Below, piece by piece: positions 1-64,000 of a stretch of 64,000 nucleotides of DNA (its first letter is position 1; each line of letters begins with the position of its first letter). The DNA is taken from assembly GCA_942491525.1 (NCBI GenBank), contig CALOBW010000055.1:136106-200105 (forward strand). Reading direction: 5' to 3'. The stretch comes from an uncultured Thermodesulfobacteriota bacterium (lineage in GTDB: Bacteria; Desulfobacterota; Desulfomonilia; UBA1062). The notes under the pieces are model-generated. The model was not told the DNA's origin. It was given only the letters and a program-made list of their open reading frames with translations, and searched no databases. The position numbers and the translations under genes are program-made.

Positions 1-466
1 AATGTAGAAATGTTCCATAGTATAAGGTTGCTGTTACATATACAGGATGGATGCGCTTGATGATGATTTTAGAAATTTTGTGATTAAGGCAATATTTAAG
101 GATATTTCTGAGTAGAGTTGTTCTTTTTATAATTTTTTTTGTACTGAAAAGCATTTGTTGGCAGATATAGAGTGGGGGAAGAGTGAATATAAGCACGGTA
201 ATCGCACTTAAATATAGGATCACCATTCTCGTGCTGTGTTTGATCAATCTAAGGGTATCTAGCAGCAGGGGATATATCCCTGGCAGAATATGCTTCTCCA
301 GAAGAATTGTTTCATAAGACTTTTTGGCTGAGGAATTTGCGTTACTGATTATATCATTGAATCCTACTACCTGAACAAGATAGTTTTTTGAGGCAGATTC
401 TGCCTCCCAATCAATTCTAGGATCTAACGAAGGATGGTGAGCCGCTAACATTTTAATTGTCTGCAT
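1..466 (-). CDS. possible hypothetical CDS with start in window and 3' end beyond left window edge (absent from ORF track because no in-window stop)
   Basis: Reverse-strand ATG at 466..464 preceded by AAGGAA (SD-like). Frame stays open ~155 codons to position 1 (MQTIKMLAAHHPSLDPRIDWEAES...). It lies 57 bp downstream of the wzt stop on the same strand. The AT-rich low-complexity C-terminal stretch lowers confidence. Confidence 0.3.
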   Translation of the reverse strand, partial: MQTIKMLAAHHPSLDPRIDWEAESASKNYLVQVVGFNDIISNANSSAKKSYETILLEKHILPGIYPLLLDTLRLIKHSTRMVILYLSAITVLIFTLPPLYICQQMLFSTKKIIKRTTLLRNILKYCLNHKISKIIIKRIHPVYVTATLYYGTFLH

Positions 467-523
467 TATTATTCCTTATTTATTAATATGTTCTATTAAT
501 TATTTATAGAGGGCGATTGCCTT

Positions 524-1837
524 CTATAATTTGTTTGTACTCCATGATAGTAGTGGTCTCAATGATCCGCTGTATTCACCATGGTAATCACCTTTGAGTA
601 CTCCATCATCCACTGCGTCAAATGAAGCGACGTTTTCAGTGCGGAAGCCATCATTCCAATGATTAATGAAACCAGAGATGCTTATGTTGTATCTTCCTGA
701 GTTAAGTAGATTGCCTGGAATAATACAGGTTGAGTAATAGGTTCCTTTGGTCAGATTGGAACCATAGTCGGGAGATTGATTGTTGAGCGAGCTGAAAACG
801 CTGTTTCCATCCATGTCGAAGAGCATGAGTGAAAATTGAGGAGATGTTTTATTCGTAGTAACTTCGAAGGTTATACGAATGTGTAGTTCATCAGTAAGAT
901 TAAAAATTGATGATTCCTTACCCTCTTTGGTTAGTAGGGTTACTGCAGCTATATTCAATGATTCATTCCCTGGACGGTCTTGGGTCTTCCATGTTGTGGA
1001 GCTTTTTGTGCGACTTCCCAATTCCAGATAGTTATTCACCACTTTTTGTATTTTGTCATCCTGTTCTATTTCTCCGGCACTAATTAAAATGCCTCGGCTA
1101 CAGAATTTGACCACAGCTGGCATGTTATGGCTGATAAATAGGATGGTACGGCCTTCTTGAGAAGATAGTTCATTCATTTTGCCAAGGCATTTTTTTTGAA
1201 AAGCCGCGTCGCCGACGGCTAAGACCTCATCTACAAGTAGTATTTCTGACTCAAGATGGGCGGCCACGGCAAAGGCTAGACGAACATACATACCGCTTGA
1301 GTAACGTTTTACGGGTGTATCAAGAAACCGTTCGATTTCAGAGAATGCTACAATTTCATCAAACTTACGGTTGATCTCAGCCTTGCGCATTCCTAGAATA
1401 GTTCCATTGAGATAAATATTCTCGCGGCCGGTCAACTCAGGGTGAAAGCCTGTGCCAACTTCTAGGAGACTTGCCACTCGTCCATGCAATTTTACTTCGC
1501 CGGATGTCGGTTCGGTGATGCGGCTGAGTATTTTGAGTAAAGTTGATTTGCCTGCACCGTTGCGCCCGATTATACCGACTACTTCTCCGGGGTGAACCTG
1601 GCAACTGATATTTTTTAGTGCCCATATCATATCTTCGCTGGGATTCATTCCGCTCCTTGTTGAATCCTGCTCTTTTGTTGAGAACCGAGTAAGTCTACGC
1701 ATGTTATTTAAGTTTCGAATCGGGGCGGCGAGTATATCGGCCATGGCTTCTCGTAGGTTTTGGCTTGTGTGGTTAGCGGCACCAATGCGATATGCCTTAG
1801 AGATATTGTTTATCTGGATTATTGGATGGGAAGTCAT
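524..1837 (-). CDS. wzt: O-antigen/polysaccharide ABC exporter ATP-binding protein Wzt with C-terminal carbohydrate-binding extension
   Basis: Walker [18 protein letters not shown] signature [14 protein letters not shown], Walker [13 protein letters not shown]. About 180-aa C-terminal beta-rich extension beyond the NBD, as in Wzt_C domains. Confidence 0.9.
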
Positions 1838-1839
1838 TG

Positions 1840-2667
1840 TTAGATTACATCCGCTAAGTGTTTTCTTGTCTGATTGAAATATATGAGTCCGATTATAAGT
1901 AGAATTGTGCTGACAATGCCAGATGTAATTATCATTACGATAGGAAAGTCTACGGTATCGAGTAGTACTGAACGGAAACCTTCTATTATACCAGTCATGG
2001 GGTTAAGTGAATAAACAAATTTCCATTTTTCAGGTACCAGTGAAGTTGGGTAGACAATGGGACTGGCGAACATCCAAAATTGTGTCAAAAAGGGGGTGAG
2101 ATATTGGATGTCGCGGTATCTTGCATTTAATGCTGAGAGAAGTAGTCCAGTACCTGTCGCAGTAATAACCATAAGCATGATCAGTATTGGTAAAAATACT
2201 ATGAAGATAGTGGGTTGGATTTGATAATAAAGAAGCATTCCAATTCCCACTCCGAAAGCGATGATGAAATCTAGTAATCCTGCCACCACAGGGGTAATGG
2301 GGATGAGTATTCGTGGAAAATAAACTTTGGATATTAAATGACTTGATCCGATAATACTGTTGCCGGAACTAGCGATTGCGGTTGAGAAATAGGTCCAGAT
2401 AACCATAGCCGTGTAATTAAAGATCGCATACGGTACTCCATCGGAAGGGATTTTTGCTAGACGGCCTAGGAATATTGTGAAGATCATCATCATGAATAAC
2501 GGGCGGATAACTGCCCACAAAAACCCTAAGATAGTTTGTTTGTATTTGACTTTGATGTCGCGGGCCACGAGAACGTATAGAAGATCTCGATATTGGCTTA
2601 GCTCATGGAAATCAATTAGTTGTAGGCCTTTTTTTACCTTAATGTGTACGTAGGGAGTTTCGTGCAT
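1840..2667 (-). CDS. wzm: ABC-2 type polysaccharide exporter permease Wzm
   Basis: 275 aa, six predicted TM helices, ABC-2 permease-like, immediately upstream of and overlapping wzt. Confidence 0.85.
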
Positions 2668-2696
2668 AATAGTTTAAATAGATGGTGCTATTTGTG

Positions 2697-2720
2697 TATA
2701 TAGCTCCGCCATTCCGGGTG
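2697..2720. repeat. left copy of 24-bp inverted repeat (tatatagctccgccattccgggtg)
   Basis: Matches reverse complement of 5288..5311 at 23/24 positions. Located in wzm-GT4 intergenic spacer. Confidence 0.8.
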
Positions 2721-2797
2721 TATCCGGTTGGAATGAGTATTTATTGTGATCATAGCGCTGCATGGTTTCTATGTTTATCTGAATAAACGATTAAATC

Positions 2798-3913
2798 TTA
2801 AGTCATGGACGTGTATAGATCAACATATCTTTGGGCGATGGTGGTCCATGAAGTGTCACAGCTAACCTGTGTGCGTTTTTTTTCAAGCGTTGAAATCGTT
2901 ATGCGATTGTTAAGGGCATCGATGATTCTGTTGGCCAGCTCAAGGTCATTGCCTGGGGGAAACAGATAGCCGTCTGATCCATGATTGATCCAGGGGTGAT
3001 TAGCTTCGATATCGGTTACTACCGGGATTAAGCCGGCGCTTATGGCTTCCAGCAGGGCGATGGAGGTGCCGTCTTCGGTGGCCGTGGATATAAAAATTTT
3101 GGATTTGGCCATTATCTGGGCAACTTCCTCGTTGGAGACTCGCCCTCTGATTTCGATGAAATCTGAGACGTTGAGTTTGTTGACCAGCGCTCTGAGTATT
3201 TCAAGCATTGATCCATCACCAACCATCAGAAAGCGGGCATCGGGGTGTTTTTTTAAAACATGGGGAATTGATCTGATAAAGGTTGCCGGATCGTATATTT
3301 TTTCCATGCTGCGGGCATAGAGAATTATCGGTGGACGGTTGCCTGGTTCAATTGAGCTGAAGATATCGGCAGATCCTGAAGGAATTATTTCAGCATTTCT
3401 TAATGATGCAATACTCTGCATCTGTCTGGATACAATGACCAATCGGTCTGATAAATTTGTGGCAAGGCGGAAGAGAAGGCCAATGGGGCCTTTTTGTCCG
3501 ATGCGGGTGTCCATGCCGCGGGCGGTATTTATTACCGGTGTTCTTGTTATCTTGCCTACGATGCCGGCAATCAAGCCGGTTGGAACAATCCAGTGTCCAT
3601 GAATGATGTCGGGTCGTTCCTTAATTACTAGAGTTAGGGCTTTGCAGAGGCCGGTTAACATGTAGATTGACATGGCGATGATTGGCACTTTGTTTGTTTG
3701 ATTGAGCGGTTTGTCATCGCTTGGATAGCGGAATCTGTAGACTGGGATATCGTCGTCAAGTTCAAAACGGGGACTTTGACGGAAGACTTGGGGCGTCAGA
3801 ACAATGGTATCGATGCCTTGCGCTTTTAGTGCAAGGCAGAGTTTTTTTATGAAGATTCCACGATAGGATTCAGGAAAGTCGGGGTAGCCGTTTGAAATCA
3901 TAAGAACCTTCAT
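2798..3913 (-). CDS. glycosyltransferase family 4 (GT-B, retaining)
   Basis: C-terminal GT1/GT4 signature region KIFISTATEDGTSIALLEAISAGLIPVVTDI...GYLF. N-terminal Rossmann-like domain. Confidence 0.8.
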   Translation of the reverse strand: MKVLMISNGYPDFPESYRGIFIKKLCLALKAQGIDTIVLTPQVFRQSPRFELDDDIPVYRFRYPSDDKPLNQTNKVPIIAMSIYMLTGLCKALTLVIKERPDIIHGHWIVPTGLIAGIVGKITRTPVINTARGMDTRIGQKGPIGLLFRLATNLSDRLVIVSRQMQSIASLRNAEIIPSGSADIFSSIEPGNRPPIILYARSMEKIYDPATFIRSIPHVLKKHPDARFLMVGDGSMLEILRALVNKLNVSDFIEIRGRVSNEEVAQIMAKSKIFISTATEDGTSIALLEAISAGLIPVVTDIEANHPWINHGSDGYLFPPGNDLELANRIIDALNNRITISTLEKKRTQVSCDTSWTTIAQRYVDLYTSMT

Positions 3914-4046
3914 GCCAGATCTATAGCATGTAAATTGAAAGGCTGAAAGGTTACATGATCAGAATGTTATTCTATGGTTGTACTCGTTTGATTGTTGTTA
4001 TAGAGCTCATAGCAAATACGCTTATGCGCTTGAAAACGGAGGAGAT
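3914..4046. promoter_or_regulatory. divergent intergenic promoter region between GT4 (-) and wbpE-like (+)
   Basis: 133-bp AT-rich spacer between divergently oriented genes. GGAGG SD at 4037..4041 upstream of ATG 4047. No specific -35/-10 assigned. Confidence 0.3.
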
Positions 4047-5210
4047 ATGATCCCATTTATCGATCTTAAGAAACAGCAGGATCTGATTATAGATAAAATT
4101 AACGAAAATATTCAAAAGGTTCTTAGTCATGGCGGCTATATTATGGGTCCAGAGGTTACAGAACTTGAGACGCGGCTAGCTGAGTATGTGGAAGTTAAAC
4201 ATGCCATCTCGTGCTCGTCCGGTACGGATGCTCTGCTAATGGCCCTGATGGCCTACGGTGTTGGCCCGGGCGACGCAATTTTTACAACCCCCTTTACTTT
4301 TGTGGCTACGGCTGAGGTCATTGCACTGCTGGGAGCAACGCCCGTATTTGTAGATATTGATCCGAAGACCTTCAATATCGATCCTGCCCTTTTGCAAAAG
4401 GCAATTGCTGCGCTGAAAGCAAAGGATACATCGATGCATCCTTTGCCTGCCGGTTATGAGAAGTTGACACCGCGTGGGATAATTCCGGTAGACCTGTTCG
4501 GTCAGCCGGCCGATTATGATCGGATCAATGCAATTGCAGCAGAAAACGATCTTTTTGTGATCGAGGACGCCTGTCAGTCATTCGGAGCTGAATATAAGGG
4601 GCGCAAGGCCTGTTCATTGGCAGAGGCGGCTGCGACCTCATTTTTTCCAGCCAAGCCCCTAGGCTGTTATGGTGACGGCGGCATGGTCTTTACCAATGAC
4701 GATGAGTTGGCTGAGAAGATGATTTCTGTGCGTATCCACGGCAAGGGGTCTGACAAGTATGATAATATTCGCATCGGCATTAACGGCCGTCTGGATACCA
4801 TGCAGGCTGCCATTCTCTTGGCCAAGATGGATATCTTCCCGGATGAGGTTGTCAAACGTCAGGCTGTGGCAGGCAGATATTCTGAACTGTTGAAAAATGT
4901 TGTCGAGTGCCCCTATGTTGAGGATGACAACTTGAGCGCCTGGGCTCAGTATTGTGTGCTTTCCGATGACCGGGATGCGATGCAGGAAAAGTTGAAGGCA
5001 GCTGGCGTTCCTAGCGCCATCTACTATCCGATCCCGCTTCATCTACAGAGTGGTTACAGTTATCTAGCGTACAAATCTGGAGATTTTGTGGTTTCTGAAA
5101 ATGCTGCTGAGAACATTTTTGCGTTACCTATGCATCCCTATCTTGATGGGGGCGAACAACAGCAAATAGTGGAGCCCTTAGTGAGTTATGTATCCTTTGG
5201 GATGCCTTGA
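4047..5210 (+). CDS. wbpE: DegT/DnrJ/EryC1/StrS-family PLP sugar aminotransferase, WbpE/WlbC-like (UDP-2-acetamido-2-deoxy-3-oxo-glucuronate aminotransferase type)
   Basis: Start moved to ATG 4047 with GGAGG SD. MIPFIDLKKQQ...GPEVTELE...SCSSGTDAL...DIDPKTFNIDP...SFFPAKPLGCYGDGG (PLP-Lys motif). Strong WbpE-like N-terminus. Confidence 0.8.
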   Translation: MIPFIDLKKQQDLIIDKINENIQKVLSHGGYIMGPEVTELETRLAEYVEVKHAISCSSGTDALLMALMAYGVGPGDAIFTTPFTFVATAEVIALLGATPVFVDIDPKTFNIDPALLQKAIAALKAKDTSMHPLPAGYEKLTPRGIIPVDLFGQPADYDRINAIAAENDLFVIEDACQSFGAEYKGRKACSLAEAAATSFFPAKPLGCYGDGGMVFTNDDELAEKMISVRIHGKGSDKYDNIRIGINGRLDTMQAAILLAKMDIFPDEVVKRQAVAGRYSELLKNVVECPYVEDDNLSAWAQYCVLSDDRDAMQEKLKAAGVPSAIYYPIPLHLQSGYSYLAYKSGDFVVSENAAENIFALPMHPYLDGGEQQQIVEPLVSYVSFGMP

Positions 5211-5287
5211 CGAATTGGTGTTGTTAATATAGCACGTCGATACTTCGGTATGTTTTGATTTACTAAAATATTAGCAGTATGTCCGGT

Positions 5288-5311
5288 CACCCGGAATGGC
5301 GGAGCTGTATA
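5288..5311. repeat. right copy of 24-bp inverted repeat
   Basis: cacccggaatggcggagctgtata is the reverse complement of the 2697..2720 repeat with 1 mismatch. Located in wbpE-wzz spacer just upstream of wzz RBS. Confidence 0.8.
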
Positions 5312-5327
5312 TTCTGTAGGAGATTAG

Positions 5328-6278
5328 ATGATGAGTGTACAAAAAGCACATGAAGTTTATGAAGATGAAATCGATCTGGTAGAAATCGTTGCTGTCTTGT
5401 GGCGTCGCAAATGGCTGATTCTGTCAGTTGCGGTTATTGTATCTCTTGCTTGCGCGCTTCATTCGTTTTCAAAAGAGAAGCTTTATACGGTATCAGCAAC
5501 TGTTATGCCTAACAGTTTGAGCTATGATGAAAGTGGCGACCCTCAATATGTTGATGATGTTAAGAATTTTAAGGCGAAGATTAATGGTGGCTGTTATTGG
5601 GATGAATTAAAGAGCAAGTCATCGGATGGTTGGTTGCCGTCATTTAGCGTCAATGTGAATGAGGTTGCTCGGGAAATAGTGATATCTTCTAATGTGGTCA
5701 AAGAGAGGGTTGATCAGACAAAGATTTTATTGGGTGATCTTAGTCGTTTGGTTAACCGTGATTATGAGAACCGTGTTTTGATTCAGCTGCAAGCTATAGA
5801 GCTTGAACAGGAAAAGTTGGCCATGCTGCTTAAGGAGGAACAAAATATTGTTGCAGAGATGAAAGCTGTCTCGTTAAGTATGTCTGAGCTGGTTGAACGG
5901 CGTGATAACTTTATTAAACAGAATCCATCTGCTTCTGACAGCACAGCCTTGCTTTATGCTACCGCAATCCAGCAGGATAGAGGTTATTTGAATCAGCTTA
6001 GCAATCAGTTGAAATCGGTCCGGGCGCAATTGCTGCTTAATAAGTTTAAATTTCAGAAGATGAAGCTGGCAAATGATTCTGGTGATGGTCAACAGATTGT
6101 GGCGTTGGTTACCATTCATGAACCGGCTGCGACAACCAGTCCGATTTCTCAGCATGGAAAACGTAATGTGTTGCTTTCGTTGATTGTCGGGTTGATTTTG
6201 GGTGTCTTTGTGGCATTTGTGGTGCAGTTTGCCGAGATTGTGCGGCATAGAAAAAGGAACTTTTCTAATCATAATTGA
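5328..6278 (+). CDS. wzz: polysaccharide chain-length determinant (Wzz/PCP-like) protein
   Basis: N-terminal TM after LVEIVAVLWRRKWLIL, long coiled-coil periplasmic region, second TM near C-terminus (LLSLIVGLILGVFVAFVV). Confidence 0.65.
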   Translation: MMSVQKAHEVYEDEIDLVEIVAVLWRRKWLILSVAVIVSLACALHSFSKEKLYTVSATVMPNSLSYDESGDPQYVDDVKNFKAKINGGCYWDELKSKSSDGWLPSFSVNVNEVAREIVISSNVVKERVDQTKILLGDLSRLVNRDYENRVLIQLQAIELEQEKLAMLLKEEQNIVAEMKAVSLSMSELVERRDNFIKQNPSASDSTALLYATAIQQDRGYLNQLSNQLKSVRAQLLLNKFKFQKMKLANDSGDGQQIVALVTIHEPAATTSPISQHGKRNVLLSLIVGLILGVFVAFVVQFAEIVRHRKRNFSNHN

Positions 6279-6287
6279 GAGGTTTAT

Positions 6288-7298
6288 GTGAATATCTCGG
6301 GAAAAAATGTTTTGGTTACAGGTGCAGATGGCTTCATCGGGTCTCATTTGACAGAAACTCTTGTGCGGCAAGGTTATGATGTTCGTGCGTTTGTGATGTA
6401 TAATTCTTTTAATTCTTGGGGATGGTTGGATCAGGCTGATTCTGAAGTGCAGAAAAATATGGATGTATTTGCTGGTGACATCAGAGATCCCCATGGAGTG
6501 CGTCAGGCCATGCAGGGTTGTGATATTGTAATGCATCTGGCTGCCCTGATTGCTATCCCATATTCATATCACTCTCCTGACACCTATGTGGATACAAATG
6601 TTAAGGGCACATTGAATGTTGTGCAGGCTGCTCGTGATTTGGGCGTCGAAAAAGTGGTACATACATCTACTAGCGAAGTGTATGGCACGGCTAGATTTGT
6701 GCCGATTACAGAGGAACATCCCCTGCAGGGGCAGTCGCCGTACTCGGCATCCAAGATTGGCGCAGATCAGATGGCATTGTCTTTTTATCAGTCATTTGAT
6801 ACGCCTGTGGCAGTGATTCGTCCATTCAATACTTACGGCCCCAGGCAGTCTGCTCGGGCTGTTATTCCTACAATTATTGGGCAGATCGCTAATGGTAAGC
6901 GAAAGATCAAGTTGGGATCGTTGCATCCGACCCGAGACTTTAATTATGTCAAGGATACTGTTAGGGGATTTTTAGCAGTTGCCGAGGCTGATTCTTCTGT
7001 TGGTGAAGTGATTAATATCGGTAGTAACTATGAGATTTCTATCGGTGATACCGTTGAGCTGATATCAGAGGTGATGGGGGTTAATATTGAAATTGAAACT
7101 GATGATCAGCGTCTGCGACCTGAAAAGAGTGAAGTTGAACGTCTCTGGGCTGACAATGCCAAAGCTAAAGAGTTGGTTGGTTGGGCTCCTGAATATGGTG
7201 AGCGTGATGGTTTTAAACGAGGATTAGCTGAAACGGTAGAGTGGTTTACCAATTCGGATAATTTGAAACAGTATAAAACTTCAATTTATAATATTTAA
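6288..7298 (+). CDS. NAD-dependent NDP-sugar 4,6-dehydratase, LegB-like (nonulosonate pathway)
   Basis: VLVTGADGFIGSHL Rossmann motif, YSASK catalytic motif, YNSFNSWGWLD segment typical of the LegB-like dehydratase subgroup. Confidence 0.7.
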   Translation: MNISGKNVLVTGADGFIGSHLTETLVRQGYDVRAFVMYNSFNSWGWLDQADSEVQKNMDVFAGDIRDPHGVRQAMQGCDIVMHLAALIAIPYSYHSPDTYVDTNVKGTLNVVQAARDLGVEKVVHTSTSEVYGTARFVPITEEHPLQGQSPYSASKIGADQMALSFYQSFDTPVAVIRPFNTYGPRQSARAVIPTIIGQIANGKRKIKLGSLHPTRDFNYVKDTVRGFLAVAEADSSVGEVINIGSNYEISIGDTVELISEVMGVNIEIETDDQRLRPEKSEVERLWADNAKAKELVGWAPEYGERDGFKRGLAETVEWFTNSDNLKQYKTSIYNI

Positions 7299-7314
7299 AA
7301 GTAAGTTAATTGGA

Positions 7315-8469
7315 ATGAACGAAAAATTTAGAAAGATAGTCAGCTGTATTCGGGAGCAATATAACTGTCCTGATGAATTTATTCCACTGCATGCGCCAGT
7401 ATTTAATGGGAATGAGAAAAAATATCTGATTGACTGTATTGATTCAACGTTTGTTTCTAGCGTTGGTAAGTTTGTTGATCGGTTTGAGGAGATGGTTGCT
7501 GACTATACCGGTGCTGAATATGCAATTGCCACTGTAAATGGTACCGCTGCATTGCATATAGCATTACTTTTGGTTGGAGTTGAACCGGAAGATGAAGTGC
7601 TAACTCAGGCTCTTACTTTTGTAGCAACTCCCAATGCAGTCAGTTATTGTGGAGCAACTCCTGTTTTCCTTGATAGTGATCGAATGACTTTAGGGTTGAG
7701 TCCGGAAGCTTTACGTACTTTTTTATCTGAAAATGCTGAAAAGCGTGCTGATGAATATACTTATAACCGAAAGTCGGGGAAACGGATCAAGGCTTGTGTT
7801 CCAATGCATGTGTTTGGCCATCCTGTCAGGGTTCTTGAACTGAAATCTATCTGTGATAGTTATAATATTACGCTAGTTGAGGATGCCGCGGAGTCATTAG
7901 GTAGTTTTTATGGTGAGCAACATACAGGAACCTTTGGTAAGTTAGGTGTTCTAAGTTTTAATGGTAATAAGACTCTTACTACCGGCGGTGGTGGGATGAT
8001 TCTTACTAATGATGAAAAGTTGGCCCGGCAGGCAAAACATTTGACCACTACTGCTAAACAGCCTCATGCCTGGGAGTATGTTCATGATCAGGTTGGTTAT
8101 AACTATCGGCTTCCCAATCTGAATGCAGCTTTGGGTTGTGCTCAGATGGAACAGTTGGATACTTTTCTTGAATATAAGCGTCATCTGGCCGGTAATTATT
8201 GGCAATGCTTTGATGTATTGGGTGTGAAGTTTATTTCCGTTCCGGATGGATGTATTTCAAATTATTGGTTGAATGCGATTGTTTTGGAAGATCGAAATGA
8301 ACGCGATAAGTTTCTTGAATACTCTAATGCCAATGGTGTTATGACAAGACCATTGTGGATGCTGGCATCATCTCTTAAGATGTATCATGAGTGTGAAACG
8401 GATGGGCTTGATAATGCAAGGTGGTTTGAGGAGAGAGTTGTTAATATTCCGAGTGGTGTAATGGTATGA
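7315..8469 (+). CDS. DegT-family aminotransferase, LegC/PseC-like
   Basis: DegT fold with LSFNGNKTLTTGGGG PLP-Lys motif. Adjacent to the dehydratase and NeuD-like acetyltransferase. Confidence 0.8.
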   Translation: MNEKFRKIVSCIREQYNCPDEFIPLHAPVFNGNEKKYLIDCIDSTFVSSVGKFVDRFEEMVADYTGAEYAIATVNGTAALHIALLLVGVEPEDEVLTQALTFVATPNAVSYCGATPVFLDSDRMTLGLSPEALRTFLSENAEKRADEYTYNRKSGKRIKACVPMHVFGHPVRVLELKSICDSYNITLVEDAAESLGSFYGEQHTGTFGKLGVLSFNGNKTLTTGGGGMILTNDEKLARQAKHLTTTAKQPHAWEYVHDQVGYNYRLPNLNAALGCAQMEQLDTFLEYKRHLAGNYWQCFDVLGVKFISVPDGCISNYWLNAIVLEDRNERDKFLEYSNANGVMTRPLWMLASSLKMYHECETDGLDNARWFEERVVNIPSGVMV

Positions 8470-9080
8470 AGCCCGAGATTATTCTTATTGGTGGCGGTGG
8501 CCACTGTAAATCTTGCATTGATGTTATTGAGCAGCAAGATAAATTTAAGATATCTGGTATTGTTGATGTGAAGGATAAATTGCACCGAAGATTATTAGGT
8601 TATGAAATAATTGCTACTGATGATGACTTACCTGCACTTGTTAAAGAATATAGAAATTTTCATATTGCTATTGGACAGATCAAAGATCCAGCCCCCAGAA
8701 TTAAGTTGTTTCAAATTTTAAAGAGATTATCTGTTAATATTCCAGAAATTATATCACCCAAGGCTCATGTTTCACCCCATGCCATAGTTGGGGAAGGATC
8801 AATAATAATGCATCATGCGCTTGTTAATGCAGGTGCAAAGATCGGCAATAATTGTATCGTAAATACAAAGACTTTAATTGAGCATGATGCTACTATTGAA
8901 GATTATTGTCATGTTGCTACGGCGGCGGTGATAAATGGCGGATGCAGTATCGGCAAGGGGGCCTTTATAGGCAGTAATGTTGTTTGCCGAGAATCAATAT
9001 CTATCGGAGAGTTTTCTGTTGTTGGATGTGGAGTTAAGTTGGTTGAAAATGTAGATTCATATTCGTTGGTTGTGAAGTAG
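8466..9080 (+). CDS. NeuD/PglD-family hexapeptide-repeat sugar N-acetyltransferase (LegH-like)
   Basis: MKPEIILIGGGGHCKSCIDVI N-terminal NeuD-type domain followed by left-handed beta-helix hexapeptide repeats. Confidence 0.75.
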   Translation: MKPEIILIGGGGHCKSCIDVIEQQDKFKISGIVDVKDKLHRRLLGYEIIATDDDLPALVKEYRNFHIAIGQIKDPAPRIKLFQILKRLSVNIPEIISPKAHVSPHAIVGEGSIIMHHALVNAGAKIGNNCIVNTKTLIEHDATIEDYCHVATAAVINGGCSIGKGAFIGSNVVCRESISIGEFSVVGCGVKLVENVDSYSLVVK

Positions 9081-9116
9081 TTATTTGACTTATCGAATAT
9101 TGATTTTGTTGATTAA

Positions 9117-9992
9117 TTGAAAAATAAAGTAGTTTTTTTTACAGTTGTATATCCTGGCGTCGAGAAGTTTCTTGATGATTTCTTTAACTCTTTATGCAGG
9201 CAAACATTTCAAGAATTTGATGTTCTAGTATTTAATGATGGTGTTCGTGGTCTTTGGGATTACTGCAGGCCGTATAATGAGCTTAAGGTAATAGAAATTA
9301 GTGCAACTGGCACGCCGTCAAAGATAAGAGAGCAGGGCATTTGTTATTTGCTCTCAAATACTGAATATGAGTATATTGTTTTCGGAGACAGTGACGACTG
9401 TTTTCCAGATGAAAGGTTACATGTCGTCTTAGAGTTGCTTAATGAGTATGATATCGTTGTCAATGATTTAGATCTTTTTAATGATGATGATGTCTTAAGT
9501 AGAGGCTATATTTCACAACGTATTGCAAGTGGTACAGAGATTAATGCTGAAATGCTGATGCGTAGTAATATTATGGGATTGTCAAATACCTCGGTTCGTC
9601 GAGAATGTCTAACGCTTGAAGCGTTGCCTGGTAATTTGATAGCTGTTGATTGGTATCTATTTAGTCGCATGTTGCATCAAGGATTTTGCGCTGTTTTTAC
9701 AGATGAAACTAAAACTGACTATAGGCAGTATGAGGATAACACTGTGGGTATTGGAACAATATCCAAGGAAAAATTGTTACGGCTAATTACAGTAAAGAAT
9801 TTGCATTATCAAGAGATGGCGAAAGATTATCCAGAGTACATGAGTCTCGTTGAAACATATTCTCAAATGCGATCACTTGTTGAAGAAAATAAAGATATGT
9901 TAACGTTATTTCTTGATAAAATTGAAAATGCAAAGATTGCCAATCCGCTATGGTGGGAAGAGACTACGGTGCTGGAGGATATAGTTTTATGA
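9117..9992 (+). CDS. GT-A-like (glycosyltransferase family 2-like) protein of unclear role sitting where a hydrolysing 2-epimerase would be expected
   Basis: VVFFTVVYPGVEKF...DVLVFNDG...IVFGDSDD (DxD-like) resembles a GT-A fold. No NeuC/LegG-like motifs. Confidence 0.4.
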   Translation: MKNKVVFFTVVYPGVEKFLDDFFNSLCRQTFQEFDVLVFNDGVRGLWDYCRPYNELKVIEISATGTPSKIREQGICYLLSNTEYEYIVFGDSDDCFPDERLHVVLELLNEYDIVVNDLDLFNDDDVLSRGYISQRIASGTEINAEMLMRSNIMGLSNTSVRRECLTLEALPGNLIAVDWYLFSRMLHQGFCAVFTDETKTDYRQYEDNTVGIGTISKEKLLRLITVKNLHYQEMAKDYPEYMSLVETYSQMRSLVEENKDMLTLFLDKIENAKIANPLWWEETTVLEDIVL

Positions 9993-11047
9993 AGGTTAAT
10001 TTGACCGCAAATAAATATGTATATAATTTTGGTAAACCATATATTATTGCCGAGCTAGCTTCAAATCATAATGGTGATATGGAAATCGCTAAGCAGTTGA
10101 TATTGGCTGCAAAAGAAGCTGGGGCTGATTGTGTTAAGTTTCAGAGTTGGAGTAAGAATACCATTTTTTCTAAGCAGAAATATCTAGATAATTGTTTTAT
10201 AGGCGATGATTATAGAGGGCGTGATGATTATACTCTTGAAGAAATTGTAGAGGAGTTCTCCGTTTCTGAAGAGCAGCTTCTTATAATGAAAAAGTATGCA
10301 GACTCGTTAGAAATAGACTTCACATCTACTCCCTTCTCAAACCGTGAAGCAGATTTTTTAGTAGATGACCTTGATGCCCCCTTTATCAAAGTAGCGTCAA
10401 TGGATCTGAATAATTACCCTTTTCTGGATTATGTTGCTCGTAAAGGTCGGCCTGTGATGATTTCTACAGGATTGAGTCAACTTTACGAAATTGATAAGGC
10501 CATTCGTACCATTGAAAATGCTGGTAATAATGAGATTGTTATTTTGCATTGTGTAGCGTTGTATCCGCCTCAGGATGAAGATATTAATTTGAATAATATT
10601 GTTTCATTACGCAATTTGTATCCATATCCTATTGGTTTTTCTGATCATACATTAGGATATTCTGTGCCATTAGCAGCTACTGCTTTAGGCGCAAGTGTAA
10701 TTGAGAAGCATATTACTTTGGATAAAGAGATGTTTGGCTGGGATCATAAAGTTTCGGCAATGCCAGATGAGATGAAGATTATTGTCAATGAATCATTGCG
10801 GATATCTAAAGCCTTGGGTAGTCATCGTATTAGTTGTGTAGAAGATGCCTCCAGAAGGAATGAGTTTCGGAGAAGTATTGTAGTCACTCGCGATTTAAAG
10901 GTTGGAGATGTGATCAGTCGTGAAGATTGTGACTTTAAAAGACCTGGAACAGGTATTCAGCCAGGGGAAATTGGTTATGTTGTTGGTCGAAAATTGAAGC
11001 GGGATATAGAAAGTGATCAGATTCTAAGTTGGAATGATTTCATATAG
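9989..11047 (+). CDS. neuB: N-acylneuraminate/nonulosonate synthase (NeuB/LegI/PseI family)
   Basis: KPYIIAELASNHNGDMEIAKQLILAAKEAGADCVKFQ is a classical NeuB motif. C-terminal SAF/antifreeze-like domain. Start set to ATG 9989 with GGAGGA SD (ATGA overlap with upstream gene). Confidence 0.9.
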   Translation: MKVNLTANKYVYNFGKPYIIAELASNHNGDMEIAKQLILAAKEAGADCVKFQSWSKNTIFSKQKYLDNCFIGDDYRGRDDYTLEEIVEEFSVSEEQLLIMKKYADSLEIDFTSTPFSNREADFLVDDLDAPFIKVASMDLNNYPFLDYVARKGRPVMISTGLSQLYEIDKAIRTIENAGNNEIVILHCVALYPPQDEDINLNNIVSLRNLYPYPIGFSDHTLGYSVPLAATALGASVIEKHITLDKEMFGWDHKVSAMPDEMKIIVNESLRISKALGSHRISCVEDASRRNEFRRSIVVTRDLKVGDVISREDCDFKRPGTGIQPGEIGYVVGRKLKRDIESDQILSWNDFI

Positions 11048-12102
11048 TGGGGGACGCCTTGGATAATTTAATTGTTAATCCTGATCTGAAAGTGGTGGAT
11101 GCATTGAGGGTTCTTGATCAGGGTGGACAGCGGATTCTGCTGGTATGTGATTCAAATCGTCGATTGGAAGGTGTTCTTACTGATGGTGATTTCCGTAGAC
11201 ACTTATTATCAAACAAATCATTAGAGATCTCAATATTTGATATAATGAATCGTGATTTTATTTCTCTTGGGATTAATGAAAGATCTAAGGCCCACGATAT
11301 TCTGGAGACGAGCTGTTTGGATCATATACCGATTCTTGATGAATCAGGTTGTGTTGTCGAACTTGTAACAGTTGCTGGTTTCTTTAAAAAAAATAAGAAT
11401 GAATTCAAAAATTCTGTTGTTATTATGGCTGGGGGTAAAGGGACACGGCTCTCACCGTTAACAAAAATTATTCCTAAACCATTGGTTCCTGTTGGCGATA
11501 AAACCATGATTGAGATGATCATGGATGAATTTAAAAGAAGTGGATTTAAAGATTTTAAGGTAATAGTTAATTATAAAAAAGAGCTTATTAAATCTTATTT
11601 CCAAGAGAATGGGCTTGTAGAGGAAGTGGATTTCATTGATGAAGAGAAGTTTTTAGGAACAGCCGGTGGTTTACGTCTTTTATCTGGTGTGATTGAGGAT
11701 ACATTTATTCTATCTAATTGTGATGTGGCAGCGCAGATAAACTATCTGAATTTGATGGATTGGCACAAGGAGCATGCTGCAGACTTGACCATTTTAGGTG
11801 TTAGAAAGAGTTTTGATGTTCCCTATGGGGTAGTCAATATTGATAGTGATCATTATGTGACCCATGTAACTGAGAAGCCCAATTATGATTTTACCATTAT
11901 GAGCGGGATATATGTCTTGGAACCATCGATTTTTGAGTATATTCCAGATAATGAATTCTTTGGCATGGATGATCTGATAAGTTCGATGATTTCTGGAGGT
12001 AAGCGGGTTTCGTGTTATCCTATCGAAGACGGTTGGTTTGATGTTGGTGAATTTGATGAGTATAAAAAACTTTTGAAGCATTTCGGGGTATTGAGTGCAT
12101 AA
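11047..12102 (+). CDS. CBS-domain nucleotidyltransferase (PtmE-like sugar-1-phosphate nucleotidyltransferase)
   Basis: Two N-terminal CBS repeats followed by MAGGKGTRLSPLTKIIPKPL nucleotidyltransferase motif. Same architecture as Campylobacter PtmE. Confidence 0.8.
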   Translation: MGDALDNLIVNPDLKVVDALRVLDQGGQRILLVCDSNRRLEGVLTDGDFRRHLLSNKSLEISIFDIMNRDFISLGINERSKAHDILETSCLDHIPILDESGCVVELVTVAGFFKKNKNEFKNSVVIMAGGKGTRLSPLTKIIPKPLVPVGDKTMIEMIMDEFKRSGFKDFKVIVNYKKELIKSYFQENGLVEEVDFIDEEKFLGTAGGLRLLSGVIEDTFILSNCDVAAQINYLNLMDWHKEHAADLTILGVRKSFDVPYGVVNIDSDHYVTHVTEKPNYDFTIMSGIYVLEPSIFEYIPDNEFFGMDDLISSMISGGKRVSCYPIEDGWFDVGEFDEYKKLLKHFGVLSA

Positions 12103-12889
12103 ACGCTATCGTGATTTGTTCTATTTGGGTGGCAGAAAAGTTGTCGTTACAGGTGGTTGTGGTAGGTTGGGTTCTGAAATTGCAAAATGTTTTGGAGAGT
12201 TTGGTGCCCATGTTGTAGTTGCGGATATTGATGAAAAGAGTGCCAATTGTCTTGTGGATGAGATGGTAATGGCTAATCAATGTGCCGATGTGTTTTTGTT
12301 TGATCAATCAGATGTGGATTCGATTCCTGCACAAATTTCACGCTTAATAGATACGTTTGGACCAATTGATGTATGGGTCAATAATGCTTACCCGAGAACA
12401 GAAGATTGGGGAAATAAACTTGAAGCTGTTTCTGTAGAAAGTTGGCAGCAAAATGTTGATATGCATTTAAATGGATATTGTATTGCTTCAAATGAGATTG
12501 CAAAGAATATGGCAACTAGAGGCGGAGGATCGATTATCAATATTGCATCAATACAGGCCTTAGTTGCACCCGATTTTGCCGTCTATGAGGGTACTGAGAT
12601 GACGTCTCCACCCGCATACATGGCGATTAAAGGGGGTATAATGGCGTATTCAAAATATTTAGCCAGCTATTTTGGTAAAGATGGTGTTCGGGTTAACGTC
12701 GTGTGTCCAGGAGGAATTGCCAATAATCAGCCTGATTTTTTTGTAGAACGCTATAGCAGTAGAACGATGCTGGGACGTATGGCCGAAGCTCAGGACATTG
12801 CGCCGGCAGTTATGTTTCTTGCGTCAGAAGCTGCTTCATATATTACAGGAGCCGTGTTTGCCGTAGATGGTGGGCTCACCGCTTTATAA
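12095..12889 (+). CDS. short-chain dehydrogenase/reductase (SDR), PtmA-like
   Basis: VVVTGGCGRLGSEIA Rossmann motif, NNAY, YMAIKGG (YxxxK). 264 aa. Confidence 0.8.
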   Translation: MHKRYRDLFYLGGRKVVVTGGCGRLGSEIAKCFGEFGAHVVVADIDEKSANCLVDEMVMANQCADVFLFDQSDVDSIPAQISRLIDTFGPIDVWVNNAYPRTEDWGNKLEAVSVESWQQNVDMHLNGYCIASNEIAKNMATRGGGSIINIASIQALVAPDFAVYEGTEMTSPPAYMAIKGGIMAYSKYLASYFGKDGVRVNVVCPGGIANNQPDFFVERYSSRTMLGRMAEAQDIAPAVMFLASEAASYITGAVFAVDGGLTAL

Positions 12890-12903
12890 TAGGGAGATTT
12901 TAA

Positions 12904-14100
12904 ATGAATAATACTTGGCGGTTTAGTGGAAATGAATTGAATTATGTTAGAGAAGTGATTGATTCAGGTTTTGGATCAGGTACTTCAGGTGGCATGAATA
13001 ATAGGTTTGAAAATGCATTTGCTGAAAAAGTGGGAGCAAAATATGCGGTCACTTTTAATTCCGGGACATCGACTTTGCATGCTGCATTGCACGCGTTGGA
13101 TGTAAATGCAGGGGATGAAGTAATAATTCCACCACTGACAGTTATTAGCAATGTTGCAGTTATTCTTGCGCAAAATGCCATTCCAGTATTTGCTGATATA
13201 GATCCGAATACATTTAATATAGATCCGGACGATATTAAGAGAAAGATTACAGACAAGACTAAAGCAATCATGCCTGTATCTCTTTATGGGCTTAGCTGTG
13301 ATTTGGATCCCATCATGGAGATTGCTCGTGAGCGTAATATTGGTGTGATTAATGATGCTGCCGAGGCTCATGGTGCAACCTATAAAGGTGTACCTATCGC
13401 TAAGCTTGCTGATATTACCAGTTACAGCACTGAAAATTCAAAGCATTTGGCTACTGGTGATGGTGGAATTGTTGTTACTGACAATGAAGAGTATGCCATT
13501 GCGATGAGAAAATTTAATAGCCTTGGGTATGCTGCAATGACTTCGGGTGATGGTCGAATCAGGGTAAATAAAAAAATCTTTCAAGATCCTCAATATAAGA
13601 GGCATGATTCCCTTGCGCTTAATTATCGGATGCCAGAAGTGGCCGCAGCGTTGGGGCTAGCGCAGACGGAACGGTTGGATCATTTTGTTGATCTGCGGGT
13701 TAAGATTGCTGCGATGTACAGTGATGTAATAAAAGATTGTGATTTCTTAGTGCCTCAGTATACACCGGCAAATTGTAGAAACACGTATTGGACATTTGTA
13801 GTTAAGTTTGAACATAAAGATGTGTCCTGGTACGAATTCCGCGATAAATGCATTGAATTTGGTGGAGATGGCATTTATGCAGCCTGGGCACTTAGTTATG
13901 AGGAAACCCTCATATCATCAGGCGTCTATAAAAAGAGGGCTCCCTATTACTTTGATGAGCTGGAGTATCCTAAAGGGATTTGTCCTGTGGCTGAGGAAAT
14001 ACAGCCGAAGCTAATGCAGTTTGTTACTAATTATGGCAGTACTGAAGAGGCTCAGCCGATGGCGGATGCACTTAGGAAGACTATAGAGTATTACAGCTAG
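12904..14100 (+). CDS. DegT/DnrJ-family PLP-dependent enzyme (additional aminotransferase-like protein)
   Basis: DegT-like N-terminus (FENAFAEKVGAKYAVTFNSGTSTLHAALHAL), DIDPNTFNIDP, and Lys motif TSYSTENSKHLATGDGG. Confidence 0.7.
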   Translation: MNNTWRFSGNELNYVREVIDSGFGSGTSGGMNNRFENAFAEKVGAKYAVTFNSGTSTLHAALHALDVNAGDEVIIPPLTVISNVAVILAQNAIPVFADIDPNTFNIDPDDIKRKITDKTKAIMPVSLYGLSCDLDPIMEIARERNIGVINDAAEAHGATYKGVPIAKLADITSYSTENSKHLATGDGGIVVTDNEEYAIAMRKFNSLGYAAMTSGDGRIRVNKKIFQDPQYKRHDSLALNYRMPEVAAALGLAQTERLDHFVDLRVKIAAMYSDVIKDCDFLVPQYTPANCRNTYWTFVVKFEHKDVSWYEFRDKCIEFGGDGIYAAWALSYEETLISSGVYKKRAPYYFDELEYPKGICPVAEEIQPKLMQFVTNYGSTEEAQPMADALRKTIEYYS

Positions 14101-14108
14101 AGGACGAA

Positions 14109-14858
14109 GTGGAACGTAATATGAATCAATATGGTGTGATTGTGCAAGCTAGGATGAGTTCATCCAGGCTTCCTGGTAAAGTGTTAATGGATGTAGATGG
14201 GAAACCAATGCTTAGGCGTCAGCTGGAGCGTTTGCGTAACGGTTTGAAATGTGAAACGCTTGTGGTCGCAACTTCCGATGATTCATCAGACGATCCCATT
14301 CAAGATCTTTGTGATGAAATTGGTATAGGATGTTTTCGCGGTCCGTTAAATGATGTGATGAGTAGATTTATACTGTGTGCGAAGCATTACGGCATAGACT
14401 ATCTTATAAGAGTCGGTGGCGATGATCCTCTGGTTGATTGGGATTGTTGCAATACGTTAATTGAAACTCATCAGGAGCATCAGTATGATTTTATGTATGC
14501 AAGTAATCGTGATGGGTGGCCATATGGATGTGCCGCTGAGCTGATTTCTAGAAGGTCTTTGGAGGAGATTAGATCAAAGACCGAAGAATCGATTTATTTG
14601 GAACACACTATTCCATATTTTTTTGATCATGGAAATGATTTTGATATGCTCAGGGTTGAGGCTCCTAATGAGCTGCACCGTCCAAATTATTATTTTACCG
14701 TAGATTTTCCTGAAGATTTTGAGTTGGTTAAGCTGCTTTTTAAAGAACTCAATGTGAAGGGAGAGTGTTTTTCCTTAAAGGAGATGATATCTTATATTGA
14801 TCAACATCCTGAAGTGTTAAAGCTTAATTCTGAGTTGCATGTTGGCTTTGAACGATAA
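14109..14858 (+). CDS. cytidylyltransferase of the SpsF/PseF/NeuA (CMP-nonulosonate synthetase) family
   Basis: GVIVQARMSSSRLPGKVLMDVDGKPM N-terminal motif typical of SpsF-like CMP-sugar synthetases. Confidence 0.75.
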   Translation: MERNMNQYGVIVQARMSSSRLPGKVLMDVDGKPMLRRQLERLRNGLKCETLVVATSDDSSDDPIQDLCDEIGIGCFRGPLNDVMSRFILCAKHYGIDYLIRVGGDDPLVDWDCCNTLIETHQEHQYDFMYASNRDGWPYGCAAELISRRSLEEIRSKTEESIYLEHTIPYFFDHGNDFDMLRVEAPNELHRPNYYFTVDFPEDFELVKLLFKELNVKGECFSLKEMISYIDQHPEVLKLNSELHVGFER

Positions 14859-14883
14859 CATGTGCTCGATTGGTAAGTAATTT

Positions 14884-15573
14884 ATGAAAAAAGTCGCTAT
14901 TCTGCAGTCAAATTATATTCCTTGGAAGGGATATTTGGATTTAATTAATATGGTGGATGAGTTCATCCTTTATGATGATTGTCAGTATACGAAGAATGAT
15001 TGGCGTAATAGAAATAAAATATTTACGAGAGATGGACTTCAATGGCTAACGATACCTGTGAGGTATTCATTCCCTCAATTAATAAAAGATACGGTGGTTA
15101 GTTATGATGGTTGGAATAAAAAACACTGGAAAACGATAGAGCAAAATTATTCTAAGGCTCGATTCTTTCATGACTATAAGACCATCTTTGAGGAGTTATA
15201 CTTAGGAAGTGAAGATAATTATTTAAGTCAGATTAATTATAAATTTTTGAGTCAGATTTGTGATATTTTGGGGATTAATACTAAGATTACATGGTCAATG
15301 GATTATAACTTAATTGAGGGTAAAACTGAAAGGTTAGTGGATTTGTGTCGTCAATCATGTGCAGCTGAATATATATCAGGACCTGCAGCTAGAAATTATA
15401 TAGATGATGAGTTGTTCTGTCAGGAAGGAATTAAACTTACATACATAGACTATACTGGTTATAGAGAATATACCCAAATGCATCTGCCTTTTGAGCATGG
15501 AGTATCTATACTGGATTTAATATTTAACGAAGGGGCAGATGCTCCAAAATTTATGAAGAGTTTTGTTGAATGA
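14884..15573 (+). CDS. wbqC: WbqC-family protein (function unknown, polysaccharide-cluster associated)
   Basis: MKKVAILQSNYIPWKGYLDLINMVDEFILYDDCQYTKNDWRNRNKI matches the WbqC-like family signature. Confidence 0.7.
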   Translation: MKKVAILQSNYIPWKGYLDLINMVDEFILYDDCQYTKNDWRNRNKIFTRDGLQWLTIPVRYSFPQLIKDTVVSYDGWNKKHWKTIEQNYSKARFFHDYKTIFEELYLGSEDNYLSQINYKFLSQICDILGINTKITWSMDYNLIEGKTERLVDLCRQSCAAEYISGPAARNYIDDELFCQEGIKLTYIDYTGYREYTQMHLPFEHGVSILDLIFNEGADAPKFMKSFVE

Positions 15574-16511
15574 AACTGTCAATAGTCACAACAATGTATT
15601 GTTCTGAAGCTTATATAGTTGAGTTTTATGAACGAATTTCGTCTGCTGCGGAAATGATTACAGAAGATTATGAGCTTATCTTTGTTAATGATGGATCGCC
15701 GGATAAATCGCTCGAGATTGCAATTTCATTACATAAAAAGGATTTGAAAGTCCGTGTTATTGATCTTTCACGGAATTTTGGACACCATAAAGCGATCATG
15801 ACTGGTTTGGCGCATGCGTCTGGTGATCAAATTTTTTTAATAGATTGTGATTTGGAAGAGGATCCAAGCTGGCTTAATTTGTTCATGCAGGAATTGAACG
15901 ATTCACCGGGAGTTGATGTTGTATATGGAGTACAGCGACAAAGGAAAGGTGAGTATTTTGAGAAGATCAGCGGGGCTTTATTTTTTGATTTTTTCAATCT
16001 GTTATCAGATGTAAAGGTACCGAAAAATCAGACAGTCGCGCGCTTAATGACTAAAAGATATGTGAATAGTTTACTGCAATTCTCTGAAAGGGAACTTGTC
16101 TTTGTTGGATTGTGTGAGCTGGCAGGATATTCTCAAAAGCGAGTTTATGTAAACAAAGGTCATAAGAATTGTTCCACTTATAACCTTTCACGTAAAATTG
16201 ATATGGCTATTAATTTTGTTGTCTCATTTAGTAGCAGGCCTCTGGTGTTAATTTTTTATTTGGGGCTTTTCGTTACAATGATATCAGCTGTTTGCGCCGT
16301 ATATATTGTTTGTTCAAAAGTATTATTTGGTATACCCGTTGATGGATGGGCATCTATTGTTACATCAATTTGGTTTATTGGTGGACTGCTAATGTTTAGT
16401 GTGGGGATAGTTGGAATATATTTATCTAAGATTTTTATTGAGGTTAAAAATCGACCATTTACAGTCATTCGTAATATCTACAGCTCTAGTAATGATGAGG
16501 AACTGTTATGA
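15570..16511 (+). CDS. polyprenyl-phosphate glycosyltransferase, GT2 (ArnC/GtrB-like) with C-terminal TM helices
   Basis: LSIVTTMYCSEAYI...IFVNDGSPD...DCDLEED GT2 catalytic domain plus two C-terminal TM helices, as in ArnC/GtrB/DPM synthases. Confidence 0.8.
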   Translation: MKLSIVTTMYCSEAYIVEFYERISSAAEMITEDYELIFVNDGSPDKSLEIAISLHKKDLKVRVIDLSRNFGHHKAIMTGLAHASGDQIFLIDCDLEEDPSWLNLFMQELNDSPGVDVVYGVQRQRKGEYFEKISGALFFDFFNLLSDVKVPKNQTVARLMTKRYVNSLLQFSERELVFVGLCELAGYSQKRVYVNKGHKNCSTYNLSRKIDMAINFVVSFSSRPLVLIFYLGLFVTMISAVCAVYIVCSKVLFGIPVDGWASIVTSIWFIGGLLMFSVGIVGIYLSKIFIEVKNRPFTVIRNIYSSSNDEELL

Positions 16512-17167
16512 AGAAGCTTGTTATATTTGGGGCTGCGGACCAAGCAGAAGTTGCGAGTTTTCTTTTTAAGCATGACTCTGAGTATGAACCGGTAGCGTTT
16601 ACAGTGAATGCTGATTATATTCAATCTAATACATTCAATGGGCTGCCAGTTGTTCCTTTTGAGAATGTTGAGCAGAATTATCCTCCATCAGAGTATGCAA
16701 TGTTTGTTGCATTGGGATATACTCAAATGAATAAAATTAGAGCTGACAAATGTAGTGAGGCAAAGGGAAAAGGCTATATTTTGGCTAGCTACATAAGTAG
16801 CAGAGCTGTAATATGGCCTGATTTCTCCTGTGGTGAAAATTGCTTGATTTTAGAGCACAACAACATTCAACCATATGTTTCTATTGGCAATAATGTGACT
16901 TTGTGGAGTGGAAACCATCTTGGACATCATTCTTCTATAGGTGATAATACGTTTTTAACATCTCATGTAGTTGTGTCGGGGCGTGTAACTGTCGGTAAAA
17001 ATTGTTTCTTGGGAGTCAATTCGACGGTGCGTGATAAGTTAGTTGTTGCAGACAATACTTTAGTTGCTGCAGGTAGTTTGCTTGTTAAAGATACACAATC
17101 ATATGGTGTATACATGGGGAGCCCTGCTAAGATGCTAGAAAAAAGTAGTAAAGATATAATTATATAG
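16508..17167 (+). CDS. NeuD/PglD-family hexapeptide-repeat sugar N-acyltransferase
   Basis: MKKLVIFGAADQAEVASFLF N-terminal domain plus hexapeptide repeats (IGNNVTLWSGNHLGHHSSIGDNTFL). Confidence 0.75.
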   Translation: MKKLVIFGAADQAEVASFLFKHDSEYEPVAFTVNADYIQSNTFNGLPVVPFENVEQNYPPSEYAMFVALGYTQMNKIRADKCSEAKGKGYILASYISSRAVIWPDFSCGENCLILEHNNIQPYVSIGNNVTLWSGNHLGHHSSIGDNTFLTSHVVVSGRVTVGKNCFLGVNSTVRDKLVVADNTLVAAGSLLVKDTQSYGVYMGSPAKMLEKSSKDIII

Positions 17168-17175
17168 GAATTGAA

Positions 17176-18102
17176 ATGAAGTGGGAAAAGATCGGTCATA
17201 TTTTTTGTGCTACTAATCAAAATGATTGGATGTATTCACATGCAATGATTCCTATTGCAGAGAATATTGAAGGTGATCTATTTCGAATATATTTTTCGCC
17301 GCGTGATAAATATAATAGAGGACATGGAGCATTTATAGAAATTGACATCAATGAACCTGAGAAAATTTTAAGAGTATCTGAGACTCCCATACTATCTCCA
17401 GGAGCGTTGGGGTGTTTTGATGATAGTGGTGCCTTGCCTAATTCAATTATCTGGGTTGGTGGTGAAAAATATCTTTACTATACGGGGATAAATTTAGGTG
17501 TAACTGTAAAAATTAGGAATTCAATTGGAATTGCGAAATGGGATGAGGAATTAGAGGTTTTTGAGAAATTATTTGAAGGCCCCATAATTGATAGAACCAG
17601 AAATCAACCCCATTTTGTGGCTACACCGGAAGTTCATTATCATAAAGGAATATACAAAGCCTGGTTTACTTCATGTGTTAGATGGAAGCAGGAGGGAGAT
17701 GATGTACGCCATTATTATAACCTTGAGTATGCTGAATCTAATAACGGAATTGATTGGGAACGAAATGGGACTATTGCTATAGATTTTGCGGATGATTATG
17801 AATATGCCCTCGGCGTTCCTCGTGTAATTGAAGATTCCGATTGCTATCGGATGTGGTTTTGTTCTAGGGCAACGAAATTTGTGGACACGTATAGAATACG
17901 ATATGCTGAATCTTTTGATGGTTATAATTGGCTTAGAAAAGATAATGAGGTAGGCATCGATGTGTCTGAATCTGGATGGGATAGTGAGATGATTTGTTAT
18001 CCTTTTGTTTTTGATCACAATGGGAAGCGATATATGCTTTATAATGGCAATGGCTATGGTAGCACAGGGTTTGGTTTAGCTATATTGGTTGATGATGAGT
18101 AA
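17176..18102 (+). CDS. predicted beta-propeller glycoside-hydrolase-like protein (GH43/GH130-like fold), function uncertain
   Basis: 308 aa soluble protein. Repeated hydrophobic/aromatic blade-like segments. Domain call is by pattern only. Confidence 0.35.
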   Translation: MKWEKIGHIFCATNQNDWMYSHAMIPIAENIEGDLFRIYFSPRDKYNRGHGAFIEIDINEPEKILRVSETPILSPGALGCFDDSGALPNSIIWVGGEKYLYYTGINLGVTVKIRNSIGIAKWDEELEVFEKLFEGPIIDRTRNQPHFVATPEVHYHKGIYKAWFTSCVRWKQEGDDVRHYYNLEYAESNNGIDWERNGTIAIDFADDYEYALGVPRVIEDSDCYRMWFCSRATKFVDTYRIRYAESFDGYNWLRKDNEVGIDVSESGWDSEMICYPFVFDHNGKRYMLYNGNGYGSTGFGLAILVDDE

Positions 18103-18108
18103 TAGCTA

Positions 18109-18501
18109 GTGAGTATGACTGCTGAATTTATAAATAAATTAGTTGCACATATATATATAGCAGGAACAATAGTTTTTACTCTTTATGGTCAGCTGATTAT
18201 TAAATGGAAAATGTCACAAGTTGGGAATTTGCCAGATCACTTTATCGAGAAAACAACCTTTTTGTTTATGCAATTTTTAAATCCCTGGATAATCTCTGGC
18301 TTTATATCGGCTTTTATTGCATCTCTTTGCTGGATGGCAGCAATGACAAAGTTTGAGCTTAGTTATGCCTATCCATATATGGGATTGTCATTTATTCTAA
18401 TTATGATTTCTAGTGCATTACTATTTCATGAACCAATTTCAGTATATAAGCTTGCCGGGCTTATATTAGTTGTGAGTGGAATTGTAGTTGGGGCGCAATG
18501 A
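18109..18501 (+). CDS. small 4-TM membrane protein, ArnE/ArnF- or GtrA-like flippase subunit candidate
   Basis: 130 aa, four predicted TM helices, SMR/DMT-like size. Sits next to the GT2 polyprenyl-P glycosyltransferase. Confidence 0.5.
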   Translation: MSMTAEFINKLVAHIYIAGTIVFTLYGQLIIKWKMSQVGNLPDHFIEKTTFLFMQFLNPWIISGFISAFIASLCWMAAMTKFELSYAYPYMGLSFILIMISSALLFHEPISVYKLAGLILVVSGIVVGAQ

Positions 18502-19376
18502 ACTATTGCTGTAACTGTCAGAGTTACTTGGTCAATGATGTTGCAATGTGTTCAGTATGTGGATATCAGCCAAAAGTTGTGAATGATATTCCTGTTTATG
18601 CCTCAGAACTTGCTGACGATAATGATGGATTCAGTTCAGATGACCATGTTTTCTTAACAGAAGTTGAAAATGGGCATTTTTGGTTTGAAAATAGAAACCT
18701 TGTCTTAAGGTGGATATTGCAGAAGTTTTTTCCGCAAATGGGATCATTTTGCGAAGTAGGTTGTGGTACCGGTTTTGTCTTAAGGGAGATTGCTAAATCT
18801 TTTCCTGACGTGAAATTGTTTGCAAGTGACATTTATGTGAATGCTCTTTCTTTTGTTCAGAAGAAGGTTCCTAATGCAAAATTGTTTCAGTCTGATCTTA
18901 TGCAATTTCCGTATATTGAGAAATTTGATGTTGTAGGAGCATTTGATGTTATCGAGCATATTGATGATGATGTCGGTGCACTTGAGAGTATCTATCGGTC
19001 GTTAGTAGTTGGCGGTGGTGTCGTTATTACGATTCCGCAACACAAGTGGCTGTGGTCTGTTCAGGATATCAGTAGTTGTCATAAGCGACGGTATTATCGC
19101 AAAGATATCATTGATAAGATGGAGTCGGTAGGGTTTCGTGTTCTTAAGGTAACCTCATTCGTAAGCTTATTGCTACCACTTATGATTGTTTCGCGCCTTT
19201 TATTTCTAAAAAGAGTTGATTCAAATTCTAGAAATGAATTCGAATTGTCTACTATTGTTAATAAATTATTGGGGGCAATCTGTCGGATTGAAAGAGTAAT
19301 CATTAAATTAGGGCTAGATTTTAGCGTGGGGGGATCACTTTTGGTTGTCGCGGTGAAGGATGAAAATACCGTTTAA
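18498..19376 (+). CDS. class I SAM-dependent methyltransferase with N-terminal Cys4 zinc-ribbon (Trm112-like)
   Basis: N-terminus CCNCQSYL...CSVCGYQPKVVNDIPVY, then MTase motif I EVGCGTGFVL and post-I acidic DIYVN. Confidence 0.75.
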   Translation: MNYCCNCQSYLVNDVAMCSVCGYQPKVVNDIPVYASELADDNDGFSSDDHVFLTEVENGHFWFENRNLVLRWILQKFFPQMGSFCEVGCGTGFVLREIAKSFPDVKLFASDIYVNALSFVQKKVPNAKLFQSDLMQFPYIEKFDVVGAFDVIEHIDDDVGALESIYRSLVVGGGVVITIPQHKWLWSVQDISSCHKRRYYRKDIIDKMESVGFRVLKVTSFVSLLLPLMIVSRLLFLKRVDSNSRNEFELSTIVNKLLGAICRIERVIIKLGLDFSVGGSLLVVAVKDENTV

Positions 19377-20496
19377 CAAGCCGTTTATTGTTGGTGACGA
19401 GATTGAAAATATCGTCCATGCCGTAAATGCCAATGGCTGGCTCGCCGGTGATGGTGATTTTACAAATAAGTGCCACACTTGGCTCGAATCATATTTGGGG
19501 TGTACAAAAGCTCTTCTCACCCATTCCTGTACCTCTGCGTTAGAGATGGCAGCTATTCTTTGTGATATACAGCCGGGTGATGAAGTAATAATGCCGTCAT
19601 ACACGTTTGTCTCCACGGCAAATGCTTTTGTATTGCGGGGTGGTGTACCTGTATTTGTTGATATCAGACCAGATACTTTGAATATAGATGAATCATTAAT
19701 CGTACCAGCAATAACAGAGAAGGCTAAAGCTATTGTGCCAGTTCATTATGCCGGAGTTCCTTGTGCCATGGACGAGATAATGGATATTGCTCGGCAATAT
19801 GATCTTTTTGTTATTGAGGATGCTGCCCAGGCTTTGTTGTCAACTTATAAAGGGCGGCATCTTGGAACGATTGGGGATTTGGGCACCCTAAGTTTTCATG
19901 AAACAAAGAATGTTATCAGCGGAGAGGGAGGGGCTCTGCTGATCAATAATGAAAAGTATATTGAACGTGCAGAAATCATAAGAGAGAAAGGTACAAATCG
20001 TAAACAGTTTTTTCGAGGACATATTGATAAATATACTTGGGTCGATGTGGGATCATCTTATCTGCCAAGTGAAATGATAGCAGCGTTTCTCTACGCGCAA
20101 CTTCAACAGTCAGAGAAGATTATTAAAAAGCGTTGTGCGCTATATAATCGATATGATGAGATGTTAAGACCTCTAGAGTCCCAGGGGAAGATTCGCTTGG
20201 CACGTTCTCATGCGCAAGATATAAAAAATAATGGGCATATTTTTTATATTATTACTAACAATCCAGAAGAGCGGAGTCAGTTAATAAGCTATTTAAATAA
20301 TAGATCAATAAATTCGGTCTTCCATTATGTCCCTTTGCATTCATCGCCAGCCGGAAAGAAATACGGGCGTGCTGTAGGGACGATGCAGTGTACAGATGAC
20401 TTGAGTGATCGAATATTACGTTTGCCGCTCTATTATGAGATGCAGGATAATGATGTCTGCAAAGTATCGTTAGCTGTTATTGATTTTTTCAGTTAG
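19360..20496 (+). CDS. DegT-family NDP-4-keto-6-deoxyhexose 4-aminotransferase (WecE/ArnB-like)
   Basis: MKIPFNKPFIVGDEIENIV...SCTSALEMAA...LSFHETKNVISGEGG (PLP-Lys). Confidence 0.85.
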   Translation: MKIPFNKPFIVGDEIENIVHAVNANGWLAGDGDFTNKCHTWLESYLGCTKALLTHSCTSALEMAAILCDIQPGDEVIMPSYTFVSTANAFVLRGGVPVFVDIRPDTLNIDESLIVPAITEKAKAIVPVHYAGVPCAMDEIMDIARQYDLFVIEDAAQALLSTYKGRHLGTIGDLGTLSFHETKNVISGEGGALLINNEKYIERAEIIREKGTNRKQFFRGHIDKYTWVDVGSSYLPSEMIAAFLYAQLQQSEKIIKKRCALYNRYDEMLRPLESQGKIRLARSHAQDIKNNGHIFYIITNNPEERSQLISYLNNRSINSVFHYVPLHSSPAGKKYGRAVGTMQCTDDLSDRILRLPLYYEMQDNDVCKVSLAVIDFFS

Positions 20497-20508
20497 GAAA
20501 TATTATTT

Positions 20509-21327
20509 ATGGATTTAAAATTAGAGAAAATTGATAAGATCATTCCGTCAGATAGAGAATTTTCTATTCAGAATAATGCACGTAGTTATTTGTCTGGAAA
20601 TCGTATCCCCTGTGGCAGTGCTGGGGCTGGACTTATGGCAAAGGTCCAGGATCTCACTAAAAAGCATGGAAAAGTTTATTATTGGTTAATAAAACTGTTT
20701 GCACCAGTGTTGGTAAGTGCGGCATATCAGAAAAATATAGCTAATTTATTGGGTAATAATGGAAGAGACAAGGTCATTATCAATTTGGGAAGTGGGCCTA
20801 ACATATTTATGAACCGTAAAGATATTATCAATGTAGATATCTTCGCCTTTGATGAAGTTGATATTGTGGCTGATGCGTCAAATCTTCCTATAGAAGATGG
20901 TACTGTAGATTTAATAATTAATGCAGCAATGATGGAACATGTATCTAATCCTCAGAAAATTGTAAGTGAGATGTACAGGATCTTAAATTCAGAAGGAAAG
21001 ATTTTCTCATATTTGCCATATATAGTTCCATATCACGCAGCTCCACATGATTATCAGAGGTGGTCTAAATCTGGTGTAGAAGAACTTTTTTCTGGTTTTA
21101 GTAATGTAGAGGTAGGCATTGGTGCTGGCCCAACATCAGGTATGCTATGGGTTCTCCAGGAGTGGTTGGCAATTCTCTTCTCACTTGGGAATAAGACCCT
21201 GCACGACCTGCTCTTCATGATATTAATGTTATTAACCTCTCCAATTAAACTATTTGATATTGTTCTGGAGAAATTTCCTTATGCTGAAAAGATTGCAAGT
21301 GGCTTTTATATAGTTGCAGAAAAATAG
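20509..21327 (+). CDS. class I SAM-dependent methyltransferase (Methyltransf_11-like)
   Basis: INLGSGPN glycine-rich motif I, VDLIINAAMMEHVSNPQKIVSEMYRILNSEGKIF. Confidence 0.7.
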   Translation: MDLKLEKIDKIIPSDREFSIQNNARSYLSGNRIPCGSAGAGLMAKVQDLTKKHGKVYYWLIKLFAPVLVSAAYQKNIANLLGNNGRDKVIINLGSGPNIFMNRKDIINVDIFAFDEVDIVADASNLPIEDGTVDLIINAAMMEHVSNPQKIVSEMYRILNSEGKIFSYLPYIVPYHAAPHDYQRWSKSGVEELFSGFSNVEVGIGAGPTSGMLWVLQEWLAILFSLGNKTLHDLLFMILMLLTSPIKLFDIVLEKFPYAEKIASGFYIVAEK

Positions 21328-23260
21328 ACTAATAATGGTAGACAAGTCAAAGGGTATTAGTTTCGTTGGCCATCAACTGGTAGATGGTATAAAGGTTTCA
21401 GATGAATCTTTAAATTTTCTATTTGGGGCACTTTTATTAACCTCTTTTGGAGTTTTTGTTGCAGGGAATATACTGCTTTGGGACTTTGTAATTTTTGCAC
21501 GTTCTGCGCAGATAGCACTACCTTGTTTTATTCTGCTTTTAATATTCTATTCATTATCTAGACAGTTATGCCCCATCTGGGGGTTAGTGCTGACTTATCT
21601 CATGATTTGGGCAGGAGTCTATAGCTCTTTGCCTGGATTACGGTATGTTTTCTATGTCTTGGGTTTTTTTGCGGTGCTATATTCGGCCCGTTTTTTGCGT
21701 GTTGCGCAAAAAGATTGGCTGTCACTAGCCTTAATGGCTATGATTGGGACTGCGACTATACTCGGCGTTGAACGAGCTTACACATCGTTTGACATGTTGC
21801 CACGCCTTTATATGGGGGCTGTCCATCAGGATACTTTGTTTCATGCAAGTATCGCTGGGATGATTAAAAACTATGGTGTGGTATCTACTGGATTGCATGG
21901 TTTGGTTGAAATTGCATATCACACCTTTTCACATGTCTTGATGGCGGGTGTCAGTGTGATGTCGGGCTTGGGTGTTGTAGAGGTGTATGGAGTTGCCCCG
22001 TGGGTCTTGTTTGCGCCAATCCTGATATTTAGTTCTACCGTATTTGTAGCAATGCTGGATAGGCAAGAGCAGATGTCAATGCCCTTAGTGTGGGCAGTGA
22101 CGGCATTGATTCTTTCAGTGGCGCCATATTTACTCTCAAATTGGGCGGTGTGGCAATCATATTTTATTTCCGAGTCATATATGGTTTCACTTGGGCTATT
22201 TTTGTTGGGGATGGGACTACTCTTTAAGCGTACATTGCGTCTTCAGGATTTGCTGCTTGTTTTTCTGTTGACTGCACTGATGGCGAAGGCAAAGTCTTCA
22301 GTGGGTGTTATCTATATGGGGCTCTGGTTTTCACGAGTTCTTTTTATTTCCGGTGGGCGTCGGATGTTTGATTTGGGAGTATTAATGATGTCCGCGGTTG
22401 CAGTTGGTTGGGTGACCTTTGATGCCGCTGCATGGTTTGTGACATATGCAGAACCCTTACGCATTTTCGGTTTCATAGAGAAGAACGGATTGTTGGGTGG
22501 TCATCTTGTCATGGTAATGGATGGATTACTTGGTGATTCGGCTTTGTCAGTCGGTATGATGTCCATGGCAGTGGTGGCCATCATAAGCTTTTTTATTCTG
22601 CACTTTCTTCCTTCATGGGTAGTGATTTGTCGAGCTTGCTGGGTTGATGGTGTAAGAAATATTTTTCGTAATCCGTTGGCTGTATATTCAATGGCAGCTT
22701 TGTTTGCTGGAATGATTGTTGTCACTTCGGACTATTTTGGTGGTGCTACCTTTTATTTTTCAAATGTAGCGTTCTTTGTGGCACTGCCTGGTGTGGTTAT
22801 GATAATCGTTGCCTGTTGTCAGCGTCTGTCGTTGAATAATTGCGCGTTAATCGCTGTAACAATCGTTATTATCGGCATTATTCATTATCCGGCATATTAT
22901 GGTAAAAGTATATTTGATCGTCAGCGTAATGGTTTGCGGGGGGCTTCTACTATTCATCTACAAGAGACGTCAGATACTTTAATTGATCGGCTGTTGATAA
23001 TACGTCAGACTTCACCTAAGGATGTGGCATTGCGAGCTAATGATGATATATTACGTGATAATCCAATGCGTTCTTGCACAGCCCAGCCATTTCTTTTTCC
23101 GGCTGTTTCAGAGCGGCCATGGGTTGGTGTGATTCAAAGAGGTGGTAGTTGTCAGTATCGTGCATATGGATATGATTCATATGGGGTAACGATTGATGAT
23201 CCAGAAGTTAAAGTGCTGCCTCAATTGCATCCTTCTATGCAGATTCAGGATGTATGGTAA
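21314..23260 (+). CDS. large polytopic membrane protein (about 14+ TM) with C-terminal soluble domain; GT-C-like glycosyltransferase candidate
   Basis: 648 aa, hydrophobic helices throughout the first ~520 aa, ~100-aa hydrophilic C-terminus. Architecture like ArnT/GtrC/AftD-type GT-C enzymes. Confidence 0.45.
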   Translation: MQKNRLIMVDKSKGISFVGHQLVDGIKVSDESLNFLFGALLLTSFGVFVAGNILLWDFVIFARSAQIALPCFILLLIFYSLSRQLCPIWGLVLTYLMIWAGVYSSLPGLRYVFYVLGFFAVLYSARFLRVAQKDWLSLALMAMIGTATILGVERAYTSFDMLPRLYMGAVHQDTLFHASIAGMIKNYGVVSTGLHGLVEIAYHTFSHVLMAGVSVMSGLGVVEVYGVAPWVLFAPILIFSSTVFVAMLDRQEQMSMPLVWAVTALILSVAPYLLSNWAVWQSYFISESYMVSLGLFLLGMGLLFKRTLRLQDLLLVFLLTALMAKAKSSVGVIYMGLWFSRVLFISGGRRMFDLGVLMMSAVAVGWVTFDAAAWFVTYAEPLRIFGFIEKNGLLGGHLVMVMDGLLGDSALSVGMMSMAVVAIISFFILHFLPSWVVICRACWVDGVRNIFRNPLAVYSMAALFAGMIVVTSDYFGGATFYFSNVAFFVALPGVVMIIVACCQRLSLNNCALIAVTIVIIGIIHYPAYYGKSIFDRQRNGLRGASTIHLQETSDTLIDRLLIIRQTSPKDVALRANDDILRDNPMRSCTAQPFLFPAVSERPWVGVIQRGGSCQYRAYGYDSYGVTIDDPEVKVLPQLHPSMQIQDVW

Positions 23261-23328
23261 TGAAATTTGAAATATCTACCATTTAGTAATCAAATTGTTT
23301 TAGTGTCAGATGTAAGGATATCTTAGTA

Positions 23329-24612
23329 ATGTCAAAAAAAGTTTTATTCTGGGATTCATGGACAAGGGGTATTCATAACTTTATCCCGATTGCTGATAAG
23401 TTGAGAAAAAATGACGACTCTTGTCTTCTGGTACATAGAGGATCCTGGGGGAGTGAAGAAGGTAGGCCTACTGAAGAGTATATTGAAGGTCTGCTTGTCC
23501 GTGATATCTCTTATTACAATACAAGCTTTGTTTATAAAGTAATAAAAGAAGAGAAGCCGGATTGTGTTCTTATTTTAACTACCTCCTACTTTATGGATAG
23601 AGCTATAATACTGGCCTGCAGGGCTTTAGGGGTGAAAAGTTTTTTTCTGATGCATGGAATTCGTGCTGTTGGAGATAATTTATCTGAGAGTGTGACAGTA
23701 CTTGAAGATGATTTGCGGAAGAAAAGATGGAGCAGAGGTTGGAAATATTTGCGTTATACGCTTCCAAATTATTTTGTTTCAGGAACCTTTAGTGATGCCT
23801 TTTTCCCCTTTCGTATTTCACCTTATAAATTGATATTGGGAACATTCCTGAATCCTGCCAAGTATTTGTTTATGCCCCCGCCAAGTAGTGAGATGTATTG
23901 TGACGTTGGTTTGATCTGGGCCAATGAATATGTATCTCTTTTTAGAGATCAGTTTGGTTATCCTGAAGAAAGGCTTAAGGTTGTTGGGCATCCACCATTG
24001 GATGATGTTTTTGGGAAGAAGAACGGGCCGTTAAATCCAACAGAGCGAGAAACCTTGTTGGAATCCATAGGACTAACTGTCGATTGTGATTATACACTAT
24101 ATCTTGAAGATGCCTTTGTTGAGTCAGGGTTTGAGGGTTGGACAGATGAATCCCGACGGCAACATTTATCAGAGATTGCAATCGCAGTAAAAAAAGCAGG
24201 TAAAAGTTTAGTCATCAAGGTTCATCCTGGCACTAAAGATGATAGGCTTGAATCCATATTTGATAATGATGACCATGTTGCTGTTGTTAGAAAGGGCGAA
24301 TTGCCCCTGTACATTAAAAATGCAGAATCATGTATTGCACATATTTCATCTACTGTTAACTTGGCGATCTGCTTCGAGAAGATGGTTTTAGTTCCAACGT
24401 GGGGAATCTCTTGTAGTGTTCCGGATTATTTTGTTAAATCGGGAGTAGCTGTTGGCTGTGATAATCCCGGTGAACTAGAATTTAATCTTTGTAACTTACA
24501 AGACCAGCAAGAGACACTCCATAAAACAAGACAAGATTATATTGATCGATTCATCACTTATACTGACGGCAAGGCCGTTGATCGTATTGTAGGTGCGATT
24601 GTCGGTGACTAA
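23329..24612 (+). CDS. hypothetical GT-B-like protein; candidate CMP-nonulosonate (Leg/Pse/Kdo-type) glycosyltransferase
   Basis: 427 aa soluble. LVIKVHPGTKDD (K-x-HP motif recurrent in CMP-sugar dependent GT-B transferases and capsule polymerases). No other family signature recognised. Confidence 0.3.
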   Translation: MSKKVLFWDSWTRGIHNFIPIADKLRKNDDSCLLVHRGSWGSEEGRPTEEYIEGLLVRDISYYNTSFVYKVIKEEKPDCVLILTTSYFMDRAIILACRALGVKSFFLMHGIRAVGDNLSESVTVLEDDLRKKRWSRGWKYLRYTLPNYFVSGTFSDAFFPFRISPYKLILGTFLNPAKYLFMPPPSSEMYCDVGLIWANEYVSLFRDQFGYPEERLKVVGHPPLDDVFGKKNGPLNPTERETLLESIGLTVDCDYTLYLEDAFVESGFEGWTDESRRQHLSEIAIAVKKAGKSLVIKVHPGTKDDRLESIFDNDDHVAVVRKGELPLYIKNAESCIAHISSTVNLAICFEKMVLVPTWGISCSVPDYFVKSGVAVGCDNPGELEFNLCNLQDQQETLHKTRQDYIDRFITYTDGKAVDRIVGAIVGD

Positions 24613-25873
24613 TCGAGGTAAGTTTCTGTTTTTTGTTACCAGCTATGCCGGGGCCGAACTGTTTGTCAGGATAATTCAGTACTGTATAGTGATGTACTTG
24701 GCCGCTTGTCTCACTAAGAGTGCTTTTGGTGAATTTGGGTTGATGTTTGCCACACTGCAGTTGGTCATATTGATTGGCCTTGGCGGATTTATTGAAGTAA
24801 TCCCGAAAGAGTTTGGATATTATAACGAGCAAAACAATCTTTCTGTTCTGTTTTCCTCTTTAATGATCTTGGTTGTTTTATTTCTCGTGCTGATAGTATT
24901 AATTTTAACACTATTTATATCTATTGAAGAAGTCAGGGTGTTTCTGCATTCGCCGTCCTTTATGGTTGTTGGGTCAATTATTATTGTGGCTACAACCCAG
25001 GTAATATCAAAAATTTGTGAATCATTGTTCCGCCTGCAGAATGATCATAAAGCAACAATTGTATTGAAAACATTGCCGTTGTTATTCTTGTATGTTGGTG
25101 GATTGTTATCATTTGTAGTTGTGGGGCGATCTGTTGAATTGGAATCTTTTTTTGAAGGTATGGCTGTCTCTGCTTTTATGGTTCTAGTTTTCTTGAATAT
25201 GTTTGGCATGAAGAGGCTTGAAATAAAGTTGTCCTCTATAGATTGGATGCTTGCGCGAAAGTTGTTCAGAAGTAGTCTTCCTTATATTTTTGTAGCTTTT
25301 ATTGGTTGGTTCATGGGTTATGGGTTTAATTATCTTATCAAGATCTTTTACTCTGTAGAAGAGGTTGCTGATTATACATTGGTTTTACAGATTGGTACTA
25401 TGATTCTTCTTGTAATGGGGGCTTTGCAGCAGGTTTGGTATCCCAAACTGTTGGAAATATCACAAACTAAAGGGCTAGATGAATTAATTGCAATTAATTC
25501 AATAATGTATAATAAGTTTGGTGTAGTCGTCCTAGTATTTCTTATCCTTCTGTGGAGTGTTCTCTATGTTGTCGTTAATAGTGATGTTGTATTTTTCGCT
25601 AACTACTCAAATATTATATATATTTTGCCGCTTGTCTTTTTTTCATATTTGATCAATTTATTGTTCCGATTGCGATGGTTATTTTTTGTTAACTATATCG
25701 GTGCGGGCAAGGATTACTCTAAGATTATTGCATGCTGTGGTGTGGCTGGGATTGTAGTTGGAGTTGGGTTGATGTCTACGGGAGCGCCAATTATGATCTA
25801 TTGCGCTATGTTGATTAACCAAATCATGATCGCAGCTTCGATGAGCTGGTATGCACATAGACATTGGGTGTAA
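24593..25873 (+). CDS. polytopic membrane protein, Wzx-like (MOP superfamily) flippase candidate
   Basis: 426 aa, about 12 TM helices. N-terminal pattern ...GAELFVRIIQYCIVMYLAACLTKSAFGEFG resembles polysaccharide biosynthesis (Wzx) proteins. Confidence 0.5.
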   Translation: MRLSVTNRGKFLFFVTSYAGAELFVRIIQYCIVMYLAACLTKSAFGEFGLMFATLQLVILIGLGGFIEVIPKEFGYYNEQNNLSVLFSSLMILVVLFLVLIVLILTLFISIEEVRVFLHSPSFMVVGSIIIVATTQVISKICESLFRLQNDHKATIVLKTLPLLFLYVGGLLSFVVVGRSVELESFFEGMAVSAFMVLVFLNMFGMKRLEIKLSSIDWMLARKLFRSSLPYIFVAFIGWFMGYGFNYLIKIFYSVEEVADYTLVLQIGTMILLVMGALQQVWYPKLLEISQTKGLDELIAINSIMYNKFGVVVLVFLILLWSVLYVVVNSDVVFFANYSNIIYILPLVFFSYLINLLFRLRWLFFVNYIGAGKDYSKIIACCGVAGIVVGVGLMSTGAPIMIYCAMLINQIMIAASMSWYAHRHWV

Positions 25874-25918
25874 ATGTAGGTTTCGATTGTGCGTTTGAGT
25901 AAATGAATTGGAGATCAA

Positions 25919-26986
25919 GTGATGAATAAATCGATGTATTACAATTTATGTTGCCCTAATTGTAGAGGTGACTTCAATTTTTTTTGTCTCGCAAATGGTT
26001 GCGATGGCGAAGATGGATTATTGAAATGTGTCTGTTGTGACTCAATTTTCCCTGTTATTGATGACATCCCAATATTATTTAAAGATTCAGTGCGAAATTA
26101 TAGTTATGAAAAGTTATTTTTCCAAAAACTCAGGTGTTATAATATTTCCAAAGAATTATGTTTTCAAATTGATCATCAACTAGTAAAAATGGCAGAGAAT
26201 AATTCAGATGATGTGTGGGAATGGGAAGAGTTTGCGTTTTGGGATAAACAGTACCAGTCCCAATGGGAAAAACTTCTTACTGATGATTTTAATGATGCAG
26301 TATATCAAGAACGAATTTTGCAGCGCGCAAAAGAGATGTCCATTATGACACAACCCAATTTTTTCCCCGATGGTTTCTTTTTAGAGGCTGGAGCAGGTAC
26401 AGCTATATATACTAGATCTATTTTGTCAAGATATCCTAATAATGGATATATTGCAGTTGATATGAGTTTTTTTGCTTTAAAGATAAGGCGAAAATTGTTG
26501 GCGAAGTCTGATGCATTCTTCATAATGGCTTCTGTTGATAATATTCCTCTTAAGAGGAATATTATATCAGGTATGTTTTTGATAGGAATATTGCATCATG
26601 CCGAAAGAAAGGAAAACACTCTGCAAGATTTGGTGCAGTATTTATGTCCTCAGGGGTGTATATATTTGGATGAAGTTTTAGAGCGGCCTTCTTTTTTGAA
26701 GCATGCAGAGATTGTTAAAGGCAAAGATGTTAGTTTACATGAAGAATGGATTCATTATGAATCGCTAATGGCAATACTTAGTAGCAATGGACGGATCATA
26801 TATAATGTCATATTTAATACTCCTTTTTATCAGTTTGCGTTGAAATACTTGAAGGGACTTATGACCCGTAATCAGCGCACTTACAGCATATTTAGATTAT
26901 TCGATGATGTCTTTAGAAAGATGCTTGGGAATATATTGCCTTCATTTCAGGCAGGAGAAATTGCTGTTATTTGGCGGAATGACTAA
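25919..26986 (+). CDS. class I SAM-dependent methyltransferase with N-terminal Cys4 zinc-ribbon (Trm112-like)
   Basis: CCPNCRGDF...CVCCDSIFPVIDDIPILF ribbon, then LEAGAGTAIY motif I and VDNIPL acidic motif. Confidence 0.75.
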   Translation: MMNKSMYYNLCCPNCRGDFNFFCLANGCDGEDGLLKCVCCDSIFPVIDDIPILFKDSVRNYSYEKLFFQKLRCYNISKELCFQIDHQLVKMAENNSDDVWEWEEFAFWDKQYQSQWEKLLTDDFNDAVYQERILQRAKEMSIMTQPNFFPDGFFLEAGAGTAIYTRSILSRYPNNGYIAVDMSFFALKIRRKLLAKSDAFFIMASVDNIPLKRNIISGMFLIGILHHAERKENTLQDLVQYLCPQGCIYLDEVLERPSFLKHAEIVKGKDVSLHEEWIHYESLMAILSSNGRIIYNVIFNTPFYQFALKYLKGLMTRNQRTYSIFRLFDDVFRKMLGNILPSFQAGEIAVIWRND

Positions 26987-27716
26987 TAAGGAGGTAGCTT
27001 TGGGTATTATAACTGATTATTATGATCGAACATCAGATCGCTTTTGGGACCCTCTGGGAGGTTTAGTAGGTCGGGACGCAGTCATTGCTCCATTAATTGA
27101 TGATCGAGCTGGCAACTTTCTGGAATATGGATTTGGCAGTGGCTCATTGCTGTTTAATGTTGCGCAGAACTATAATTTCAAAAAGGTCATTGGTATTGAT
27201 ATTAGTGAAACGGTTGTTAAGAAAGCGAAACTAAGTTTAGCTGATGTTGATGGTGCCTGGAAAGATAATATTGAGTTTTCATTGCCTGTGAATGATACAT
27301 TGCCTGGTTGTGGAGATAAATCCGTAGATGTAATAGTGAGTGTGGCAACGATTGAGCATGTATTGAATCCATATGTTGTATTGGATGAATTAAACCGAAT
27401 TGCCAAAGATGGAGCTCAGCTGATCTGTTCGGTTCCTAATTACGCCTATCTGAAGCATAGAATTTCTTTATTGATTGGAGATTTGCCGAAGACTGGCACT
27501 GATGCACCGGTCTCGGAGTGGCGTGAGGCTGGTTGGGATGGGATGCATCTTCATACATTTACTCAAGATGCATTTGCTACCTTATTACGTGATTGTGGCT
27601 GGGAACCAGTAAGTTGGACAGGTTGGGGTATGCGTGCACCATTACTAAAACCACTAAGGCAAAAATTTCCTCAATTATTTTCCGGTGAGTTAATCGCTTG
27701 TTGTTCAAAGATGTAA
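26979..27716 (+). CDS. class I SAM-dependent methyltransferase
   Basis: Start set to ATG 26979 with AAGGAGG SD (8-nt overlap with upstream stop). LEYGFGSGSL motif I, VIGIDISE, IVSVATIEHVLNP. Confidence 0.7.
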   Translation: MTNKEVALGIITDYYDRTSDRFWDPLGGLVGRDAVIAPLIDDRAGNFLEYGFGSGSLLFNVAQNYNFKKVIGIDISETVVKKAKLSLADVDGAWKDNIEFSLPVNDTLPGCGDKSVDVIVSVATIEHVLNPYVVLDELNRIAKDGAQLICSVPNYAYLKHRISLLIGDLPKTGTDAPVSEWREAGWDGMHLHTFTQDAFATLLRDCGWEPVSWTGWGMRAPLLKPLRQKFPQLFSGELIACCSKM

Positions 27717-28928
27717 TTGTTTCTTGATTTATTAATGAAATATACCCTATCAAAAAAGAAGTTACTATTCATATTGCTGCTTATTTTCTTCCTCCCGATT
27801 TCAACCCCGGGAGGAATTTCTGCAAATTATTTGTATGCTGTACTGTTTCTTATCTGCCCGTTCCTGCCATATCGGCAGATGCCATTGATGGCGATAATGC
27901 TATTAGTAATAAGTTTTTTGTCTTATGGTTTAGGTTATATATTTATTGCTGATTTTGGATTTAACTTTGCAATACGGCAAACTTTTAGTTTCATAGTATT
28001 TATTGTAGGGGTATTGTTACTTCTTATTAATATTCCCTACTCATTGGATGATATATGTCGCGGTGTAGTGATTATTAGTGTTATGTATGCCATATTAGTT
28101 GTAGTGACTGTAGTAGTATATCCGCAATTCTCCCTTTCTGATCCCTATTTAATTAAAGGTGGTTTACGTGAATATGTACCCCACTGGCCTCAACGGTTTA
28201 CCGTTATTGTGGGCTTTGGTTTTTTTTGCGCAATTGTAAAGATGTTTTCAGATTGGCGATATATCGTTGTTGCAGCGGGGTTAATTATCTGTCTTTTTCT
28301 GACATTCAGCAGGGCAATTTATTTGTCAGTTGTCATTGGCGTGTTTGCATTATTAGTTCAACTTCTACTTTACCCTTCTGCATTGGAGATTCCCAATCTG
28401 CGTAGGAAGATCGTTCTGTATTTAGGTGTTGCTGGTATTGGACTGATTCTTGTCTGTATGCTTAATCCAGCCATTCTGACTAATGTCAGTAACATTAGTC
28501 TTCGTACATATAATAGCATAGTCAATTTTGGGGGCGGTGCGCACGTCATGGCGGCTGGTTCTGATTCTGAAAGAATGTATTTCTGGTCAAATATTATAAA
28601 GGTTTGGCGTGACTATCCCGTATTGGGGACTGGATTTGCCAATATCTATCTTTTTAATCCTAAGATAGGATCAGCCCATAACCAATATTTGGATATACTT
28701 TTAAGGACAGGTCTTATCGGTTTGGTTATCTATCTTTCTCTTTGGATGAAGCTGTTTTGTACTTACTGGAAGAGGCGGCCTGATATTTTTTCAGGATTGG
28801 TTATGATTTTTATATTTGGATTTTTTCATGAAACTACAAAGCTAAGCTATACAGGTTTGTTGTTTTTCCTGTTACTGAATAAAGCTTATGAAATGGATCG
28901 CTGTGCAAGAATGCATAAGGGGGCTTAG
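27717..28928 (+). CDS. O-antigen ligase/polymerase family membrane protein (Wzy_C domain)
   Basis: About 10 TM helices. Periplasmic loop with GTGFANIYLF...GSAHNQYLDILLRTGLIGLVIY, typical of the O-antigen ligase/Wzy_C family. Confidence 0.7.
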   Translation: MFLDLLMKYTLSKKKLLFILLLIFFLPISTPGGISANYLYAVLFLICPFLPYRQMPLMAIMLLVISFLSYGLGYIFIADFGFNFAIRQTFSFIVFIVGVLLLLINIPYSLDDICRGVVIISVMYAILVVVTVVVYPQFSLSDPYLIKGGLREYVPHWPQRFTVIVGFGFFCAIVKMFSDWRYIVVAAGLIICLFLTFSRAIYLSVVIGVFALLVQLLLYPSALEIPNLRRKIVLYLGVAGIGLILVCMLNPAILTNVSNISLRTYNSIVNFGGGAHVMAAGSDSERMYFWSNIIKVWRDYPVLGTGFANIYLFNPKIGSAHNQYLDILLRTGLIGLVIYLSLWMKLFCTYWKRRPDIFSGLVMIFIFGFFHETTKLSYTGLLFFLLLNKAYEMDRCARMHKGA

Positions 28929-28934
28929 TGTAGT

Positions 28935-30815
28935 ATGTGTGGTATAGCGGGTGTGTGGTCTAGCAAAAAACCAGTTAGTCAAGGTTTGTTGTATGCAATG
29001 CAGGAACAGATGGCCTCACGTGGACCGGATGCTAATGGTGTATGGATCTCCGATGACAGAATGGTTGGTTTGGCGCATTGTCGTCTCTCAATTATTGACC
29101 TTTCTGAGAATGGCAGCCAACCCATGGTTTATCAAAACAGGTGGTCTATAACTTATAATGGTGAACTATATAATTATCTTGAAATAAAAAAAGAACTTGA
29201 AGATGCTGGTTTCGCTTTTCGTGGTGGAAGTGATACCGAAGTGGTCTTGGTTGCATATGTGAAGTGGGGTGTTGATTGCCTGAGTCGTTTTAACGGGATG
29301 TTTGCCTTTGCCATATATGATCAGCAGGAGCAACGCTTCTTTCTGGCCAGGGATCATCAAGGAATAAAGCCCCTATATTATCATTGTTCAGAAAGATTAT
29401 TTGCCTTTGCGTCAAGGTTGTCGCCTTTGCTGGTGCATTCGGATATTTCACGTGATATTGACGAACAGGCTTTAAGTTATTATCTTGAGGTTGGTTTTGT
29501 TCCGCATGATAATTCAATATTTAAGTCGCTAAAAAAACTATCTCCAGGTCATTTTCTGACTATTGATAGAGATCGGCATGTGTCAGTTGAGCGTTACTAT
29601 CAACCATCGTTAGATGAAGTTTGTGTTGAGCAACGCTCGTCTCATAGTTGGGTGGATGCTTTAGAAGGGAAAATATCGCAATCAGTTAAACGTCAGATGG
29701 TCGCTGATGTGCCCATTGGTGTGTTTTTGTCGGGGGGAATTGATAGTTCGGTTGTTGCTGCTATGATGCAGCAACATAGTTCCGCTCCTATACATTCATT
29801 TTGTGTTGGATTTGATCAAGATGGTTACGATGAATCCTTCCACTCACGTAATGTTGCAGAATATCTTGGTACCAATCATCATGAAATTCGTTTCTCTCCA
29901 GATGCCCTAATAGGGTTGCTGGATGAATATACTCAACACTATGATGAACCCTTTGCTGATTGGTCCGCTTTGCCCATGATGGCTGTCTCTCGATTTGCCA
30001 GGGAAACTGTAACTGTTTGCCTTGGGGGAGATGGTGGAGATGAGTTGTTTGGAGGATATAAATATTATCGATATCTGAAGTTAATGGAACCAATATTAAG
30101 ATTGCCTGTGGGTCTTCGTTCTTGTCTTGTGAATGAGTTTCTGAAGAAGATTAATGTTCGCCATAAGCATAGGTTGCTATTAAAAGCGTTATCAGAGGAG
30201 GATGCTGTAAAATGCTTTGGTTTCATGCGTTCCATGATTAAAGATTATTCATTGACTAGTTTGTTGAATTTTGAAAGTCAGCAAAGACTTGCTGAATTAT
30301 TTGGTGAACGGTTAGAGTTAAGTGCCGGATATGATGTTCTTAGCTGGAGTGGCAGGATTGATAGTGACATTTACCTTGTCGATGATATTCTGCAGAAAGT
30401 TGATGTTGCAAGCATGGCATTCTCTTTGGAATCAAGAGTACCATTATTAGACCGAGAGGTTGTAGATTTTGCAACAGCAGTACCTTCGCAGCTTAAAATT
30501 CGAGGGAATGTAACGAAATGGATCTTAAGAGAAGTCCTTTACCGTCATGTTCCTCGTGCAATAGTTGATCGACCAAAAGCCGGGTTTAATGTTCCCATAC
30601 GAGAGTGGTTCAGAGGTGAGCTGAAAGAGCTTCTGCTGGATGAACTTTCTCAATCTAGAGTTAGACAGTTTGGATATATTGAAACGGATGGTGTTCAGGT
30701 GCTAATCAATAAGCATTTGGATGGGGCTATGGATACTCATCCGATGCTTTGGGTCTTAATGAGTTTGTTGCGATGGCATACGAGCGTAAGAGATGTACCT
30801 CGTTATAATCAATAA
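28935..30815 (+). CDS. asnB: asparagine synthase (glutamine-hydrolysing), polysaccharide-cluster type
   Basis: N-terminal MCGIAG nucleophile, SGGIDSS PP-loop in synthetase domain. Confidence 0.9.
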   Translation: MCGIAGVWSSKKPVSQGLLYAMQEQMASRGPDANGVWISDDRMVGLAHCRLSIIDLSENGSQPMVYQNRWSITYNGELYNYLEIKKELEDAGFAFRGGSDTEVVLVAYVKWGVDCLSRFNGMFAFAIYDQQEQRFFLARDHQGIKPLYYHCSERLFAFASRLSPLLVHSDISRDIDEQALSYYLEVGFVPHDNSIFKSLKKLSPGHFLTIDRDRHVSVERYYQPSLDEVCVEQRSSHSWVDALEGKISQSVKRQMVADVPIGVFLSGGIDSSVVAAMMQQHSSAPIHSFCVGFDQDGYDESFHSRNVAEYLGTNHHEIRFSPDALIGLLDEYTQHYDEPFADWSALPMMAVSRFARETVTVCLGGDGGDELFGGYKYYRYLKLMEPILRLPVGLRSCLVNEFLKKINVRHKHRLLLKALSEEDAVKCFGFMRSMIKDYSLTSLLNFESQQRLAELFGERLELSAGYDVLSWSGRIDSDIYLVDDILQKVDVASMAFSLESRVPLLDREVVDFATAVPSQLKIRGNVTKWILREVLYRHVPRAIVDRPKAGFNVPIREWFRGELKELLLDELSQSRVRQFGYIETDGVQVLINKHLDGAMDTHPMLWVLMSLLRWHTSVRDVPRYNQ

Positions 30816-30838
30816 ATTCTTATTCGGGAGATTCTGTC

Positions 30839-31828
30839 ATGAAAAAATGGTTACTGGATATAATAGTTTGTCCTTCATGTAAGGAAAGCTTGGCAGCTAA
30901 AGGCCCTTGGGTAAATGACGAAATAATTGAGGGAGAGTTGTTCTGTGAGCGATGTCAGATGAAGTGGCCTGTTGTTGGTGGAATCCCGCGCTTTGTTGAT
31001 GTTGGTGATGGATATTGTGAAAATTTTGGACAACAATGGAATCGGTTCAAAAAGACGCAGATTGATTCCTTTAGTGGTAACACCCATTCAAAAGATAGAT
31101 TTTGTGCTGAAACTGGTTGGTCAAAGGATTTTCTAAAGGATGCCTTAGTATTAGATGCAGGATGTGGATCAGGCCGTTTCGCCGATGTGGCTATTGATAT
31201 GGGAGCTCGAGTAATTTGTATTGATATGAGTAGTGCAGTGGATGCCTGCAAGGGTAATTTATCAGAGAATCATGACTCAGATAGATTTGAGGTTGTTCAG
31301 GCATCTATATATGAGTTGCCTTTCGCGGAGTGTATTTTTAAAGGGGTGTACTCTTTGGGGGTTATTCAGCATACCCCTGATCGTAAAGGAGCAGTACAAT
31401 CTCTTATAAAATATGTTGCTAAAGACGGGGAATTGGCTTTGTGGGTATACGAGAAAAGTTGGCGCAGTTTATTGGGGTATAAATATTGGTTTAGATTGAT
31501 TACAAAATATTTACCCTTAATTGTAAATTGGAAGTTGAGCAATATATTAGTAAACATATTTTTCCCAATAGCTTGGTATTTTAATAAACTTCCCAAATTT
31601 GGCCATTATTTGACGCGATTACTGCCTATGGCATTTCGATATACAGGAAGCATGACCAAGATACAGAGTAAAGAATGGTCACTATTGGACACCTTTGATA
31701 ACTTGTCTCCTCGTTATGATTTTCCAATTACAGAAAGATCTCTTCAAGATTGGATCAATGGGTCTGGGTTGATATTTTCAGGAAGGCGCCCAACACCGGG
31801 GTTAGCTGTTACTGCTCGGCGTGGCTGA
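30839..31828 (+). CDS. class I SAM-dependent methyltransferase with N-terminal Cys4 zinc-ribbon (Trm112-like)
   Basis: IVCPSCKESL...CERCQMKWPVVGGIPRFVD ribbon. LDAGCGSGRF motif I. ICIDMS. Confidence 0.75.
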   Translation: MKKWLLDIIVCPSCKESLAAKGPWVNDEIIEGELFCERCQMKWPVVGGIPRFVDVGDGYCENFGQQWNRFKKTQIDSFSGNTHSKDRFCAETGWSKDFLKDALVLDAGCGSGRFADVAIDMGARVICIDMSSAVDACKGNLSENHDSDRFEVVQASIYELPFAECIFKGVYSLGVIQHTPDRKGAVQSLIKYVAKDGELALWVYEKSWRSLLGYKYWFRLITKYLPLIVNWKLSNILVNIFFPIAWYFNKLPKFGHYLTRLLPMAFRYTGSMTKIQSKEWSLLDTFDNLSPRYDFPITERSLQDWINGSGLIFSGRRPTPGLAVTARRG

Positions 31829-31840
31829 GATGATTTAAAT

Positions 31841-32983
31841 ATGAATATTGTTTTGCATTTCCTTGGTTTGCGTGCTGGTGGTGGTCGCACTGATGCGATA
31901 AATTTGTTGAAGGTTCTGCCGACGATCTCGTCTGATGATTTTCTTGCAATTGTACCTAGAGGGTGTGGTTATGAAAATATTTCATTGCCACCTAATTGCC
32001 AACTGCATTTTGAGGCAGTGCGTCGATTTAATGATGTTTGGCGGCTTTATTTTGATAACTACCGCTTGAAAAATCTATGTAAGCAGTTCAATGCGGATGT
32101 ACTTTTTACTATGTGCAATAATGGTCCCTTGAAAATTGGTACTTGTAGACATGTGATTATGCTGAGACGCTCTCAGTTTGTTTATTCAACCATCGAGCTT
32201 AATGGAGCAAAAATTCAGACATCATTTAAGTTGAACTTTCTAAAATGGTATTTTCAGCAATCTCTGAAGTATGCAGACGCATTAATTGTACAAACCAATA
32301 CAATTAAAGATCGGGTTAAACAAAAGTATCATATTGATTGTCCGGTAGAAGTGGTTGGAAAGGCTGTTAGTCAAGAAATTCGAACATCGGAAGATCAAGA
32401 TGCTGTTTCTGAGCAGCCAAAGGCTATTAAGAATCATCCTGCAAAGTTTAAATGTCTCTATCTTTCAAAATATTATCCACATAAAAATATTGAGATGGCA
32501 TGTCAAGCTGTTGCAGAATGTAGAAAGAATGGTTGTAATGTAGCATTGTTCTTGACATTAAATCCGGGGGAATCTCTAGATGGAGACAAGTTAATTGAAA
32601 GAGTTAACAACGGAAGTTACGGTGATAGTGTTGCAAATGTTGGGCATGTTGATTTGGTCGATATAGCGAGTGTTTATGAAGAGTGTGATGCTGTTTTGAT
32701 ACCCAGTCTTTTGGAATCTTATTCCGCTACATACCTTGAAGGGATGAAGTATGGTAAGCCGATTGTTGCAAGTGATCGTGATTTTGCCCGAGATGTCTGT
32801 GGCGCTGCTGCTTTTTATGTTGATCCGTTAAATATTGATTCAATGGTAAGTGCAATTGGACGGTTGGCTGAAGATAGTTCTATGAAATCATCATTAGCGC
32901 AAGAAGGTTTTGTCAGGTACGATGATTATACCAAGGCATGGGATGATATTGCTTTGCAATATTTAGAGATAATCAAAGGGTAG
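31841..32983 (+). CDS. glycosyltransferase family 4 (GT-B)
   Basis: C-terminal ESYSATYLEGMKYGKPIVASD (E-x7-E motif region) of GT1/GT4. Confidence 0.8.
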   Translation: MNIVLHFLGLRAGGGRTDAINLLKVLPTISSDDFLAIVPRGCGYENISLPPNCQLHFEAVRRFNDVWRLYFDNYRLKNLCKQFNADVLFTMCNNGPLKIGTCRHVIMLRRSQFVYSTIELNGAKIQTSFKLNFLKWYFQQSLKYADALIVQTNTIKDRVKQKYHIDCPVEVVGKAVSQEIRTSEDQDAVSEQPKAIKNHPAKFKCLYLSKYYPHKNIEMACQAVAECRKNGCNVALFLTLNPGESLDGDKLIERVNNGSYGDSVANVGHVDLVDIASVYEECDAVLIPSLLESYSATYLEGMKYGKPIVASDRDFARDVCGAAAFYVDPLNIDSMVSAIGRLAEDSSMKSSLAQEGFVRYDDYTKAWDDIALQYLEIIKG

Positions 32984-32988
32984 ATGAT

Positions 32989-35100
32989 TTGAAGCAAGTT
33001 ATACAAAATATATCTAATGGTGAGACGCTATTGATCGATGTGCCATGTCCCCAGAAACAACGAGGCCATCTATTAATTGCGACTCAGGCCAGCCTTGTGT
33101 CTGCTGGTACAGAACGAATGCTTGTAGATTTTGGGAAGGCCAATTGGATTGATAAGGCCAGACAGCAGCCAGATAAAGTTAAAATGGTACTTGATAAGGT
33201 TCGTACAGATGGTCTTATGCCCACAGTAGATGCTGTCCGAAGTAAGTTGGATCAGCCCATTCCCTTGGGATATTGTAATGCCGGGGTTGTAATGGCGGTT
33301 GGTGATACAGTTTTTGGGTTTGAAGTTGGTGATAGAGTAGTCTCCAATGGCCCTCATGCTGGAATAGTTTCTGTGCCACGCAACCTTTGTGCTCGAATTC
33401 CAGCTGGCGTGGATGAAGAGTCTGCCGCCTTTACTGTACTTGGTGCAGTAGGTTTGCAGGGCGTCCGCTTGGCTGAGCCAACTCTTGGCGAAACCTTTGT
33501 GGTTACGGGGCTGGGATTGGTTGGTCTTATGACGGTTCAAATTTTACGGGCAAATGGTTGTCGAGTGCTTGGCATTGATTTTGATGATCGGCGTTTGGAA
33601 CTTGCCCGTAATTTTGGTGCTGAAACCGTTAACCCGGCCAACGGGGAGGATCCATTAAGTGCGGCTGATAAGTTTAGCAGAGGACGTGGCGTTGACGGTG
33701 TATTGATAACAGCTTCAACAAAGAGCAGTGATCCTGTTCATCAGGCAGCCCAGATGTGTCGTAAGCGCGGGCGAATTGTGCTGGTCGGAGTCACAGGTCT
33801 GGAATTGTCCAGGGCTGATTTTTATGAAAAGGAACTCTCCTTTCAGGTTTCATGTTCCTACGGTCCTGGTAGGTATGATATAAATTATGAAGATAAGGGT
33901 CAGGACTACCCTCTGGGTTTTGTTCGCTGGACAGAACAGCGGAATTTTGAAGCGATTTTGGATATGATGGCTGATGGTAGTTTGGATGTTAAATCACTCA
34001 TTAGTCATAGATTTGATATTGAAGATGCTGCTAATGCTTATCATATATTAAGTGAGGACAGTGCTTCCCTTGGGATTCTTTTGGCGTATTCTCCTCAATT
34101 GGATAATTTTAAAAAGAAATGTGTTCAGTTGAACAATGAAGGAATGGTTAATCAATCAGGTGCTCCAATCTGTGGGTTTATCGGCGCCGGAAATTATGCT
34201 TCAAGAATATTGATTCCTGCGTTTAAGAAATCTGGAGCAGTTCTTGAGACAATACTTACACAAAGTGGCATAAATGGTGTTCATCATGGCAAATGTGCTG
34301 GTTTCAGTAAAGCAACAACTGACAGTGCTGATGTTATGCAAAGTGATGTTATTAATACTGTTGTGATCGCATCTCGCCATAATAGTCATGCAGCATTTGT
34401 TATTGATGCCCTGCAAGCCGGAAAAAATGTATTTGTTGAGAAACCCCTTGCCATAACACATGATGAGTTAAATCAGATTGAGTCTGTTTATCGTGATCTA
34501 TATACAAAAGGAAATGCCCCGCATTTGATGGTCGGTTTTAATCGCCGCTTTGCTCCTCATGTAATTAAGATGAAAAAGCTGTTATTAACCGACAATCAGC
34601 CAAAGTCTTTCGTTGTTACTGTTAATGCCGGCAATATTCCGGCTGAGCATTGGACGCAGGATAGTGAGATGGGTGGTGGAAGGATTATTGGCGAAAGCTG
34701 TCATTTTGTAGATCTTCTAAGGTTTCTGTCAGGTAGTCAGATTGTATCGGCAGAGTCGACTGTAATGGAATCAGTATGTGGTGATACAGCCTCGATTCAA
34801 TTGAGATTTGAAGATGGTTCCATTGGTTCAATTCACTATTTTGCAAATGGTAATAAAGGTTTTCCAAAAGAAAGGGTTGAGGTTTTTTGTGGCGGACGTA
34901 CGTTACAGCTTGATAACTTTCGCAGTCTTAAAGGTTGGGGCTGGGATGGTTTTAGAAAAATGAATCTAATTCGACAAGATAAGGGGCAGGTAGCCTGTGT
35001 TCAGGCATTTCTTGAGACTGTTTGTCATGGAGGTCAGGCCCCAATCTCATTTGAAGAGCTGCTAGAAGTTAGCAGGACCTCGATAGATATTGCTAATTGA
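32989..35100 (+). CDS. bi-domain oxidoreductase: N-terminal zinc-type alcohol dehydrogenase (MDR) fused to C-terminal Gfo/Idh/MocA oxidoreductase
   Basis: MDR NAD-binding VVTGLGLVGLMTVQ. Second Rossmann ICGFIGAGNYASRILIP with EKPLA Gfo/Idh/MocA motif. 703 aa single frame. Confidence 0.8.
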   Translation: MKQVIQNISNGETLLIDVPCPQKQRGHLLIATQASLVSAGTERMLVDFGKANWIDKARQQPDKVKMVLDKVRTDGLMPTVDAVRSKLDQPIPLGYCNAGVVMAVGDTVFGFEVGDRVVSNGPHAGIVSVPRNLCARIPAGVDEESAAFTVLGAVGLQGVRLAEPTLGETFVVTGLGLVGLMTVQILRANGCRVLGIDFDDRRLELARNFGAETVNPANGEDPLSAADKFSRGRGVDGVLITASTKSSDPVHQAAQMCRKRGRIVLVGVTGLELSRADFYEKELSFQVSCSYGPGRYDINYEDKGQDYPLGFVRWTEQRNFEAILDMMADGSLDVKSLISHRFDIEDAANAYHILSEDSASLGILLAYSPQLDNFKKKCVQLNNEGMVNQSGAPICGFIGAGNYASRILIPAFKKSGAVLETILTQSGINGVHHGKCAGFSKATTDSADVMQSDVINTVVIASRHNSHAAFVIDALQAGKNVFVEKPLAITHDELNQIESVYRDLYTKGNAPHLMVGFNRRFAPHVIKMKKLLLTDNQPKSFVVTVNAGNIPAEHWTQDSEMGGGRIIGESCHFVDLLRFLSGSQIVSAESTVMESVCGDTASIQLRFEDGSIGSIHYFANGNKGFPKERVEVFCGGRTLQLDNFRSLKGWGWDGFRKMNLIRQDKGQVACVQAFLETVCHGGQAPISFEELLEVSRTSIDIAN

Positions 35101-35132
35101 AGTTGTGATGATGTCATTCCTGGGATTAATTT

Positions 35133-36782
35133 GTGAATATTAGGTTGTTTTGGAATACAGTAAGGTATCTTAGGCCGATTCAGGTTTATTGGCGTCTTTT
35201 TCTAAAGTTTAGTAATCCTCGCATTAACTTCGATTCTACACCTGAACTGCGTGCTCATGGTAGAAAATGGACAGCAGCTATACTTAAAGAACAGTCGTAT
35301 TTTCCACCAAATACCTTCAAATTTCTCAATTATGAGGATTCTATTGTAGGGGTTAATGATTGGAATAATCATGAGCACGAAAAGCTTTGGCTCTATAATT
35401 TGCATTATTTTGATGATTTAAATGCCGAGGGTAGAGAAAAGAGGGCCGAGAAACATTCTATACTTATTGATAGGTGGATTGCGGATAACCCTCCTATGGA
35501 AGGGAATGGTTGGGAACCGTATCCGACTTCTTTACGTATTGTTAACTGGATAAAATGGTCATTATTTGGAAACCTTTTGTCTGAAAATCAAGTACAGAGT
35601 CTTGCGCTACAGATCCGGTGGTTGGCAAAACGGTTAGAGTATCATTTGTTGGGTAATCATTTAATTGCCAATGCGAAGGCCTTGGTTTTTGCCGGCTGCT
35701 TTTTTGAGGGGCGAGAGGCTCAGCGGTGGTTGTTGAAAGGCCTAAAGATATTAACTGAAGAATTGCCAGAGCAGGTTCTCCCGGATGGTGGTCATTTTGA
35801 ACGTTCGCCGATGTATCATGCAATCATTTTAGAAGATTTGCTGGATTTGTTAAATGTGGCTAATGTCTATTGTCATGCGATAAAAAAAGATACTACTGAT
35901 TATTGGGCTGTTACTGCTCAGAAAATGCTGCAGGCATATACATGCCTATGTCATCCAGATGATGAAATAGCCTTTTTTAATGATGCTTCTATAGGTATTG
36001 CATCTTCCTTATCTACTGTCCAACAATATGCAGATAGGCTCGGTGTAGGGTATAGTTTTGAGAATAGTCGGATTGGAGAACTTTCAGAAACTGGCTATTA
36101 TTCCGTCAGGAGGAAAGAGTGGGCTCTTTTGGTTGATTGCGCTCCAGTTGGTCCAGATTATCTTCCTGGGCATGCCCATGCAGATACGCTTTCATTTGAA
36201 TTATCTAAGGGGAGCCAACGTGTTCTGGTAAATAGTGGTACCTCTTGTTATGGAATAAATCAGGAACGGTTAAGACAGCGAGGGACTGCAGCGCATAATG
36301 CAGTTACCGTTGATGGAGAGAATTCATCGGAAGTATGGAGTGGGTTTAGAGTTGCTCGGCGTGCAAGGATAGTTGATAAGTGTATTTCGTCTTCTGATAC
36401 TGTTGACAGTATTTTCGCCACGCATGATGGCTTCAGACGATTACCCAATGTCTGGGAACATCGCCGGGATTGGGTGATTTCTGAGGACAGAATGGTGATA
36501 AAGGATCGTCTAGGTGGCAAAGGGATGCATAATGTTGCCGTTTTCTACCATTTCCATCCTGCTATCGATGTTAAATTAGAAGATGGTAATCGACTATGTA
36601 TAGCTATTAATGATGGGAGGCTTGCTGAGATGCTGCTAGATGAATCTCTTAGCTGGAGATTGTACCGTGGGTCATATCATCCTGAATTTGGCGTTAGTAT
36701 TGATAATTGGGAATTGGTTGGTGAACAAGAGCTAGAATTTCCAGTGGCTATCACGAACAACATATTATTTATAGAGGATTAA
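35133..36782 (+). CDS. heparinase II/III-like family protein
   Basis: N-terminus NTVRYLRPIQVYWRLFLKF and overall length/pattern typical of heparinase II/III-like proteins found beside WecB/GT4 genes in O-antigen loci. Confidence 0.65.
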   Translation: MNIRLFWNTVRYLRPIQVYWRLFLKFSNPRINFDSTPELRAHGRKWTAAILKEQSYFPPNTFKFLNYEDSIVGVNDWNNHEHEKLWLYNLHYFDDLNAEGREKRAEKHSILIDRWIADNPPMEGNGWEPYPTSLRIVNWIKWSLFGNLLSENQVQSLALQIRWLAKRLEYHLLGNHLIANAKALVFAGCFFEGREAQRWLLKGLKILTEELPEQVLPDGGHFERSPMYHAIILEDLLDLLNVANVYCHAIKKDTTDYWAVTAQKMLQAYTCLCHPDDEIAFFNDASIGIASSLSTVQQYADRLGVGYSFENSRIGELSETGYYSVRRKEWALLVDCAPVGPDYLPGHAHADTLSFELSKGSQRVLVNSGTSCYGINQERLRQRGTAAHNAVTVDGENSSEVWSGFRVARRARIVDKCISSSDTVDSIFATHDGFRRLPNVWEHRRDWVISEDRMVIKDRLGGKGMHNVAVFYHFHPAIDVKLEDGNRLCIAINDGRLAEMLLDESLSWRLYRGSYHPEFGVSIDNWELVGEQELEFPVAITNNILFIED

Positions 36783-37928
36783 ATGTATAAGATTGTTTTG
36801 GTGGCCGGCGCTCGGCCTAATTTTATGAAGATTGCCCCTATTATGCGGGAAATAGATATACGAAAAGATTTCGAGGCTGTATTGGTTCATACAGGTCAGC
36901 ACTATGATGATAATATGTCTGAAACTTTTTTTTCAGGCCTAGGTATTCGTCGGCCTGACTATTTTTTGTCTGTTGGATCAGGATCTCACGCCGTTCAGAC
37001 GGCTAATATTATGGTTGAATTTGAAAGGGTTTGCATTACTGAAAAACCAGATATGGTGGTTGTTGTAGGGGATGTTAATTCAACTGTTGCAGCAGGTTTG
37101 GTTGCAAAAAAACTTGATATAACGTTGGCTCATGTGGAAGCTGGTTTACGGTCGAGAGATAGACGGATGCCTGAGGAGATTAATCGTCTAGCAACTGATT
37201 CTATTAGTGATCTCTTCTATGTAACGGAGCCTGATGGTGTTGTTAATTTACAGAAAGAGGGGCAAAGTCTGGATAAAGTTCATTTTGTTGGTCATGTTAT
37301 GATCGATAACTTGTTCTTTCAACTAAATAAAATTAATGATGAAGAGGTAGTATCAAAATCAATTCGGGATTTTAAGCAGAAGTTGCCAGCAACGTATATA
37401 TGCATGACTCTTCACCGGCCATCAAATGTTGATAGTAAGGAAGAGTTGTCATTATTGCTTAGTTCAATCGCAGAGATTGCCAGTAGTATTCCGGTAGTCT
37501 TCCCTTGTCATCCTCGTACTAAGTCTCGAATTTTAGAGTTTGGTCTTGAAGGTTTCGTGAAATTGTTTGATCAGAATAATTTTGCAGTGGATCAAGGTAT
37601 ATTGTTATTGGCTCCTCTTGGGTATGATGACTTTCTCTATCTGTGGAGAGATTCAGTTCTGGTGTTAACTGATAGTGGTGGTTTGCAAGAAGAGACCACT
37701 GCACTCAGGATACCATGCCTTACTCTTAGGGAAAATACAGAGAGGCCTATTACTGTTGATGTTGGATCTAATCAATTGGTCGGGCGGGATATGGAAAAGA
37801 TGAAACGTGAGATCCAAAAAATATTAACTGGCAATAATTCTAAAGGTCAAATTCCTGATTTGTGGGATGGCAGTGCTAGTGTGAGAATTGTTGATAGTTT
37901 TCTAAGTTTCTTGGAGAATATGAATTGA
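36783..37928 (+). CDS. wecB: UDP-N-acetylglucosamine 2-epimerase, non-hydrolysing (WecB/WbpI-type)
   Basis: VAGARPNFMKIAPI, HTGQHYD, HVEAGLRS, PEEINR motifs of Epimerase_2. RPNF rather than hydrolysing-type RAEY. Confidence 0.85.
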   Translation: MYKIVLVAGARPNFMKIAPIMREIDIRKDFEAVLVHTGQHYDDNMSETFFSGLGIRRPDYFLSVGSGSHAVQTANIMVEFERVCITEKPDMVVVVGDVNSTVAAGLVAKKLDITLAHVEAGLRSRDRRMPEEINRLATDSISDLFYVTEPDGVVNLQKEGQSLDKVHFVGHVMIDNLFFQLNKINDEEVVSKSIRDFKQKLPATYICMTLHRPSNVDSKEELSLLLSSIAEIASSIPVVFPCHPRTKSRILEFGLEGFVKLFDQNNFAVDQGILLLAPLGYDDFLYLWRDSVLVLTDSGGLQEETTALRIPCLTLRENTERPITVDVGSNQLVGRDMEKMKREIQKILTGNNSKGQIPDLWDGSASVRIVDSFLSFLENMN

Positions 37929-39091
37929 GAATACTTGTTCTTTCTTTTTATTATCAGCCAGATTTGTGTGCGGGGTCATTTAGAACAACTGCCTTTGTTA
38001 AGGCTTTGAAGTCACATCTTTCAGATGATGATTCAATTGATATATTGACGACTATGCCTAATCGCTATAAATCATTCCGTCGTGGTGCTGAAACTGTTGA
38101 GCGTGATGGCAATGTTACTGTTACGCGCATACAACTTCCTTGTCATAAGAGTGGTTTTGTAGATCAGGCATGTGCGTTTTCTCGTTATATGATAGAAGTC
38201 ATACGAAATGTGCGTGGTAAAAAATATGATGTAGTATTTGCAACGTCATCACGACTTTTTACGGCTTTTTTAGGCGCGTTGGTTGCTAAAGTGAAACATG
38301 CTAAGCTGTATCTTGATTTGCGTGATATTTTTACAGACACTATGTACTCATTATTACCAGCAAGATTTTCAATAATTGTTTTGCCTTTCTTTAAACTTAT
38401 AGAAAAATTTACAGTTAAGTCTGCTAATAGGATAAATCTGGTTTCAGAAGGATTCCGGGACTATTTTCAACAAGTAGCTCCAACCCAGAAGTATTCCTTT
38501 TTTACAAATGGAATCGACCAAGAGTTTGTCGGTCAATCATTTGAAAAAAGTACAAATGAATCAGTGAAGATAATTACATATGCTGGAAATATTGGACAGG
38601 GACAAGGCCTTGAACAAGTTGTGCCAGATATGGCAGAATATTTGGGAGATGCTTTTAAGATTTGCATAATTGGTGATGGCGGTATGAGAGCGATTCTAGA
38701 AAATGAGCTGGTTAGAAGGAAAATACGTAATGTAGAGATATTCGACCCAGTAGGACGAGTTGAGTTGATGGAGTATTATCGTCAGAGCGATTATTTGTTT
38801 TTGCACTTGAATGATTGTGATGCATTTAAAAAAGTTTTACCTTCCAAAATATTTGAGTACGCCGCTACCGGTAAGCCAATGATTGCTGGTGTTAATGGCT
38901 ATGCTCGCGATTTTATAAAAGATAATATTGAGGGGGCTATGGTTTTTAATCCCTGTGATGTAGTCGATTTCTCGAATAGTTTTGTTAATTGGTCCTATGA
39001 TTATTTTCAGCGTGACGGATTTGTGTCAAAGTATCGTCGGGATTATATTATGTACCAAATGGCGCTGGATTTTGCAGGAATTATGGTTTGA
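37925..39091 (+). CDS. wbuB: glycosyltransferase family 4, WbuB-like
   Basis: MRILVLSFYYQPDLCAGSFRTTAF N-terminus and GT4 C-terminal domain (EYAATGKPMIAG). Confidence 0.75.
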   Translation: MRILVLSFYYQPDLCAGSFRTTAFVKALKSHLSDDDSIDILTTMPNRYKSFRRGAETVERDGNVTVTRIQLPCHKSGFVDQACAFSRYMIEVIRNVRGKKYDVVFATSSRLFTAFLGALVAKVKHAKLYLDLRDIFTDTMYSLLPARFSIIVLPFFKLIEKFTVKSANRINLVSEGFRDYFQQVAPTQKYSFFTNGIDQEFVGQSFEKSTNESVKIITYAGNIGQGQGLEQVVPDMAEYLGDAFKICIIGDGGMRAILENELVRRKIRNVEIFDPVGRVELMEYYRQSDYLFLHLNDCDAFKKVLPSKIFEYAATGKPMIAGVNGYARDFIKDNIEGAMVFNPCDVVDFSNSFVNWSYDYFQRDGFVSKYRRDYIMYQMALDFAGIMV

Positions 39092-40080
39092 GTTGTTATC
39101 TTAAACCAAGAGTTCTGATTACGGGAGCAGGAGGTTTTCTCGGCAGTTCTATTTGTTGTAGGCTTTCTAGTGAGATGGTCGTAATAGGCCAATATTTGAC
39201 CAGGAAGCCTGTTTTTCCTGAAAGTGTGATCCTTGAATCGTTTGATATAAATGACTCTGAGTCAGTAGGTAAGATCGTTCGGAAGCATTGTCCTGATATT
39301 GTTATTCATTGTGCAGGAATTGCACATCAGAAAGCTGGTTTATGTCCGATGGATACATACATGCGGGTAAATAGCCTTGCTACAGAAGATTTAGCCCGGA
39401 AAGTAGTAGATGTTAATCCTGATGTTAAGTTTGTTTTTTTATCATCGGTTAGTGTTTATGGAGAACATCACATTGTATCTAATGGTAATGGGGTCAATGA
39501 AGATAGTAAATGTTATCCCTCTGGGGCTTATGCGCAAAGCAAAGCTGATGCAGAGAAACGGTTGGTTTATCTTTATGATAAAGGGATACTGAAAAGTCTG
39601 GATATTTTCAGGCTTGCGCCGGTTTATGACAAGGAGTGGAGTTTTAATCTTGAGCGTAGAGTTTTTGCTCCGAATAGGCTTGTATATCTTCGCTTTGGTA
39701 GTGGTACCCAGAGAATGTCTGCATTGGCAAGGCCAAATCTTGTGGAATTTATCCTCTATATGATTAATGATATTGGTTCCATTCGGGATCGAAACTTGCG
39801 GATTATTAATGTAAGTGATTTGCAACCCTATATGTTTAATCAAATTATCAGTGTTTTCAGGGATTCAGGTGTTCGTTCCGGTCGGCCAGTTATACCATTG
39901 GCGTTATCTCCTATCTGGGTTGCAACTCGTTTGATAGGGTTTGTTTTATTTTGGAATCGTCAGTGGTGGCATGCCTGTTATGATAAGCTTGCTGGTGATG
40001 TGGTGTTTGATAATAGTAGAATGTTGCAAACTGGGTTTTATCCTAGGCGGTCTTTGGAAAATATTTTTAGGGTTATTTAA
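39088..40080 (+). CDS. NAD-dependent epimerase/dehydratase family protein (UDP-sugar 4-epimerase-like)
   Basis: VLITGAGGFLGSSI Rossmann motif, YAQSK catalytic YxxxK. Confidence 0.75.
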   Translation: MSCYLKPRVLITGAGGFLGSSICCRLSSEMVVIGQYLTRKPVFPESVILESFDINDSESVGKIVRKHCPDIVIHCAGIAHQKAGLCPMDTYMRVNSLATEDLARKVVDVNPDVKFVFLSSVSVYGEHHIVSNGNGVNEDSKCYPSGAYAQSKADAEKRLVYLYDKGILKSLDIFRLAPVYDKEWSFNLERRVFAPNRLVYLRFGSGTQRMSALARPNLVEFILYMINDIGSIRDRNLRIINVSDLQPYMFNQIISVFRDSGVRSGRPVIPLALSPIWVATRLIGFVLFWNRQWWHACYDKLAGDVVFDNSRMLQTGFYPRRSLENIFRVI

Positions 40081-40081
40081 T

Positions 40082-41092
40082 ATGTTTGAGTGTGAATGGT
40101 TAATTTACATATTTTCTTTAATATTAGGTGCTAGTGGGGCTCAGCTTGTAGCTGATTATGGAAATTGTTTGGGTTTAGTGGATTTGCCGACAGCTAGGAG
40201 TTCGCATGTTAATCCAACGCCCAAAGGTGGAGCAGTTGGTGTTGTGGCAGCCTTTATTGTGTTTGCTGTTGTGTTGAAGATATCTGGTTTGTTTTGGTTT
40301 CCATGTGTGGTTTTGGCTATGGTGAGTTTGTTAGGTGATAGGCGAGATATTTCCCCCAGGATTCGTTTGGCGGTACAGTTTGGGGCTGTCTTTTTTGTGT
40401 TATGTGGGTTTGTAATGGTTGATGGGATGGTGTTGCTCGGAGAATTATCATTGCAAACAATTCCACTGTTCTTGTTTTTTTCGGTATTTATAGTTGGTAC
40501 AGCTAATTTCTACAACTTTATGGATGGTATTAATGGTATAGCTGCCATAACGGGTGTTGTGGGGTTTGGGTTGTTGGCTGGTTTTGCATACAGTAGAGGA
40601 AACCAGATGGCTTCTGGTTTGAGTCTTGGGTTGTTGTTTGCTTGTCTTGGTTTTCTTCCCTTTAATATTCCGTCTGCAAAAGTTTTTATGGGGGATGTAG
40701 GTAGTATTCTGTTGGGATTTGTTTTTGCTTGCCTGGTAACGCTCTTGTCAGAAAGCTGGCTAGATTTCATGTGTCTTGCGGCATGCCTCTTTCCTTTCTA
40801 TGCGGATGAAATTTCGACAATGGCCTTTCGTATAATGGATCGGGAATCTCTTGGTAGGCCCCATCGTCGTCATTTGTACCAGTTGTTGGCAAATGAATTG
40901 AGAATTCCTCATTGGAAGATATCTATAGGTTATGGATTATTGCAATTGTTAATGGGTGTTAGTGTTTTATATGTTACTAATATAGGGAGGGGGGTTTTGC
41001 TATTATTGTTAAGTGTCTATGTAGTTTGTTTTTCTTTGTTTTCGGTTGTTGTTCGACATAAAGTGGCTGCTATTGATGTCAATTTGATATAA
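40082..41092 (+). CDS. wecA: undecaprenyl-phosphate N-acetylhexosamine-1-phosphate transferase (WecA/WbpL, MraY family)
   Basis: Start moved to ATG 40082, directly after the upstream stop. DLPTARSSH, NFYNFMDGINGIA, VFMGDVGS motifs of MraY/WecA family. About 10 TM. Confidence 0.85.
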   Translation: MFECEWLIYIFSLILGASGAQLVADYGNCLGLVDLPTARSSHVNPTPKGGAVGVVAAFIVFAVVLKISGLFWFPCVVLAMVSLLGDRRDISPRIRLAVQFGAVFFVLCGFVMVDGMVLLGELSLQTIPLFLFFSVFIVGTANFYNFMDGINGIAAITGVVGFGLLAGFAYSRGNQMASGLSLGLLFACLGFLPFNIPSAKVFMGDVGSILLGFVFACLVTLLSESWLDFMCLAACLFPFYADEISTMAFRIMDRESLGRPHRRHLYQLLANELRIPHWKISIGYGLLQLLMGVSVLYVTNIGRGVLLLLLSVYVVCFSLFSVVVRHKVAAIDVNLI

Positions 41093-41158
41093 GTATTGAG
41101 GGGTAGTTTGCTAAAGATAGTATTAGTTGGATGGCTGATGTTAAGAGGACGATAATAG

Positions 41159-43084
41159 ATGCACCTATTAAAATATAAAAATTTCTGGTTTATTTTGTTT
41201 CTAGACATCTGTGCCGTGGTTTTGTGTTTTATTCTTGCCTTTGGGTTGAGGTTTGGCGGTGATGTTGGGCAGCTTGATGGGCAGATTACTTCAGTTGTAT
41301 TGCCTCTGGTTGGTTTGAAGATGATAGCATTCTTTACTTTTGATCTTTATAGAGGGATGTGGCGTTATGCTGGGGTTAATGATCTAATTAATGTCATCAA
41401 AGCATCTGTTGTTGGAAGCTTCCTTTTTGTAGTCTATATGGCGATGTTTCACCATTTTGAGGGTATGTCTCGCTCGGTATTGATTGCTGATTGTATTTTT
41501 ACAATTGTTGCTGTTGGAGGTATTCGTCTGGGTGTACGGGTCTATTATCAGCGTGATCCCAAATTTCTGGAAGATATTGTGTTTTGGCGGCGGTCAATGC
41601 GTGAAGAACATCGGGTATTGATTTTAGGTACTGGTGCCCTGGCTGAGCAGCTCTATCGCGAATTATGCCATAGTACTGTTAAGTTTTATAAGATCGTAGG
41701 TTTTGTCGATGAAGGTGGCTTTCATAAAGGTCTTAAGATTCACGGAGTTCCAATCGCCGGTAATTTAAAAGATATTCCTCGTTTGATTGGATATTATTCT
41801 GTTAATGAAGTCATGGTTGCCTCAACTTCCTTGATGCCTGAAATTGTATCGAAATTGGTAGATGTGTGCTCGGCCGCTGGTGTTGAGCTTAAGACCGTTG
41901 AGCCGCTTGGTGATCGCTCGGTTGATAATATTGCTAATAATTTGAGATCAATTAAAGTAGAGGATCTACTTGATCGTGAACCTGTTCGTCTTGATATGGA
42001 CTTGGTGCGCCAGGAGATTGAAGGTAAATGTGTTCTTGTAACAGGTGCGGGTGGGTCAATTGGCTCTGAATTGGCAAGACAGATTTTGAGTTATCGACCG
42101 AGTACGTTGGTACTATTGGATAATGCAGAAACCCCATTGTATCGGATTGATATGGAGCTTCAGAATCTGGAGGCTCAGACTGTCGTGATTCCCTGCATAG
42201 GTGACGTGCGTAGCTCTAGAAATTTGGAGCGTATTTTTAAGAAGTTTAAGCCTGAATATGTCTATCATGCTGCAGCCTATAAACACGTGCCTATGATGGA
42301 GATGGCACCACTTGATGCGGTTAATAATAACATTATGGGCACCTATAAGCTTGCTATGGTTGCCTGTAAATATCACGTAAATAAATTTGTCATGATTTCA
42401 ACTGATAAGGCCGTGCGTCCCACATCTGTAATGGGTACAACAAAACGGGTGGCAGAGATGGTTGTCCAGAGCATGAATGGTAATGGCACTCGTTTTGCTG
42501 TTGTGCGATTTGGAAATGTCTTGGGTAGTAATGGAAGTGTGGTCCCTTTATTTGAACGTCAGATTGCTGAGGGGGGGCCGGTGACTGTCACCCATCCTGA
42601 TGTGACCAGATATTTTATGACCATCCCTGAGGCTGTACAGTTAGTTTTGCAGGCAGGGTCGATTGGTCAGGGGGGGGAATTATTTCTGCTTGATATGGGT
42701 AGTCCTGTAAAAATTATCGATCTGGCTCGCAAAATGATTCGGTTGGCTGGAAAGGTTCCTGAACGGGATATTGAGATCGAGTGTGTCGGTTTGCGGCCAG
42801 GTGAAAAATTGTATGAAGAACTTTTGATAGACGATGAGGGTGTTGTTGACACGGCGTATGATAAGATAAAGATTTGTAATAGTAGTTGTGGTGTGGATGA
42901 GGAGAAACTTTATGCGGCGATTGAAAAGTTTAAGTTGTTAATCGAGAGTTCTGGTGATCAAAGTTTAGCAGTCAGTCTACTTTACAAATTAGTGCCAGCC
43001 TATGAAGAGCAGGTTCGTATGATGGATGATCGGTTAGTTTTGGCTCCTCAGCCTCTGATAGAACGAGAGGAAATTACGGATTAG
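41159..43084 (+). CDS. wbpM: membrane-anchored NDP-sugar 4,6-dehydratase/epimerase (WbpM/PglF/CapD family)
   Basis: Four N-terminal TM helices, two Rossmann domains (ILGTGALAEQ, VLVTGAGGSIGSEL), YKHVPMME, VMGTTKRVAE. Confidence 0.9.
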   Translation: MHLLKYKNFWFILFLDICAVVLCFILAFGLRFGGDVGQLDGQITSVVLPLVGLKMIAFFTFDLYRGMWRYAGVNDLINVIKASVVGSFLFVVYMAMFHHFEGMSRSVLIADCIFTIVAVGGIRLGVRVYYQRDPKFLEDIVFWRRSMREEHRVLILGTGALAEQLYRELCHSTVKFYKIVGFVDEGGFHKGLKIHGVPIAGNLKDIPRLIGYYSVNEVMVASTSLMPEIVSKLVDVCSAAGVELKTVEPLGDRSVDNIANNLRSIKVEDLLDREPVRLDMDLVRQEIEGKCVLVTGAGGSIGSELARQILSYRPSTLVLLDNAETPLYRIDMELQNLEAQTVVIPCIGDVRSSRNLERIFKKFKPEYVYHAAAYKHVPMMEMAPLDAVNNNIMGTYKLAMVACKYHVNKFVMISTDKAVRPTSVMGTTKRVAEMVVQSMNGNGTRFAVVRFGNVLGSNGSVVPLFERQIAEGGPVTVTHPDVTRYFMTIPEAVQLVLQAGSIGQGGELFLLDMGSPVKIIDLARKMIRLAGKVPERDIEIECVGLRPGEKLYEELLIDDEGVVDTAYDKIKICNSSCGVDEEKLYAAIEKFKLLIESSGDQSLAVSLLYKLVPAYEEQVRMMDDRLVLAPQPLIEREEITD

Positions 43085-43205
43085 TTTGATCTAAACGATG
43101 CGTAACTTGAGGCTCTCTGCGTCAGTAGGGGGCTTTTCTTGTATGTGAAGTTGCGTATCGTAGGGGGCTATGTTAATCACAAATAAAGTTTTATGAGGAG
43201 CTTGT

Positions 43206-44786
43206 ATGAACAATTCAGCGTCTGCAGATATAATGCCCAAGGTTGCTGTCGTTGGCAGCGGATATTGGGGTAAGAATTTAATACGCAATCACCATGAATT
43301 AGGCTCACTTTGGGCTATTTGTGATACAAATCAGGATGTTTTGGATGGATTTGCTGTTCAGTATCCAGGGGTTCGGTGTGAAGCTAATTATCAGCAGTTA
43401 CTGGCAGAACCTGAATTAGATGCCGTAGTGTTGGCTGCCCCGGCCGCTATGCATTTTTCACTAGCTCGTGAAGCCTTAACCGCAGGTAAGGATGTCTTTG
43501 TTGAGAAGCCCTTAGCGCTGGATGTGGTGGAGGCTCAGGAACTGTCAGATCTGGCAATAGAAAATAACTGTATCCTTATGGTTGGCCATTTGCTGCAGTA
43601 TCATAGTGCTTTTATAAAGTTGAAAGAGCTGGTGGCCGGCGGTGAGCTTGGTCGAATTAACTATATCTATTCCAATCGGTTGAGTCTCGGGAAGATCAGG
43701 CGTGAGGAGGATATTCTTTGGAGTTTCGCTCCGCACGATATTTCTATGATTTTGTCTCTGGCAAAGGATCTGCCCGAGTCGGTGGCGGCGATCGGCGGCA
43801 ACTACCTGCATAAAAAGATTGCTGATGTAACAACTACTCATTTGGAATTTTCCAGCGGCTTGAAAGCCCATGTGTTTGTCTCCTGGTTGCATCCATTCAA
43901 GGAGCAAGTACTGGTTGTGGTTGGCGACAAGAACATGGCCGTATTCAATGACACCCTGCCTTGGGATCAGAAACTGCAGCTATATCCTCATGATATCGCT
44001 TGGGATAACGGAGTGCCGGTGCCCAATAAGAAAGATGCGGTTAAGGTTGAATTAAAAGAGAGTGAGCCTCTCAAGGATGAGTGTCGGCATTTTCTTGATT
44101 GCGTTAGTGAACGTCGTAAGCCAGTAACCGATTCGTTGGAGGGCATGGCTGTACTTAAGGTTCTGAGGGCCAGTCAGGAATCATTGGAGCAGAACGGAAA
44201 ACGAATTTTCCTGCAATCTGAGTTGCAGAACGAGCCAGAATATTTTGCACACGAAAGCGCTGAGATTGATGCCGATGTTTCTATTGGTAAGGGAACTAAG
44301 ATTTGGCATTTTTCACATGTACTTGGACACTCTGTAATTGGTGAAAATTGTAACATAGGTCAGAATGTTGTGATTGGACCAAACGTGAATATTGGTCGGA
44401 ACTGCAAAATTCAGAACAATGTCAGCGTCTATAAAGGCGTGACCCTTGAAGACGGTGTTTTCTGTGGACCGTCGATGGTCTTTACCAACATTTATAATCC
44501 ACGGGCCGAAATCGTCAAAATGGATCAGGTGCGGCCGACTCTGGTTAAGAAAGGGGCCAGTATCGGGGCCAATGCCACAATAGTTTGTGGCGTGACTCTC
44601 GGCAGCTACTCATTTATCGGTGCCGGAGCGGTTGTTACAAAGGACGTACCGGACTATGCATTGATGGTCGGCAATCCGGCAAAGCAGAGCGGTTGGGTGT
44701 GTCGTTGTGGTGAAAAACTATCTGATTTGAAGTGTTGTCAGTGCGGTATTCAATATTATCTGGAAAAAGATGAATTGAAGTGCTGA
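43206..44786 (+). CDS. fusion of WbpB/WlbA-like Gfo/Idh/MocA UDP-sugar 3-dehydrogenase with WbpD/WlbB-like left-handed beta-helix N-acetyltransferase, plus C-terminal Cys-rich zinc-ribbon tail
   Basis: N-terminus [12 protein letters not shown]...EKPLA (Gfo/Idh/MocA). Residues ~350-500 hexapeptide repeats [31 protein letters not shown]. Tail [16 protein letters not shown]. Confidence 0.8.
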
Positions 44787-44801
44787 TGTCTGAGGGCTGA
44801 G

Positions 44802-46259
44802 ATGGACAGACGACCAGCCGCATCGTTTATGAAGAATGCCTTTAAGCTTGCCTTCGGCAGTAGCTTTGCGCAGCTGCTGGGGCTGTTGGTTCTTCCGATT
44901 CTTACGAGAATATTTGCACCTGATGATTTTGGGATTTTTGCAATCTTTATATCGTTGACTGGTTTGCTGGGTGTTGTGGCGTGTTTGCGGTATGAGATGG
45001 CCATAATGTTACCTGAGCGTGATGAGGATGCTGCCAATATTGGGGTACTTTGTATCGGTCTCTCTTTGGTAGTTTCTCTTGTTCTTGGCGGTATCTTGGC
45101 GTTTTTTAAAGAACCACTCTTTGTTGCGATTAAGGCTGAGTCTTTTTTGCCCTATGTTGCATTAATACCTGTCAGCGTGTTCTTTTTCGGACTCTATCTC
45201 TCCTTGAACTATTGGAATACTCGATTTAAACGGTTTGGTGGCCTGGCAAAGGCTAGGATTGTACAGTCTTCGGCCAGTCAATTGGGTAAACTGTTGTTTG
45301 GTCTGTCTGGAATGGTTGCCGGTATCTTTTTGGTTATACCGCATCTGTTTGGGCAGGTACTTTGTGTCGGTTATCTGTTTTGGGATACCATAAAATCCGG
45401 CAGATTGAGTCTACTGAAGAGTGTAAGTTTTGAGAAAATATTTGAGAATGCCAAACGGTATAGGCATTTACCTCTCTACGGTACATGGTCTGCTTTGCTG
45501 AATACCGCATCCAATCAGGTGCCGCTTTTGATTTTGGCATATTACTTTACAACTCAGGTTGTCGGGTATTTCTCTCTCAGTTTTCAGGTACTGAGCTTGC
45601 CGATGCTTTTGTTGGGCACGGCAGTCGGTCAAGTTTTTTTTCAGAGAGCTACAGAAGCGCTCAGGGAAGGCGCTTTAGCGGTAACAGTTGAAAAGCTCTT
45701 GGTAGCTTTAGTTACATTGAGTATTGTGCCATTTTTTGTGTTGGGCATTGCAGGTGGTGATCTTTTCAGCATTGTGTTTGGCCCACAATGGACCGCCGCC
45801 GGATTATATGTGCAGCTATTGAGTGCCTGGGTGTTCCTCGTCTTTGTATCAACCCCATTGAGTACTATCTTTGATGTATTGGAAAAACAGAGAGTATTTT
45901 TGGGGTGGAATATCTTGCTTTTTGTTACGCGTGTGGCAGCTATGTTGGTGGGCGGCATTGCCGGCAGTCCTAAACTGTCTGTTGCGTTATTCGGCTTTGT
46001 AGGGGTGTTGGATTATACGTTGTTGATTGGCTTGATTGTCTATTATAGTTGTGCCGATATTTCCAGGATTTTGGCAGCTTTCAGTAAGCCAGTTCTAGTT
46101 GCAGCCCCTTTTTGTATATTGCTGTATATTATTGGACTTTTGCCTTTAGCTGGAGTGCAATTATTGTTATTGTTAGGAATTATGTTGCTAATATACTATG
46201 GGGTTTTGTTTAAGGTTACAGGATTAGAAAACTTAATGCGACAGGTCGTTCTTAGGTAG
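44802..46259 (+). CDS. wzx: O-unit flippase Wzx (MOP superfamily polysaccharide biosynthesis protein)
   Basis: KLAFGSSFAQLLGLLVLPILTRIFAPDDFG N-terminal signature of Wzx-type flippases. About 12-14 TM. 485 aa. Confidence 0.7.
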   Translation: MDRRPAASFMKNAFKLAFGSSFAQLLGLLVLPILTRIFAPDDFGIFAIFISLTGLLGVVACLRYEMAIMLPERDEDAANIGVLCIGLSLVVSLVLGGILAFFKEPLFVAIKAESFLPYVALIPVSVFFFGLYLSLNYWNTRFKRFGGLAKARIVQSSASQLGKLLFGLSGMVAGIFLVIPHLFGQVLCVGYLFWDTIKSGRLSLLKSVSFEKIFENAKRYRHLPLYGTWSALLNTASNQVPLLILAYYFTTQVVGYFSLSFQVLSLPMLLLGTAVGQVFFQRATEALREGALAVTVEKLLVALVTLSIVPFFVLGIAGGDLFSIVFGPQWTAAGLYVQLLSAWVFLVFVSTPLSTIFDVLEKQRVFLGWNILLFVTRVAAMLVGGIAGSPKLSVALFGFVGVLDYTLLIGLIVYYSCADISRILAAFSKPVLVAAPFCILLYIIGLLPLAGVQLLLLLGIMLLIYYGVLFKVTGLENLMRQVVLR

Positions 46260-46267
46260 GGGTGTAA

Positions 46268-47506
46268 GTGATTAGATTGAAAAGCCAACAGGATCTGAAG
46301 AGCGGTGTTATGCAGGCACTGATCTTTATGAATTTACCTTTTTTGATGTTTATGATTGTGGCCATGATGTTTCAGCTTGTTAGACTAGAGACATATGATT
46401 CCGTCAAAATGGTTGTTCAGTTGCTCTCTTGTGGTGGGATATTGGTTCTACTTGCTATGAGTCTTGGTGATATTTACAAGAATTGGCAGTTCTTTTCATA
46501 TTTCTATGTGTTTGTTTTGATGTTGATATGGTTGTCCATTGTGACCCTGGTTCATTCTGCTGTACAAAGTGGCTCAGTCTTGCGGTTGAATTTGTATGTA
46601 ATCTATCTGTATATTGTTTATTTTATAGTTGGTTGTGGGGTTCTGAGCGAGAGAAGTCGAGCTTTAGATTTGCTGGCTGGTGGGCTGTGGATTGTAGCTG
46701 CTTTCTTGATTTGTCAGCATGTCGATTGGAGTAACCTTCGTATTAATATGTCACTGGTCAGAATTGATGCGCGGGCCATACATCTATATCTGGGAGATAT
46801 GTTTGCTGTTGTTTCTCTTTACTTGATCTGTTCACGAGACCGATTTTGGCAGCGATATCTGTTGTGGGTTGCTGCTGTTGTGATGGTATTCATAATTGGC
46901 TCTCGTACATCTTTTTATGCCCTGGTGGCTGTCTTGCCGCTGACAATTGTTTTCGGGCGGGATTGGAAGGCTTTCGCAGGATTTGCCTTGACGTTGGCTG
47001 TTGTTGGTGTGCTGGGGATGGTATTTCTTGGCGATGATTACCTCAAGAGTCATCGGATGCTCTCGTTTGTCTTTACCGGTTCAGATCATAACTTTGCAGC
47101 GAGGGGGGATTATTTTGTTGAAGGTATGCGCCAGCTGTGGAGTAACTGGTTCTGGGGTGATTATGCAGGTCAGCTACATCAAGGACGAGGTATTGGCTTT
47201 TATATTCATAATTACTTTTCAATTTGGCGTCAGTTTGGACTGATTCCCTTTGTGCTGTTTTTGTACATGGTTGGAGTATCTTTGAGAATAATTGCCGAAG
47301 GTATTAGAACATTCAATGATGGTCGTTTTAAACTGTTTGTCCTGTTAATGGCTTTTTGTTTGATTGAGGTGGCCTTTTCAAGGGCATATATGTTTCCGTT
47401 TATATTTATACCGCTGGGAATGGGTGGGCGTTTTTTGATTGAGAAGTACAGAGATGATTCTGTGAGTGGGGGAGCCGTTGCAGCGGATACTTTATCTGAC
47501 GTTTAA
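46268..47506 (+). CDS. polytopic membrane protein, O-antigen polymerase (Wzy)/ligase-like candidate
   Basis: 412 aa, 10-11 TM helices with a larger loop near residues 270-320 (FFWGDYAGQLHQGRGIGFYIHNYF), Wzy-like organisation. No strong family motif. Confidence 0.5.
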   Translation: MIRLKSQQDLKSGVMQALIFMNLPFLMFMIVAMMFQLVRLETYDSVKMVVQLLSCGGILVLLAMSLGDIYKNWQFFSYFYVFVLMLIWLSIVTLVHSAVQSGSVLRLNLYVIYLYIVYFIVGCGVLSERSRALDLLAGGLWIVAAFLICQHVDWSNLRINMSLVRIDARAIHLYLGDMFAVVSLYLICSRDRFWQRYLLWVAAVVMVFIIGSRTSFYALVAVLPLTIVFGRDWKAFAGFALTLAVVGVLGMVFLGDDYLKSHRMLSFVFTGSDHNFAARGDYFVEGMRQLWSNWFWGDYAGQLHQGRGIGFYIHNYFSIWRQFGLIPFVLFLYMVGVSLRIIAEGIRTFNDGRFKLFVLLMAFCLIEVAFSRAYMFPFIFIPLGMGGRFLIEKYRDDSVSGGAVAADTLSDV

Positions 47507-48677
47507 TGATCCATATGCCTCGCCCGGTGTTAACCGTAAGGAACGGGAGTTCTGTGCGCGCATGGGCAGTGTCTGTGCTGAGCATGGCATTGAATTTAAG
47601 GGTGTTGATGTATTTACTCCTGAGTATTCCAATGGCAAGTCGCGTCAGGATTCTGAGTTCTTTGAACATCATGAGGTGACCAATTGGTTGCACAGGATTT
47701 TTATGCATGTGCGTTTTGTGAGGGCGCTTTTCAGGGTTCGACCACTGGTTGATGCCGCCTATAGGTTGATTGATGAGTATGATCCGGATGTTTTGATCTG
47801 GCGTTATGACATTATTAATCTGCCGGGAGTTTTCTATCCCAAGAGATATAAAAGGGATCTGGTGCTGATTAGCGAACATCAGACAAAGGAGCCGGAGGAG
47901 TTGGCCCTTAATCTGATCGGCCGGATTAAGATGCCGCTTTTGCGTCGTTATGAGCAGCAGTTTGCCCAGACAGTGGATGCGGTTGTGGGTGTGACGTCTG
48001 AGATTGCAACCTATGAAGTTGAACGCTTCAGGCCGGATTTGCCGAGTCATGTTCATACCAATGGCATCAATGTGGCGAGCTGTAAGGTTGCGGATTATTC
48101 TGATTTTGACGGCAAAGTGTTGCGTATTATCTTTGTGGGCTCGGCCACTGCGCCGTGGCATGGAGTGGATCGCCTGCTGCAGGGGCTGGCTGGTTACAGT
48201 GGAGATGTTAGGGTTGAGTTGCACATGGTCGGTGTTGCGACAGACGAGACAGTTGCTTTGGTGGATTCGCTCGGGCTCAATGATATGGTCGTCTATCATG
48301 GGGTTCAGTATGGCGCGGATCTGGATGCAATTTTTAATCAGGCCCATCTCGCTGTAGGTGCCCTGGGTTTGCATCGTCAGAACCTTAAGTATGGTTCTAC
48401 CCTTAAGGTCAGAGAGTATATGGCGCGCGGCGTACCCATTGTGATTTCGCATATTGATGAGGATATTGCTCAGGACTTCCCGCTGTGCCATATTGCGCCG
48501 GCGGATGAGTCGCCCCTCGATATAGAGCGTCTTGTGGAGTTTGCCCGGTCCGCCTATTCAGATGTTGGTGCGGCGATTCCGCAAATTATGCACCGCTATG
48601 CTTCAGAAAATATGGACTATGAGGGCAAGGCCAGCCGTCTGCTGGATTTTGTCAAAGAGGTCGTGGGAGAGAGCTGA
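47466..48677 (+). CDS. glycosyltransferase family 4 (GT-B); intermediate-GC gene at the compositional junction
   Basis: GT4 C-terminal STLKVREYMARGVPIVISH region. Start uncertain (ATG 47466 overlaps upstream gene by 41 nt). The antisense 361-aa ORF over the same DNA was judged a shadow ORF. Confidence 0.7.
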   Translation: MGEPLQRILYLTFNDPYASPGVNRKEREFCARMGSVCAEHGIEFKGVDVFTPEYSNGKSRQDSEFFEHHEVTNWLHRIFMHVRFVRALFRVRPLVDAAYRLIDEYDPDVLIWRYDIINLPGVFYPKRYKRDLVLISEHQTKEPEELALNLIGRIKMPLLRRYEQQFAQTVDAVVGVTSEIATYEVERFRPDLPSHVHTNGINVASCKVADYSDFDGKVLRIIFVGSATAPWHGVDRLLQGLAGYSGDVRVELHMVGVATDETVALVDSLGLNDMVVYHGVQYGADLDAIFNQAHLAVGALGLHRQNLKYGSTLKVREYMARGVPIVISHIDEDIAQDFPLCHIAPADESPLDIERLVEFARSAYSDVGAAIPQIMHRYASENMDYEGKASRLLDFVKEVVGES

Positions 48678-48680
48678 GTC

Positions 48681-49514
48681 ATGCTTTTTGTCGTTGTGCT
48701 CTATACTGATGATCTTGGTTCCTGTACGACGATCGCATCGTTGGGTAGACTTGCCTTCACGCGTCAGATTCATCTCCACTTTCAGATAAACGGCACCCGA
48801 GATTTTAGTTCCGAGTTGCATGAGTTGTTTGATGCTGATTATGGCCGGGTGAGCTGTGCATATGATGGCTGCAATCGGGGGATTGTGCATGCCTATCGCG
48901 AAGCCGTCCGCATATATGGCGGTGGCAGTGAGTGGGTTACCCTGCTGGATCAGGACAGTGATTTTGATGTAACCTGGCTTGATACGCTCAATGCCGGTTT
49001 GTCAAATATGCAGCCGGATGATGTGGCCCTGGTGCCTCGTATCGTCTCATCTGGTGCGCAGATCTCACCATTCAGGCTGAGTCTGGGTAGGGTGATCCCT
49101 TTTGATAGCGATGGCGGCTTTCCGGTCTGCATCAACTCCTTGACCACCTTCCGGGCGGGCTATCTGCAGAAGCTGGCTGACGACTTTCCGGTCAGCTTCT
49201 TCCTGGACGCCTTCGATGTCTGGCTGTTTCATCGGATGCATAAGGCTGGGCTAAGTTTCAAGCTGCTGGATGTAACGGTCAAGCATGAGCTCTCCCTGAG
49301 CAGTGGTGCAGTCAGTGAAACCATGCTGGCGCGCGAGTTGATGTCACTGATTAATATGACTCGGATTTCCCTGACGCTTATGCCCATGAGTCTGCTGCGT
49401 TTTATATTTAGGCAGCTAAAGCTGGCAGCGCGTATGCGCAGCCTGCGGCCCTTTAATTTGATTGCAACTTATAGAAGATACAGATATCTGATTAAGGATA
49501 TTGGAGCAGCATGA
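48681..49514 (+). CDS. GT2-like (rhamnosyltransferase-like) protein, divergent
   Basis: MLFVVVLYTDD, LLDQDSDF acidic motif. Weak GT-A resemblance only. Confidence 0.45.
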   Translation: MLFVVVLYTDDLGSCTTIASLGRLAFTRQIHLHFQINGTRDFSSELHELFDADYGRVSCAYDGCNRGIVHAYREAVRIYGGGSEWVTLLDQDSDFDVTWLDTLNAGLSNMQPDDVALVPRIVSSGAQISPFRLSLGRVIPFDSDGGFPVCINSLTTFRAGYLQKLADDFPVSFFLDAFDVWLFHRMHKAGLSFKLLDVTVKHELSLSSGAVSETMLARELMSLINMTRISLTLMPMSLLRFIFRQLKLAARMRSLRPFNLIATYRRYRYLIKDIGAA

Positions 49515-50501
49515 ATGGATATCTCAATAATAATTGTTAATTACAACACGCGGGATGATCTGCGCAACGCACTGGCTTCCATCCGTACGGCCGGCAACAA
49601 CCTTGATGTGCAGACCATCGTGGTCGATAATCAGTCCAAAGATGGCTCGCTCGAGATGATTAGGTCCGAGTTTTCTGAGGTGACTCTGATCGCCAACCAG
49701 GACAACAAAGGCTTTGCTGCGGCCAACAATCAGGGTATTGAAATCGCAAGCGGGCGCTACGTCCTGTTGCTTAATCCCGACACCATTCTCTATGAAGACA
49801 CTCTCGATAAATGCGCTGCATATATGGAGCAGCATCAGGATATCGGCTGCCTGGGCATCAAGTCTCTGACCCGCTCGGGCAATGTCTTTCCCAACGGCAA
49901 CTCATTTCCGTCCGAGATCAAGACGCTGGCGCGTCTGCTGATGCTGCGCGAGATTTTGCCCAACAAGCTGATTCGCAAATATCTGGCGCCGGTGGCCGGC
50001 AAACTGGCCACGACCTATGCGGACCGTGAAGTTGAACAGGATGTCGACATGGTGGGCGGCTTCTACCTCTTCATGCGCGGCGCAGCCGTCAAACAGGTTG
50101 GCATGCTCGAGGAGGCCTACTGGGCCGACATTGAGGACAGCGACTACTGCGCGCGCCTCTGGCGGGCCGGCTGGCGGGTGGTCTACTGGCCCGGGGCAAG
50201 CATGGTCCATCTGATTGGTGCCAGCATTGAGCGCAGACTCTATTCGCTTAATACGGTACTCAGGGTCAATGAGAATACCATGCTTTTCTTTAAGCGACAC
50301 TATGCACCGTGGAGGCTGACGGCCCTGCGTTTGATCTATATTTTGAGTGCACCGGTCCAGACGGTCATGGCCTGCATTTTGCCCGTCTGCATGGGGCGCG
50401 AGAAGGCCCAGGTGGGCGAACGCATTCGCGGCGCCTGGGGGCTTGCCGGGAAAGCTTTATTCCTTCCGTCTAAGGTGCGCAGTGCAGAGGTGATGAGATG
50501 A
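49515..50501 (+). CDS. glycosyltransferase family 2
   Basis: ISIIIVNYNTRDDL...VVDNQSKDGS...LLLNPDT classic GT2 N-terminal motifs. Confidence 0.8.
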   Translation: MDISIIIVNYNTRDDLRNALASIRTAGNNLDVQTIVVDNQSKDGSLEMIRSEFSEVTLIANQDNKGFAAANNQGIEIASGRYVLLLNPDTILYEDTLDKCAAYMEQHQDIGCLGIKSLTRSGNVFPNGNSFPSEIKTLARLLMLREILPNKLIRKYLAPVAGKLATTYADREVEQDVDMVGGFYLFMRGAAVKQVGMLEEAYWADIEDSDYCARLWRAGWRVVYWPGASMVHLIGASIERRLYSLNTVLRVNENTMLFFKRHYAPWRLTALRLIYILSAPVQTVMACILPVCMGREKAQVGERIRGAWGLAGKALFLPSKVRSAEVMR

Positions 50502-51067
50502 AAGAGCTGATATGGGGGGACATGACCCGCTACTACGGGCATGAACCTTCGCTTAAAGAGCAAATTATTTACTGGATACATCCTAGGACTCAGGCAACGG
50601 CGACCTACAGGTTGTCGCAGTGGTGCAGCCGCAACGGGTTGAGCCCCATTGCCAAGGTGATCGAACTTGTGAATATGATCCTCTGGAGCTGTGAGCTCTC
50701 CCCCAAGATGGAGATCGGCAAGGGGCTCCTGATTGAACACACCATCGGCGTCGGCATGGCCTTTTATAAGGCCGGTGAAAATCTCAGCGTCAATATGGGC
50801 GTGGTGATTGCCGGTGCCGGCCATGATCCGGAGTTTGATGTTACCAAGCGGCCCAGCTTCGGCGATGATGTGACCATCAATATTGGCGCCAAAGTTTTCG
50901 GCGGGATCACGATCGGGGATAATGTCATTATCGGTGCCAATGCGGTTGTGAACCGTAGTGTGCCTTCAAACTGTGTGGTTGCCGGCGTGCCGGGTCGCAT
51001 CATCAGGCATCTGCCCGGCTATGTGGCGCCGGCCGATCCCGAGAACTACTGCAAGGATGTTACGTGA
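50498..51067 (+). CDS. hexapeptide-repeat O-acetyltransferase, serine acetyltransferase-like (WcaB/CysE family)
   Basis: YRLSQWCSRNG... N-terminal helix region then LbH repeats (IGDNVIIGANAVV). Confidence 0.7.
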   Translation: MKELIWGDMTRYYGHEPSLKEQIIYWIHPRTQATATYRLSQWCSRNGLSPIAKVIELVNMILWSCELSPKMEIGKGLLIEHTIGVGMAFYKAGENLSVNMGVVIAGAGHDPEFDVTKRPSFGDDVTINIGAKVFGGITIGDNVIIGANAVVNRSVPSNCVVAGVPGRIIRHLPGYVAPADPENYCKDVT

Positions 51068-51969
51068 AAGTCTCGCTGATCATTCCCACCCTGAACGCGG
51101 CGAGCTATCTGGCTGATCTGCTTGGCAAGCTGAATGACCAGAGTCGGCCGGCCGACGAGATCATCATTATCGACTCTGAGTCCGATGATGCCACGGCCGC
51201 TATCGCCCGGCAGCATGGCGCGACTGTCATCAACCAGCCCCGCGAAACCTTCAACCATGGCGGCACCCGCAACCGGGCCGCGGAAGCGTCCGGCGGCGAT
51301 ATCCTGATTTTTCTGACTCAGGATGTGATTCCGGCTGACAGTGACCTGATCGCCAATCTGATCGCGCCATTTAATGATCAGAGTGTGGCGGCGGCCTATG
51401 GCCGCCAGATCGCCTTCAGCACGGCGCGGCCCAGCGAGAAGTATGTGCGCACCTTCAACTATCCGGCCGTCTCGCGCATCAAGAGCAAGTCAGATCTGCC
51501 GGCCCTGGGCGTCAAGACCTTCTTCTGCAGCAATGCCTGCGCTGCCTACCGCCGCTCTGTGCATGAAGAGCTGGGCGGTTTTCGCAGTGATACCATCATG
51601 AATGAGGATATGGAGTTCGCCTACCGCCTGATCATGCATGACCAGCGAATCGCCTACACGGCCGGCGCGGTCGTTGAGCACTCCCACGACTACAGCTTCA
51701 TGCAGCAGCTGGGGCGCTACGTCGATATCGGCGTCTTCTTTCGGGATAATCCAGAGCTGGCGGCCTGCGCCGGTAATGAGGGCGAGGGGCTGCGCTACAT
51801 TCTGAACGCCGTCAGACATCTGATCTCCATTGGCGAGTATCTGGAGATCGTGCACCTCATCACCGACGCCGGGGCGCGCTTCATCGGCTACCGCCTGGGC
51901 TACCGTTACAAATCAATTCCCACATCCATTATCCGCCGCTTCTCCATGCATAGGGGCTACTGGGCCTAG
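51064..51969 (+). CDS. glycosyltransferase family 2
   Basis: VSLIIPTLNAASYL...IIIIDSESDD...LTQDVIP GT2 motifs. Confidence 0.8.
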   Translation: MKVSLIIPTLNAASYLADLLGKLNDQSRPADEIIIIDSESDDATAAIARQHGATVINQPRETFNHGGTRNRAAEASGGDILIFLTQDVIPADSDLIANLIAPFNDQSVAAAYGRQIAFSTARPSEKYVRTFNYPAVSRIKSKSDLPALGVKTFFCSNACAAYRRSVHEELGGFRSDTIMNEDMEFAYRLIMHDQRIAYTAGAVVEHSHDYSFMQQLGRYVDIGVFFRDNPELAACAGNEGEGLRYILNAVRHLISIGEYLEIVHLITDAGARFIGYRLGYRYKSIPTSIIRRFSMHRGYWA

Positions 51970-52032
51970 ATTCGGCCGACTGGACAGGCGCCTGATCATA
52001 TTGTATAGAGCCATCACTAAGGGGTAAGGGAT

Positions 52033-53454
52033 ATGAAAAATGTCAATCTGGCCATGAAGTGGCTCGTAATGGTGATCGGTCTGATTCTGGCCGATGTCTT
52101 CGCGCTTGTCATTAGCTTTTTGCTGGCCTATTGGTTCAGGGCCGACTTTCTGGTCGAGGCGCTGCCCCTTTTCGGGTCCATTCAGCACTCTCTGCAGATC
52201 TACGCCGAATCCTGGCCGATTCTGCTGCTCTGGCCCCTGATGTTTCTCTATGAGGGTATCTATCCCTCGGTGGGTATGAACTTCTGGGAGGAGAACAAAT
52301 CGCTGGTCAAGGGCAACCTGATCGCCTTCATCTTTGTGATCCTGCTGACCTTCATCACCCGCCGCTCCTTCCACTACTCGCGTTTCGTCATTGCGCTGGG
52401 CTTCATGATTTCGCTCTTTGCCCTGCCGCTGGCCAGAATTCTGGCGCGCAAACTTCTGCGGCTGCTGGGCGTCTGGCGCCGCGACATCGTGCTGGTGGGC
52501 AGCGCCGCCGGCGTTGGCCAGGTTATGAATAATCTGAATAAGCATCCGGACTGGGGTTTCAATGCCCTGGGCGCCGTGCTGCCGGCCGGCGAAAGTTTGG
52601 CGCTGCCGGTCTTGGGCGAGCTGGAGCATCTGGAAAATGTCAAGGTGCGCTGCAGTGAGGTGATCGTGGCCATGCCCGGCATCTCCTCCAAAGAGCTCTC
52701 CATGATCGTGGAGAAGGCCGCCACGATTGCGCCGGTGGTCAAGGTTTTGCCCGATCTCTACGGGCTGGCCTCGGCCGGGGTGCGCACCCATGATCTGGAC
52801 GGCATGCTGCTGCTGGAGGTTGAAGACCGCCTGGCGCTGCGCAAGAACATCATCACCAAGCGCTTCTTTGACGTGGTCTGCGCGGTGATCGGTCTGATCC
52901 TGCTTTCACCCTTCTTCCTGATTACTGCCATGCTGGTGCGCCTGAGCTCCAGGGGGCCAGTCTTCTTCGGCCATACCCGGGTCGGGCAGGGCGGCAAGCC
53001 CTTCAAATGCTACAAGTTCCGCACCATGGTGGCCAATGCCCAGGAGGTGCTTGAGGAGCTGCTGGCGAACGACCCCGAGGCCCGCGCCCAGTGGGAGGCC
53101 GAGTTCAAGCTCAAGAACGATCCGCGCATCACCCGGATCGGCGGCTTCCTGCGCAAGACCTCGCTGGATGAGTTTCCGCAGCTCTGGAACGTCATCCGCG
53201 GCGACATGTCGCTGGTGGGGCCGCGGCCGATCGTCTCCGACGAGGTCGATCTCTACGGCGACAAGGCGCGCTACTTCTTCAAGGTCACCCCGGGCATCAC
53301 CGGCCTCTGGCAGGTTTCGGGCCGTAACGACATCGATTATGATGAGCGCGTCATGCTGGATGAGTACTATGCCAAGAACTGGTCGCTCTGGCTCGATATC
53401 GAGATTCTGATCCGCACCTTCGGTGTGGTGCTTAATCGCTCCGGAGCCTATTAG
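52033..53454 (+). CDS. wbaP: undecaprenyl-phosphate hexose-1-phosphate transferase (WbaP/bacterial sugar transferase family; polyprenyl glycosylphosphotransferase)
   Basis: Five N-terminal TM helices. C-terminal catalytic domain with KFRTM and EFPQLWNVIRGDMSLVGPRP motifs. Confidence 0.85.
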   Translation: MKNVNLAMKWLVMVIGLILADVFALVISFLLAYWFRADFLVEALPLFGSIQHSLQIYAESWPILLLWPLMFLYEGIYPSVGMNFWEENKSLVKGNLIAFIFVILLTFITRRSFHYSRFVIALGFMISLFALPLARILARKLLRLLGVWRRDIVLVGSAAGVGQVMNNLNKHPDWGFNALGAVLPAGESLALPVLGELEHLENVKVRCSEVIVAMPGISSKELSMIVEKAATIAPVVKVLPDLYGLASAGVRTHDLDGMLLLEVEDRLALRKNIITKRFFDVVCAVIGLILLSPFFLITAMLVRLSSRGPVFFGHTRVGQGGKPFKCYKFRTMVANAQEVLEELLANDPEARAQWEAEFKLKNDPRITRIGGFLRKTSLDEFPQLWNVIRGDMSLVGPRPIVSDEVDLYGDKARYFFKVTPGITGLWQVSGRNDIDYDERVMLDEYYAKNWSLWLDIEILIRTFGVVLNRSGAY

Positions 53455-53463
53455 GGAGGCGGT

Positions 53464-54933
53464 TTGCTCTTTAACTCATACGTATTTATCTTCATCTTTC
53501 TGCCGCTGACCCTGCTGGGCTTTTTCGCCCTGGGCCGGCGCGGTCATAGGGAGCTGGCCATCGCCTGGCTGGTGCTGGCATCTTTGTTCTTCTACGGCTG
53601 GTGGAATCCGGTCTACCTGCTGCTGCTGCTGGCTTCGATTGTGGTCAACTACAGCCTGGGGCGCAGCCTCAGCCACAGGAGCTCGAAGCCGCTGCTGGGC
53701 CTGGGCATCGCCTTCAACCTGGGGCTGCTGGGCTACTTCAAGTATGCCAACTTCTTCGTCGAGAACATAAATCTGCTGCTGAACAGCAACATCTATCTCG
53801 ACCGCATCGTGCTGCCGCTGGCCATCTCATTCTTCACCTTCCAGCAGATCTCCTACCTGGTTGACGCTTTCAAGGGCTACACCAAGGAGTACAGCTTCCT
53901 GCACTACTGCCTCTTTGTCTCCTTCTTCCCGCAGCTGATCGCCGGGCCCATCGTGCACCACAAGGAGATGTTGCCCCAGTTCGGCGCCGAGAGCGTCTAC
54001 CGCTTCAATCCCAAGACCTTTGCCGTCGGCTTGACCGCCTTCCTGATCGGCCTCTTCAAGAAGGTTGTGCTGGCCGACGAGGTTGCCAAGTTCAGCACGC
54101 CGGTCTTTGCGGCGGCCGCCAAAGGGGTTGACCTGAGCTTTGCCGAGGCCTGGACCGCGGGGCTGGCCTACAGCTTCCAGATCTACTTTGACTTTTCGGG
54201 TTATTCCGACATGGCCATCGGCCTGGCGCTGCTCTTCGGCATCAGGCTGCCGCTCAACTTCTACTCGCCCTACAAGTCCACCAGCATCATCGAGGTCTGG
54301 CGCCGCTGGCACATCACTCTGGGCCGCTTCCTGATGCAGTACATCTACATTCCGCTGGGCGGCGGGCGCTGCAGCACCGTGCGTAAATATTTTAACCTGT
54401 CGGTCACCTTTATCCTGGCCGGCATCTGGCACGGTGCGGGCTGGAACTACATCCTCTGGGGCGTGGTCCAGAGCGTCTATCTGGTCAGCAACAACCTCTG
54501 GCGTGACCTTAAGAAGGTCCTCGGCATCAGCGGCGAGTCCTGGTGGCGCATCATCCTGGCCGGCAGTTTCACCTATCTGCTCTGGGTGGTGTCGCTGATC
54601 GTTTTCCGCTCCGAATCCTTGAGCGGCATGCAGGTCATGCTATCCAGCGCCTTTGGTCTGAACGGCTTTGATTTGAGCGCCAGTCTGATTAAGCTGGAGC
54701 GTGCCTGGTACATTTTCATTCCGTTGGCTCTGATCGTCTGGGGTCTGCCCAATACCCAGCAGCTCCTGAGCGAGCATGAGCCCACCATCGACACCTACCG
54801 TGGGCAGCAGGCGCCGCCGCGGCTGCTGCAGTGGAAGCCGAGCGCCGCCTGGGCCTGCTACGTCGGCGTGGTCGGCCTGCTGGCTGTGCTCTACTGCACC
54901 CAGCCCAGCGAGTTTCTCTACTTCCAGTTCTGA
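53464..54933 (+). CDS. MBOAT family membrane-bound O-acyltransferase (AlgI/DltB-like)
   Basis: N-terminus MLFNSYVFIFIFLPLTLLGFF, FQQISYLVDAFKG, conserved His region GIWHGAGWNYILWG. Confidence 0.85.
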   Translation: MLFNSYVFIFIFLPLTLLGFFALGRRGHRELAIAWLVLASLFFYGWWNPVYLLLLLASIVVNYSLGRSLSHRSSKPLLGLGIAFNLGLLGYFKYANFFVENINLLLNSNIYLDRIVLPLAISFFTFQQISYLVDAFKGYTKEYSFLHYCLFVSFFPQLIAGPIVHHKEMLPQFGAESVYRFNPKTFAVGLTAFLIGLFKKVVLADEVAKFSTPVFAAAAKGVDLSFAEAWTAGLAYSFQIYFDFSGYSDMAIGLALLFGIRLPLNFYSPYKSTSIIEVWRRWHITLGRFLMQYIYIPLGGGRCSTVRKYFNLSVTFILAGIWHGAGWNYILWGVVQSVYLVSNNLWRDLKKVLGISGESWWRIILAGSFTYLLWVVSLIVFRSESLSGMQVMLSSAFGLNGFDLSASLIKLERAWYIFIPLALIVWGLPNTQQLLSEHEPTIDTYRGQQAPPRLLQWKPSAAWACYVGVVGLLAVLYCTQPSEFLYFQF

Positions 54934-54940
54934 GGTCTGA

Positions 54941-55978
54941 ATGTATAAACGTTATCTAGCCATTATCACTGCTATCTTCGTCATTGGCCTGCTCGGCCAT
55001 GTGGCTATAGTTATCCATTATGATCCCTACCGGGTCTTCGGTCTCAATGACTACAATCGGGTTAACTTTGAGCCCAATACTCGTTTTCTGAAGGTCGAGC
55101 AGATCAAGCAGCATCCGGAGTATGAGGCCTTTATTCTGGGCTCCTCACGGGCCGGCATCTACAGCACCGCAACCATCAGCCAGCTCAGCGGGCTCAACTA
55201 CTACAACTACGGCGTCTCGGCCGCCAGCATCGAGGGCGTCATCCGGCGCATCTACTGGCTGACCGGGAACCGCGATGTCAAGCAGATCTTTCTGGCCCTG
55301 GACTACGATGTCATGTGCCTCAATCATACCATCGGCGAGTACGACCTGCTGCGCCAGGAGCATTATGAGCTCAGCGGCGAGAACCCGCTCAGGTTCTACT
55401 ACAAGTATCTGCTCTTTCAGCCCCAGAAGATCAGGCGTGTCATCCGCGAGAATGAGAAGCCGGTCTGGTATGAGTTTGACCTGGCCAGCGGCCAGCACAG
55501 CCTGCCGCTGCAGGCCGCCATGCTCAAGGCCGACCCCGAGGCCTATACCCGCAACGGTTTTGACGCGCTGGGCTACAGCCTGGACGGCGTGCTGCCGGCC
55601 GAGCGGCTGCACGCCCTGGTGGAGGCCATCCAGTACCTCAAAGCACAGGATGTGGAGCTGATCTGCGTGATCAATCCCTACCACCACCTCTTCATGCGCG
55701 AGTATGATCTGGATGACTATGCCCTCTGGCTCAGAACGCTGGTGGAGCAGGGCGTGCCCGTCTGGGACTTTTCGGGCTTCAATACGGTTACGGCGGATAA
55801 CGCCAACTACTATGATGTGCTGCACTTTACCGAAGAGGTGGGCGACATGGTGTTGCAGCGGGTCTATGGCGGCAGTTCCGGGTTCGGAGTGCTGCTGACC
55901 GCTGAGAATGTTGAGCAGAGGGTTGAGCAGATAATGACCGAGAAGCGATCTTATGAGTTAGCGCACCGCAATCTTTAA
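54941..55978 (+). CDS. DltD/AlgJ-like accessory protein to the MBOAT (N-terminally anchored, SGNH-like), tentative
   Basis: Single N-terminal TM, FILGSSRAG serine motif, position immediately after MBOAT as in dltB-dltD/algI-algJ pairs. Confidence 0.4.
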   Translation: MYKRYLAIITAIFVIGLLGHVAIVIHYDPYRVFGLNDYNRVNFEPNTRFLKVEQIKQHPEYEAFILGSSRAGIYSTATISQLSGLNYYNYGVSAASIEGVIRRIYWLTGNRDVKQIFLALDYDVMCLNHTIGEYDLLRQEHYELSGENPLRFYYKYLLFQPQKIRRVIRENEKPVWYEFDLASGQHSLPLQAAMLKADPEAYTRNGFDALGYSLDGVLPAERLHALVEAIQYLKAQDVELICVINPYHHLFMREYDLDDYALWLRTLVEQGVPVWDFSGFNTVTADNANYYDVLHFTEEVGDMVLQRVYGGSSGFGVLLTAENVEQRVEQIMTEKRSYELAHRNL

Positions 55979-56013
55979 TTGCTCTGATGCGTTGGATCGG
56001 TTAATAAGCCGAT

Positions 56014-57381
56014 ATGTCGGATAATAAGGTTACAGAGCGTAGGCTTGATCAAATTCCACTGACAATGATCTATTTGTTGTTATTGGTCTTTGCTTTTTTT
56101 GTGCTCCTTCCGTCATGGTTGCATTATGATATAATCTCCATGGATGGTGCATTTCAATATATTCCAGTGGCAAAGCTGTTTGCGGCCGGTAGTCTTGGTG
56201 AGGCCCTCTCCCAGTTTCAGATGCCGCTATTCCCGGCCCTGATTGCCTCTGTTGCCAATTTTGTGGCCGGTGACTTTGAGCTGGCCGGTCGCTTGGTTGC
56301 CGTGATTGGCTTCATGCTGCTTTTGTGTGGGGTCTTTGCCCTGACGTTTGCGCTTTTTGATAGACGGCTGACGGCGCTGCTGGCTGTGGTTTTTACCGCC
56401 TGCACGCCGATTCTGTTGAAGAGTTCGGTTGACTGCCTGAAGGAGTCCGTCTTCCTGGCCCTCTTGGTCTGGGGCACTCTGTTTGTGCTGCGGGCAATCA
56501 ATGGATCTGGCAGAACCAGATTTTGCTGGGGCGTTCTGGCGGGAGTTTTTTTGCTGTTGGCCACGTTGTTGCGCTCAATGGCGCTCTTTGTGGTGGTCGC
56601 CTGGATGTTGTCGGGGATCATCTACGCTCCGCTGCAGAGGCGCCACAAGGTTATGATCATCTTAACGCCGCTCTTGCTGGCGCTGCTGTGCGCCTTGATC
56701 TTTCCCGCCCTCCTGACGGTGGAGCGCAAGGGTTTTTATCTGGCGCCGCTGATTGCAATCTATCCCGGAACAGCCAAACTCCTGCTCAATGCCCTGGGGG
56801 TTCTGGGGCAGATCCTGCTGCTGGGCAACCCGCTGGTGCTGCTGCTGGCGATCAGGGTGTTGCTGGGCAGGGAGTATAGTCGTTACTATGTATACAGTCT
56901 CGGCTTGATTGTCCTGACGCTGCCGATCTTTGCCCTCTTGGGTGACTGGGTTTCTGGCCGTTACCTCCTGATGGTCGTGGTTGGACTCTATCCGATCGCA
57001 GCCAATGTCGCGGTTAAGTTTATGGATGCCGGCTCAAGGCGCGGCATCGTTGTCGCCATTGTGTTGGTCAGTTGTCTGGGAGCTTGGCTCTACCAGTCCA
57101 CCAGGCTGCCCAATGCGGATTATCTGGATCGCCGCGCGGCCGGAATCTGGCTGAAGGAGCAGGATTGCAGTGTGATAATGACCAATCGTCCCCGCATCGC
57201 ATTTTATGCTGGTGCCGAGGTGCTGGAGTGGGATGTGGCGGCTTTGAATAGTAGTTGCGTAGCCGTTGATTTGAGTCTCATGGGCGAAAAACCGGATCGG
57301 CCTGCAGCGGCTAGTTTCGGTTCAATTAATATCTATATGCCAGGAAAAGAGATTGAAGATAGAAAAGAATCAGACGATTAA
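56014..57381 (+). CDS. GT-C family glycosyltransferase (ArnT/PMT, GT39/GT83-like)
   Basis: 455 aa, about 11 TM. N-terminal region LPSWLHYDIISMDGAFQYIPVAKLF resembles the first periplasmic loop of ArnT/PMT_2 proteins. Confidence 0.5.
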   Translation: MSDNKVTERRLDQIPLTMIYLLLLVFAFFVLLPSWLHYDIISMDGAFQYIPVAKLFAAGSLGEALSQFQMPLFPALIASVANFVAGDFELAGRLVAVIGFMLLLCGVFALTFALFDRRLTALLAVVFTACTPILLKSSVDCLKESVFLALLVWGTLFVLRAINGSGRTRFCWGVLAGVFLLLATLLRSMALFVVVAWMLSGIIYAPLQRRHKVMIILTPLLLALLCALIFPALLTVERKGFYLAPLIAIYPGTAKLLLNALGVLGQILLLGNPLVLLLAIRVLLGREYSRYYVYSLGLIVLTLPIFALLGDWVSGRYLLMVVVGLYPIAANVAVKFMDAGSRRGIVVAIVLVSCLGAWLYQSTRLPNADYLDRRAAGIWLKEQDCSVIMTNRPRIAFYAGAEVLEWDVAALNSSCVAVDLSLMGEKPDRPAAASFGSINIYMPGKEIEDRKESDD

Positions 57382-58375
57382 CGGCCTGCGTGGTTTTGCG
57401 ATACTGCTGGTGTTCTCCCTGCACGCCTTGGGGGGGGCGATAACTGGCGGCTGGTTCCGGCTGCTTGAGGATGTCAACCTGGCGGAGTCCGTCTGGATCT
57501 GGGGCGGGATCGGGGTGGAGATCTTCTTCATGCTTACCGGTTATCTGATGATTGGCAGTCTGCAGCGGGCGCGCTCATTGAAAGAGTTTCTGGTTAAGCG
57601 GGTGGTCCGGATCTACCCTGTCTTTCTGGTTCTGCATCTCTTTGTGTTCTCGGTAGGGATTGTGCTGGGGGAACCTGAGTGGTTTGCGGGCATGTCGGCC
57701 GCGATGCTGGCGCTTAATTTTGTTTCCAACTTGCTGTTTCTGCCCGGAATATTTGACCTGCCCATTGCGCAGCCGGTCACCTGGATGATGGGGTTCATCT
57801 TTTACTCCTATATCGTTGCCGGTTGTGTCCATTTCCTTTTCAGGAGGGGCCGCCGCTGGGGTGTGATGGCCGCGCTTGTGTTGGCAGCTCCGGTGATTGC
57901 GGTGGTTGTCCATCATCCCAGATCTATCTTTATTGGGGTCGGCATGGTCGTCTGCTTCCTGGAGCAGAGGTTCGGGCGTCATGAGCTGTGCTTCCCGGGG
58001 ATCTCGCTGATCAGTGTCTGTTCGCTGGCGGCGCTGGCGTATTGCACCTTCAATCTGCATCAGAGTTACTGGGCCACTGGCTGGGGAGGGATCTTTTTGA
58101 TCTCCTGCCTTTGGGGTCGTGGCTGGTGGATACGCCTGCTGAATTGGCGTTTCTTTACCAGGTTTGGCACCATAAGTTACAGCTTCTACCTGGTGCATAC
58201 GTTTGTGATGTTCCCGCTGAAGAGGATCATGGCCCTGGTGCCTTCAATTCTGGAGCATCAGCTGCTGGGGTTGCTGGTGTTCTCGCTCTGTTCATTTGCC
58301 CTGAGCTATGTCATATCAATCTTCACGCATAAATATATCGAAGAGCTGGCTATGCAGAAGATACTCCGACTCTAG
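57353..58375 (+). CDS. acyltransferase family 3 (OatA/OafA-like) membrane O-acyltransferase
   Basis: NGLRGFAILLVFSLH N-terminal motif, about 10 TM, 340 aa. Confidence 0.8.
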   Translation: MKIEKNQTINGLRGFAILLVFSLHALGGAITGGWFRLLEDVNLAESVWIWGGIGVEIFFMLTGYLMIGSLQRARSLKEFLVKRVVRIYPVFLVLHLFVFSVGIVLGEPEWFAGMSAAMLALNFVSNLLFLPGIFDLPIAQPVTWMMGFIFYSYIVAGCVHFLFRRGRRWGVMAALVLAAPVIAVVVHHPRSIFIGVGMVVCFLEQRFGRHELCFPGISLISVCSLAALAYCTFNLHQSYWATGWGGIFLISCLWGRGWWIRLLNWRFFTRFGTISYSFYLVHTFVMFPLKRIMALVPSILEHQLLGLLVFSLCSFALSYVISIFTHKYIEELAMQKILRL

Positions 58376-58377
58376 GC

Positions 58378-59409
58378 TTGGTTAATATGTCGCATAAATC
58401 TAAAAATTCAGTCATTCAGGAGTGGCGCGGCATTGCCGTGCTGCTGGTGTTTTTTTCGCACATCTACTCCAGTGCGGCCGAGTCGGCCGGCTGGCTGAGC
58501 GTTGACGCGCAGCTGGGCGCCGCCATGATCAACATGGGCGCCGTGGGCGTGCATCTCTTCTTCATGCTGAGCGGCTACTTCGTGCTGAAGAGTCTGCAGG
58601 GTTCGAAATCTCTCTGGCACTACATGAAGAAGCGCCTGGCGCGCATCTATCCGCTCTTCGTCATCCTGACGCTGTGCGTCTTCGCCTTCGGGCCCCTGAT
58701 CCATTCGCCCAAGTGGATGGCCGGGCTGACGCCCGCCAGCTACCTGCTCAACCTTATCAGCAACCTGCTGCTGCTGCCGGGCATCTTCGAGCTGCCCATT
58801 GCCCAGCCGGTGACCTGGGCCATCAGCTACATCTTCGCCTTCTACATCCTGGCCGGCTCGATCTACTTCAGCTATCAGAAGATCCGCGACTACAGCTGGG
58901 CCTATCTGCCGCTCTGTCTGGCGATCGTGCTGACGGCGCTCTTTATGACCGTCCACCCGCGGGCCATCTTCTTTATCTTTGGGGTGGCCATCTACCTCTT
59001 CAATCAGCAGCTGCCGCCGCATTTTAACATCAGGGCGGCCGTGCTGCTGGAAATTGCCCTGCTGGCCGGCTGGATCGCCAAGGTGCCGTCGGCCGGTTCG
59101 CTGCTGGGCTGGGGCTTCGGCATCCTGCTCTTCACCTTGGCCACGCGCCGCGAGCGCGCGCTGCCGCTCAGCCGCGGCCGGCTGGAGTTGATCGGCGACA
59201 TGGGCTTCAGCATCTACCTGGTGCACCCCTTCATCATGACTCCCCTGGGCAAGCTCTGGGGCAAGCTGGTCTTTGATAACCCCTGGTTGGGGCTGGCGGC
59301 CTTTACGCTGGTGGCCTTCACGCTGACCATGCTGGTGGCCTTTGGCGCCTACCGGCTGATCGAGCAGCGCTTCACCGAACGCTATCTGCAGCGCTTCCTA
59401 AATGCTTGA
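58378..59409 (+). CDS. acyltransferase family 3 membrane O-acyltransferase, tandem paralog of the preceding gene
   Basis: WRGIAVLLVFFSH. Shares LLLLPGIFELPIAQPVTW with LLFLPGIFDLPIAQPVTW of the upstream paralog. Confidence 0.8.
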   Translation: MVNMSHKSKNSVIQEWRGIAVLLVFFSHIYSSAAESAGWLSVDAQLGAAMINMGAVGVHLFFMLSGYFVLKSLQGSKSLWHYMKKRLARIYPLFVILTLCVFAFGPLIHSPKWMAGLTPASYLLNLISNLLLLPGIFELPIAQPVTWAISYIFAFYILAGSIYFSYQKIRDYSWAYLPLCLAIVLTALFMTVHPRAIFFIFGVAIYLFNQQLPPHFNIRAAVLLEIALLAGWIAKVPSAGSLLGWGFGILLFTLATRRERALPLSRGRLELIGDMGFSIYLVHPFIMTPLGKLWGKLVFDNPWLGLAAFTLVAFTLTMLVAFGAYRLIEQRFTERYLQRFLNA

Positions 59410-59425
59410 CGAAAAGGGTCTGGCG

Positions 59426-59869
59426 ATGTTAGATGCGACAACGTACATGCAGTTGGCACTCGAAGAGGCTGAACGGGCCGCCGAGTGCGGCGAGGTTCCG
59501 GTGGGAGCCGTGCTGGTGATGGGAGATCAGATCTTCCGCGGTCATAACCGTATGATCATGGATAGTGATCCCAGCGCCCATGCCGAGGTTGTGGTCATGC
59601 GCGCGGCCGCTCACGAGACGGGCAACTACCGTCTGCTGGGTGGGGTGCTCTATGTGACCCTGGAACCCTGCATCATGTGCACCGGCACGATTGTGCAGGC
59701 CAGAATTGAGCGGCTTGTCTACGGTGCCAGCGACCCGCGTTACGGCGCGGTTGAATCAATGCTCAAAACCTTTGAGTTCGGCGTCAATCATAAGCCGGAG
59801 ATCGAAGGCGGAGTACTTGGGGAAGAGGCTGGTCGAATCCTCAAGCAGTTTTTCAAGGCCAGACGTTAG
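59426..59869 (+). CDS. tadA: tRNA-specific adenosine(34) deaminase
   Basis: CMP/dCMP deaminase zinc motifs HAEVVVMR and TLEPCIMCTG. Start chosen at ATG 59426 (ORF-track start 59402 overlaps upstream gene). Confidence 0.85.
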   Translation: MLDATTYMQLALEEAERAAECGEVPVGAVLVMGDQIFRGHNRMIMDSDPSAHAEVVVMRAAAHETGNYRLLGGVLYVTLEPCIMCTGTIVQARIERLVYGASDPRYGAVESMLKTFEFGVNHKPEIEGGVLGEEAGRILKQFFKARR

Positions 59870-59962
59870 GGAGGAGTACCGAAGTGGTCGTAACGGGGCC
59901 GACTCGAAATCGGTTGTCCTTAGAAATAGGGACCGGGGGTTCGAATCCCTCCTCCTCCGCCA
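59870..59962 (+). tRNA. tRNA-Ser (anticodon CGA), class II with long variable arm
   Basis: Acceptor GGAGGAG/CTCCTCC, anticodon loop CTCGAAA, TTCGAAT T-loop, 3' GCCA. Starts 1 nt after tadA stop. Confidence 0.85.
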
Positions 59963-60065
59963 TTTCTTTAATTTAATATTATGTAGTTGTTCTAAGATAT
60001 GCGTGTTGGATGTGAGTGCAAGGCATGTGTATTTTTGTAGTTTAATGATTGCGAGTAGGTGAAAA

Positions 60066-60848
60066 ATGAAACCAAGAGAGCTCGTTCTAATTTCAATTTT
60101 AATACTCCTAATTCCATTTGCATTGTATTTTTGGATGGGTGGCAATGGGGTTGGTGATTTAGGGTCATTGTTAGGTGCAGCGTCTGGATTATTGGCGGTA
60201 ATTTGGTTCTATCGTAGCCTACGCCTTCAATCTATTCAGATAAAAGAACAAAAAGAACAGTTTATTAAACAACATCATATTCAACTTCAAGATTCGCTTC
60301 TTACTTTTTTGGACAAATCCTCTGAACGAATGGAAGAGTATCATTCGGATCTGATCAAGTCTTTGGGTATTTCCGAACCTTCACATTTAGTCGGCACATA
60401 TATTGACAACGTTCAGTATTTTAAAGACGCACTTGAAAGCACTGACCCCGAGGAGGTCATGTCCAAATTCCAATCATGGATGAAGATAGAAGGGCCTTGT
60501 GTGAAGTTCATGTCTGCTGTTCGGGATATAATTATTCTTCACGACAAACGGCTAGGAATTAGCAAGGATTCTGACGGAGTAGATCCAGCAGATTTTGTCT
60601 TTATAAATGGTGCACATCTCATGGAGCAGCCCTTTATGTCTGCCTATCAAGTCTCAGTAAATTTATTGTCTGAACAGATGATGTTAATAACTCCGGGAAG
60701 GAATGCCATGATACTTGCTTCAATGGCGGCTGCGGCGCAAATCTATCCTGAGGGTTATATGAAAACAGATAAGATTATTGAGGATATTAAAAAAGCCAAG
60801 TCCAATGGTTTATTGGTACCCAGAATATGTGATGTGCTATATTGCTAA
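60066..60848 (+). CDS. hypothetical membrane-anchored protein (two N-terminal TM helices) in low-GC islet
   Basis: 260 aa, AT-rich coding sequence unlike flanking high-GC DNA. N-terminus LVLISILILLIPFALYFWMGG...LLAVIWFY. No recognised domain. Confidence 0.5.
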   Translation: MKPRELVLISILILLIPFALYFWMGGNGVGDLGSLLGAASGLLAVIWFYRSLRLQSIQIKEQKEQFIKQHHIQLQDSLLTFLDKSSERMEEYHSDLIKSLGISEPSHLVGTYIDNVQYFKDALESTDPEEVMSKFQSWMKIEGPCVKFMSAVRDIIILHDKRLGISKDSDGVDPADFVFINGAHLMEQPFMSAYQVSVNLLSEQMMLITPGRNAMILASMAAAAQIYPEGYMKTDKIIEDIKKAKSNGLLVPRICDVLYC

Positions 60849-61005
60849 TCGGGATTTTGCGTAATCCGAGAGTCATGTCTTGCATTCAGCCATACCTCGC
60901 ACTAGCAAGCTGCACTAATCTAGTGGCACTCCAATCTTCAGCTCATAGAACGCCTCTTAATGAAAACCCCCATAACATCCGATAATTACCTGCAAGATAA
61001 TCAAA

Positions 61006-62202
61006 TTGAACTTAGAGGAGGCAATCATGGAAGTTAAGGTAGAGCGTTGGAAGAGTGAAAGAGCCTGGTTTGCGCTTGTTTTAGTTATCTCGCTGGTTTT
61101 ATGGGGTCTGCTGACCATATCGGTGGTGGGACTTGTCTATGCGCTGATGATTGCCCTCTTCTTTGTGATCTCGCATATCGCCTTCATTGCCCATATCCGC
61201 GGCAGCGCCGTGCGTATAAGCGAGACCCAGTTCCCGGAGCTCCATGAGCGCATTCGGCAGCTGTCGCAGGCGGCGGGGCTGGCGAAGGCTCCTGAGGCTT
61301 ATATCATGCAGGCCGGCGGCTCTCTGAATGCGCTGGCGACCAAGCTCTTCGGTTCAAAGTTCATCATTCTCTACTCCGACCTGCTGGAGGCCTGCGGCGA
61401 TAATGACGCGGCGCGCGACATGATCATCGGCCATGAGCTGGGTCACATCAAGGCCGGCCATCTGCGCATGCTCTGGCTGCTGCTGCCGGGGCTCTTCTTC
61501 CCCTTTGTGGGGTCGGCCTATTCGCGGGCGCGTGAATTTACCTGTGACCGTTATGGCGCGGCCCTGTGCGGCGATCAGAAGGCGGCCCTGCAGGGCCTGG
61601 CCATTCTGTCGGCCGGCGCCCAGTACGGACCCAAGGTCAACATGGAGGCCTTTATGGCCCAGCGCCATGATCTGAACAGCGGTCTGATGACCATCGGCAA
61701 GTGGTTTGGTAGCCATCCGCCGCTGAGCGAGCGGGTGGCGGCCCTGGAACCCGCTGCGGCCAGTGTCTCGCTGACCAAGGGGCATCTGCGGGCCGCGCTG
61801 GTGCTTTTCATCCTGTTTGTGATGCCGGCCGTTGCGGCTGCCGTGGGCTGGAACTCCTTTAAGGGCATGCTGGATGAGGCGGCGGACTTTGATGGGGGCT
61901 ATCAGATGCAGCTGAGCGCCGAGGAGGCCCAGCTGAAGGTTGTTTCAGACCTGGATCTTCTGGTTGCGCTGGTTGCTGAGATTCAGGCGCAGAGCGGCCA
62001 GCTGCCGGATGATGAGAATGAGACGCTCTCGGCTCTCTGGCGGACGCATCGCGCGGAGATGGCTGAGCCCCTGGATCCGTTCGACGGCCAGCCCTATGGC
62101 TATTATCTGGTGGAGGGGGGCTATGTCATCTGGAGCATCGGCCCGGATGGTGAAGTCTACACGGATGATGACATTATTTATGATTCGACCAAGGTTGAGT
62201 AA
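61006..62202 (+). CDS. M48-family (HtpX/Ste24-like) zinc metalloprotease fused to a C-terminal type II secretion pseudopilin-like domain
   Basis: IIGHELGHIKAGH HExxH motif after two N-terminal TM. C-terminus DPFDGQPYGYYLVEGGYVIWSIGPDGEVYTDDDIIYD resembles GspG/pilin C-terminal DPWG...SxGxDG...DDI motif. Confidence 0.6.
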   Translation: MNLEEAIMEVKVERWKSERAWFALVLVISLVLWGLLTISVVGLVYALMIALFFVISHIAFIAHIRGSAVRISETQFPELHERIRQLSQAAGLAKAPEAYIMQAGGSLNALATKLFGSKFIILYSDLLEACGDNDAARDMIIGHELGHIKAGHLRMLWLLLPGLFFPFVGSAYSRAREFTCDRYGAALCGDQKAALQGLAILSAGAQYGPKVNMEAFMAQRHDLNSGLMTIGKWFGSHPPLSERVAALEPAAASVSLTKGHLRAALVLFILFVMPAVAAAVGWNSFKGMLDEAADFDGGYQMQLSAEEAQLKVVSDLDLLVALVAEIQAQSGQLPDDENETLSALWRTHRAEMAEPLDPFDGQPYGYYLVEGGYVIWSIGPDGEVYTDDDIIYDSTKVE

Positions 62203-62251
62203 TGCTTGACAAGCTAAAGTGTCCCAGCTATTACGGAAAAGCTTTTAGTGT

Positions 62252-62341
<90 letters not shown>

Positions 62342-62355
62342 AAGATTTTCACGAA

Positions 62356-62475
62356 GGCCCTGAAGGGGGCCGGGTCTCATGCAATACAGCGCTGTGAACT
62401 CCGCCAGGCCCGGGAGGGAGCAACGGTAAGCAGTCCGCTGTATGTGTATGTTAAGGCCTGGCCCCCTTCAGGGCC
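62356..62475 (+). ncRNA. ffs: signal recognition particle RNA (small/4.5S-type SRP RNA)
   Basis: Terminal helix GGCCCUGAAGGGGGCC...GGCCUGGCCCCCUUCAGGGCC encloses the conserved domain IV core CAGGCCCGGGAGGGAGCAACGGUAAGCAG. Followed by a U-tract. Classic location just upstream of dnaX. Confidence 0.7.
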
Positions 62476-62538
62476 TTTCTTTGTGGAGCTCAATTTTACT
62501 CTTGATCCTGCCCCGGTTCTCAGTGCTATGATGCGGCC

Positions 62539-64000
62539 ATGAGTTATCAGGTAATTGCGCGAAAATTCAGGCCTCAGAGATTTGAAGATGTTGTCGGGCA
62601 GGAGCATGTCACCCGCGTCATCAAGAACGCCATCGACATGGACCGCATCCCGCACGCCTTCGTCTTTTCGGGCCCGCGCGGTGTCGGCAAGACTTCGATC
62701 GCGCGCATTCTGGCCAAGGCCCTCAGCTGCGCCGAGGGGCTCTCAAGCGTGCCCTGTAACAGCTGCGCCATCTGTGAGGATATCACGGCCAGCCGCGCCG
62801 TGGATGTCTTTGAGATCGACGCCGCCTCGCACACCGGCGTCGACAACATCCGTGAACTGATCGAGAATGCGCGCTACGCCCCGAGTGTGGCGCGCTACAA
62901 GACCTTCATCATCGATGAGGTCCATATGCTCTCCAAGAGCGCCTTCAACGCCCTGCTCAAGACCCTGGAGGAGCCGCCGCCGCATGTGATCTTCATCATG
63001 GCCACTACCGAGCTCAACAAGATCCCGGTGACCGTGCTCTCGCGCTGCCAGCGCTACGACTTCAGGCGCATCGGCGTCGATGAGATCGTTAAGCACCTGC
63101 AGAGCATCGCGACGCAGGAGCAGATCGATATCAGCGATGACGCTTTGATGCTGATCGCCCTGCAGGCCGACGGCGGCATGCGCGATGCCCAGGGTATGCT
63201 GGAACGGGTCGCGGCCAGCGGTGTGGCCAAGGTTGATGTGGATGTGATCTCCGAGATGCTCGGCATGGTCGGCCGCACCATCATGCGCGATCTGCTGGTC
63301 AGCATCATGAGTAAGGATGCGGTAGGCGCCCTGAGCGTGATCGACAGGGTCTACCAGTACGGCCACGATCTGGCGCAGGTCTACCGCTCGTTGCTGGAGC
63401 AGTTCCGCAACATGATGGTGCTCAAGAGCGGCTATCAGAGCGTGGCCCTGCCCAAGGATGAGAAAGATTTTCTGAGCGATCTGATCAAGGAGATCTCCTT
63501 TGAGGATATTCATCGCTCCCTGAGTGTGCTGATCCGGGCCGAGGAGGACTTTAAGTACTCGTCCCTGCCCAAGATCACCCTTGAGACCATCGTCCTGCGC
63601 ATCATTGCGGCGCCGGCCCTGGCTGATATCCGCGAGCTGCTGCAGAATCCCGGTGCGCGCAGCAGTGCTGCGCCCAGCCCGCCCAAGCGGCCACCGACTT
63701 TTAAGCGGCCCCTTTCGGATCTGCCCAAGTCCTGGGAGGGGTTTATAACTTATCTTAAGGGGCATGATCAGCCGCTCTATGCGCTGCTCTCCAAGACCAA
63801 CCTGGCCGAGGAGGGCGACGGTGCGGTCAAGATATTTGCCTCCGGCAGATTTCTGGCCGATCAGCTGAATGCCGCCCAGTCCGACATGCTCAAGAAGGCC
63901 AGCGCCTTTTTCGGCAAAGAGGTGCGGGTTGAGGTTGAGGTTCTGAGCTCCGGCAGTCAGGCCGTCCGCAAGCCCCGGCCGTCTGAGGTTCGCCATCAGC
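62539..64000 (+). CDS. dnaX: DNA polymerase III subunit gamma/tau, 3' end beyond window
   Basis: MSYQVIARKFRPQRFEDVVGQEHV...FSGPRGVGKTSIARILAKAL Walker A, CxxC zinc module, FIIDEVHMLS Walker B. Open frame to window end. Not in ORF track because no stop. Confidence 0.9.
   Translation, partial: MSYQVIARKFRPQRFEDVVGQEHVTRVIKNAIDMDRIPHAFVFSGPRGVGKTSIARILAKALSCAEGLSSVPCNSCAICEDITASRAVDVFEIDAASHTGVDNIRELIENARYAPSVARYKTFIIDEVHMLSKSAFNALLKTLEEPPPHVIFIMATTELNKIPVTVLSRCQRYDFRRIGVDEIVKHLQSIATQEQIDISDDALMLIALQADGGMRDAQGMLERVAASGVAKVDVDVISEMLGMVGRTIMRDLLVSIMSKDAVGALSVIDRVYQYGHDLAQVYRSLLEQFRNMMVLKSGYQSVALPKDEKDFLSDLIKEISFEDIHRSLSVLIRAEEDFKYSSLPKITLETIVLRIIAAPALADIRELLQNPGARSSAAPSPPKRPPTFKRPLSDLPKSWEGFITYLKGHDQPLYALLSKTNLAEEGDGAVKIFASGRFLADQLNAAQSDMLKKASAFFGKEVRVEVEVLSSGSQAVRKPRPSEVRHQ

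Follow-up and report, generated by a model that had tools for sequence, protein, structure and literature searches.

The O-specific antigen locus of Pseudomonas aeruginosa, running from ihfB to wbpM, carries a variable serotype cassette of lower GC content. The O-antigen clusters of Salmonella likewise contain lower-GC segments in which GC climbs toward the flanks, a pattern read as transfer from a lower-GC source (PMC3715488), and for replacement flexible genomic islands an exchange via homologous recombination has been proposed (Lopez-Perez, Rodriguez-Valera; PMC4033161). Here, we analyzed a window (the whole stretch of DNA studied, 64,000 nucleotides) that would represent most of a polysaccharide super-locus of at least 70 kb, anchored beside tadA-tRNA-Ser-ffs-dnaX. 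The variable centre of this existing surface-polysaccharide locus was probably imported by recombination, with margins that are older or partly ameliorated.

Extent and Composition of the Low-GC Block

A two-change-point likelihood fit on the window and its leftward extension on contig L031 placed the central low-GC block between window positions -2303 and 47897 (50.2 kb, 40.1% GC), with flanks of 51% GC on the left and 56% on the right, the host composition being gauged from about 16 kb of right and about 5 kb of left flank. The first-pass annotation had drawn the block as 47 kb at 1-48700; its right limit holds near 47897, while its left start does not, as the block extends 2.3 kb beyond the window. 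The single best change point within the window was found at 47,900 (GC 0.402 and 0.560 on its two sides), with a log-likelihood ratio of 605 (200 bin shuffles gave no more than 26), which bears out the strong contrast annotated near 47.5 kb. GC in 1-kb windows ranged from 34.6% to 48.8% over 1-48 kb and from 51% to 61% over 48-64 kb, and GC3 per gene from 0.27 to 0.50 in the left part and from 0.63 to 0.87 in the right part. In the core, GC3 was 0.319 ± 0.028 (30 genes) versus 0.767 ± 0.080 for the native set of 10 genes (Mann-Whitney p = 3e-6). A low-GC islet missed in the first-pass annotation lies apart from the main block, at 60.07-60.85 kb.

The independent contig L031 revealed glycan genes with GC3 of 0.57-0.67 left of the block, and both flanks consist of glycan genes too. 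Because the DNA on the left is also of higher GC (51%), the low-GC segment is enclosed on both sides by DNA of higher GC, a compositional anomaly as had been annotated. It is therefore barely conceivable that the host is truly low in GC and acquired the high-GC right end; genomes of 41-45% GC do occur in the same broad lineage (L055, L053 and L038), but tadA, two tRNAs, ffs and dnaX, all present as the annotation had listed them, stand at the right end in the conserved order of the lineage. The right side is not composed of core genes throughout, as had been supposed, since 48.7-59.4 kb holds further high-GC glycan genes.

The 34-kb core (7-41 kb) is compositionally homogeneous, its thirds having 37.9%, 39.0% and 40.1% GC and very similar dinucleotide signatures (Karlin delta* x1000 of 21-43 inside the core, versus 92-176 between core and native flank). 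Heterogeneity is confined to the block margins and to protein-level affinities and is absent from the core composition. A mosaic of several donors had been argued from 25-38% GC at 6-15 kb and 45-50% at 33-45 kb; measurement gave 35-45% and 37-47%, and the argument falls with these figures and with the homogeneity of the core. The GC1, GC2 and GC3 of the 30 core genes were 48.9%, 35.9% and 32.3%; since these imply source genomes of 35.8%, 34.2% and 38.2% GC, each of the three codon positions in the core is at a low-GC equilibrium, and the amino-acid usage of its genes is likewise shifted. The central 50 kb has probably evolved for long against a base composition of about 35-38% GC.

An assembly or binning chimera, with a low-GC contig from a different organism fused to a high-GC one, would suit a metagenome-derived record in which the short-read graph contigs end at 4.75, 41.45 and 50.8 kb. 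However, independent Logan contigs from two runs match the window at 100%: L028 spans 41434-50833 across the right GC transition, L031 crosses the left one as a single contig, and the block is found in the second run too. The ramp described below is also smooth and lies inside a continuous gene string syntenic with relatives, so that a chimera is extremely improbable.

Gene Content of the Locus

About 45 genes occupy the central 50 kb (Table 1). Module A continues to the left on L031 with gene calls for a 468-aa GT4 and a 439-aa hypothetical protein, and its Wzm permease and Wzt ATPase with a C-terminal glycan-binding domain are those of an ABC-transporter-dependent O-polysaccharide pathway. 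The components of a Wzx/Wzy-dependent cluster were also obtained, namely initiating transferases of both PF00953 and PF02397, two Wzx, Wzy_C and Wzz. The predicted product is a cell-surface polysaccharide of the O-antigen or EPS type.

In the legionaminic-acid-type module, the synthase scored 314 against NCBIfam NeuB (cutoff 399.65) and 278 against PseI (cutoff 340), both below cutoff. Compared with the cluster that holds the best LegB/LegC match (L037), LegB, LegC and LegH are 80%, 67% and 62% identical, but NeuB only 33%. No hydrolysing 2-epimerase of the LegG/NeuC type was detected in the 6.3-14.9 kb module. The only Epimerase_2 protein, at 36783-37928, was considered as NeuC-type and rejected (score 74, cutoff 235.9), being WecB-type instead.

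Table 1. Annotated features in window coordinates, with strand and basis of assignment.
Feature	Position	Strand	Basis
Module A, ABC-transporter-dependent polysaccharide export (GC3 0.36-0.50)	1..3913	-	Pfam
GT4, truncated by left window end	1-466	-	Glycos_transf_1
Wzt with C-terminal domain	524-1837	-	ABC_tran PF00005 + Wzt_C PF14524
Wzm	1840-2667	-	ABC2_membrane PF01061
GT4	2798-3913	-	Glycos_transf_1
DegT-family aminotransferase	3978-5210	+	PF01041
Wzz chain-length determinant	5328-6278	+	PF02706
Legionaminic-acid-type nonulosonate module	6288..14858	+	NCBIfam, Pfam
LegB (4,6-dehydratase)	6288-7298	+	TIGR04180, 553.9 bits (cutoff 475)
LegC (aminotransferase)	7315-8469	+	TIGR04181, 551.5 bits (cutoff 420)
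NeuD/PglB-family N-acetyltransferase	8466-9080	+	NCBIfam NeuD family, 182.5 (cutoff 160.8)
GT2-like protein	9117-9992	+	Pfam
NeuB-type synthase	9950-11047	+	NeuB-family Pfam match, 3.5e-77
CBS-nucleotidyltransferase	11047-12102	+	Pfam
PtmA-like SDR	12095-12889	+	Pfam
DegT aminotransferase	12904-14100	+	Pfam
CMP-sugar cytidylyltransferase	14109-14858	+	CTP_transf_3, Pfam only
Decoration and processing genes	14884..32983	+	Pfam, hydropathy, sequence
WbqC, GT2, hexapeptide acetyltransferase, GH130-like protein, five methyltransferases, DegT	within 14884..32983	+	Pfam
Small 4-TM ORF	about 18114-18500	+	Sequence, hydropathy
648-aa protein, 14 TM-like segments	within 14884..32983	+	Hydropathy
Wzx (Polysacc_synt)	24593-25873	+	Pfam
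Wzy (Wzy_C)	27717-28928	+	Pfam
AsnB-type amidotransferase	28935-30815	+	Pfam
GT4	31841-32983	+	Pfam
Bi-domain ADH/GFO oxidoreductase	32989-35100	+	Pfam, homolog search
Heparinase II/III-like protein	35133-36782	+	Pfam
WecB non-hydrolysing 2-epimerase	36783-37928	+	NCBIfam WecB, 300 bits (cutoff 210)
GT4, then NAD-epimerase	within 32989..41092	+	Pfam
WecA/WbpL-family initiating transferase	39941-41092	+	PF00953
Skeleton stretch (GC3 0.38-0.46)	41159..47506	+	Pfam, NCBIfam, hydropathy
WbpM/PglF-type membrane dehydratase	41159-43084	+	Pfam, NCBIfam
Dehydrogenase-acetyltransferase fusion	43206-44786	+	Pfam, NCBIfam
Second Wzx (Polysacc_synt_3)	44802-46259	+	Pfam; syntenic in L038
Wzy-like protein, 11 TM	46268-47506	+	Hydropathy; syntenic in L038
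Ramp stretch of lineage-typical genes	47466..51067	+	Composition, orthologs in relatives
Ramp genes: GT4 (GC3 0.53), 277-aa hypothetical (0.57), GT2 (0.70), hexapeptide acetyltransferase (0.68)		+	
Native high-GC polysaccharide genes	51064..59409	+	Pfam, conserved synteny
Bac_transf priming transferase	52033-53454	+	PF02397
GT2, MBOAT, two hypotheticals (one of them in the next row), two acyltransferase-3 genes	within 51064..59409	+	Pfam
Hypothetical, 10 TM-like segments; candidate ligase or polymerase	56014-57381	+	Hydropathy
tadA	59402-59869	+	Core anchor
tRNA-Ser(CGA)	59870-59962	+	Core anchor
Low-GC islet ORF	60066-60848	+	
M48 peptidase	61006-62202	+	
tRNA-Ser(GGA)	62252-62341	+	
ffs	62368-62466	+	
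dnaX, truncated by right window end	from about 62.6 kb to 64000	+	

Right-Hand Transition and the Conserved Skeleton

The right edge of the block is a GC3 ramp from 0.38 to 0.82 over about 41-53 kb, with neither a step nor a uniform GC3 across the boundary. The GT4 at 47466-48677 has the intermediate composition annotated for it (GC 0.505, GC3 0.53), and no breakpoint was observed inside it, GC3 being uniform at about 0.52 along the gene. The genes across the transition are co-directional and as tightly packed as had been described (spacers of 15, 8, -29, 3, 0, -4 and -4 bp); each is, however, an ORF of its own in an operon-like series, and the description of the block as "grafted in-frame" does not apply.

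The host is a GC-rich Desulfomonilia-like bacterium of the sulfate-reducer type, represented by a MAG; high GC is found both in its core genes and in their relatives. Its dnaX relatives are 60-69% identical, the closest at 69%. The relatives compared are distant, with 57-70% protein identity, and neither conspecific nor congeneric. The order GT2-Bac_transf-membrane protein-tadA-tRNA-Ser-dnaX is kept in more than 10 of their loci while the glycan genes upstream vary, a conserved flank beside variable content of the kind the first-pass annotation had proposed to look for. Synteny of the genes at 51064..59409 is maintained at 33-69% identity in L029, L038, L040, L061 and others. L038 is syntenic with the window from 44.8 kb rightward (42-65% identity), in the shared order Wzx, Wzy-like, GT4, hypothetical, GT2, hexapeptide acetyltransferase, GT2 and Bac_transf, with its orthologs of the GT4, the 277-aa hypothetical, the GT2 and the hexapeptide acetyltransferase being 58%, 44%, 65% and 60% identical; L040 contributed orthologs of the ramp stretch 47466..51067 at 67% and 66% identity. 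In GC3, the ramp-gene orthologs of both loci match the genomes that carry them. In L052, L055 and L057, a WbpM ortholog (60-64%) precedes the anchor; its GC3 is 0.69-0.75 in L052 and L057, versus 0.38 here. The annotated foreign/native junction at about 47.5 kb does not hold: the synteny with L038 runs from 44.8 kb rightward, and WbpM (41.2 kb) recurs in three relatives.

A relative also carries an ortholog of the bi-domain oxidoreductase that is 66% identical, with GC3 of 0.77 versus 0.33 here, and in high-GC relatives GC is flat over 10 kb upstream of the anchor. The gene content of the core is not common to the relatives, and for the left-flank genes no orthologs were detected among the relatives' loci compared.

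Mobility and Donor Searches

No integrase, transposase, recombinase, conjugation or phage domain was detected by Pfam in any ORF ≥150 aa, in line with the annotated absence of integrase and transposase, and PADLOC returned no matches on the window. No boundary repeat exceeded 13 bp, the longest (13 bp) having E = 0.6. These results, the 12 kb of native genes between the block edge and the nearest tRNA (tRNA-Ser), the glycan genes of the same pathway type in both flanks and the operon-like packing unbroken across the edge all weigh against a self-mobile or mobilisable island (ICE, prophage remnant or tRNA-targeted element) inserted here. The size and unusual composition of the block and the presence of two tRNA-Ser genes within 15 kb would suit such an island, which we nevertheless regard as very unlikely. 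Because the block sits within an older glycan locus with a skeleton that relatives keep, replacement of a native region by recombination, as the first-pass annotation had proposed, is favoured over a mobile element.

Searches of very large databases found no donor or sibling cluster for the block genes. The best non-self identities were 62-66% for the oxidoreductase, 62-69% for LegC and 48% for the 648-aa membrane protein, from homolog searches that were exhaustive for the last. The best matches of the three low-GC genes searched lie on plateaus of 48-69% identity with mixed taxonomy and give no support to the split into different phyla left and right of the boundary that the annotation had suggested looking for. 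The 41-45% GC genomes of the host's own lineage could act as donors.

Origin of the Block

One observation that counts against import is the synonymous skew of the block, which follows the + strand (G>C, T>A) for both gene orientations and is of similar size in block and flanks (absolute G3-C3 excess per site roughly 0.12 and 0.11, a figure that few minus-strand genes underlie). It could mean long residence in situ, with AT-richness made or kept locally, for example by AT-biased, strand-asymmetric mutation unopposed by the selection or biased gene conversion that holds the remaining genome at high GC, or by selection favouring surface-antigen genes that are AT-rich and weakly expressed. The same reading draws on the passage of the ramp through genes with syntenic orthologs in relatives (44.8-53 kb, WbpM), on the amino-acid usage of WbpM, barely shifted from that of a high-GC ortholog (FYMINK 0.271 versus 0.281) though GC3 falls from 0.74 to 0.38, on the empty donor searches and on the nearly universal, unexplained low GC of polysaccharide clusters (Reeves et al., PMC3715488). 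However, long residence fits poorly with the near-absent amelioration of GC3. That codon positions 1 and 2 of the 30-gene core are also at low-GC equilibrium is not expected from recent decay, the core genes are not shared by relatives, and the dinucleotide signature is far from that of the flank. Because homologous modules at the same locus in relatives have host-like GC, low GC is imposed neither by the genes themselves nor by the site. Overall, we consider an origin or maintenance in situ unlikely.

Which way the transfer ran and by what mechanism, in how many events and from which donor, we infer rather than observe. In the import reading, the centre would have entered a pre-existing locus through recombination and not as a self-mobile element, and the comparison with distant relatives suggests allelic replacement at the site. 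The likely crossovers would be conserved skeleton genes, from WbpM to GT2-Bac_transf on the right and the epimerase/AsnB genes on the left. The intermediate-GC margins (the left flank and 41-51 kb) are lineage-typical genes, which would be present either as lower-GC alleles from earlier or overlapping exchanges or as genes drifting back to host composition, a history that would yield a ramp rather than a step.

Comparison with Known Systems

The locus shares with the rfb clusters of Enterobacteria (Salmonella and E. coli) its segments below genome GC, a GC minimum at the GT/wzx/wzy centre with a rise to the conserved flanks, and the lack of mobility genes; for those clusters, transfer with flanking-gene recombination has been proposed (PMC3715488). 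Unlike them, its host is an uncultured Thermodesulfobacteriota (Desulfomonilia-like), its flanks are glycan genes rather than galF/gnd, and its block of 50 kb and about 45 genes, with at least two export routes, exceeds the typical cluster of 10-20 kb. A WbpM-type dehydratase and a WbpL/WecA-type transferase at the conserved end of the cassette recall the P. aeruginosa locus; here, 9 kb more of cassette and a second priming enzyme (Bac_transf) follow WbpM ahead of the core genes.

As in the Leg clusters of Campylobacter and Legionella, LegB and LegC score above the NCBIfam equivalog cutoffs and are adjoined by a NeuD-family acetyltransferase, a NeuB-type synthase, a CBS-nucleotidyltransferase, a PtmA-like SDR and a cytidylyltransferase; unlike in those clusters, a NeuC/LegG-type hydrolysing 2-epimerase is missing from the module and the synthase stays under the NeuB and PseI cutoffs and is only 33% identical to its counterpart in L037. 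With the replacement flexible genomic islands or glycotype islands of aquatic bacteria, the locus shares a fixed position, the same core neighbours and a similar function with different genes, and it is free of integrases, transposases and att repeats. That concept was framed on strains of one species with synonymous-SNP peaks at the boundaries (PMC4033161), whereas the relatives here are at 57-70%. The locus is best read as a large textbook case of swapped-in surface-antigen genes, and not as a new kind of element.

Composition and Boundaries of the Low-GC Block

GC content per 1-kb window ranged from 34.6 to 48.8% at 1–48 kb and from 51 to 61% at 48–64 kb, with a dip to 40% at 60–61 kb being the exception in the high-GC right part, while GC at the third codon position (GC3) lay between 0.27 and 0.50 gene by gene on the left and between 0.63 and 0.87 on the right. 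In a binomial change-point fit the strongest single break fell at 47,900 (GC 0.402 and 0.560 on its two sides); its log-likelihood ratio was 605, whereas 200 shuffles of 100-bp bins never exceeded 26. The 30 genes of the core (7–41 kb) had a GC3 of 0.319 ± 0.028, as against 0.767 ± 0.080 in ten native genes (Mann–Whitney p = 3e-6). The compositional shift claimed in the first-pass annotation was thus borne out by 1-kb GC, by per-gene GC3 and by the change-point fit.

The block begins outside the window and not, as had been proposed, at position 1. A contig of run ERR9670067, L031, is 100% identical to window positions 1–4757 and reaches 7.7 kb beyond the left end, and on it the low GC runs on to −2303, through two further low-GC genes (GC3 0.36 and 0.34). 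From about −2290 these are followed by an epimerase, an AsnB, a second epimerase and a GT with GC3 of 0.57–0.67. A two-change-point fit on the window plus L031 gave breaks at −2303 and 47897 (GC 0.513, 0.401 and 0.560 in the three parts), so that the block measures 50.2 kb.

The right edge is a ramp, and not the sharp boundary previously set at about 47.5 kb, with GC3 values running 0.38 (WbpM-like), 0.46, 0.44, 0.42, 0.53 (GT4), 0.57, 0.70, 0.68, 0.77 and 0.82. A chimera within the junction GT4 was ruled out, for GC3 is flat at 0.50–0.56 over the whole gene, which therefore holds no breakpoint. No single ORF joins the two sides of the transition, and so a graft "in-frame" is not a meaningful description of it. 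The suggested internal contrast between modules of 25–38% and 45–50% GC was not recovered either, the thirds of the core having 37.9, 39.0 and 40.1% GC, with dinucleotide distances (delta* × 1000) of 21–43 among core thirds versus 92–176 between core thirds and the native flank. This uniform composition indicates that the core genes have long been in one common background. The 20-point GC drop is unusually clean, yet its graded edge crosses orthologous genes.

Gene Content and Assembly Support

Searches with Pfam and NCBIfam assigned nearly all ORFs to glycan biosynthesis, and the modules recognized are listed in the table below. A NeuC-type epimerase was absent from the legionaminic-acid-type module, and no ORF carried integrase, transposase, phage or conjugation domains. 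The tadA, tRNA-Ser, ffs (SRP RNA) and dnaX landmarks reported for the right end were present, but the right side does not consist of core genes only, since high-GC glycan genes precede them. The 648-aa membrane protein belongs to a family with about 700 representatives of like length (best identity 48%), and may represent a candidate uncharacterised family of polytopic glycan-processing enzymes. The small EamA/SMR-like ORF fills the sole gap of >300 bp in the block.

Features of the block and its surroundings, with the contigs that match them (window coordinates)
Feature	Position	Strand	Details
Wzm/Wzt (with Wzt_C) export module	left end	minus	followed by a Wzz gene
Legionaminic-acid-type module	after Wzz		LegB, 554 bits (cutoff 475); LegC, 552 bits (cutoff 420); NeuD-family acetyltransferase; NeuB-type synthase (under its cutoff); CBS-nucleotidyltransferase; PtmA-like SDR; cytidylyltransferase
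Further glycan genes	after the legionaminic-acid-type module		WbqC; GT2 and GT4 enzymes; five methyltransferases; Wzx; Wzy
Small ORF outside the ORF list	18114–18500		about 128 aa; four TM-like helices; EamA/SMR-like
Membrane protein	21314–23260		648 aa; 14 TM-like segments; no Pfam or NCBIfam match
AsnB-type enzymes			two, one just beyond the window
Trio			bi-domain oxidoreductase, heparinase-II/III-like, WecB; then WecA/WbpL-type initiating transferase
Last genes of the block			WbpM/PglF-type dehydratase; dehydrogenase-acetyltransferase fusion; second Wzx; 11-TM Wzy-like protein
High-GC glycan genes	48.7–59.4 kb		GT2; hexapeptide acetyltransferase; GT2; Bac_transf priming enzyme; MBOAT; two acyltransferase-3 genes
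Right-end landmarks			tadA (Pfam); tRNA-Ser CGA and GGA; SRP RNA; dnaX (runs past the window end)
Low-GC islet	60066–60848		GC 0.39, GC3 0.36; 260-aa single-TM hypothetical protein; directly 3′ of tRNA-Ser(CGA)
M48-family peptidase	61006–62202		between both tRNA-Ser genes; GC host-like
Contig L001	26783–41462		part of a 36.7-kb contig; 100% identity
Contig L002	35040–38109		100% identity
Contig L028	41434–50833		100% identity; crosses the right transition
Contigs L031, L032	left end		100% identity; L031 crosses the left transition

Two sequencing runs yielded Logan contigs that are 100% identical to the window, and the low-GC block is no artefact. The short-read graph contigs of run ERR9670067 stop at 4739–4757, 41434–41462 and 50833, within conserved genes (DegT, a WbpM-like gene and the hexapeptide acetyltransferase, respectively), and these ends could be branch points between co-existing strains with different cassettes.

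The Locus in Related Genomes

The dnaX fragment matched itself on an NCBI contig of 395 kb (P0001), and its closest non-self matches were 60–69% identical, those named being Desulfomonilia, Deltaproteobacteria or Syntrophaceae MAGs, which places the host in a sparsely sampled Desulfomonilia-like lineage. In the relatives' loci L029/L030 (dnaX 64%), three GT4 genes are followed by Bac_transf (61%), a membrane protein (32%), tadA (65%), tRNA-Ser(CGA), MBOAT (41%), tRNA-Ser(GGA) and dnaX. A Bac_transf query against metagenomes retrieved 26 loci at 54–70% identity, more than ten of which contain the anchor [GT2]-Bac_transf-(membrane protein)-tadA-...-dnaX. The entire right flank (49.5–59.9 kb) is common to two loci, L040 and L061, while in another, L038, the eight genes in a row that begin with the second Wzx (44.8 kb) and end with Bac_transf are conserved at 42–65% identity, comparable to that of its tadA and dnaX (63%). 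L052, L055 and L057 each have a WbpM ortholog (60–64%) 4–7 kb before the anchor, with differing intervening genes. GC content in the loci sharing the Bac_transf-tadA-dnaX anchor (L038–L065; 54–70% protein identity) spans about 41–63%, which is unusually wide for one lineage.

The orthologs of the relatives have a GC3 in keeping with their respective genomes: WbpM has 0.41 in L055, whose GC is low, and 0.69–0.75 in both L052 and L057. In high-GC relatives GC is flat over the 10 kb upstream of the anchor. The 67-kb contig of another relative carries a homologous region (AsnB, bi-domain oxidoreductase (66%), heparinase and GT4 ... WbpM (60%)) about 38 kb upstream of its dnaX (62%), with GC3 of 0.73–0.82 versus 0.33–0.38 in the window. 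No orthologs of the left-flank genes were found in any of the fetched relatives' loci, a 37% AsnB match being at the paralog level only. These comparisons indicate that the glycan locus is ancestral here, with a conserved skeleton and a variable centre, and that the low GC over 50 kb is a feature of the genome of the window alone.

The islet beside tRNA-Ser(CGA) is separate from the block. Its protein had no Pfam or PADLOC match, PADLOC likewise returning nothing for the M48 peptidase and six unannotated proteins, and no att-like repeats were found around the islet. In L029 the slot between both tRNA-Ser genes is filled by MBOAT and a hypothetical gene, different genes that make the site look like a small variable slot. 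The nearest homologs of the M48 peptidase among species-representative genome contigs were about 50% identical, from Acidobacteriota and other phyla, with no synteny, and its absence from the slot in relatives points to a patchy distribution. L029 has a low-GC islet of its own downstream of dnaX (14811–18008; GC3 0.32–0.35), which carries genes for an HNH endonuclease and for an ADP-ribosylglycohydrolase.

Origin of the Low GC Content

GC at the three codon positions of the 30 core genes was 48.9, 35.9 and 32.3%. Lawrence and Ochman reportedly gave, in 1997, regressions turning codon-position GC into source-genome GC; applied here, they imply a source GC of 35.8, 34.2 and 38.2% for the core. 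This agreement of the three positions argues for long evolution in a low-GC genome, while under recent local decay position 3 would fall first. The amino-acid usage of the oxidoreductase and AsnB is displaced in the same direction as GC. The same regressions imply, for positions 1/2/3, a source GC of 42/34/57 in the left flank, 32/33/43 in module A (the minus-strand export module), 42/33/44 in segment D and 50/48/55 in segment E. Position 3 ahead of positions 1 and 2 hints at older or partly ameliorated imports at the margins, which is only suggestive because the native set has an offset too (51/45/65).

A donor search with three genes, the conserved oxidoreductase, LegC and the fast-evolving 648-aa membrane protein, returned nothing above 69%. 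Matches to the bi-domain oxidoreductase plateau at 62–66% in Vibrio, Shewanella, Sulfuricaulis, Competibacteraceae and a relative of the lineage, those to LegC (62–69%) bear mostly Bacteroidota names, plus Cloacimonadia and one deltaproteobacterial MAG, and the membrane protein had no match above 48% among 1.84 billion representatives. The best LegC match cluster (L037, 49% GC) agrees in LegB (80%), LegC (67%) and LegH (62%) but not in NeuB (33%) or PtmE (41%), so even the legionaminic-acid-type module is no copy of any sampled cluster. The matches of the two modules differ in taxonomic flavour, a faint hint that their protein-level history may be composite. The expectation that the two sides would trace to different phyla is unsupported as stated, given these mixed-taxonomy matches and a lineage that itself spans 0.41–0.63 in genomic GC; with such a span, a low-GC donor need not belong to another phylum.

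Strand-Following Skew

Across window positions 1–48700 and L031 positions 4758–12460, third-position skew tracks the plus strand and not the coding strand. Plus-strand block genes have a GC-skew3 of +0.2 to +0.5 with T3 > A3, while the skew of five low-GC and four left-flank minus-strand genes, read on the strand that codes for them, is −0.30 to −0.50. Relatives of any GC reach an absolute skew3 of at most about 0.25, and the skew in the window exceeds that of every relative examined; low-GC relatives, with only +0.05 to +0.25, do not account for so strong a skew. A crude decomposition, based on few minus-strand genes, suggests that the absolute G−C excess per site is alike in block and flanks. 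A replication-strand bias imposed by the host, and hence long residence, could account for this, although it is hard to reconcile with near-zero GC3 amelioration; alternatively, the skew of the donor was imported en bloc with its orientation kept.

The skew is the main reason for retaining, as an improbable account, that the low GC was made or kept in place by a locus-specific regime and is not simply the fingerprint of a donor. One candidate for such a regime is AT-biased, replication-strand-asymmetric mutation where neither recombination nor selection maintains GC, as would be the case for a cassette that lacks a homologous counterpart in the population. The GC ramp in orthologous skeleton genes, the strong synonymous skew along the plus strand and the unsuccessful donor search fit this account. 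If true, it would bear on the puzzle of why surface-polysaccharide clusters almost always have lower GC than their genomes.

Comparison with Other Polysaccharide Loci

The block is a large, cleanly delimited case of a well-known phenomenon, in which the centre of a surface-polysaccharide locus is low in GC and exchanged horizontally, and it reveals no new mechanism. The clean GC drop with a graded edge through orthologs and the strong strand-following synonymous skew might be worth study. For annotation the case is useful, as the block is not to be binned out as contamination, and it is a further entry for surveys of environmental bacteria that cover glycan diversity, variation in phage receptors and legionaminic-acid-type sugars.

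With no mobility genes, a conserved skeleton and a variable centre, the first-pass view of foreign DNA brought in by recombinational replacement and not by a mobile element is reasonable. Recombination in the conserved skeleton genes (on the right, probably WbpM ... GT2-Bac_transf) would have replaced or expanded the middle of a polysaccharide locus already resident there. Both flanks of the block are glycan genes, the spacing across the right edge is tight and operon-like, the longest repeat at the block boundaries is 13 bp, and no tRNA lies beside the block. The architecture, a conserved skeleton beside core genes that encloses a large, compositionally alien, serotype-like cassette, is the same as in pathogens and marine bacteria and is now seen in a poorly sampled anaerobic, Desulfomonilia-like member of the Thermodesulfobacteriota. 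The graded right edge resembles that described in Salmonella O-antigen clusters (Reeves et al., PMC3715488), and the layout is like that of replacement flexible genomic islands, which aquatic bacteria exchange through homologous recombination (PMC4033161).

Follow-up and report, generated by a model that had tools for sequence, protein, structure and literature searches.

Multiple assembly routes in one organism are already known from P. aeruginosa, Klebsiella and Myxococcus. P. aeruginosa makes an ABC-dependent O-polysaccharide, CPA (Wzm/Wzt), and a Wzy-dependent one, OSA (Wzx/Wzy/Wzz), from clusters that lie far apart, and in the cps-rfb loci of the Klebsiella/E. coli O8/O9:K30 type a Wzy-dependent cluster initiated by WbaP or WcaJ adjoins the Wzm/Wzt O-polysaccharide cluster. 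The deltaproteobacterium M. xanthus combines a Wzm/Wzt LPS O antigen with separate Wzx/Wzy polysaccharides, its eps locus and O-antigen genes being handled as separate pathways. One WbpL primes both CPA and OSA in P. aeruginosa (PMC6804347), WecA primes the ABC-route O-polysaccharide of Klebsiella (PMC6856556), and in M. xanthus a WbaP-type PHPT initiates the O antigen exported by Wzm/Wzt (PMC7484181). Because WbpL is shared in the first case and WbaP serves Wzm/Wzt in the last, the type of initiator neither counts glycans nor assigns routes. A first-pass annotation of the DNA studied here had taken two initiators as a sign of the number of glycans, which these precedents contradict, and had regarded the ABC and Wzx/Wzy routes as normally alternatives, which holds for one glycan but not for one organism, since P. 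aeruginosa makes both CPA and OSA.

We analyzed a window of 64 kb from an uncultured host with a deltaproteobacterium-like, Desulfobacterota-type genome. Upstream of tadA lies a surface-glycan hot spot that exceeds 67 kb; the window includes the larger part of it and, within it, three modules, namely, an ABC-transporter module, a 36-kb Wzx/Wzy module running from Wzz to WbpL and a second Wzx/Wzy module running from WbpM to WbaP. Every export or assembly set forms a separate block that also encodes sugar-modifying enzymes and three or more glycosyltransferases. None of the 55 open reading frames has an internal stop, so that the pseudogenization considered earlier was not seen, and same-strand genes are tightly spaced. 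Wzm/Wzt, Wzz, both Wzx proteins, the WbpL-type enzyme and WbaP all scored above Pfam/NCBIfam cut-offs, and each gene named in the first-pass annotation lies at the coordinates given there; as these family calls are gene content over curated score cut-offs, chance is not an issue. The locus is gene rich and its arrangement of a familiar kind. We consider it probable, and the most likely reading, that three self-contained assembly lines produce three different undecaprenyl-linked polysaccharides in parallel. Since a Wza/Wzc-type exporter is absent from the locus, linkage of the products to LPS, as O-polysaccharides, is most likely. The three blocks are presumed to be expressed, and some could be silent.

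The left end of the window carries the ABC-transporter module, followed by its junction with the Wzz-led module:

1..523, minus strand, 5' part of a gene for a 468-aa GT4 glycosyltransferase (frame opens MQTIKML)
524..1837, minus strand, Wzt, ABC ATPase with a C-terminal carbohydrate-binding domain (ABC_tran 83.5 bits; Wzt_C 44.2 bits, cut-off 30.4)
1840..2667, minus strand, Wzm, ABC-2 permease (ABC2_membrane 70.2 bits)
2697..2720, minus strand, 24-nt motif CACCCGGAATGGCGGAGCTATATA, 30 nt ahead of the ATG of wzm
2798..3913, minus strand, GT4 glycosyltransferase, first visible gene of the module (Glycos_transf_1 92.3 bits)
3978..5210, plus strand, DegT-family sugar aminotransferase at the junction (DegT_DnrJ_EryC1 366 bits)
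5288..5311, plus strand, identical second copy of the motif, 17 nt ahead of the ATG of wzz

The best NCBIfam matches of Wzm were the KpsM and Wzm models, both under cut-off. In the 100% identical metagenome contig L003, the 468-aa GT4 gene and at least five further genes pass the left window edge, in the order GT4, 439-aa open reading frame, epimerase, AsnB, epimerase and glycosyltransferase, and the module reaches at least 7.7 kb past that edge; this continuation beyond base 1 had not been noted before. In this line, the chain would be finished in the cytoplasm by the module's own GT4 enzymes, its end recognized by the carbohydrate-binding domain of Wzt, and the polymer exported by Wzm/Wzt. 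The visible part of the block contains no initiating transferase, and priming must therefore come from another block or from a gene outside the window; by analogy with P. aeruginosa, it is probably provided by WbpL. The 24-nt motif occurs twice in the window, in none of the shuffled sequences and nowhere else in 2.24 Mb of compared loci, and its identical copies ahead of wzm and wzz hint at a coupling of the first two lines.

The second module and the hinge that follows it comprise these features:

5328..6278, plus strand, Wzz, PCP-1 chain-length regulator (Wzz 49.1 bits, cut-off 25.5), one TM segment near each end (residues 20 and 281)
6288..14858, plus strand, legionaminic-acid-type nonulosonic acid pathway (NCBIfam/Pfam matches)
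14884..23260, plus strand, Arn-like periplasmic decoration cassette, from WbqC through a GT-C enzyme without a Pfam match
15570-16511, plus strand, PgfS/ArnC-like GT2 of the cassette (top NCBIfam matches PgfS and ArnC), with C-terminal TM helices
18109-18501, plus strand, EamA-type flippase candidate of the cassette, 130 aa
19360-20496, plus strand, WecE-type 4-aminotransferase of the cassette
21314-23260, plus strand, the GT-C enzyme without a Pfam match (AF2 pLDDT 92; Foldseek matches AftA, DPY19 and ArnT)
23329..24612, plus strand, putative, weakly classified glycosyltransferase, 427 aa (BFO_1060 GT domain, E 3.6e-6; Glyphos_transf, E 0.016)
24593..25873, plus strand, Wzx-1, MOP flippase (Polysacc_synt 53.8 bits, cut-off 28.2), 11 TM
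27717..28928, plus strand, Wzy_C-domain protein 1 (Wzy_C 64.2 bits, cut-off 31.7), 9 TM
28935..40080, plus strand, AsnB-type amidotransferase, methyltransferase, GT4, ADH-GFO fusion, heparinase II/III-like protein, WecB 2-epimerase, GT4 and WbpK-like reductase
40082..41092, plus strand, WbpL/WecA-type polyprenyl-phosphate HexNAc-1-P transferase (Glycos_transf_4 103 bits)
41159..43084, plus strand, WbpM/PglF-type membrane 4,6-dehydratase, the conserved hinge between modules, with which the third begins (Polysacc_synt_2 401 bits)

We propose that in this line (5328-41092) WbpL would start a repeat unit with a legionaminic-acid-type sugar, Wzx-1 would flip it, the 27717 protein would polymerize it and Wzz would set the chain length. 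The WbpL-type enzyme scored 70.7 bits with the WecA model, which is under cut-off, and its ATG sits one base past the wbpK stop. As in OSA, the Wzy cluster opens with wzz and closes with wbpK-wbpL-wbpM, and an AsnB-type amidotransferase is likewise shared with P. aeruginosa. The differences are that the ABC and Wzy clusters stand back to back here, that wbpM is followed by a third unit, a Wzx/Wzy one initiated by WbaP, and that the host belongs to a deltaproteobacterium-like lineage; M. xanthus, likened by gene content, is a deltaproteobacterium.

The nonulosonic block encodes LegB (553.9 bits, cut-off 475), LegC (551.5, cut-off 420), a NeuD/PglB-type acetyltransferase (NeuD_NnaD 182.5, cut-off 160.8), a weak GT2, a NeuB-family synthase, a CBS-nucleotidyltransferase, a PtmA-like SDR, an aminotransferase and a CMP-sugar synthetase. 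It thus resembles the LegB/C/H/I/F and PtmE/PtmA pathway of Campylobacter/Legionella, LegB and LegC passing equivalog cut-offs. In contrast to that pathway, the synthase falls under both the NeuB and PseI cut-offs, no NeuC/LegG-type hydrolyzing 2-epimerase was found in the block, and the sole 2-epimerase is of the WecB type, at 36783.

The embedded cassette has the parts of the Arn (ArnB/C/E/F/T) and Gtr (GtrA/B/C) systems, that is, a DegT aminotransferase, a GT2, a small EamA/SMR-type membrane protein and a GT-C enzyme, and would decorate the product in the periplasm, with the GT2 making an Und-P-aminosugar and with the EamA flippase and the GT-C enzyme as its other parts. It differs from them in a GT-C enzyme from a family without a Pfam model, in a WecE-type aminotransferase, which acts on dTDP-4-amino-4,6-dideoxyhexose, and in the two methyltransferases, WbqC and GH130/43-like protein within the conserved cassette; in the window, a hexapeptide acyltransferase and then the GH130/43-like protein lie between the GT2 and the EamA-type gene, and the methyltransferase genes flank that of the aminotransferase. 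The same cassette was found in contig L171 at 48 to 62% identity. The 130-aa EamA-type frame was missing from the first-pass annotation.

The third module and the genes up to the right boundary are as follows:

43206..44786, plus strand, GFO/IDH/MocA dehydrogenase and hexapeptide acetyltransferase fusion (WbpB-WbpD-like)
44802..46259, plus strand, Wzx-2, MOP flippase (Polysacc_synt_3 60.6 bits, cut-off 23)
46268..47506, plus strand, Wzy_C-superfamily protein 2, 10 TM, most of whose aligned relatives carry Wzy_C
47466..51969, plus strand, GT4, 277-aa GT2-like protein, GT2, hexapeptide acetyltransferase and GT2
52033..53454, plus strand, WbaP-type polyprenyl-phosphate hexose-1-P transferase (TIGR03022 507.8 bits, cut-off 403)
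53464..55978, plus strand, MBOAT O-acyltransferase (MBOAT 125 bits) and 345-aa signal-anchored partner
56014..57381, plus strand, ArnT-like GT-C glycosyltransferase, whose homologues carry PMT_2 or PMT
57353..59409, plus strand, two Acyl_transf_3 membrane O-acyltransferases (84.6 and 93 bits)
59402..59962, plus strand, tadA and tRNA-Ser(cga), housekeeping genes that bound the locus on the right

Here WbaP would start the unit, Wzx-2 flip it and the 46268 protein polymerize it (41159-53454), the product then being O-acylated by the MBOAT and Acyl_transf_3 enzymes. The 46268 protein has no direct Pfam match; an exhaustive HMMER search retrieved 633 relatives, and 77 of the 101 aligned carry Wzy_C, pointing to a likely polymerase of this module. 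Both it and Wzx-1 were thus retained as a Wzy_C-superfamily protein and a MOP flippase rather than unrelated transporters. Between the two Wzx proteins no similarity was detectable, and the relationship between the Wzy_C proteins is remote (hhalign probability 75%), so neither pair represents duplicates; the modules look substrate specific, and the machinery is not redundant as had been proposed. Compared with the Klebsiella/E. coli O8/O9:K30 type, with which it shares a WbaP-type-initiated Wzy cluster beside a Wzm/Wzt cluster and a WecA-type initiator, this locus has two Wzx/Wzy units instead of one, contains the WecA-type gene itself and lacks the Wza-Wzb-Wzc of those capsule clusters.

The independent presence and absence of blocks was observed in related MAG and metagenome contigs, in which the WbpL-ended and WbaP-ended modules stand apart or are joined at the WbpM hinge. 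L098 has WbpK-WbpL-WbpM-GT-C-TadA without a WbaP block, and in L092 the genes after WbpK-WbpL-WbpM are Wzy-like, membrane-protein and GT4 genes. WbpM-[Wzx, Wzy, GTs]-WbaP was found in L010, L012, L023, L093 and L088-L090, the last three stopping at or before WbaP, and GT-C-TadA follows the WbaP block in L010, L012, L023 and L093. WbpL homologues (51 to 55% identity) adjoin WbpK and WbpM in L092 and L096-L098, and WbpM homologues (57 to 66%) occupy the equivalent position. Wzx-2 and the L088 Wzx share 44% identity, the 47466..51969 genes have 44 to 71% identity in L007, L011, L021 and L088, and the MBOAT pair is kept in L007, L011 and L021. As the blocks are combined variously and carry their own glycosyltransferases, several parallel glycans, as first suggested, are the best reading, and this distribution favors them over one chimeric pathway.

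That the blocks instead share key steps, one WbpL priming the ABC and first Wzy polymers, precursors being exchanged and the 27717 protein acting as a common ligase, and yield fewer than three distinct, or covalently combined, products seems improbable. The initiator-less visible ABC block, the 24-nt motif and the P. aeruginosa and M. xanthus precedents agree with such sharing. So does the third module, which has no aminotransferase of its own alongside its dehydrogenase-acetyltransferase fusion, so that precursors could be supplied across modules. However, a flippase or exporter and a separate set of glycosyltransferases are present in each block, the modules ending in WbpL and in WbaP are found apart in relatives, and P. 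aeruginosa makes separate glycans from its shared initiator. None of the relatives' flanks showed the Wzm/Wzt block, so gene content alone speaks for the independence of that line.

The 27717 protein may act either as a polymerase or as a ligase; were it a WaaL or PglL-type transferase, module 2 would be left without an identified Wzy. PglL and PilO also contain a Wzy_C domain. One Wzx and Wzy_C set might be a general protein O-glycosylation system, the 27717 or 46268 protein being a PglL/PilO-type oligosaccharyltransferase that moves a short Und-PP-linked glycan to proteins without polymerization, which we regard as quite unlikely. A resemblance to pgl loci lies in the WbpM/PglF-type dehydratase and in PglC/D/E-like genes that adjoin WbpM in L012 and L095, and no Wzz adjoins module 3. 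Nevertheless, Wzy, WaaL and PglL are inseparable by sequence here, the Wzz of module 2 implies polymerization, and the four glycosyltransferases and several O-acylation genes of module 3 are typical of a repeat-unit polysaccharide.

Three parallel glycans being preferred, it is equally unlikely that one block, such as the low-GC Wzz-to-WbpL or the ABC block, is a recently acquired passenger, silent or being lost, with one or two glycans made, since the GC contrast (35 to 45% versus 58 to 60%) and the relatives' flanks without Wzm/Wzt are set against undisrupted reading frames, module borders at which no IS elements or long repeats were found and a low GC that the relatives' WbpK and WbpL share, making it a trait of the locus type and not of recent arrival.

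GC3 in the window rises stepwise, from 0.27-0.41 through 0.42-0.57 to 0.77-0.87. Same-sample metagenome contigs break at 4739-4757 (L003 and L001, inside the DegT aminotransferase gene) and at 41434-41462 (L001 and L087, inside wbpM), both module borders, and at 50833, within module 3. The earlier division into native and acquired parts by GC held for WbaP, the ArnT-like GT-C enzyme and tadA, which are native, but not for WbpK-WbpL-WbpM, which by its conservation in relatives is an anchor of the lineage despite its low GC. The two GT-C glycosyltransferases (21314-23260 and 56014-57381) had gone unmentioned. The second, with PMT_2/PMT homologues and an ArnT-like modelled structure (AF2 pLDDT 78; ArnT matches E 3e-6, TM 0.61-0.63), is neither a Wzy nor a WaaL, and it adjoins tadA in conserved synteny throughout the lineage.

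The window encodes 55 credible ORFs, none of which has an internal stop, at a G+C content of 35-47% up to about 48 kb and 51-60% beyond. All genes named in the first-pass annotation were recovered with Pfam and NCBIfam models at unchanged coordinates, including a Wzm/Wzt ABC exporter, a Wzz, two Wzx and two initiating transferases, which it had taken to indicate either several glycans made in parallel or a chimeric pathway. The first of these is the best-supported reading: three Und-P-linked glycans would be synthesised side by side and modified by periplasmic decoration and O-acylation, because every one of three modules encodes three or more glycosyltransferases (GTs) and an exporter or flippase of its own, the two Wzx are unrelated at the BLAST level, and the modules are found separately in relatives.

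The leftmost module, the ABC block, runs left from position 3913 on the minus strand and comprises a GT4, Wzm, Wzt and at least six further genes.

524-1837, minus strand: Wzt (ABC_tran, 83.5 bits), adjoining the Wzm gene
1840-2667, minus strand: Wzm (ABC2_membrane, 70.2 bits)
2798-3913, minus strand: GT4, glycosyltransferase of the ABC block

The block continues past base 524, and the start of another GT4 gene is encoded in bases 1-523. This continuation, missed in the first-pass annotation together with two GT-C proteins and a 130-aa EamA ORF, was visible in a metagenome contig (L003, run ERR9670067) that is 100% identical to positions 1-4757 and extends 7.7 kb further, carrying in order a GT4 (468 aa), a 439-aa ORF with no family match, an epimerase, an AsnB-type amidotransferase, a second epimerase and a GT (405 aa). 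The dedicated GTs of the ABC operon are the GT4 at 2798-3913 and the 468-aa GT4 and 405-aa GT of L003. Wzt carries a Wzt_C domain at residues 286-389 (44.2 bits; cut-off, 30.4), the C-terminal carbohydrate-binding domain responsible for O9a-type recognition of a chain end that is made by a WbdD-like terminator. No such kinase/methyltransferase was recognised in the 12.4 kb seen of this cluster, which extends past L003.

The visible part of the ABC block harbors no initiating transferase, and by analogy either of the two initiators in the window, the WbpL-like protein at 40082 or WbaP at 52033, could prime this line. In Pseudomonas aeruginosa, CPA and OSA are both started by WbpL (PMC6804347), and WecA acts as the primer in Klebsiella (PMC6856556); judging from these two systems, WbpL is the likely primer here. 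A Wzm/Wzt-dependent O antigen can, however, be served by WbaP in Myxococcus xanthus (PMC7484181), so that the pairing of WbpL with the ABC line is one that we infer.

The second module (5328-41092) extends from Wzz, a 316-aa protein with TM segments at its N and C termini, to the WbpL-like transferase.

5328-6278: Wzz, PCP-1 chain-length regulator (Wzz, 49.1; cut-off, 25.5)
24593-25873: Wzx-1, MOP flippase (Polysacc_synt, 53.8; cut-off, 28.2; 11 TM)
27717-28928: Wzy_C protein (Wzy_C, 64.2 bits)
40082 (ATG start): WbpL-like initiating transferase (Glycos_transf_4, 103 bits)

Wzz is followed by a legionaminic acid block (6288-14858), in which LegB (553.9; cut-off, 475) and LegC (551.5; cut-off, 420) passed their equivalog cut-offs, accompanied by a NeuD-type acetyltransferase, a NeuB-family synthase, a CBS-nucleotidyltransferase, a PtmA-like SDR and a CMP-sugar synthetase. 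No NeuC-type match for the hydrolysing 2-epimerase (LegG/NeuC) was found in 6288-14858, where a 291-aa ORF (9117-9992) in the region expected for this enzyme gave only a weak GT2 match; the gene at 36783 scored 300 on the WecB model and only 74 on that of NeuC. An Arn-like cassette comes next, and to its right lie Wzx-1, two methyltransferases and the Wzy_C protein, then AsnB, a GT4, a heparinase II/III-like protein, WecB, a second GT4, WbpK and WbpL. The last protein scored 70.7 on the WecA model, under the cut-off of 326, and we therefore consider it WbpL-like and not a WecA equivalog. Six SAM-methyltransferase genes are gathered within 13 kb (18498-31828), namely, those at 18498, 20509, 25919, 26904 and 30839 and the one of the cassette, which suggests a heavily methylated glycan. 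A 703-aa fusion of a zinc-ADH domain with a GFO/IDH/MocA dehydrogenase is encoded at 32989-35100.

The Arn-like cassette (14884-23260) consists of WbqC, a PgfS/ArnC-like GT2, an acyltransferase, a GH130/43-like protein, an EamA ORF, a methyltransferase, a WecE-type aminotransferase (596 bits versus 375), a second methyltransferase and a GT-C.

15570-16511: candidate GT2 polyprenyl-phosphate sugar synthase (Glycos_transf_2, 92 bits; C-terminal TM helices)
18109-18501, plus strand: EamA/SMR-like ORF (130 aa, 4 TM; EamA, 31.3; cut-off, 28.2; SMR weaker)
21314-23260: GT-C (648 aa, 12 TM; AlphaFold model pLDDT, 92)

The top NCBIfam matches of the GT2 were PgfS (183 bits) and ArnC (110 bits), both under cut-off. 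The EamA ORF, which occupies an apparent 395-bp gap (18103-18497), is a candidate for an Und-P-sugar flippase of the ArnE/F or GtrA kind. The same position is held by an EamA gene in a related locus, L171, whose nine genes (WbqC, GT2, methyltransferase, hexapeptide acyltransferase, GH-like, EamA, methyltransferase, DegT and GT-C) share 48 to 62% identity. The GT-C at 21314 had been considered as an extra Wzy/WaaL candidate and was dropped, since the fold search identified a GT-C-A enzyme: its model matched AftA (probability 1.0, TM of about 0.4), DPY19 and ArnT (probability 0.99). Its family, which is widespread and has no Pfam model, counted at least 126 relatives in a word-index search, some of them outside polysaccharide loci, in an isolated set of three genes whose other members are a methyltransferase and a DegT gene (L086), by itself in Pseudomonas hormoni (L084) and as two tandem paralogues with a DegT gene (L172).

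WbpM is followed by the third module (43206-53454), which encodes a dehydrogenase-acetyltransferase fusion, Wzx-2, a Wzy_C-like protein, a GT4, a GT2-like protein, a GT2, an acetyltransferase, another GT2 and WbaP; farther downstream lie an MBOAT with a partner protein, an ArnT-like GT-C and two Acyl_transf_3 proteins.

41159-43084: WbpM, hinge between the second and third modules
44802-46259: Wzx-2, MOP flippase (Polysacc_synt_3, 60.6; cut-off, 23)
46268-47506: Wzy_C-like protein (10 TM; Wzy_C in relatives)
52033-53454: WbaP-type PHPT initiator (TIGR03022, 507.8; cut-off, 403)
56014-57381: ArnT-like GT-C (homologues with PMT_2 or PMT; ArnT match at E 3e-6, TM 0.61-0.63 for the model)

Topology and profile searches thus placed 24593, annotated as a second Wzx-like protein, among the MOP flippases and 46268 in the Wzy_C family, and not among unrelated transporters. 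The latter protein had no Pfam match itself, even at E<5; a word-index search returned two relatives and an exhaustive HMMER search 633, and Wzy_C was matched by 77 of 101 aligned relatives. Profile comparison aligned this family with the Wzy_C region of 27717 at 75% probability, and a 46268-type gene also lies next to Wzx in L088-L090. The Wzy_C domain is common to Wzy, WaaL and PglL, and 27717 and 46268 are each candidates for a polymerase, a ligase or a PglL-type transferase, and by domain alone the candidates for WaaL, the O-antigen ligase that transfers Und-PP-glycan to lipid A-core. That one Wzx/Wzy_C set serves protein O-glycosylation is less well supported than parallel glycan lines. 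The GT-C at 56014 was excluded as a further Wzy/WaaL candidate by its GT-C-A fold and the domains of its homologues. PDB sequence searches with 46268, 56014, 21314 and 27717 gave no result, nor did Pfam scans at permissive thresholds yield anything useful for the ORFs that had no class. In the WbpB-WbpD-like fusion opening the third module (43206-44786, 526 aa), the partners are a GFO/IDH/MocA dehydrogenase and a hexapeptide acetyltransferase, and homologues of the fusion (51 to 55% identical) were found near WbpM in four related loci (L113, L125, L138 and L149).

As for the products of the three proposed parallel lines, the Wza-Wzb-Wzc export route of group 1/4 capsules or EPS finds no counterpart here: neither Wza (OPX) nor Wzc (PCP-2a tyrosine kinase) was represented by a Poly_export or Wzc-type match among the 55 ORFs; since these are absent and Wzz is present, the gene content makes LPS-linked O-polysaccharides the likeliest.

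Comparison with relatives showed which subsets of genes occur together. The closest WbaP relatives (57 to 66% identical) were nearly all in MAGs labelled Deltaproteobacteria, Thermodesulfobacteriota or Syntrophaceae, with a recurring order of WbpM, two polytopic proteins and GTs, WbaP, sometimes an MBOAT, a GT-C homologue and TadA. The nearest 46268 homologue (37%) lay in a block WbpM-Wzy-Wzx-...-GT4-GT2-GT2-hexapeptide-GT2-WbaP (L088-L090). Using WbpM as a pivot in metagenomes, we found further arrangements: GT4-WbpK-WbpL-WbpM-GT-C-TadA with the WbaP block absent (L098), GT4-WbpK-WbpL-WbpM (L096 and L097), WbpK-WbpL-WbpM followed by Wzy-like, membrane protein and GT4 genes (L092), and a small PglC-like transferase, DegT and WbpM followed by GT-C-TadA (L095). 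In all related loci (L004-L024, L093, L095 and L098), tadA was directly preceded by a 56014-type GT-C gene, regardless of the polysaccharide modules, with two copies in L014 and a matching second hit in L017 and L024. These arrangements indicate that WbpK-WbpL-WbpM and GT-C-tadA are conserved anchors and that the WbpL-ended module on the upstream side and the WbaP-ended one downstream were gained or lost independently. WbpM, which we had assigned to the upstream block in the manner of Pseudomonas, was accordingly revised to a hinge common to both. WbpK and WbpL are low in GC3 in the relatives too; low GC, read in the first-pass annotation as a sign of acquisition, is thus a mark of the locus type and not of recent import.

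Three Logan contigs (run ERR9670067) match the window at 100% identity and terminate, or overlap by 19-29 nt, at the 3' end of a DegT gene (4739-4757), in the 5' part of wbpM (41434-41462) and in a hexapeptide acetyltransferase gene (50833). The first two sites fall on module borders; because 50833 lies inside the third module, the breaks support the modular structure weakly, and they may stem from cassette differences between strains in the sample. A repeat search found neither IS elements nor long repeats at the module borders.

Parallel lines have better support than a chimeric or interdependent pathway; in favor of the latter are the ABC block without an initiator, the third module without an aminotransferase and a 24-nt leader motif common to wzm and wzz. 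This motif, CACCCGGAATGGCGGAGCT(A/G)TATA, occurs at 2697-2720 (minus strand) and 5288-5311 (plus strand), upstream of the ATG by 30 nt (wzm) and 17 nt (wzz) and in the same orientation relative to the gene. Two copies are present in the window versus zero expected from shuffles; 2.24 Mb of related loci contained none, and the motif matched no Rfam family. The ABC and Wzz-led operons may share it as a regulatory leader. A more speculative and rather improbable extension would wire the lines together, the leader acting as a shared control site (e.g., for a NusG/RfaH-type antiterminator) that co-regulates ABC- and Wzy-dependent O-polysaccharides primed by one WbpL, with the 21314 GT-C and its nine-gene cassette and the tadA-adjacent ArnT-like GT-C forming undescribed periplasmic glycan-decoration systems. 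An ops/JUMPstart element (GGCGGTAG) was rejected, as its three matches, all antisense within a GT2 gene, did not exceed chance. A scan for sigma-70 promoters and terminators gave fewer promoter-like sites than in shuffles and is thus uninformative for this lineage. That one block is a silent passenger is likewise less well supported.

Several assembly routes in one organism, even adjacent ones, are textbook knowledge in Pseudomonas, Klebsiella/Escherichia coli and Myxococcus, and current models of polysaccharide assembly are not challenged. What distinguishes the locus from these is its density: in this uncultured lineage, about 67 kb organised around conserved anchors accommodates an Arn-like cassette as well as one ABC line and two Wzx/Wzy lines. 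If parallel synthesis is correct, the locus is a well-resolved example of how surface diversity is built in an uncultured Desulfobacterota-type lineage, interchangeable modules slotting in around WbpK-WbpL-WbpM and GT-C-tadA. This matters for the annotation of MAGs, where loci of this type are often taken for one O-antigen cluster, and helps in predicting phage-receptor and serotype variation. The more unusual by-products are the wzm/wzz motif and the Pfam-less GT-C family, whose wide distribution and place in a conserved Arn-like cassette deserve attention.

The right flank consists of tadA, a tRNA-Ser, an M48 peptidase, a second tRNA-Ser and SRP RNA. The bacterial small SRP RNA (62368-62466, plus strand; 61.6 bits) adjoins tRNA-Ser(gga), indicating that this flank belongs to the core genome. 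Directly 3' of tRNA-Ser(cga), an orphan 260-aa ORF that belongs to no family (60066-60848, plus strand) has a G+C content of 39% in a flank otherwise at 58-60%, and it may represent a small insertion at the tRNA.

What the first reader, a model, noticed from the sequence alone, without database searches (positions are those of the whole stretch)
6288..14858. Nonulosonic-acid module of the GDP-linked legionaminic type that lacks a hydrolysing 2-epimerase
The block contains a LegB-like 4,6-dehydratase, a DegT aminotransferase, a NeuD-like N-acetyltransferase, a NeuB-family synthase, a CBS-domain nucleotidyltransferase, an SDR and an SpsF/PseF-like cytidylyltransferase. This is the gene set of the Campylobacter-type legionaminic acid route, in which a PtmE-like CBS nucleotidyltransferase makes GDP-GlcN. 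However, no NeuC/LegG-type hydrolysing 2-epimerase and no PseG-type hydrolase is present. The position between the acetyltransferase and the synthase is occupied by a 291-aa GT-A-like ORF (9117..9992). An extra DegT-family enzyme (12904..14100) sits between the SDR and the cytidylyltransferase. The only Epimerase_2 gene (36783) carries non-hydrolysing WecB-type motifs. Either the pathway yields a different nonulosonate isomer through unrecognised enzymes, or the GT-A-like protein replaces the missing step.
Basis: partly seen in the sequence, partly recalled or inferred. Interest (0 to 1): 0.7.

Follow-up and report, generated by a model that had tools for sequence, protein, structure and literature searches.

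The report
GT-A enzyme replaces NeuC in nonulosonate pathway
A bacterial gene cluster for a sialic-acid-like nine-carbon sugar lacks the usual enzyme that frees the sugar from its nucleotide carrier; in its place is an undescribed, widespread glycosyltransferase-fold protein that always travels with its own branch of the sugar-building synthase, so a new enzyme, and possibly a new sugar isomer, is likely.

Summary
Window 6288-14858 encodes LegB, LegC, a NeuD-type acetyltransferase, a 291-aa GT-A protein, a NeuB-family synthase, a PtmE/LegX-like CBS-nucleotidyltransferase, an SDR, a second DegT enzyme and an SpsF-like cytidylyltransferase. The genes are tightly packed. The 64-kb window has no NeuC or PseG; its only Epimerase_2 gene is a WecB.

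The GT-A protein is not an incidental glycosyltransferase. It belongs to a sharply delimited family of about 800 clusters at 50% identity. In 68 of 68 informative genomic loci from at least six phyla, its gene sits directly upstream of NeuB. It usually lies downstream of NeuD and is fused to NeuD in Vibrionaceae, Shewanella and Psychromonas. None of the 72 loci has a NeuC within 10 kb. Unbiased clustering finds no other conserved candidate for the missing step.

The upstream enzymes are orthologous to those of NeuC-containing E. coli O61/O161 legionaminic clusters. The partner synthases instead form their own clade (bootstrap 93/100).

Best reading: a GT-A-fold NDP-sugar hydrolase, analogous to PseG, that together with a dedicated synthase replaces NeuC plus LegI. 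Whether C-2 is epimerised is open, so the product may be legionaminic acid or a new 5-epimer. I found no description in the literature or in curated family libraries.

The parts
6288..7298 (+). LegB-type NAD-dependent NDP-GlcNAc 4,6-dehydratase (step 1 on the nucleotide sugar)
   Evidence: TIGR04180 554 bits, above the 475 cut-off. The same type is present in 18 of 56 related loci; 27 of 56 instead use a PglF-type dehydratase.
7315..8469 (+). LegC-family PLP aminotransferase (4-amination)
   Evidence: TIGR04181 551 bits, above the 420 cut-off. 53% identical to LegC of the NeuC-containing E. coli O61/O161 clusters.
8466..9080 (+). NeuD/PglD-type N-acetyltransferase (4-N-acetylation)
   Evidence: TIGR03570 182 bits, above the 161 cut-off; PglD_N + hexapeptide repeats. 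Homologues are fused to the GT-A domain in other taxa.
9117..9992 (+). 291-aa GT-A-fold protein of a distinct family; proposed NDP-sugar hydrolase replacing NeuC/LegG
   Evidence: PF00535 40.6 bits, N-terminal only. AF2 pLDDT 90.9. Foldseek top hits are inverting GT2 enzymes at 12-20% identity. Invariant D41, D91/D93/D94 and D178-W179, plus a C-terminal NPLWWE motif. NeuB lies directly downstream in 68/68 loci. 823 clusters at E<=1e-30.
9989..11047 (+). NeuB-family nonulosonate synthase of the GT-A-linked clade (start revised from 9950)
   Evidence: PF03102 259 bits + SAF, but below the NeuB and PseI curated cut-offs. ATGA overlap with the GT-A stop and a 352-aa gene call. 46-70% identical to other GT-A-linked synthases, 31-42% to NeuC-linked synthases and to PseI; clade bootstrap 93/100.
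11047..12102 (+). CBS + nucleotidyltransferase (PtmE/LegX-like), presumed maker of the NDP-GlcN(Ac) precursor
   Evidence: PF00571 + PF00483. Present in 55 of 59 related loci. 32% identical to the counterpart in E. coli O61/O161. LegX/PtmE is required for Leg synthesis (bioRxiv 10.1101/2022.03.25.485807).
12095..12889 (+). Short-chain dehydrogenase (PtmA/ElaC-like); tailoring, role inferred
   Evidence: adh_short_C2 145 bits; PtmA model 157 < 350. 33% identical over the full length to the E. coli O61 ElaC-like SDR. Present in 7 related loci.
12904..14100 (+). Second DegT-family aminotransferase (perosamine-synthetase-like); accessory, role unresolved
   Evidence: PF01041 288 bits, below the PseC and LegC cut-offs. 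Best PDB match is perosamine synthetase 3bn1, E=8e-56, with the Lys aligned. Homologues follow NeuB in L016, L030 and L041.
14109..14858 (+). SpsF-like CTP_transf_3 cytidylyltransferase, presumed CMP-nonulosonate synthetase
   Evidence: PF02348 110 bits. This type occurs in 17 related loci and a NeuA/PseF type in 44 others; together they cover 61 of 73.

Best explanation
The block is an operon for a CMP-activated 5,7-diacetamido-3,5,7,9-tetradeoxy-nonulosonic acid. It follows the legionaminic-type route as far as the nucleotide-linked 2,4-diacetamido-2,4,6-trideoxyhexose.

Proposed steps:
1. The CBS-nucleotidyltransferase supplies NDP-GlcN(Ac).
2. LegB dehydrates it.
3. LegC aminates C-4.
4. 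NeuD acetylates the new amine.
5. The 291-aa GT-A-fold protein cleaves the sugar from the nucleotide. It would bind the NDP-sugar through its DxD/metal site and use water as acceptor, activated by the conserved Asp178. NeuC/LegG does this step in canonical legionaminic clusters and PseG does it in pseudaminic clusters.
6. The dedicated NeuB-clade synthase, which is translationally coupled to the GT-A gene, condenses the free hexose with PEP.
7. The SpsF-like cytidylyltransferase makes the CMP-sugar.
8. The SDR and the second DegT are tailoring enzymes.

Shown here: gene identities, GT-A fold and motifs, invariant linkage to NeuB, fusions with NeuD, absence of NeuC/PseG from the window and from 72 related loci, and a separate synthase clade.

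Inferred: hydrolase activity, the nucleotide used (GDP or UDP), and the stereochemistry of the product.
For: 1. The gene set and its tight packing are confirmed.
2. The window has no NeuC or PseG, and its only Epimerase_2 gene is a WecB.
3. The GT-A family is discrete. All 69 word-index hits have E<=7e-28 with nothing weaker. 823 representative clusters score E<=1e-30. Mean column identity across phyla is 51%. Ten of the 20 invariant residues lie in the 'acceptor' half, as expected for a fixed small substrate rather than variable glycan acceptors.
4. Catalytic equipment of an inverting GT-A is retained, and the model is confident.
5. Synteny in 72 genomic loci: NeuB directly downstream in 68/68; NeuD upstream or fused in 51/63; CBS-nucleotidyltransferase in 55/59; a cytidylyltransferase in 55/59.
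6. NeuD-GT-A fusions occur in Vibrio, Photobacterium, Shewanella and Psychromonas.
7. Every Epimerase_2 ORF in those loci is WecB-like, none is NeuC-like, and a PseG-like ORF occurs only in a separate second cluster in L072.
8. Unbiased clustering of all flanking ORFs gives a seven-family core identical to the Leg core, with GT-A in place of NeuC. The next most frequent family is in at most 13 loci.
9. PGAP-annotated E. coli O61/O161-type loci show the canonical order dehydratase-LegC-neuC-neuB (in the O161 locus a FemAB-family gene follows LegC and neuB precedes neuC), with the acetyltransferase (where annotated) and the nucleotidyltransferase downstream.
10. Precedents: PseG is a glycosyltransferase-fold NDP-sugar hydrolase. 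B. subtilis makes a Leg-type sugar with SpsG and no NeuC (PMC7439481).
Against: - No biochemical data exist for any family member.
- GT2 enzymes normally transfer sugars to acceptors, and water as acceptor is an assumption.
- A NeuC, PseG or AGE-type epimerase elsewhere in the genomes was not excluded, because only +-10 kb was seen.
- NeuD is not adjacent in 12 of 63 loci, and LegC was not found upstream in 16 of 56 loci (four of these have LegB directly upstream of GT-A). The substrate may therefore vary.
- If the product is true legionaminic acid, a simple inverting hydrolase is insufficient. A 2-epimerisation has to be explained.
Confidence: 0.65

Rival explanations
1. The GT-A protein is both hydrolase and 2-epimerase, or it works with an unlinked epimerase. 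The pathway then yields genuine legionaminic acid, and GT-A plus its synthase are simply a non-orthologous replacement of LegG plus LegI with the same chemistry.
For: - LegB and LegC score above the curated cut-offs.
- The upstream enzymes are orthologous to those of E. coli O61/O161 Leg-type clusters: LegC up to 74% identical, PglF-type dehydratase median 78%.
- The PtmE/LegX nucleotidyltransferase, proposed as a marker of Leg pathways, is present in 55/59 loci.
- B. subtilis is reported to make Leg without NeuC.
Against: - No known GT-A enzyme epimerises C-2.
- The partner synthases are a separate clade: at most 42% identical to NeuC-linked synthases, which are 49-53% identical to each other, and none of 67 is closer to the E. 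coli LegI sequences than to the window's synthase. That pattern is what a different hexose substrate would predict.
- No conserved extra epimerase lies in the flanks.
Confidence: 0.3
2. The GT-A protein is an ordinary glycosyltransferase. It would add a sugar, perhaps diNAcBac itself, to a lipid-linked or protein acceptor. The hydrolysing epimerase for the nonulosonate route would be encoded elsewhere.
For: - Pfam GT2 match and full catalytic motifs.
- The closest solved structures are true transferases such as TarS, TarP, AvpGT and SpsA.
- The window is a large glycan-assembly locus with many other glycosyltransferases.
Against: - Glycosyltransferases in surface-glycan loci are usually variable in position and sequence. 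This one is fixed next to NeuB in 68/68 loci across phyla, and it has a highly conserved acceptor-side half.
- It is fused to the pathway acetyltransferase.
- NeuC is absent from all 72 neighbourhoods, although canonical clusters keep neuC adjacent to neuB.
- Its partner synthase co-diverges with it.
Confidence: 0.15
3. The GT-A protein is the transferase that installs the finished nonulosonate, acting like a sialyltransferase and using the CMP-sugar.
For: Some sialyltransferase families have GT-A-variant folds (textbook knowledge). The gene is inside the nonulosonate operon.
Against: - The invariant DxD motif and GT2-type architecture point to diphosphate-nucleotide donors. Sialyltransferases generally lack DxD (discussed in PMC7439481).
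- Fusion to the NDP-sugar acetyltransferase, and a position before the synthase, argue for an early pathway step.
- This reading would leave the NDP-cleavage step unfilled in all 72 loci.
Confidence: 0.04

Closest known systems
Legionaminic acid clusters with NeuC/LegG (C. jejuni Cj1319-Cj1332; E. coli O61 and O161 O-antigen loci; A. baumannii lgaA-G)
   Same: Same upstream chemistry and gene families: 4,6-dehydratase, LegC aminotransferase (53-74% identical), NeuD-type acetyltransferase, NeuB-family synthase, CBS-nucleotidyltransferase and cytidylyltransferase. The operon layout is also the same.
   Different: No Epimerase_2 hydrolysing 2-epimerase; a GT-A-fold protein sits between the acetyltransferase and the synthase instead. 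The synthase belongs to a separate clade (at most 42% identity, bootstrap 93). The acetyltransferase is only 28% identical to the E. coli one.
PseG, the UDP-sugar hydrolase of the pseudaminic acid pathway
   Same: Proposed role is the same: release of a 2,4-diacetamido-2,4,6-trideoxyhexose from its nucleotide, without 2-epimerisation, by a protein with a glycosyltransferase fold, immediately before the NeuB-family synthase.
   Different: PseG has a GT-B fold, is metal-independent and acts on the L-altro sugar. The protein here has a GT-A fold with a DxD motif, shows no sequence similarity to PseG, and sits in a LegB/LegC (D-gluco) context.
Bacillus subtilis Sps route (SpsM, C, D, G, E, F) to a legionaminic-type sugar
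   Same: A Leg-type pathway that lacks NeuC and relies on a non-Epimerase_2 protein (SpsG) before the synthase. It also uses an SpsF-type cytidylyltransferase (PMC7439481).
   Different: I recall SpsG as PseG-like with a GT-B fold; the paper text read here does not state this. SpsA, the GT-A protein of that operon, is not needed for Leg and is only a distant structural relative (14% identity).
Inverting GT2 glycosyltransferases (SpsA, TarS, TarP, AvpGT, CgT/GalT1 5hea)
   Same: GT-A fold, a DxD metal/nucleotide site and an Asp at the catalytic-base position.
   Different: Only 12-20% identity. The family has its own conserved C-terminal helical region ending in NPLWWE, strictly conserved acceptor-side residues, and a fixed biosynthetic context.

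Membership tests
Legionaminic-acid biosynthesis cluster (C. jejuni type) | LegB-type NDP-GlcNAc 4,6-dehydratase | tested here: met
   TIGR04180 554 bits, cut-off 475.
Legionaminic-acid biosynthesis cluster (C. jejuni type) | LegC 4-aminotransferase | tested here: met
   TIGR04181 551 bits, cut-off 420. 53% identical to E. coli O61/O161 LegC.
Legionaminic-acid biosynthesis cluster (C. jejuni type) | N-acetyltransferase of the LegH/NeuD/PglD type | tested here: met
   TIGR03570 182 bits, cut-off 161.
Legionaminic-acid biosynthesis cluster (C. jejuni type) | Hydrolysing 2-epimerase LegG/NeuC (Epimerase_2) | tested here: not met
   The only Epimerase_2 gene (36783-37928) is a WecB: TIGR00236 300 > 210, NeuC model 74 < 236. 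phmmer (one NeuC reference) and tblastn (three NeuC references) found nothing else in 64 kb. The rest of the genome was not seen.
Legionaminic-acid biosynthesis cluster (C. jejuni type) | LegI-type nonulosonate synthase | tested here: inconclusive
   NeuB + SAF domains are present. The protein is below the curated NeuB and PseI cut-offs and lies in a clade separate from NeuC-linked Leg synthases.
Legionaminic-acid biosynthesis cluster (C. jejuni type) | PtmE/LegX CBS-nucleotidyltransferase | tested here: met
   CBS + NTP_transferase architecture. 32% identical to the E. coli O61/O161 counterparts. Nucleotide specificity was not tested.
Legionaminic-acid biosynthesis cluster (C. jejuni type) | CMP-nonulosonate synthetase | tested here: met
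   PF02348 110 bits. It is SpsF-like rather than NeuA/LegF-like: PseF model 19 bits.
Legionaminic-acid biosynthesis cluster (C. jejuni type) | Product has the D-glycero-D-galacto configuration | not testable with these tools
   Needs NMR of the sugar.
GT2 / GT-A glycosyltransferases | GT-A fold | tested here: met
   AF2 pLDDT 90.9. Foldseek probability 1.0 to TarS, TarP, SpsA and AvpGT.
GT2 / GT-A glycosyltransferases | DxD metal/nucleotide motif and catalytic-base Asp | tested here: met
   Invariant D91, D93, D94 and D178 in 27 sequences, aligned with the DSDD and ED motifs of 5hea.
GT2 / GT-A glycosyltransferases | Pfam PF00535 above the gathering score | tested here: met
   40.6 bits against 23.3, residues 16-130 only. 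No specific NCBIfam model; the best is TuaG at 33 bits against a 400 cut-off.
GT2 / GT-A glycosyltransferases | Transfers a glycosyl group to a non-water acceptor | not testable with these tools
   Requires an enzyme assay. The genomic context argues for water as acceptor.
PseG-type NDP-sugar hydrolase | GT-B fold / homology to PseG | tested here: not met
   No similarity to the PseG reference, and the fold is GT-A.
PseG-type NDP-sugar hydrolase | Hydrolyses an NDP-2,4-diacetamido-2,4,6-trideoxyhexose ahead of the synthase | not testable with these tools
   Inferred from position, fusions and the absence of alternatives.

The most novel reading that the evidence does not exclude
The GT-A enzyme is a plain hydrolase with no C-2 inversion. 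Its dedicated synthase clade would then condense gluco-configured 2,4-diacetamido-2,4,6-trideoxy-D-glucose (diNAcBac) with PEP. The product would be a nonulosonic acid stereoisomer not yet described in nature: the 5-epimer of legionaminic acid, formally D-glycero-D-gulo (or -ido). This is my own stereochemical derivation. Such a sugar would be made by hundreds of lineages, including Campylobacter concisus and C. showae, Aliarcobacter, Vibrio, SAR11 and many Bacteroidota, and would currently be mis-annotated as legionaminic acid.
Probability: 0.3. Interest if true: 0.85.

Novelty: new variant of a known kind. Interest (0 to 1): 0.66.

Why it matters
Nonulosonic acids decorate flagella, capsules, LPS and S-layers. 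They shape motility, phage susceptibility and immune recognition. Genome-based prediction of which sugar a bacterium makes relies on finding LegG/NeuC or PseG.

This work identifies a large family, about 800 clusters at 50% identity across several phyla, that appears to fill that step with a third, unrelated glycosyltransferase fold. It always comes with its own synthase clade.

If this is confirmed, three things follow:
- Pathway annotation rules would change. These clusters are currently labelled 'glycosyltransferase family 2' plus 'N-acetylneuraminate synthase'.
- A new enzyme would be available for chemoenzymatic synthesis of bacterial sialic-acid analogues.
- There would be a concrete, testable route to a possibly new nonulosonate isomer in human-associated Campylobacterota and in abundant marine bacteria.

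Tried and rejected
- tblastn of the GT-A protein against 72,556 plasmids: no match. The synthase found only relatives at 37% identity or less there, so plasmids gave NeuC and PseG reference sequences but no close context.
- blastn of a Citrobacter-MAG GT-A + NeuB segment against 5,426 complete E. coli genomes: only a 77-bp NeuB motif matched. No complete E. coli genome carries the module, so the planned genome-wide NeuC-absence test was not possible.
- The Foldseek AFDB50 library was unavailable.
- Literature searches (8 queries) and reading of eight papers or preprints (two further ids seen only in search listings). These covered Halorubrum Leg, ElaABC, the A. baumannii K-locus update, B. subtilis sps, LegX, SugarBase, Vibrionaceae nab clusters, NulO synthase phylogeny, 8-epi-Pse and C. 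concisus. None mentions a GT-A or GT2 protein in this role.
- ElaA/B/C (8-epimerisation) as an explanation for the extra genes: rejected for the GT-A. ElaA is Gfo/Idh/MocA, ElaB a CTP-transferase and ElaC an SDR. Only the window's SDR resembles ElaC (33% identity).
- 8-epi-pseudaminic acid via a D-galacto hexose: considered. The known route is EpaA/EpaB conversion of Pse, and LegC orthology argues for the gluco 4-amine.
- The Epimerase_2 ORFs found in six related loci: rejected as NeuC candidates. They score 114-524 bits to WecB against 23-55 bits to NeuC, and at least one (L009) follows FnlA/FnlB-like genes.
- The second DegT as the missing step: rejected. It is perosamine-synthetase-like with the catalytic Lys and occurs in only about 7 of 72 loci.

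Full report
**1. What is in the window**

The first 48 kb of the window have 37-45% G+C, and almost all genes there are on the + strand. This region is one very large surface-glycan locus. Beyond 48 kb the G+C content rises to 50-59%, and a second polysaccharide cluster follows.

Curated models identify them as follows.

| Coordinates | Assignment | Score |
|---|---|---|
| 6288-7298 | LegB | TIGR04180 554 bits, cut-off 475 |
| 7315-8469 | LegC | TIGR04181 551 bits, cut-off 420 |
| 8466-9080 | NeuD/PglB/VioB acetyltransferase | TIGR03570 182 bits, cut-off 161 |
| 9117-9992 | weak GT2, N-terminal only | PF00535 40.6 bits |
| 9950-11047 | NeuB + SAF synthase | below the equivalog cut-offs of NeuB (314 < 400) and PseI (278 < 340) |
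| 11047-12102 | CBS + NTP_transferase | domain architecture (PF00571 38.8 + PF00483 128.4 bits) |
| 12095-12889 | SDR | PtmA model 157 < 350 |
| 12904-14100 | DegT aminotransferase | below the PseC and LegC cut-offs |
| 14109-14858 | CTP_transf_3, SpsF-like | PF02348 110 bits |

The genes overlap or are at most 36 bp apart. The GT-A stop codon overlaps an in-frame ATG of the synthase at 9989 (ATGA). Independent gene calls on an identical metagenomic contig use that start and give a 352-aa product.

**2. The missing enzyme**

- Every + strand ORF of at least 150 aa up to 48 kb was scanned against Pfam, apart from two (39088-40080 and 41159-43084) that were scanned against NCBIfam only.
- Only 36783-37928 is an Epimerase_2 protein. 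It is a non-hydrolysing WecB: TIGR00236 300 bits against a 210 cut-off, and the NeuC model only 74 bits against 236.
- I took annotated NeuC, PseG and WecB reference proteins from public records: a Rhodobacteraceae plasmid, a Mesorhizobium pse cluster, and E. coli O61/O161 loci.
- I searched all ORFs and the six-frame translation of the window with them. Nothing but the WecB gene responded.

The rest of the genome is not available.

**3. The GT-A protein belongs to a discrete, pathway-bound family**

*The family is sharply delimited.*
- A search of 5.8 billion proteins returned 69 hits, all with E<=7e-28 and none weaker.
- Several hits are 480-aa fusions of a NeuD-type acetyltransferase with this domain, for example in Vibrio hepatarius and Vibrio sp. 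S9_S30.
- A profile of 27 members finds 823 representative clusters (50% identity) at E<=1e-30 among 1.84 billion proteins, including further fusions.

*Sequence and structure.*
- The alignment has 51% mean column identity across phyla.
- Invariant residues include D41, D91/D93/D94 (FGDSDD), N116, N151, G154, N157, D178-W179, Y202 and K227, plus a C-terminal NPLWWE motif.
- Half of the invariant residues lie in what would be the acceptor side of a glycosyltransferase.
- The AlphaFold model is confident (pLDDT 90.9).
- Its closest solved structures are inverting GT-A/GT2 enzymes (AvpGT, CgT, TarS, TarP, SpsA) at 12-20% identity.
- No NCBIfam model describes the family.

**4. Synteny**

One scan of 185,579 species genomes gave 72 loci. 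They come from:
- Campylobacterota: Sulfurimonas, Sulfuricurvum, Arcobacter, Campylobacter concisus, C. showae.
- Gammaproteobacteria: Vibrio, Photobacterium, Shewanella, Pseudoalteromonas, Bowmanella, Psychromonas.
- Bacteroidota.
- SAR11.
- Desulfobacterota.
- A Bacteriovoracaceae MAG.
- Ca. Jettenia.

I called ORFs in each locus and classified them with the window's proteins.

| Feature near the GT-A gene | Loci with the feature / loci with enough sequence |
|---|---|
| NeuB directly downstream | 68 / 68 |
| NeuD directly upstream or fused | 51 / 63 (5 fusions) |
| LegC upstream | 40 / 56 |
| PglF-type dehydratase | 27 / 56 |
| LegB-type dehydratase | 18 / 56 |
| CBS-nucleotidyltransferase downstream | 55 / 59 |
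| Cytidylyltransferase downstream | 55 / 59 |

- Pfam-annotated contexts from an independent resource agree.
- All seven Epimerase_2 ORFs in these sequences (six loci and the window) score 114-524 bits to WecB and only 23-55 bits to NeuC. They lie away from the module.
- A PseG-like ORF occurs once, in a separate second cluster.
- An unbiased single-linkage clustering of all 1,218 flanking ORFs gives a core of seven families: GT-A 72 loci, NeuB 68, CBS-NTP 61, aminotransferase 58, dehydratase 58, NeuD 53, and cytidylyltransferase 44 + 17.
- The next most frequent family is present in at most 13 loci. No other conserved candidate for the nucleotide-removal step exists.

**5. Comparison with canonical clusters**

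PGAP-annotated E. coli loci with O61- and O161-family flippases, and two further strains, show the classical order. It runs UDP-GlcNAc 4,6-dehydratase, LegC, neuC, neuB, acetyltransferase, nucleotidyltransferase, and then either NeuA or an ElaABC-like trio. The O161 locus varies: a FemAB-family gene follows LegC, neuB precedes neuC, and no acetyltransferase is annotated.

| Enzyme of the GT-A-linked modules | Identity to E. coli O61/O161 counterparts |
|---|---|
| PglF-type dehydratase | median 74-78% |
| LegC | 46-74% (the window's is 53%); 11 of 57 are closer to E. coli than to the window |
| Synthase | 32-42% |
| Window acetyltransferase | 28% |

- The GT-A-linked synthases are 31-42% identical to the E. 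coli Leg synthases, to a NeuC-linked Rhodobacteraceae NeuB and to PseI. They are 46-70% identical to the window's synthase. None of 67 is closer to the E. coli LegI sequences than to the window's synthase.
- The NeuC-linked references are 49-53% identical to one another.
- In a neighbour-joining tree of 78 synthases, the 68 GT-A-linked sequences form one split with 93/100 bootstrap support. The NeuC-linked references form another with 95/100.

Thus NeuD-GT-A-NeuB behaves as a unit that replaces neuC-neuB-acetyltransferase downstream of a shared dehydratase and aminotransferase.

**6. Mechanism proposed**

*Established knowledge of the families.* LegB, LegC and the acetyltransferase produce NDP-2,4-diacetamido-2,4,6-trideoxy-D-glucose. 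LegG/NeuC removes the nucleotide with inversion at C-2. PseG removes it without epimerisation. The NeuB-family enzyme then condenses the free hexose with PEP.

*Inference for this cluster.* The GT-A protein binds the NDP-sugar through its DxD/metal site and uses water as the acceptor, activated by Asp178. This releases the free hexose for the translationally coupled synthase. Recruitment of a glycosyltransferase fold for this step has a precedent in PseG (my recollection is that PseG has a GT-B fold). B. subtilis also makes a Leg-type sugar with SpsG and no NeuC (PMC7439481).

*What cannot be decided by computation.* It is unknown whether C-2 is epimerised. The PtmE/LegX marker (bioRxiv 10.1101/2022.03.25.485807) and the LegB/LegC orthology point to legionaminic acid. 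The separate synthase clade and the chemistry expected of an inverting GT-A point to retention of the gluco configuration. By my own derivation, that would give the 5-epimer of legionaminic acid (D-glycero-D-gulo or -ido), which is not among the natural isomers I know of. The nucleotide used (GDP or UDP) is also untested, since modules with either dehydratase type exist.

**7.

- The SDR is 33% identical to the ElaC-like reductase of E. coli O61. ElaC acts on CMP-8-keto-legionaminic acid (PMC13656337).
- The second DegT is perosamine-synthetase-like with its catalytic lysine.
- DegT homologues follow NeuB in a minority of loci. In L041 one occurs together with a Gfo/Idh/MocA oxidoreductase and a GNAT.
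- These look like tailoring enzymes, possibly oxidising, transaminating and acylating the nonulosonate. They are not substitutes for NeuC. This is speculative.

**8. Novelty and limits**

Eight literature searches and the papers read found no description of a GT-A/GT2 enzyme in this role. Public annotations call these proteins 'glycosyltransferase family 2/A'.

The library does not hold all subscription journals, so prior description cannot be fully excluded. All functional statements are inferences, and no member has been assayed. A NeuC or another epimerase elsewhere in the genomes remains possible.

I rate this a new variant of a known kind of pathway, with moderate-to-high interest. It makes a specific enzyme function and a possible new sugar directly testable.

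Noticed in passing
window 1-48000 versus 48000-64000: There is a sharp composition change: 37-45% G+C with very strong positive GC skew (0.16-0.34), then 50-59% G+C with almost none. The nonulosonate module lies in a low-GC glycan island next to a second, high-GC polysaccharide cluster (WbaP 52033-53454, GT2s 49515 and 51064, DltB-like MBOAT 53464-54933).
   Followed up: partly
window 18498-31828: At least five SAM-methyltransferase genes (18498, 20509, 25919, 26904, 30839) lie here, together with a Wzx (24593), a Wzy (27717) and an AsnB-like amidotransferase (28935). A second Wzx is at 44802, and Wzm/Wzt is on the minus strand at 524-2667. This suggests a heavily methylated glycan and more than one export route.
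   Followed up: no
window 12095-14100; L041 10106-14489; L030 11901-13187; L016 7104-8390: A perosamine-synthetase-like DegT recurs just after the synthase in a minority of GT-A loci. In L041 it comes with a Gfo/Idh/MocA oxidoreductase and a GNAT; in the window it comes with an ElaC-like SDR. One possibility is oxidise-transaminate-acylate tailoring that adds a third nitrogen to the nonulosonate.
   Followed up: partly
L041 7476-9025; L003 3024-3950; L002 13433-14985: A formyltransferase (9 loci) and a PIG-L deacetylase (5 loci) are inserted next to, or even between, the GT-A gene and NeuB. This implies N-formyl or free-amine variants of the sugar, as reported for Ca. Kuenenia CMP-nonulosonates in the SugarBase preprint.
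   Followed up: partly
L043, L057, L071, L074 (Bacteroidota): In these loci a LegB-type dehydratase lies directly upstream of the GT-A gene, and no LegC or NeuD was detected in the flank. The GT-A/synthase pair may also process a 6-deoxy-HexNAc without the 4-amino group.
   Followed up: no
L045 11902-13705 and similar Bacteroidota loci (L014, L043, L048, L058, L067, L070, L072, L074): The synthase is followed by an SpsF-like cytidylyltransferase and a second, divergent NeuB-family paralogue (PF03102 90 bits), then the CBS-nucleotidyltransferase. The function of the second NeuB paralogue is unknown.
   Followed up: partly
window 14884-17167: A WbqC-family protein (PF08889, 259 bits), an ArnC/PgfS-like polyprenyl-phosphate GT2 and a second NeuD-type acetyltransferase directly follow the module. 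They may form a separate lipid-linked amino-sugar branch together with the second DegT.
   Followed up: no
window 21314-23260, 23329-24612, 46268-47506, 48681-49514: Four sizeable + strand ORFs (277-648 aa) have no Pfam match. A further ORF at 17176-18102 has only a sub-threshold GH130-like hit.
   Followed up: no
window 36783-37928 with 35133-36782 and 37925-39091: The WecB gene is flanked by a heparinase II/III-like protein and a GT4-family glycosyltransferase. This looks like a ManNAc(A)-type module unrelated to the nonulosonate route.
   Followed up: partly
L030 8202-9995: The LegC ORF is 598 aa long and ends where the GT-A gene begins. It may be a LegC-NeuD fusion. This would be another sign of tight coupling among the pathway enzymes.
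   Followed up: no
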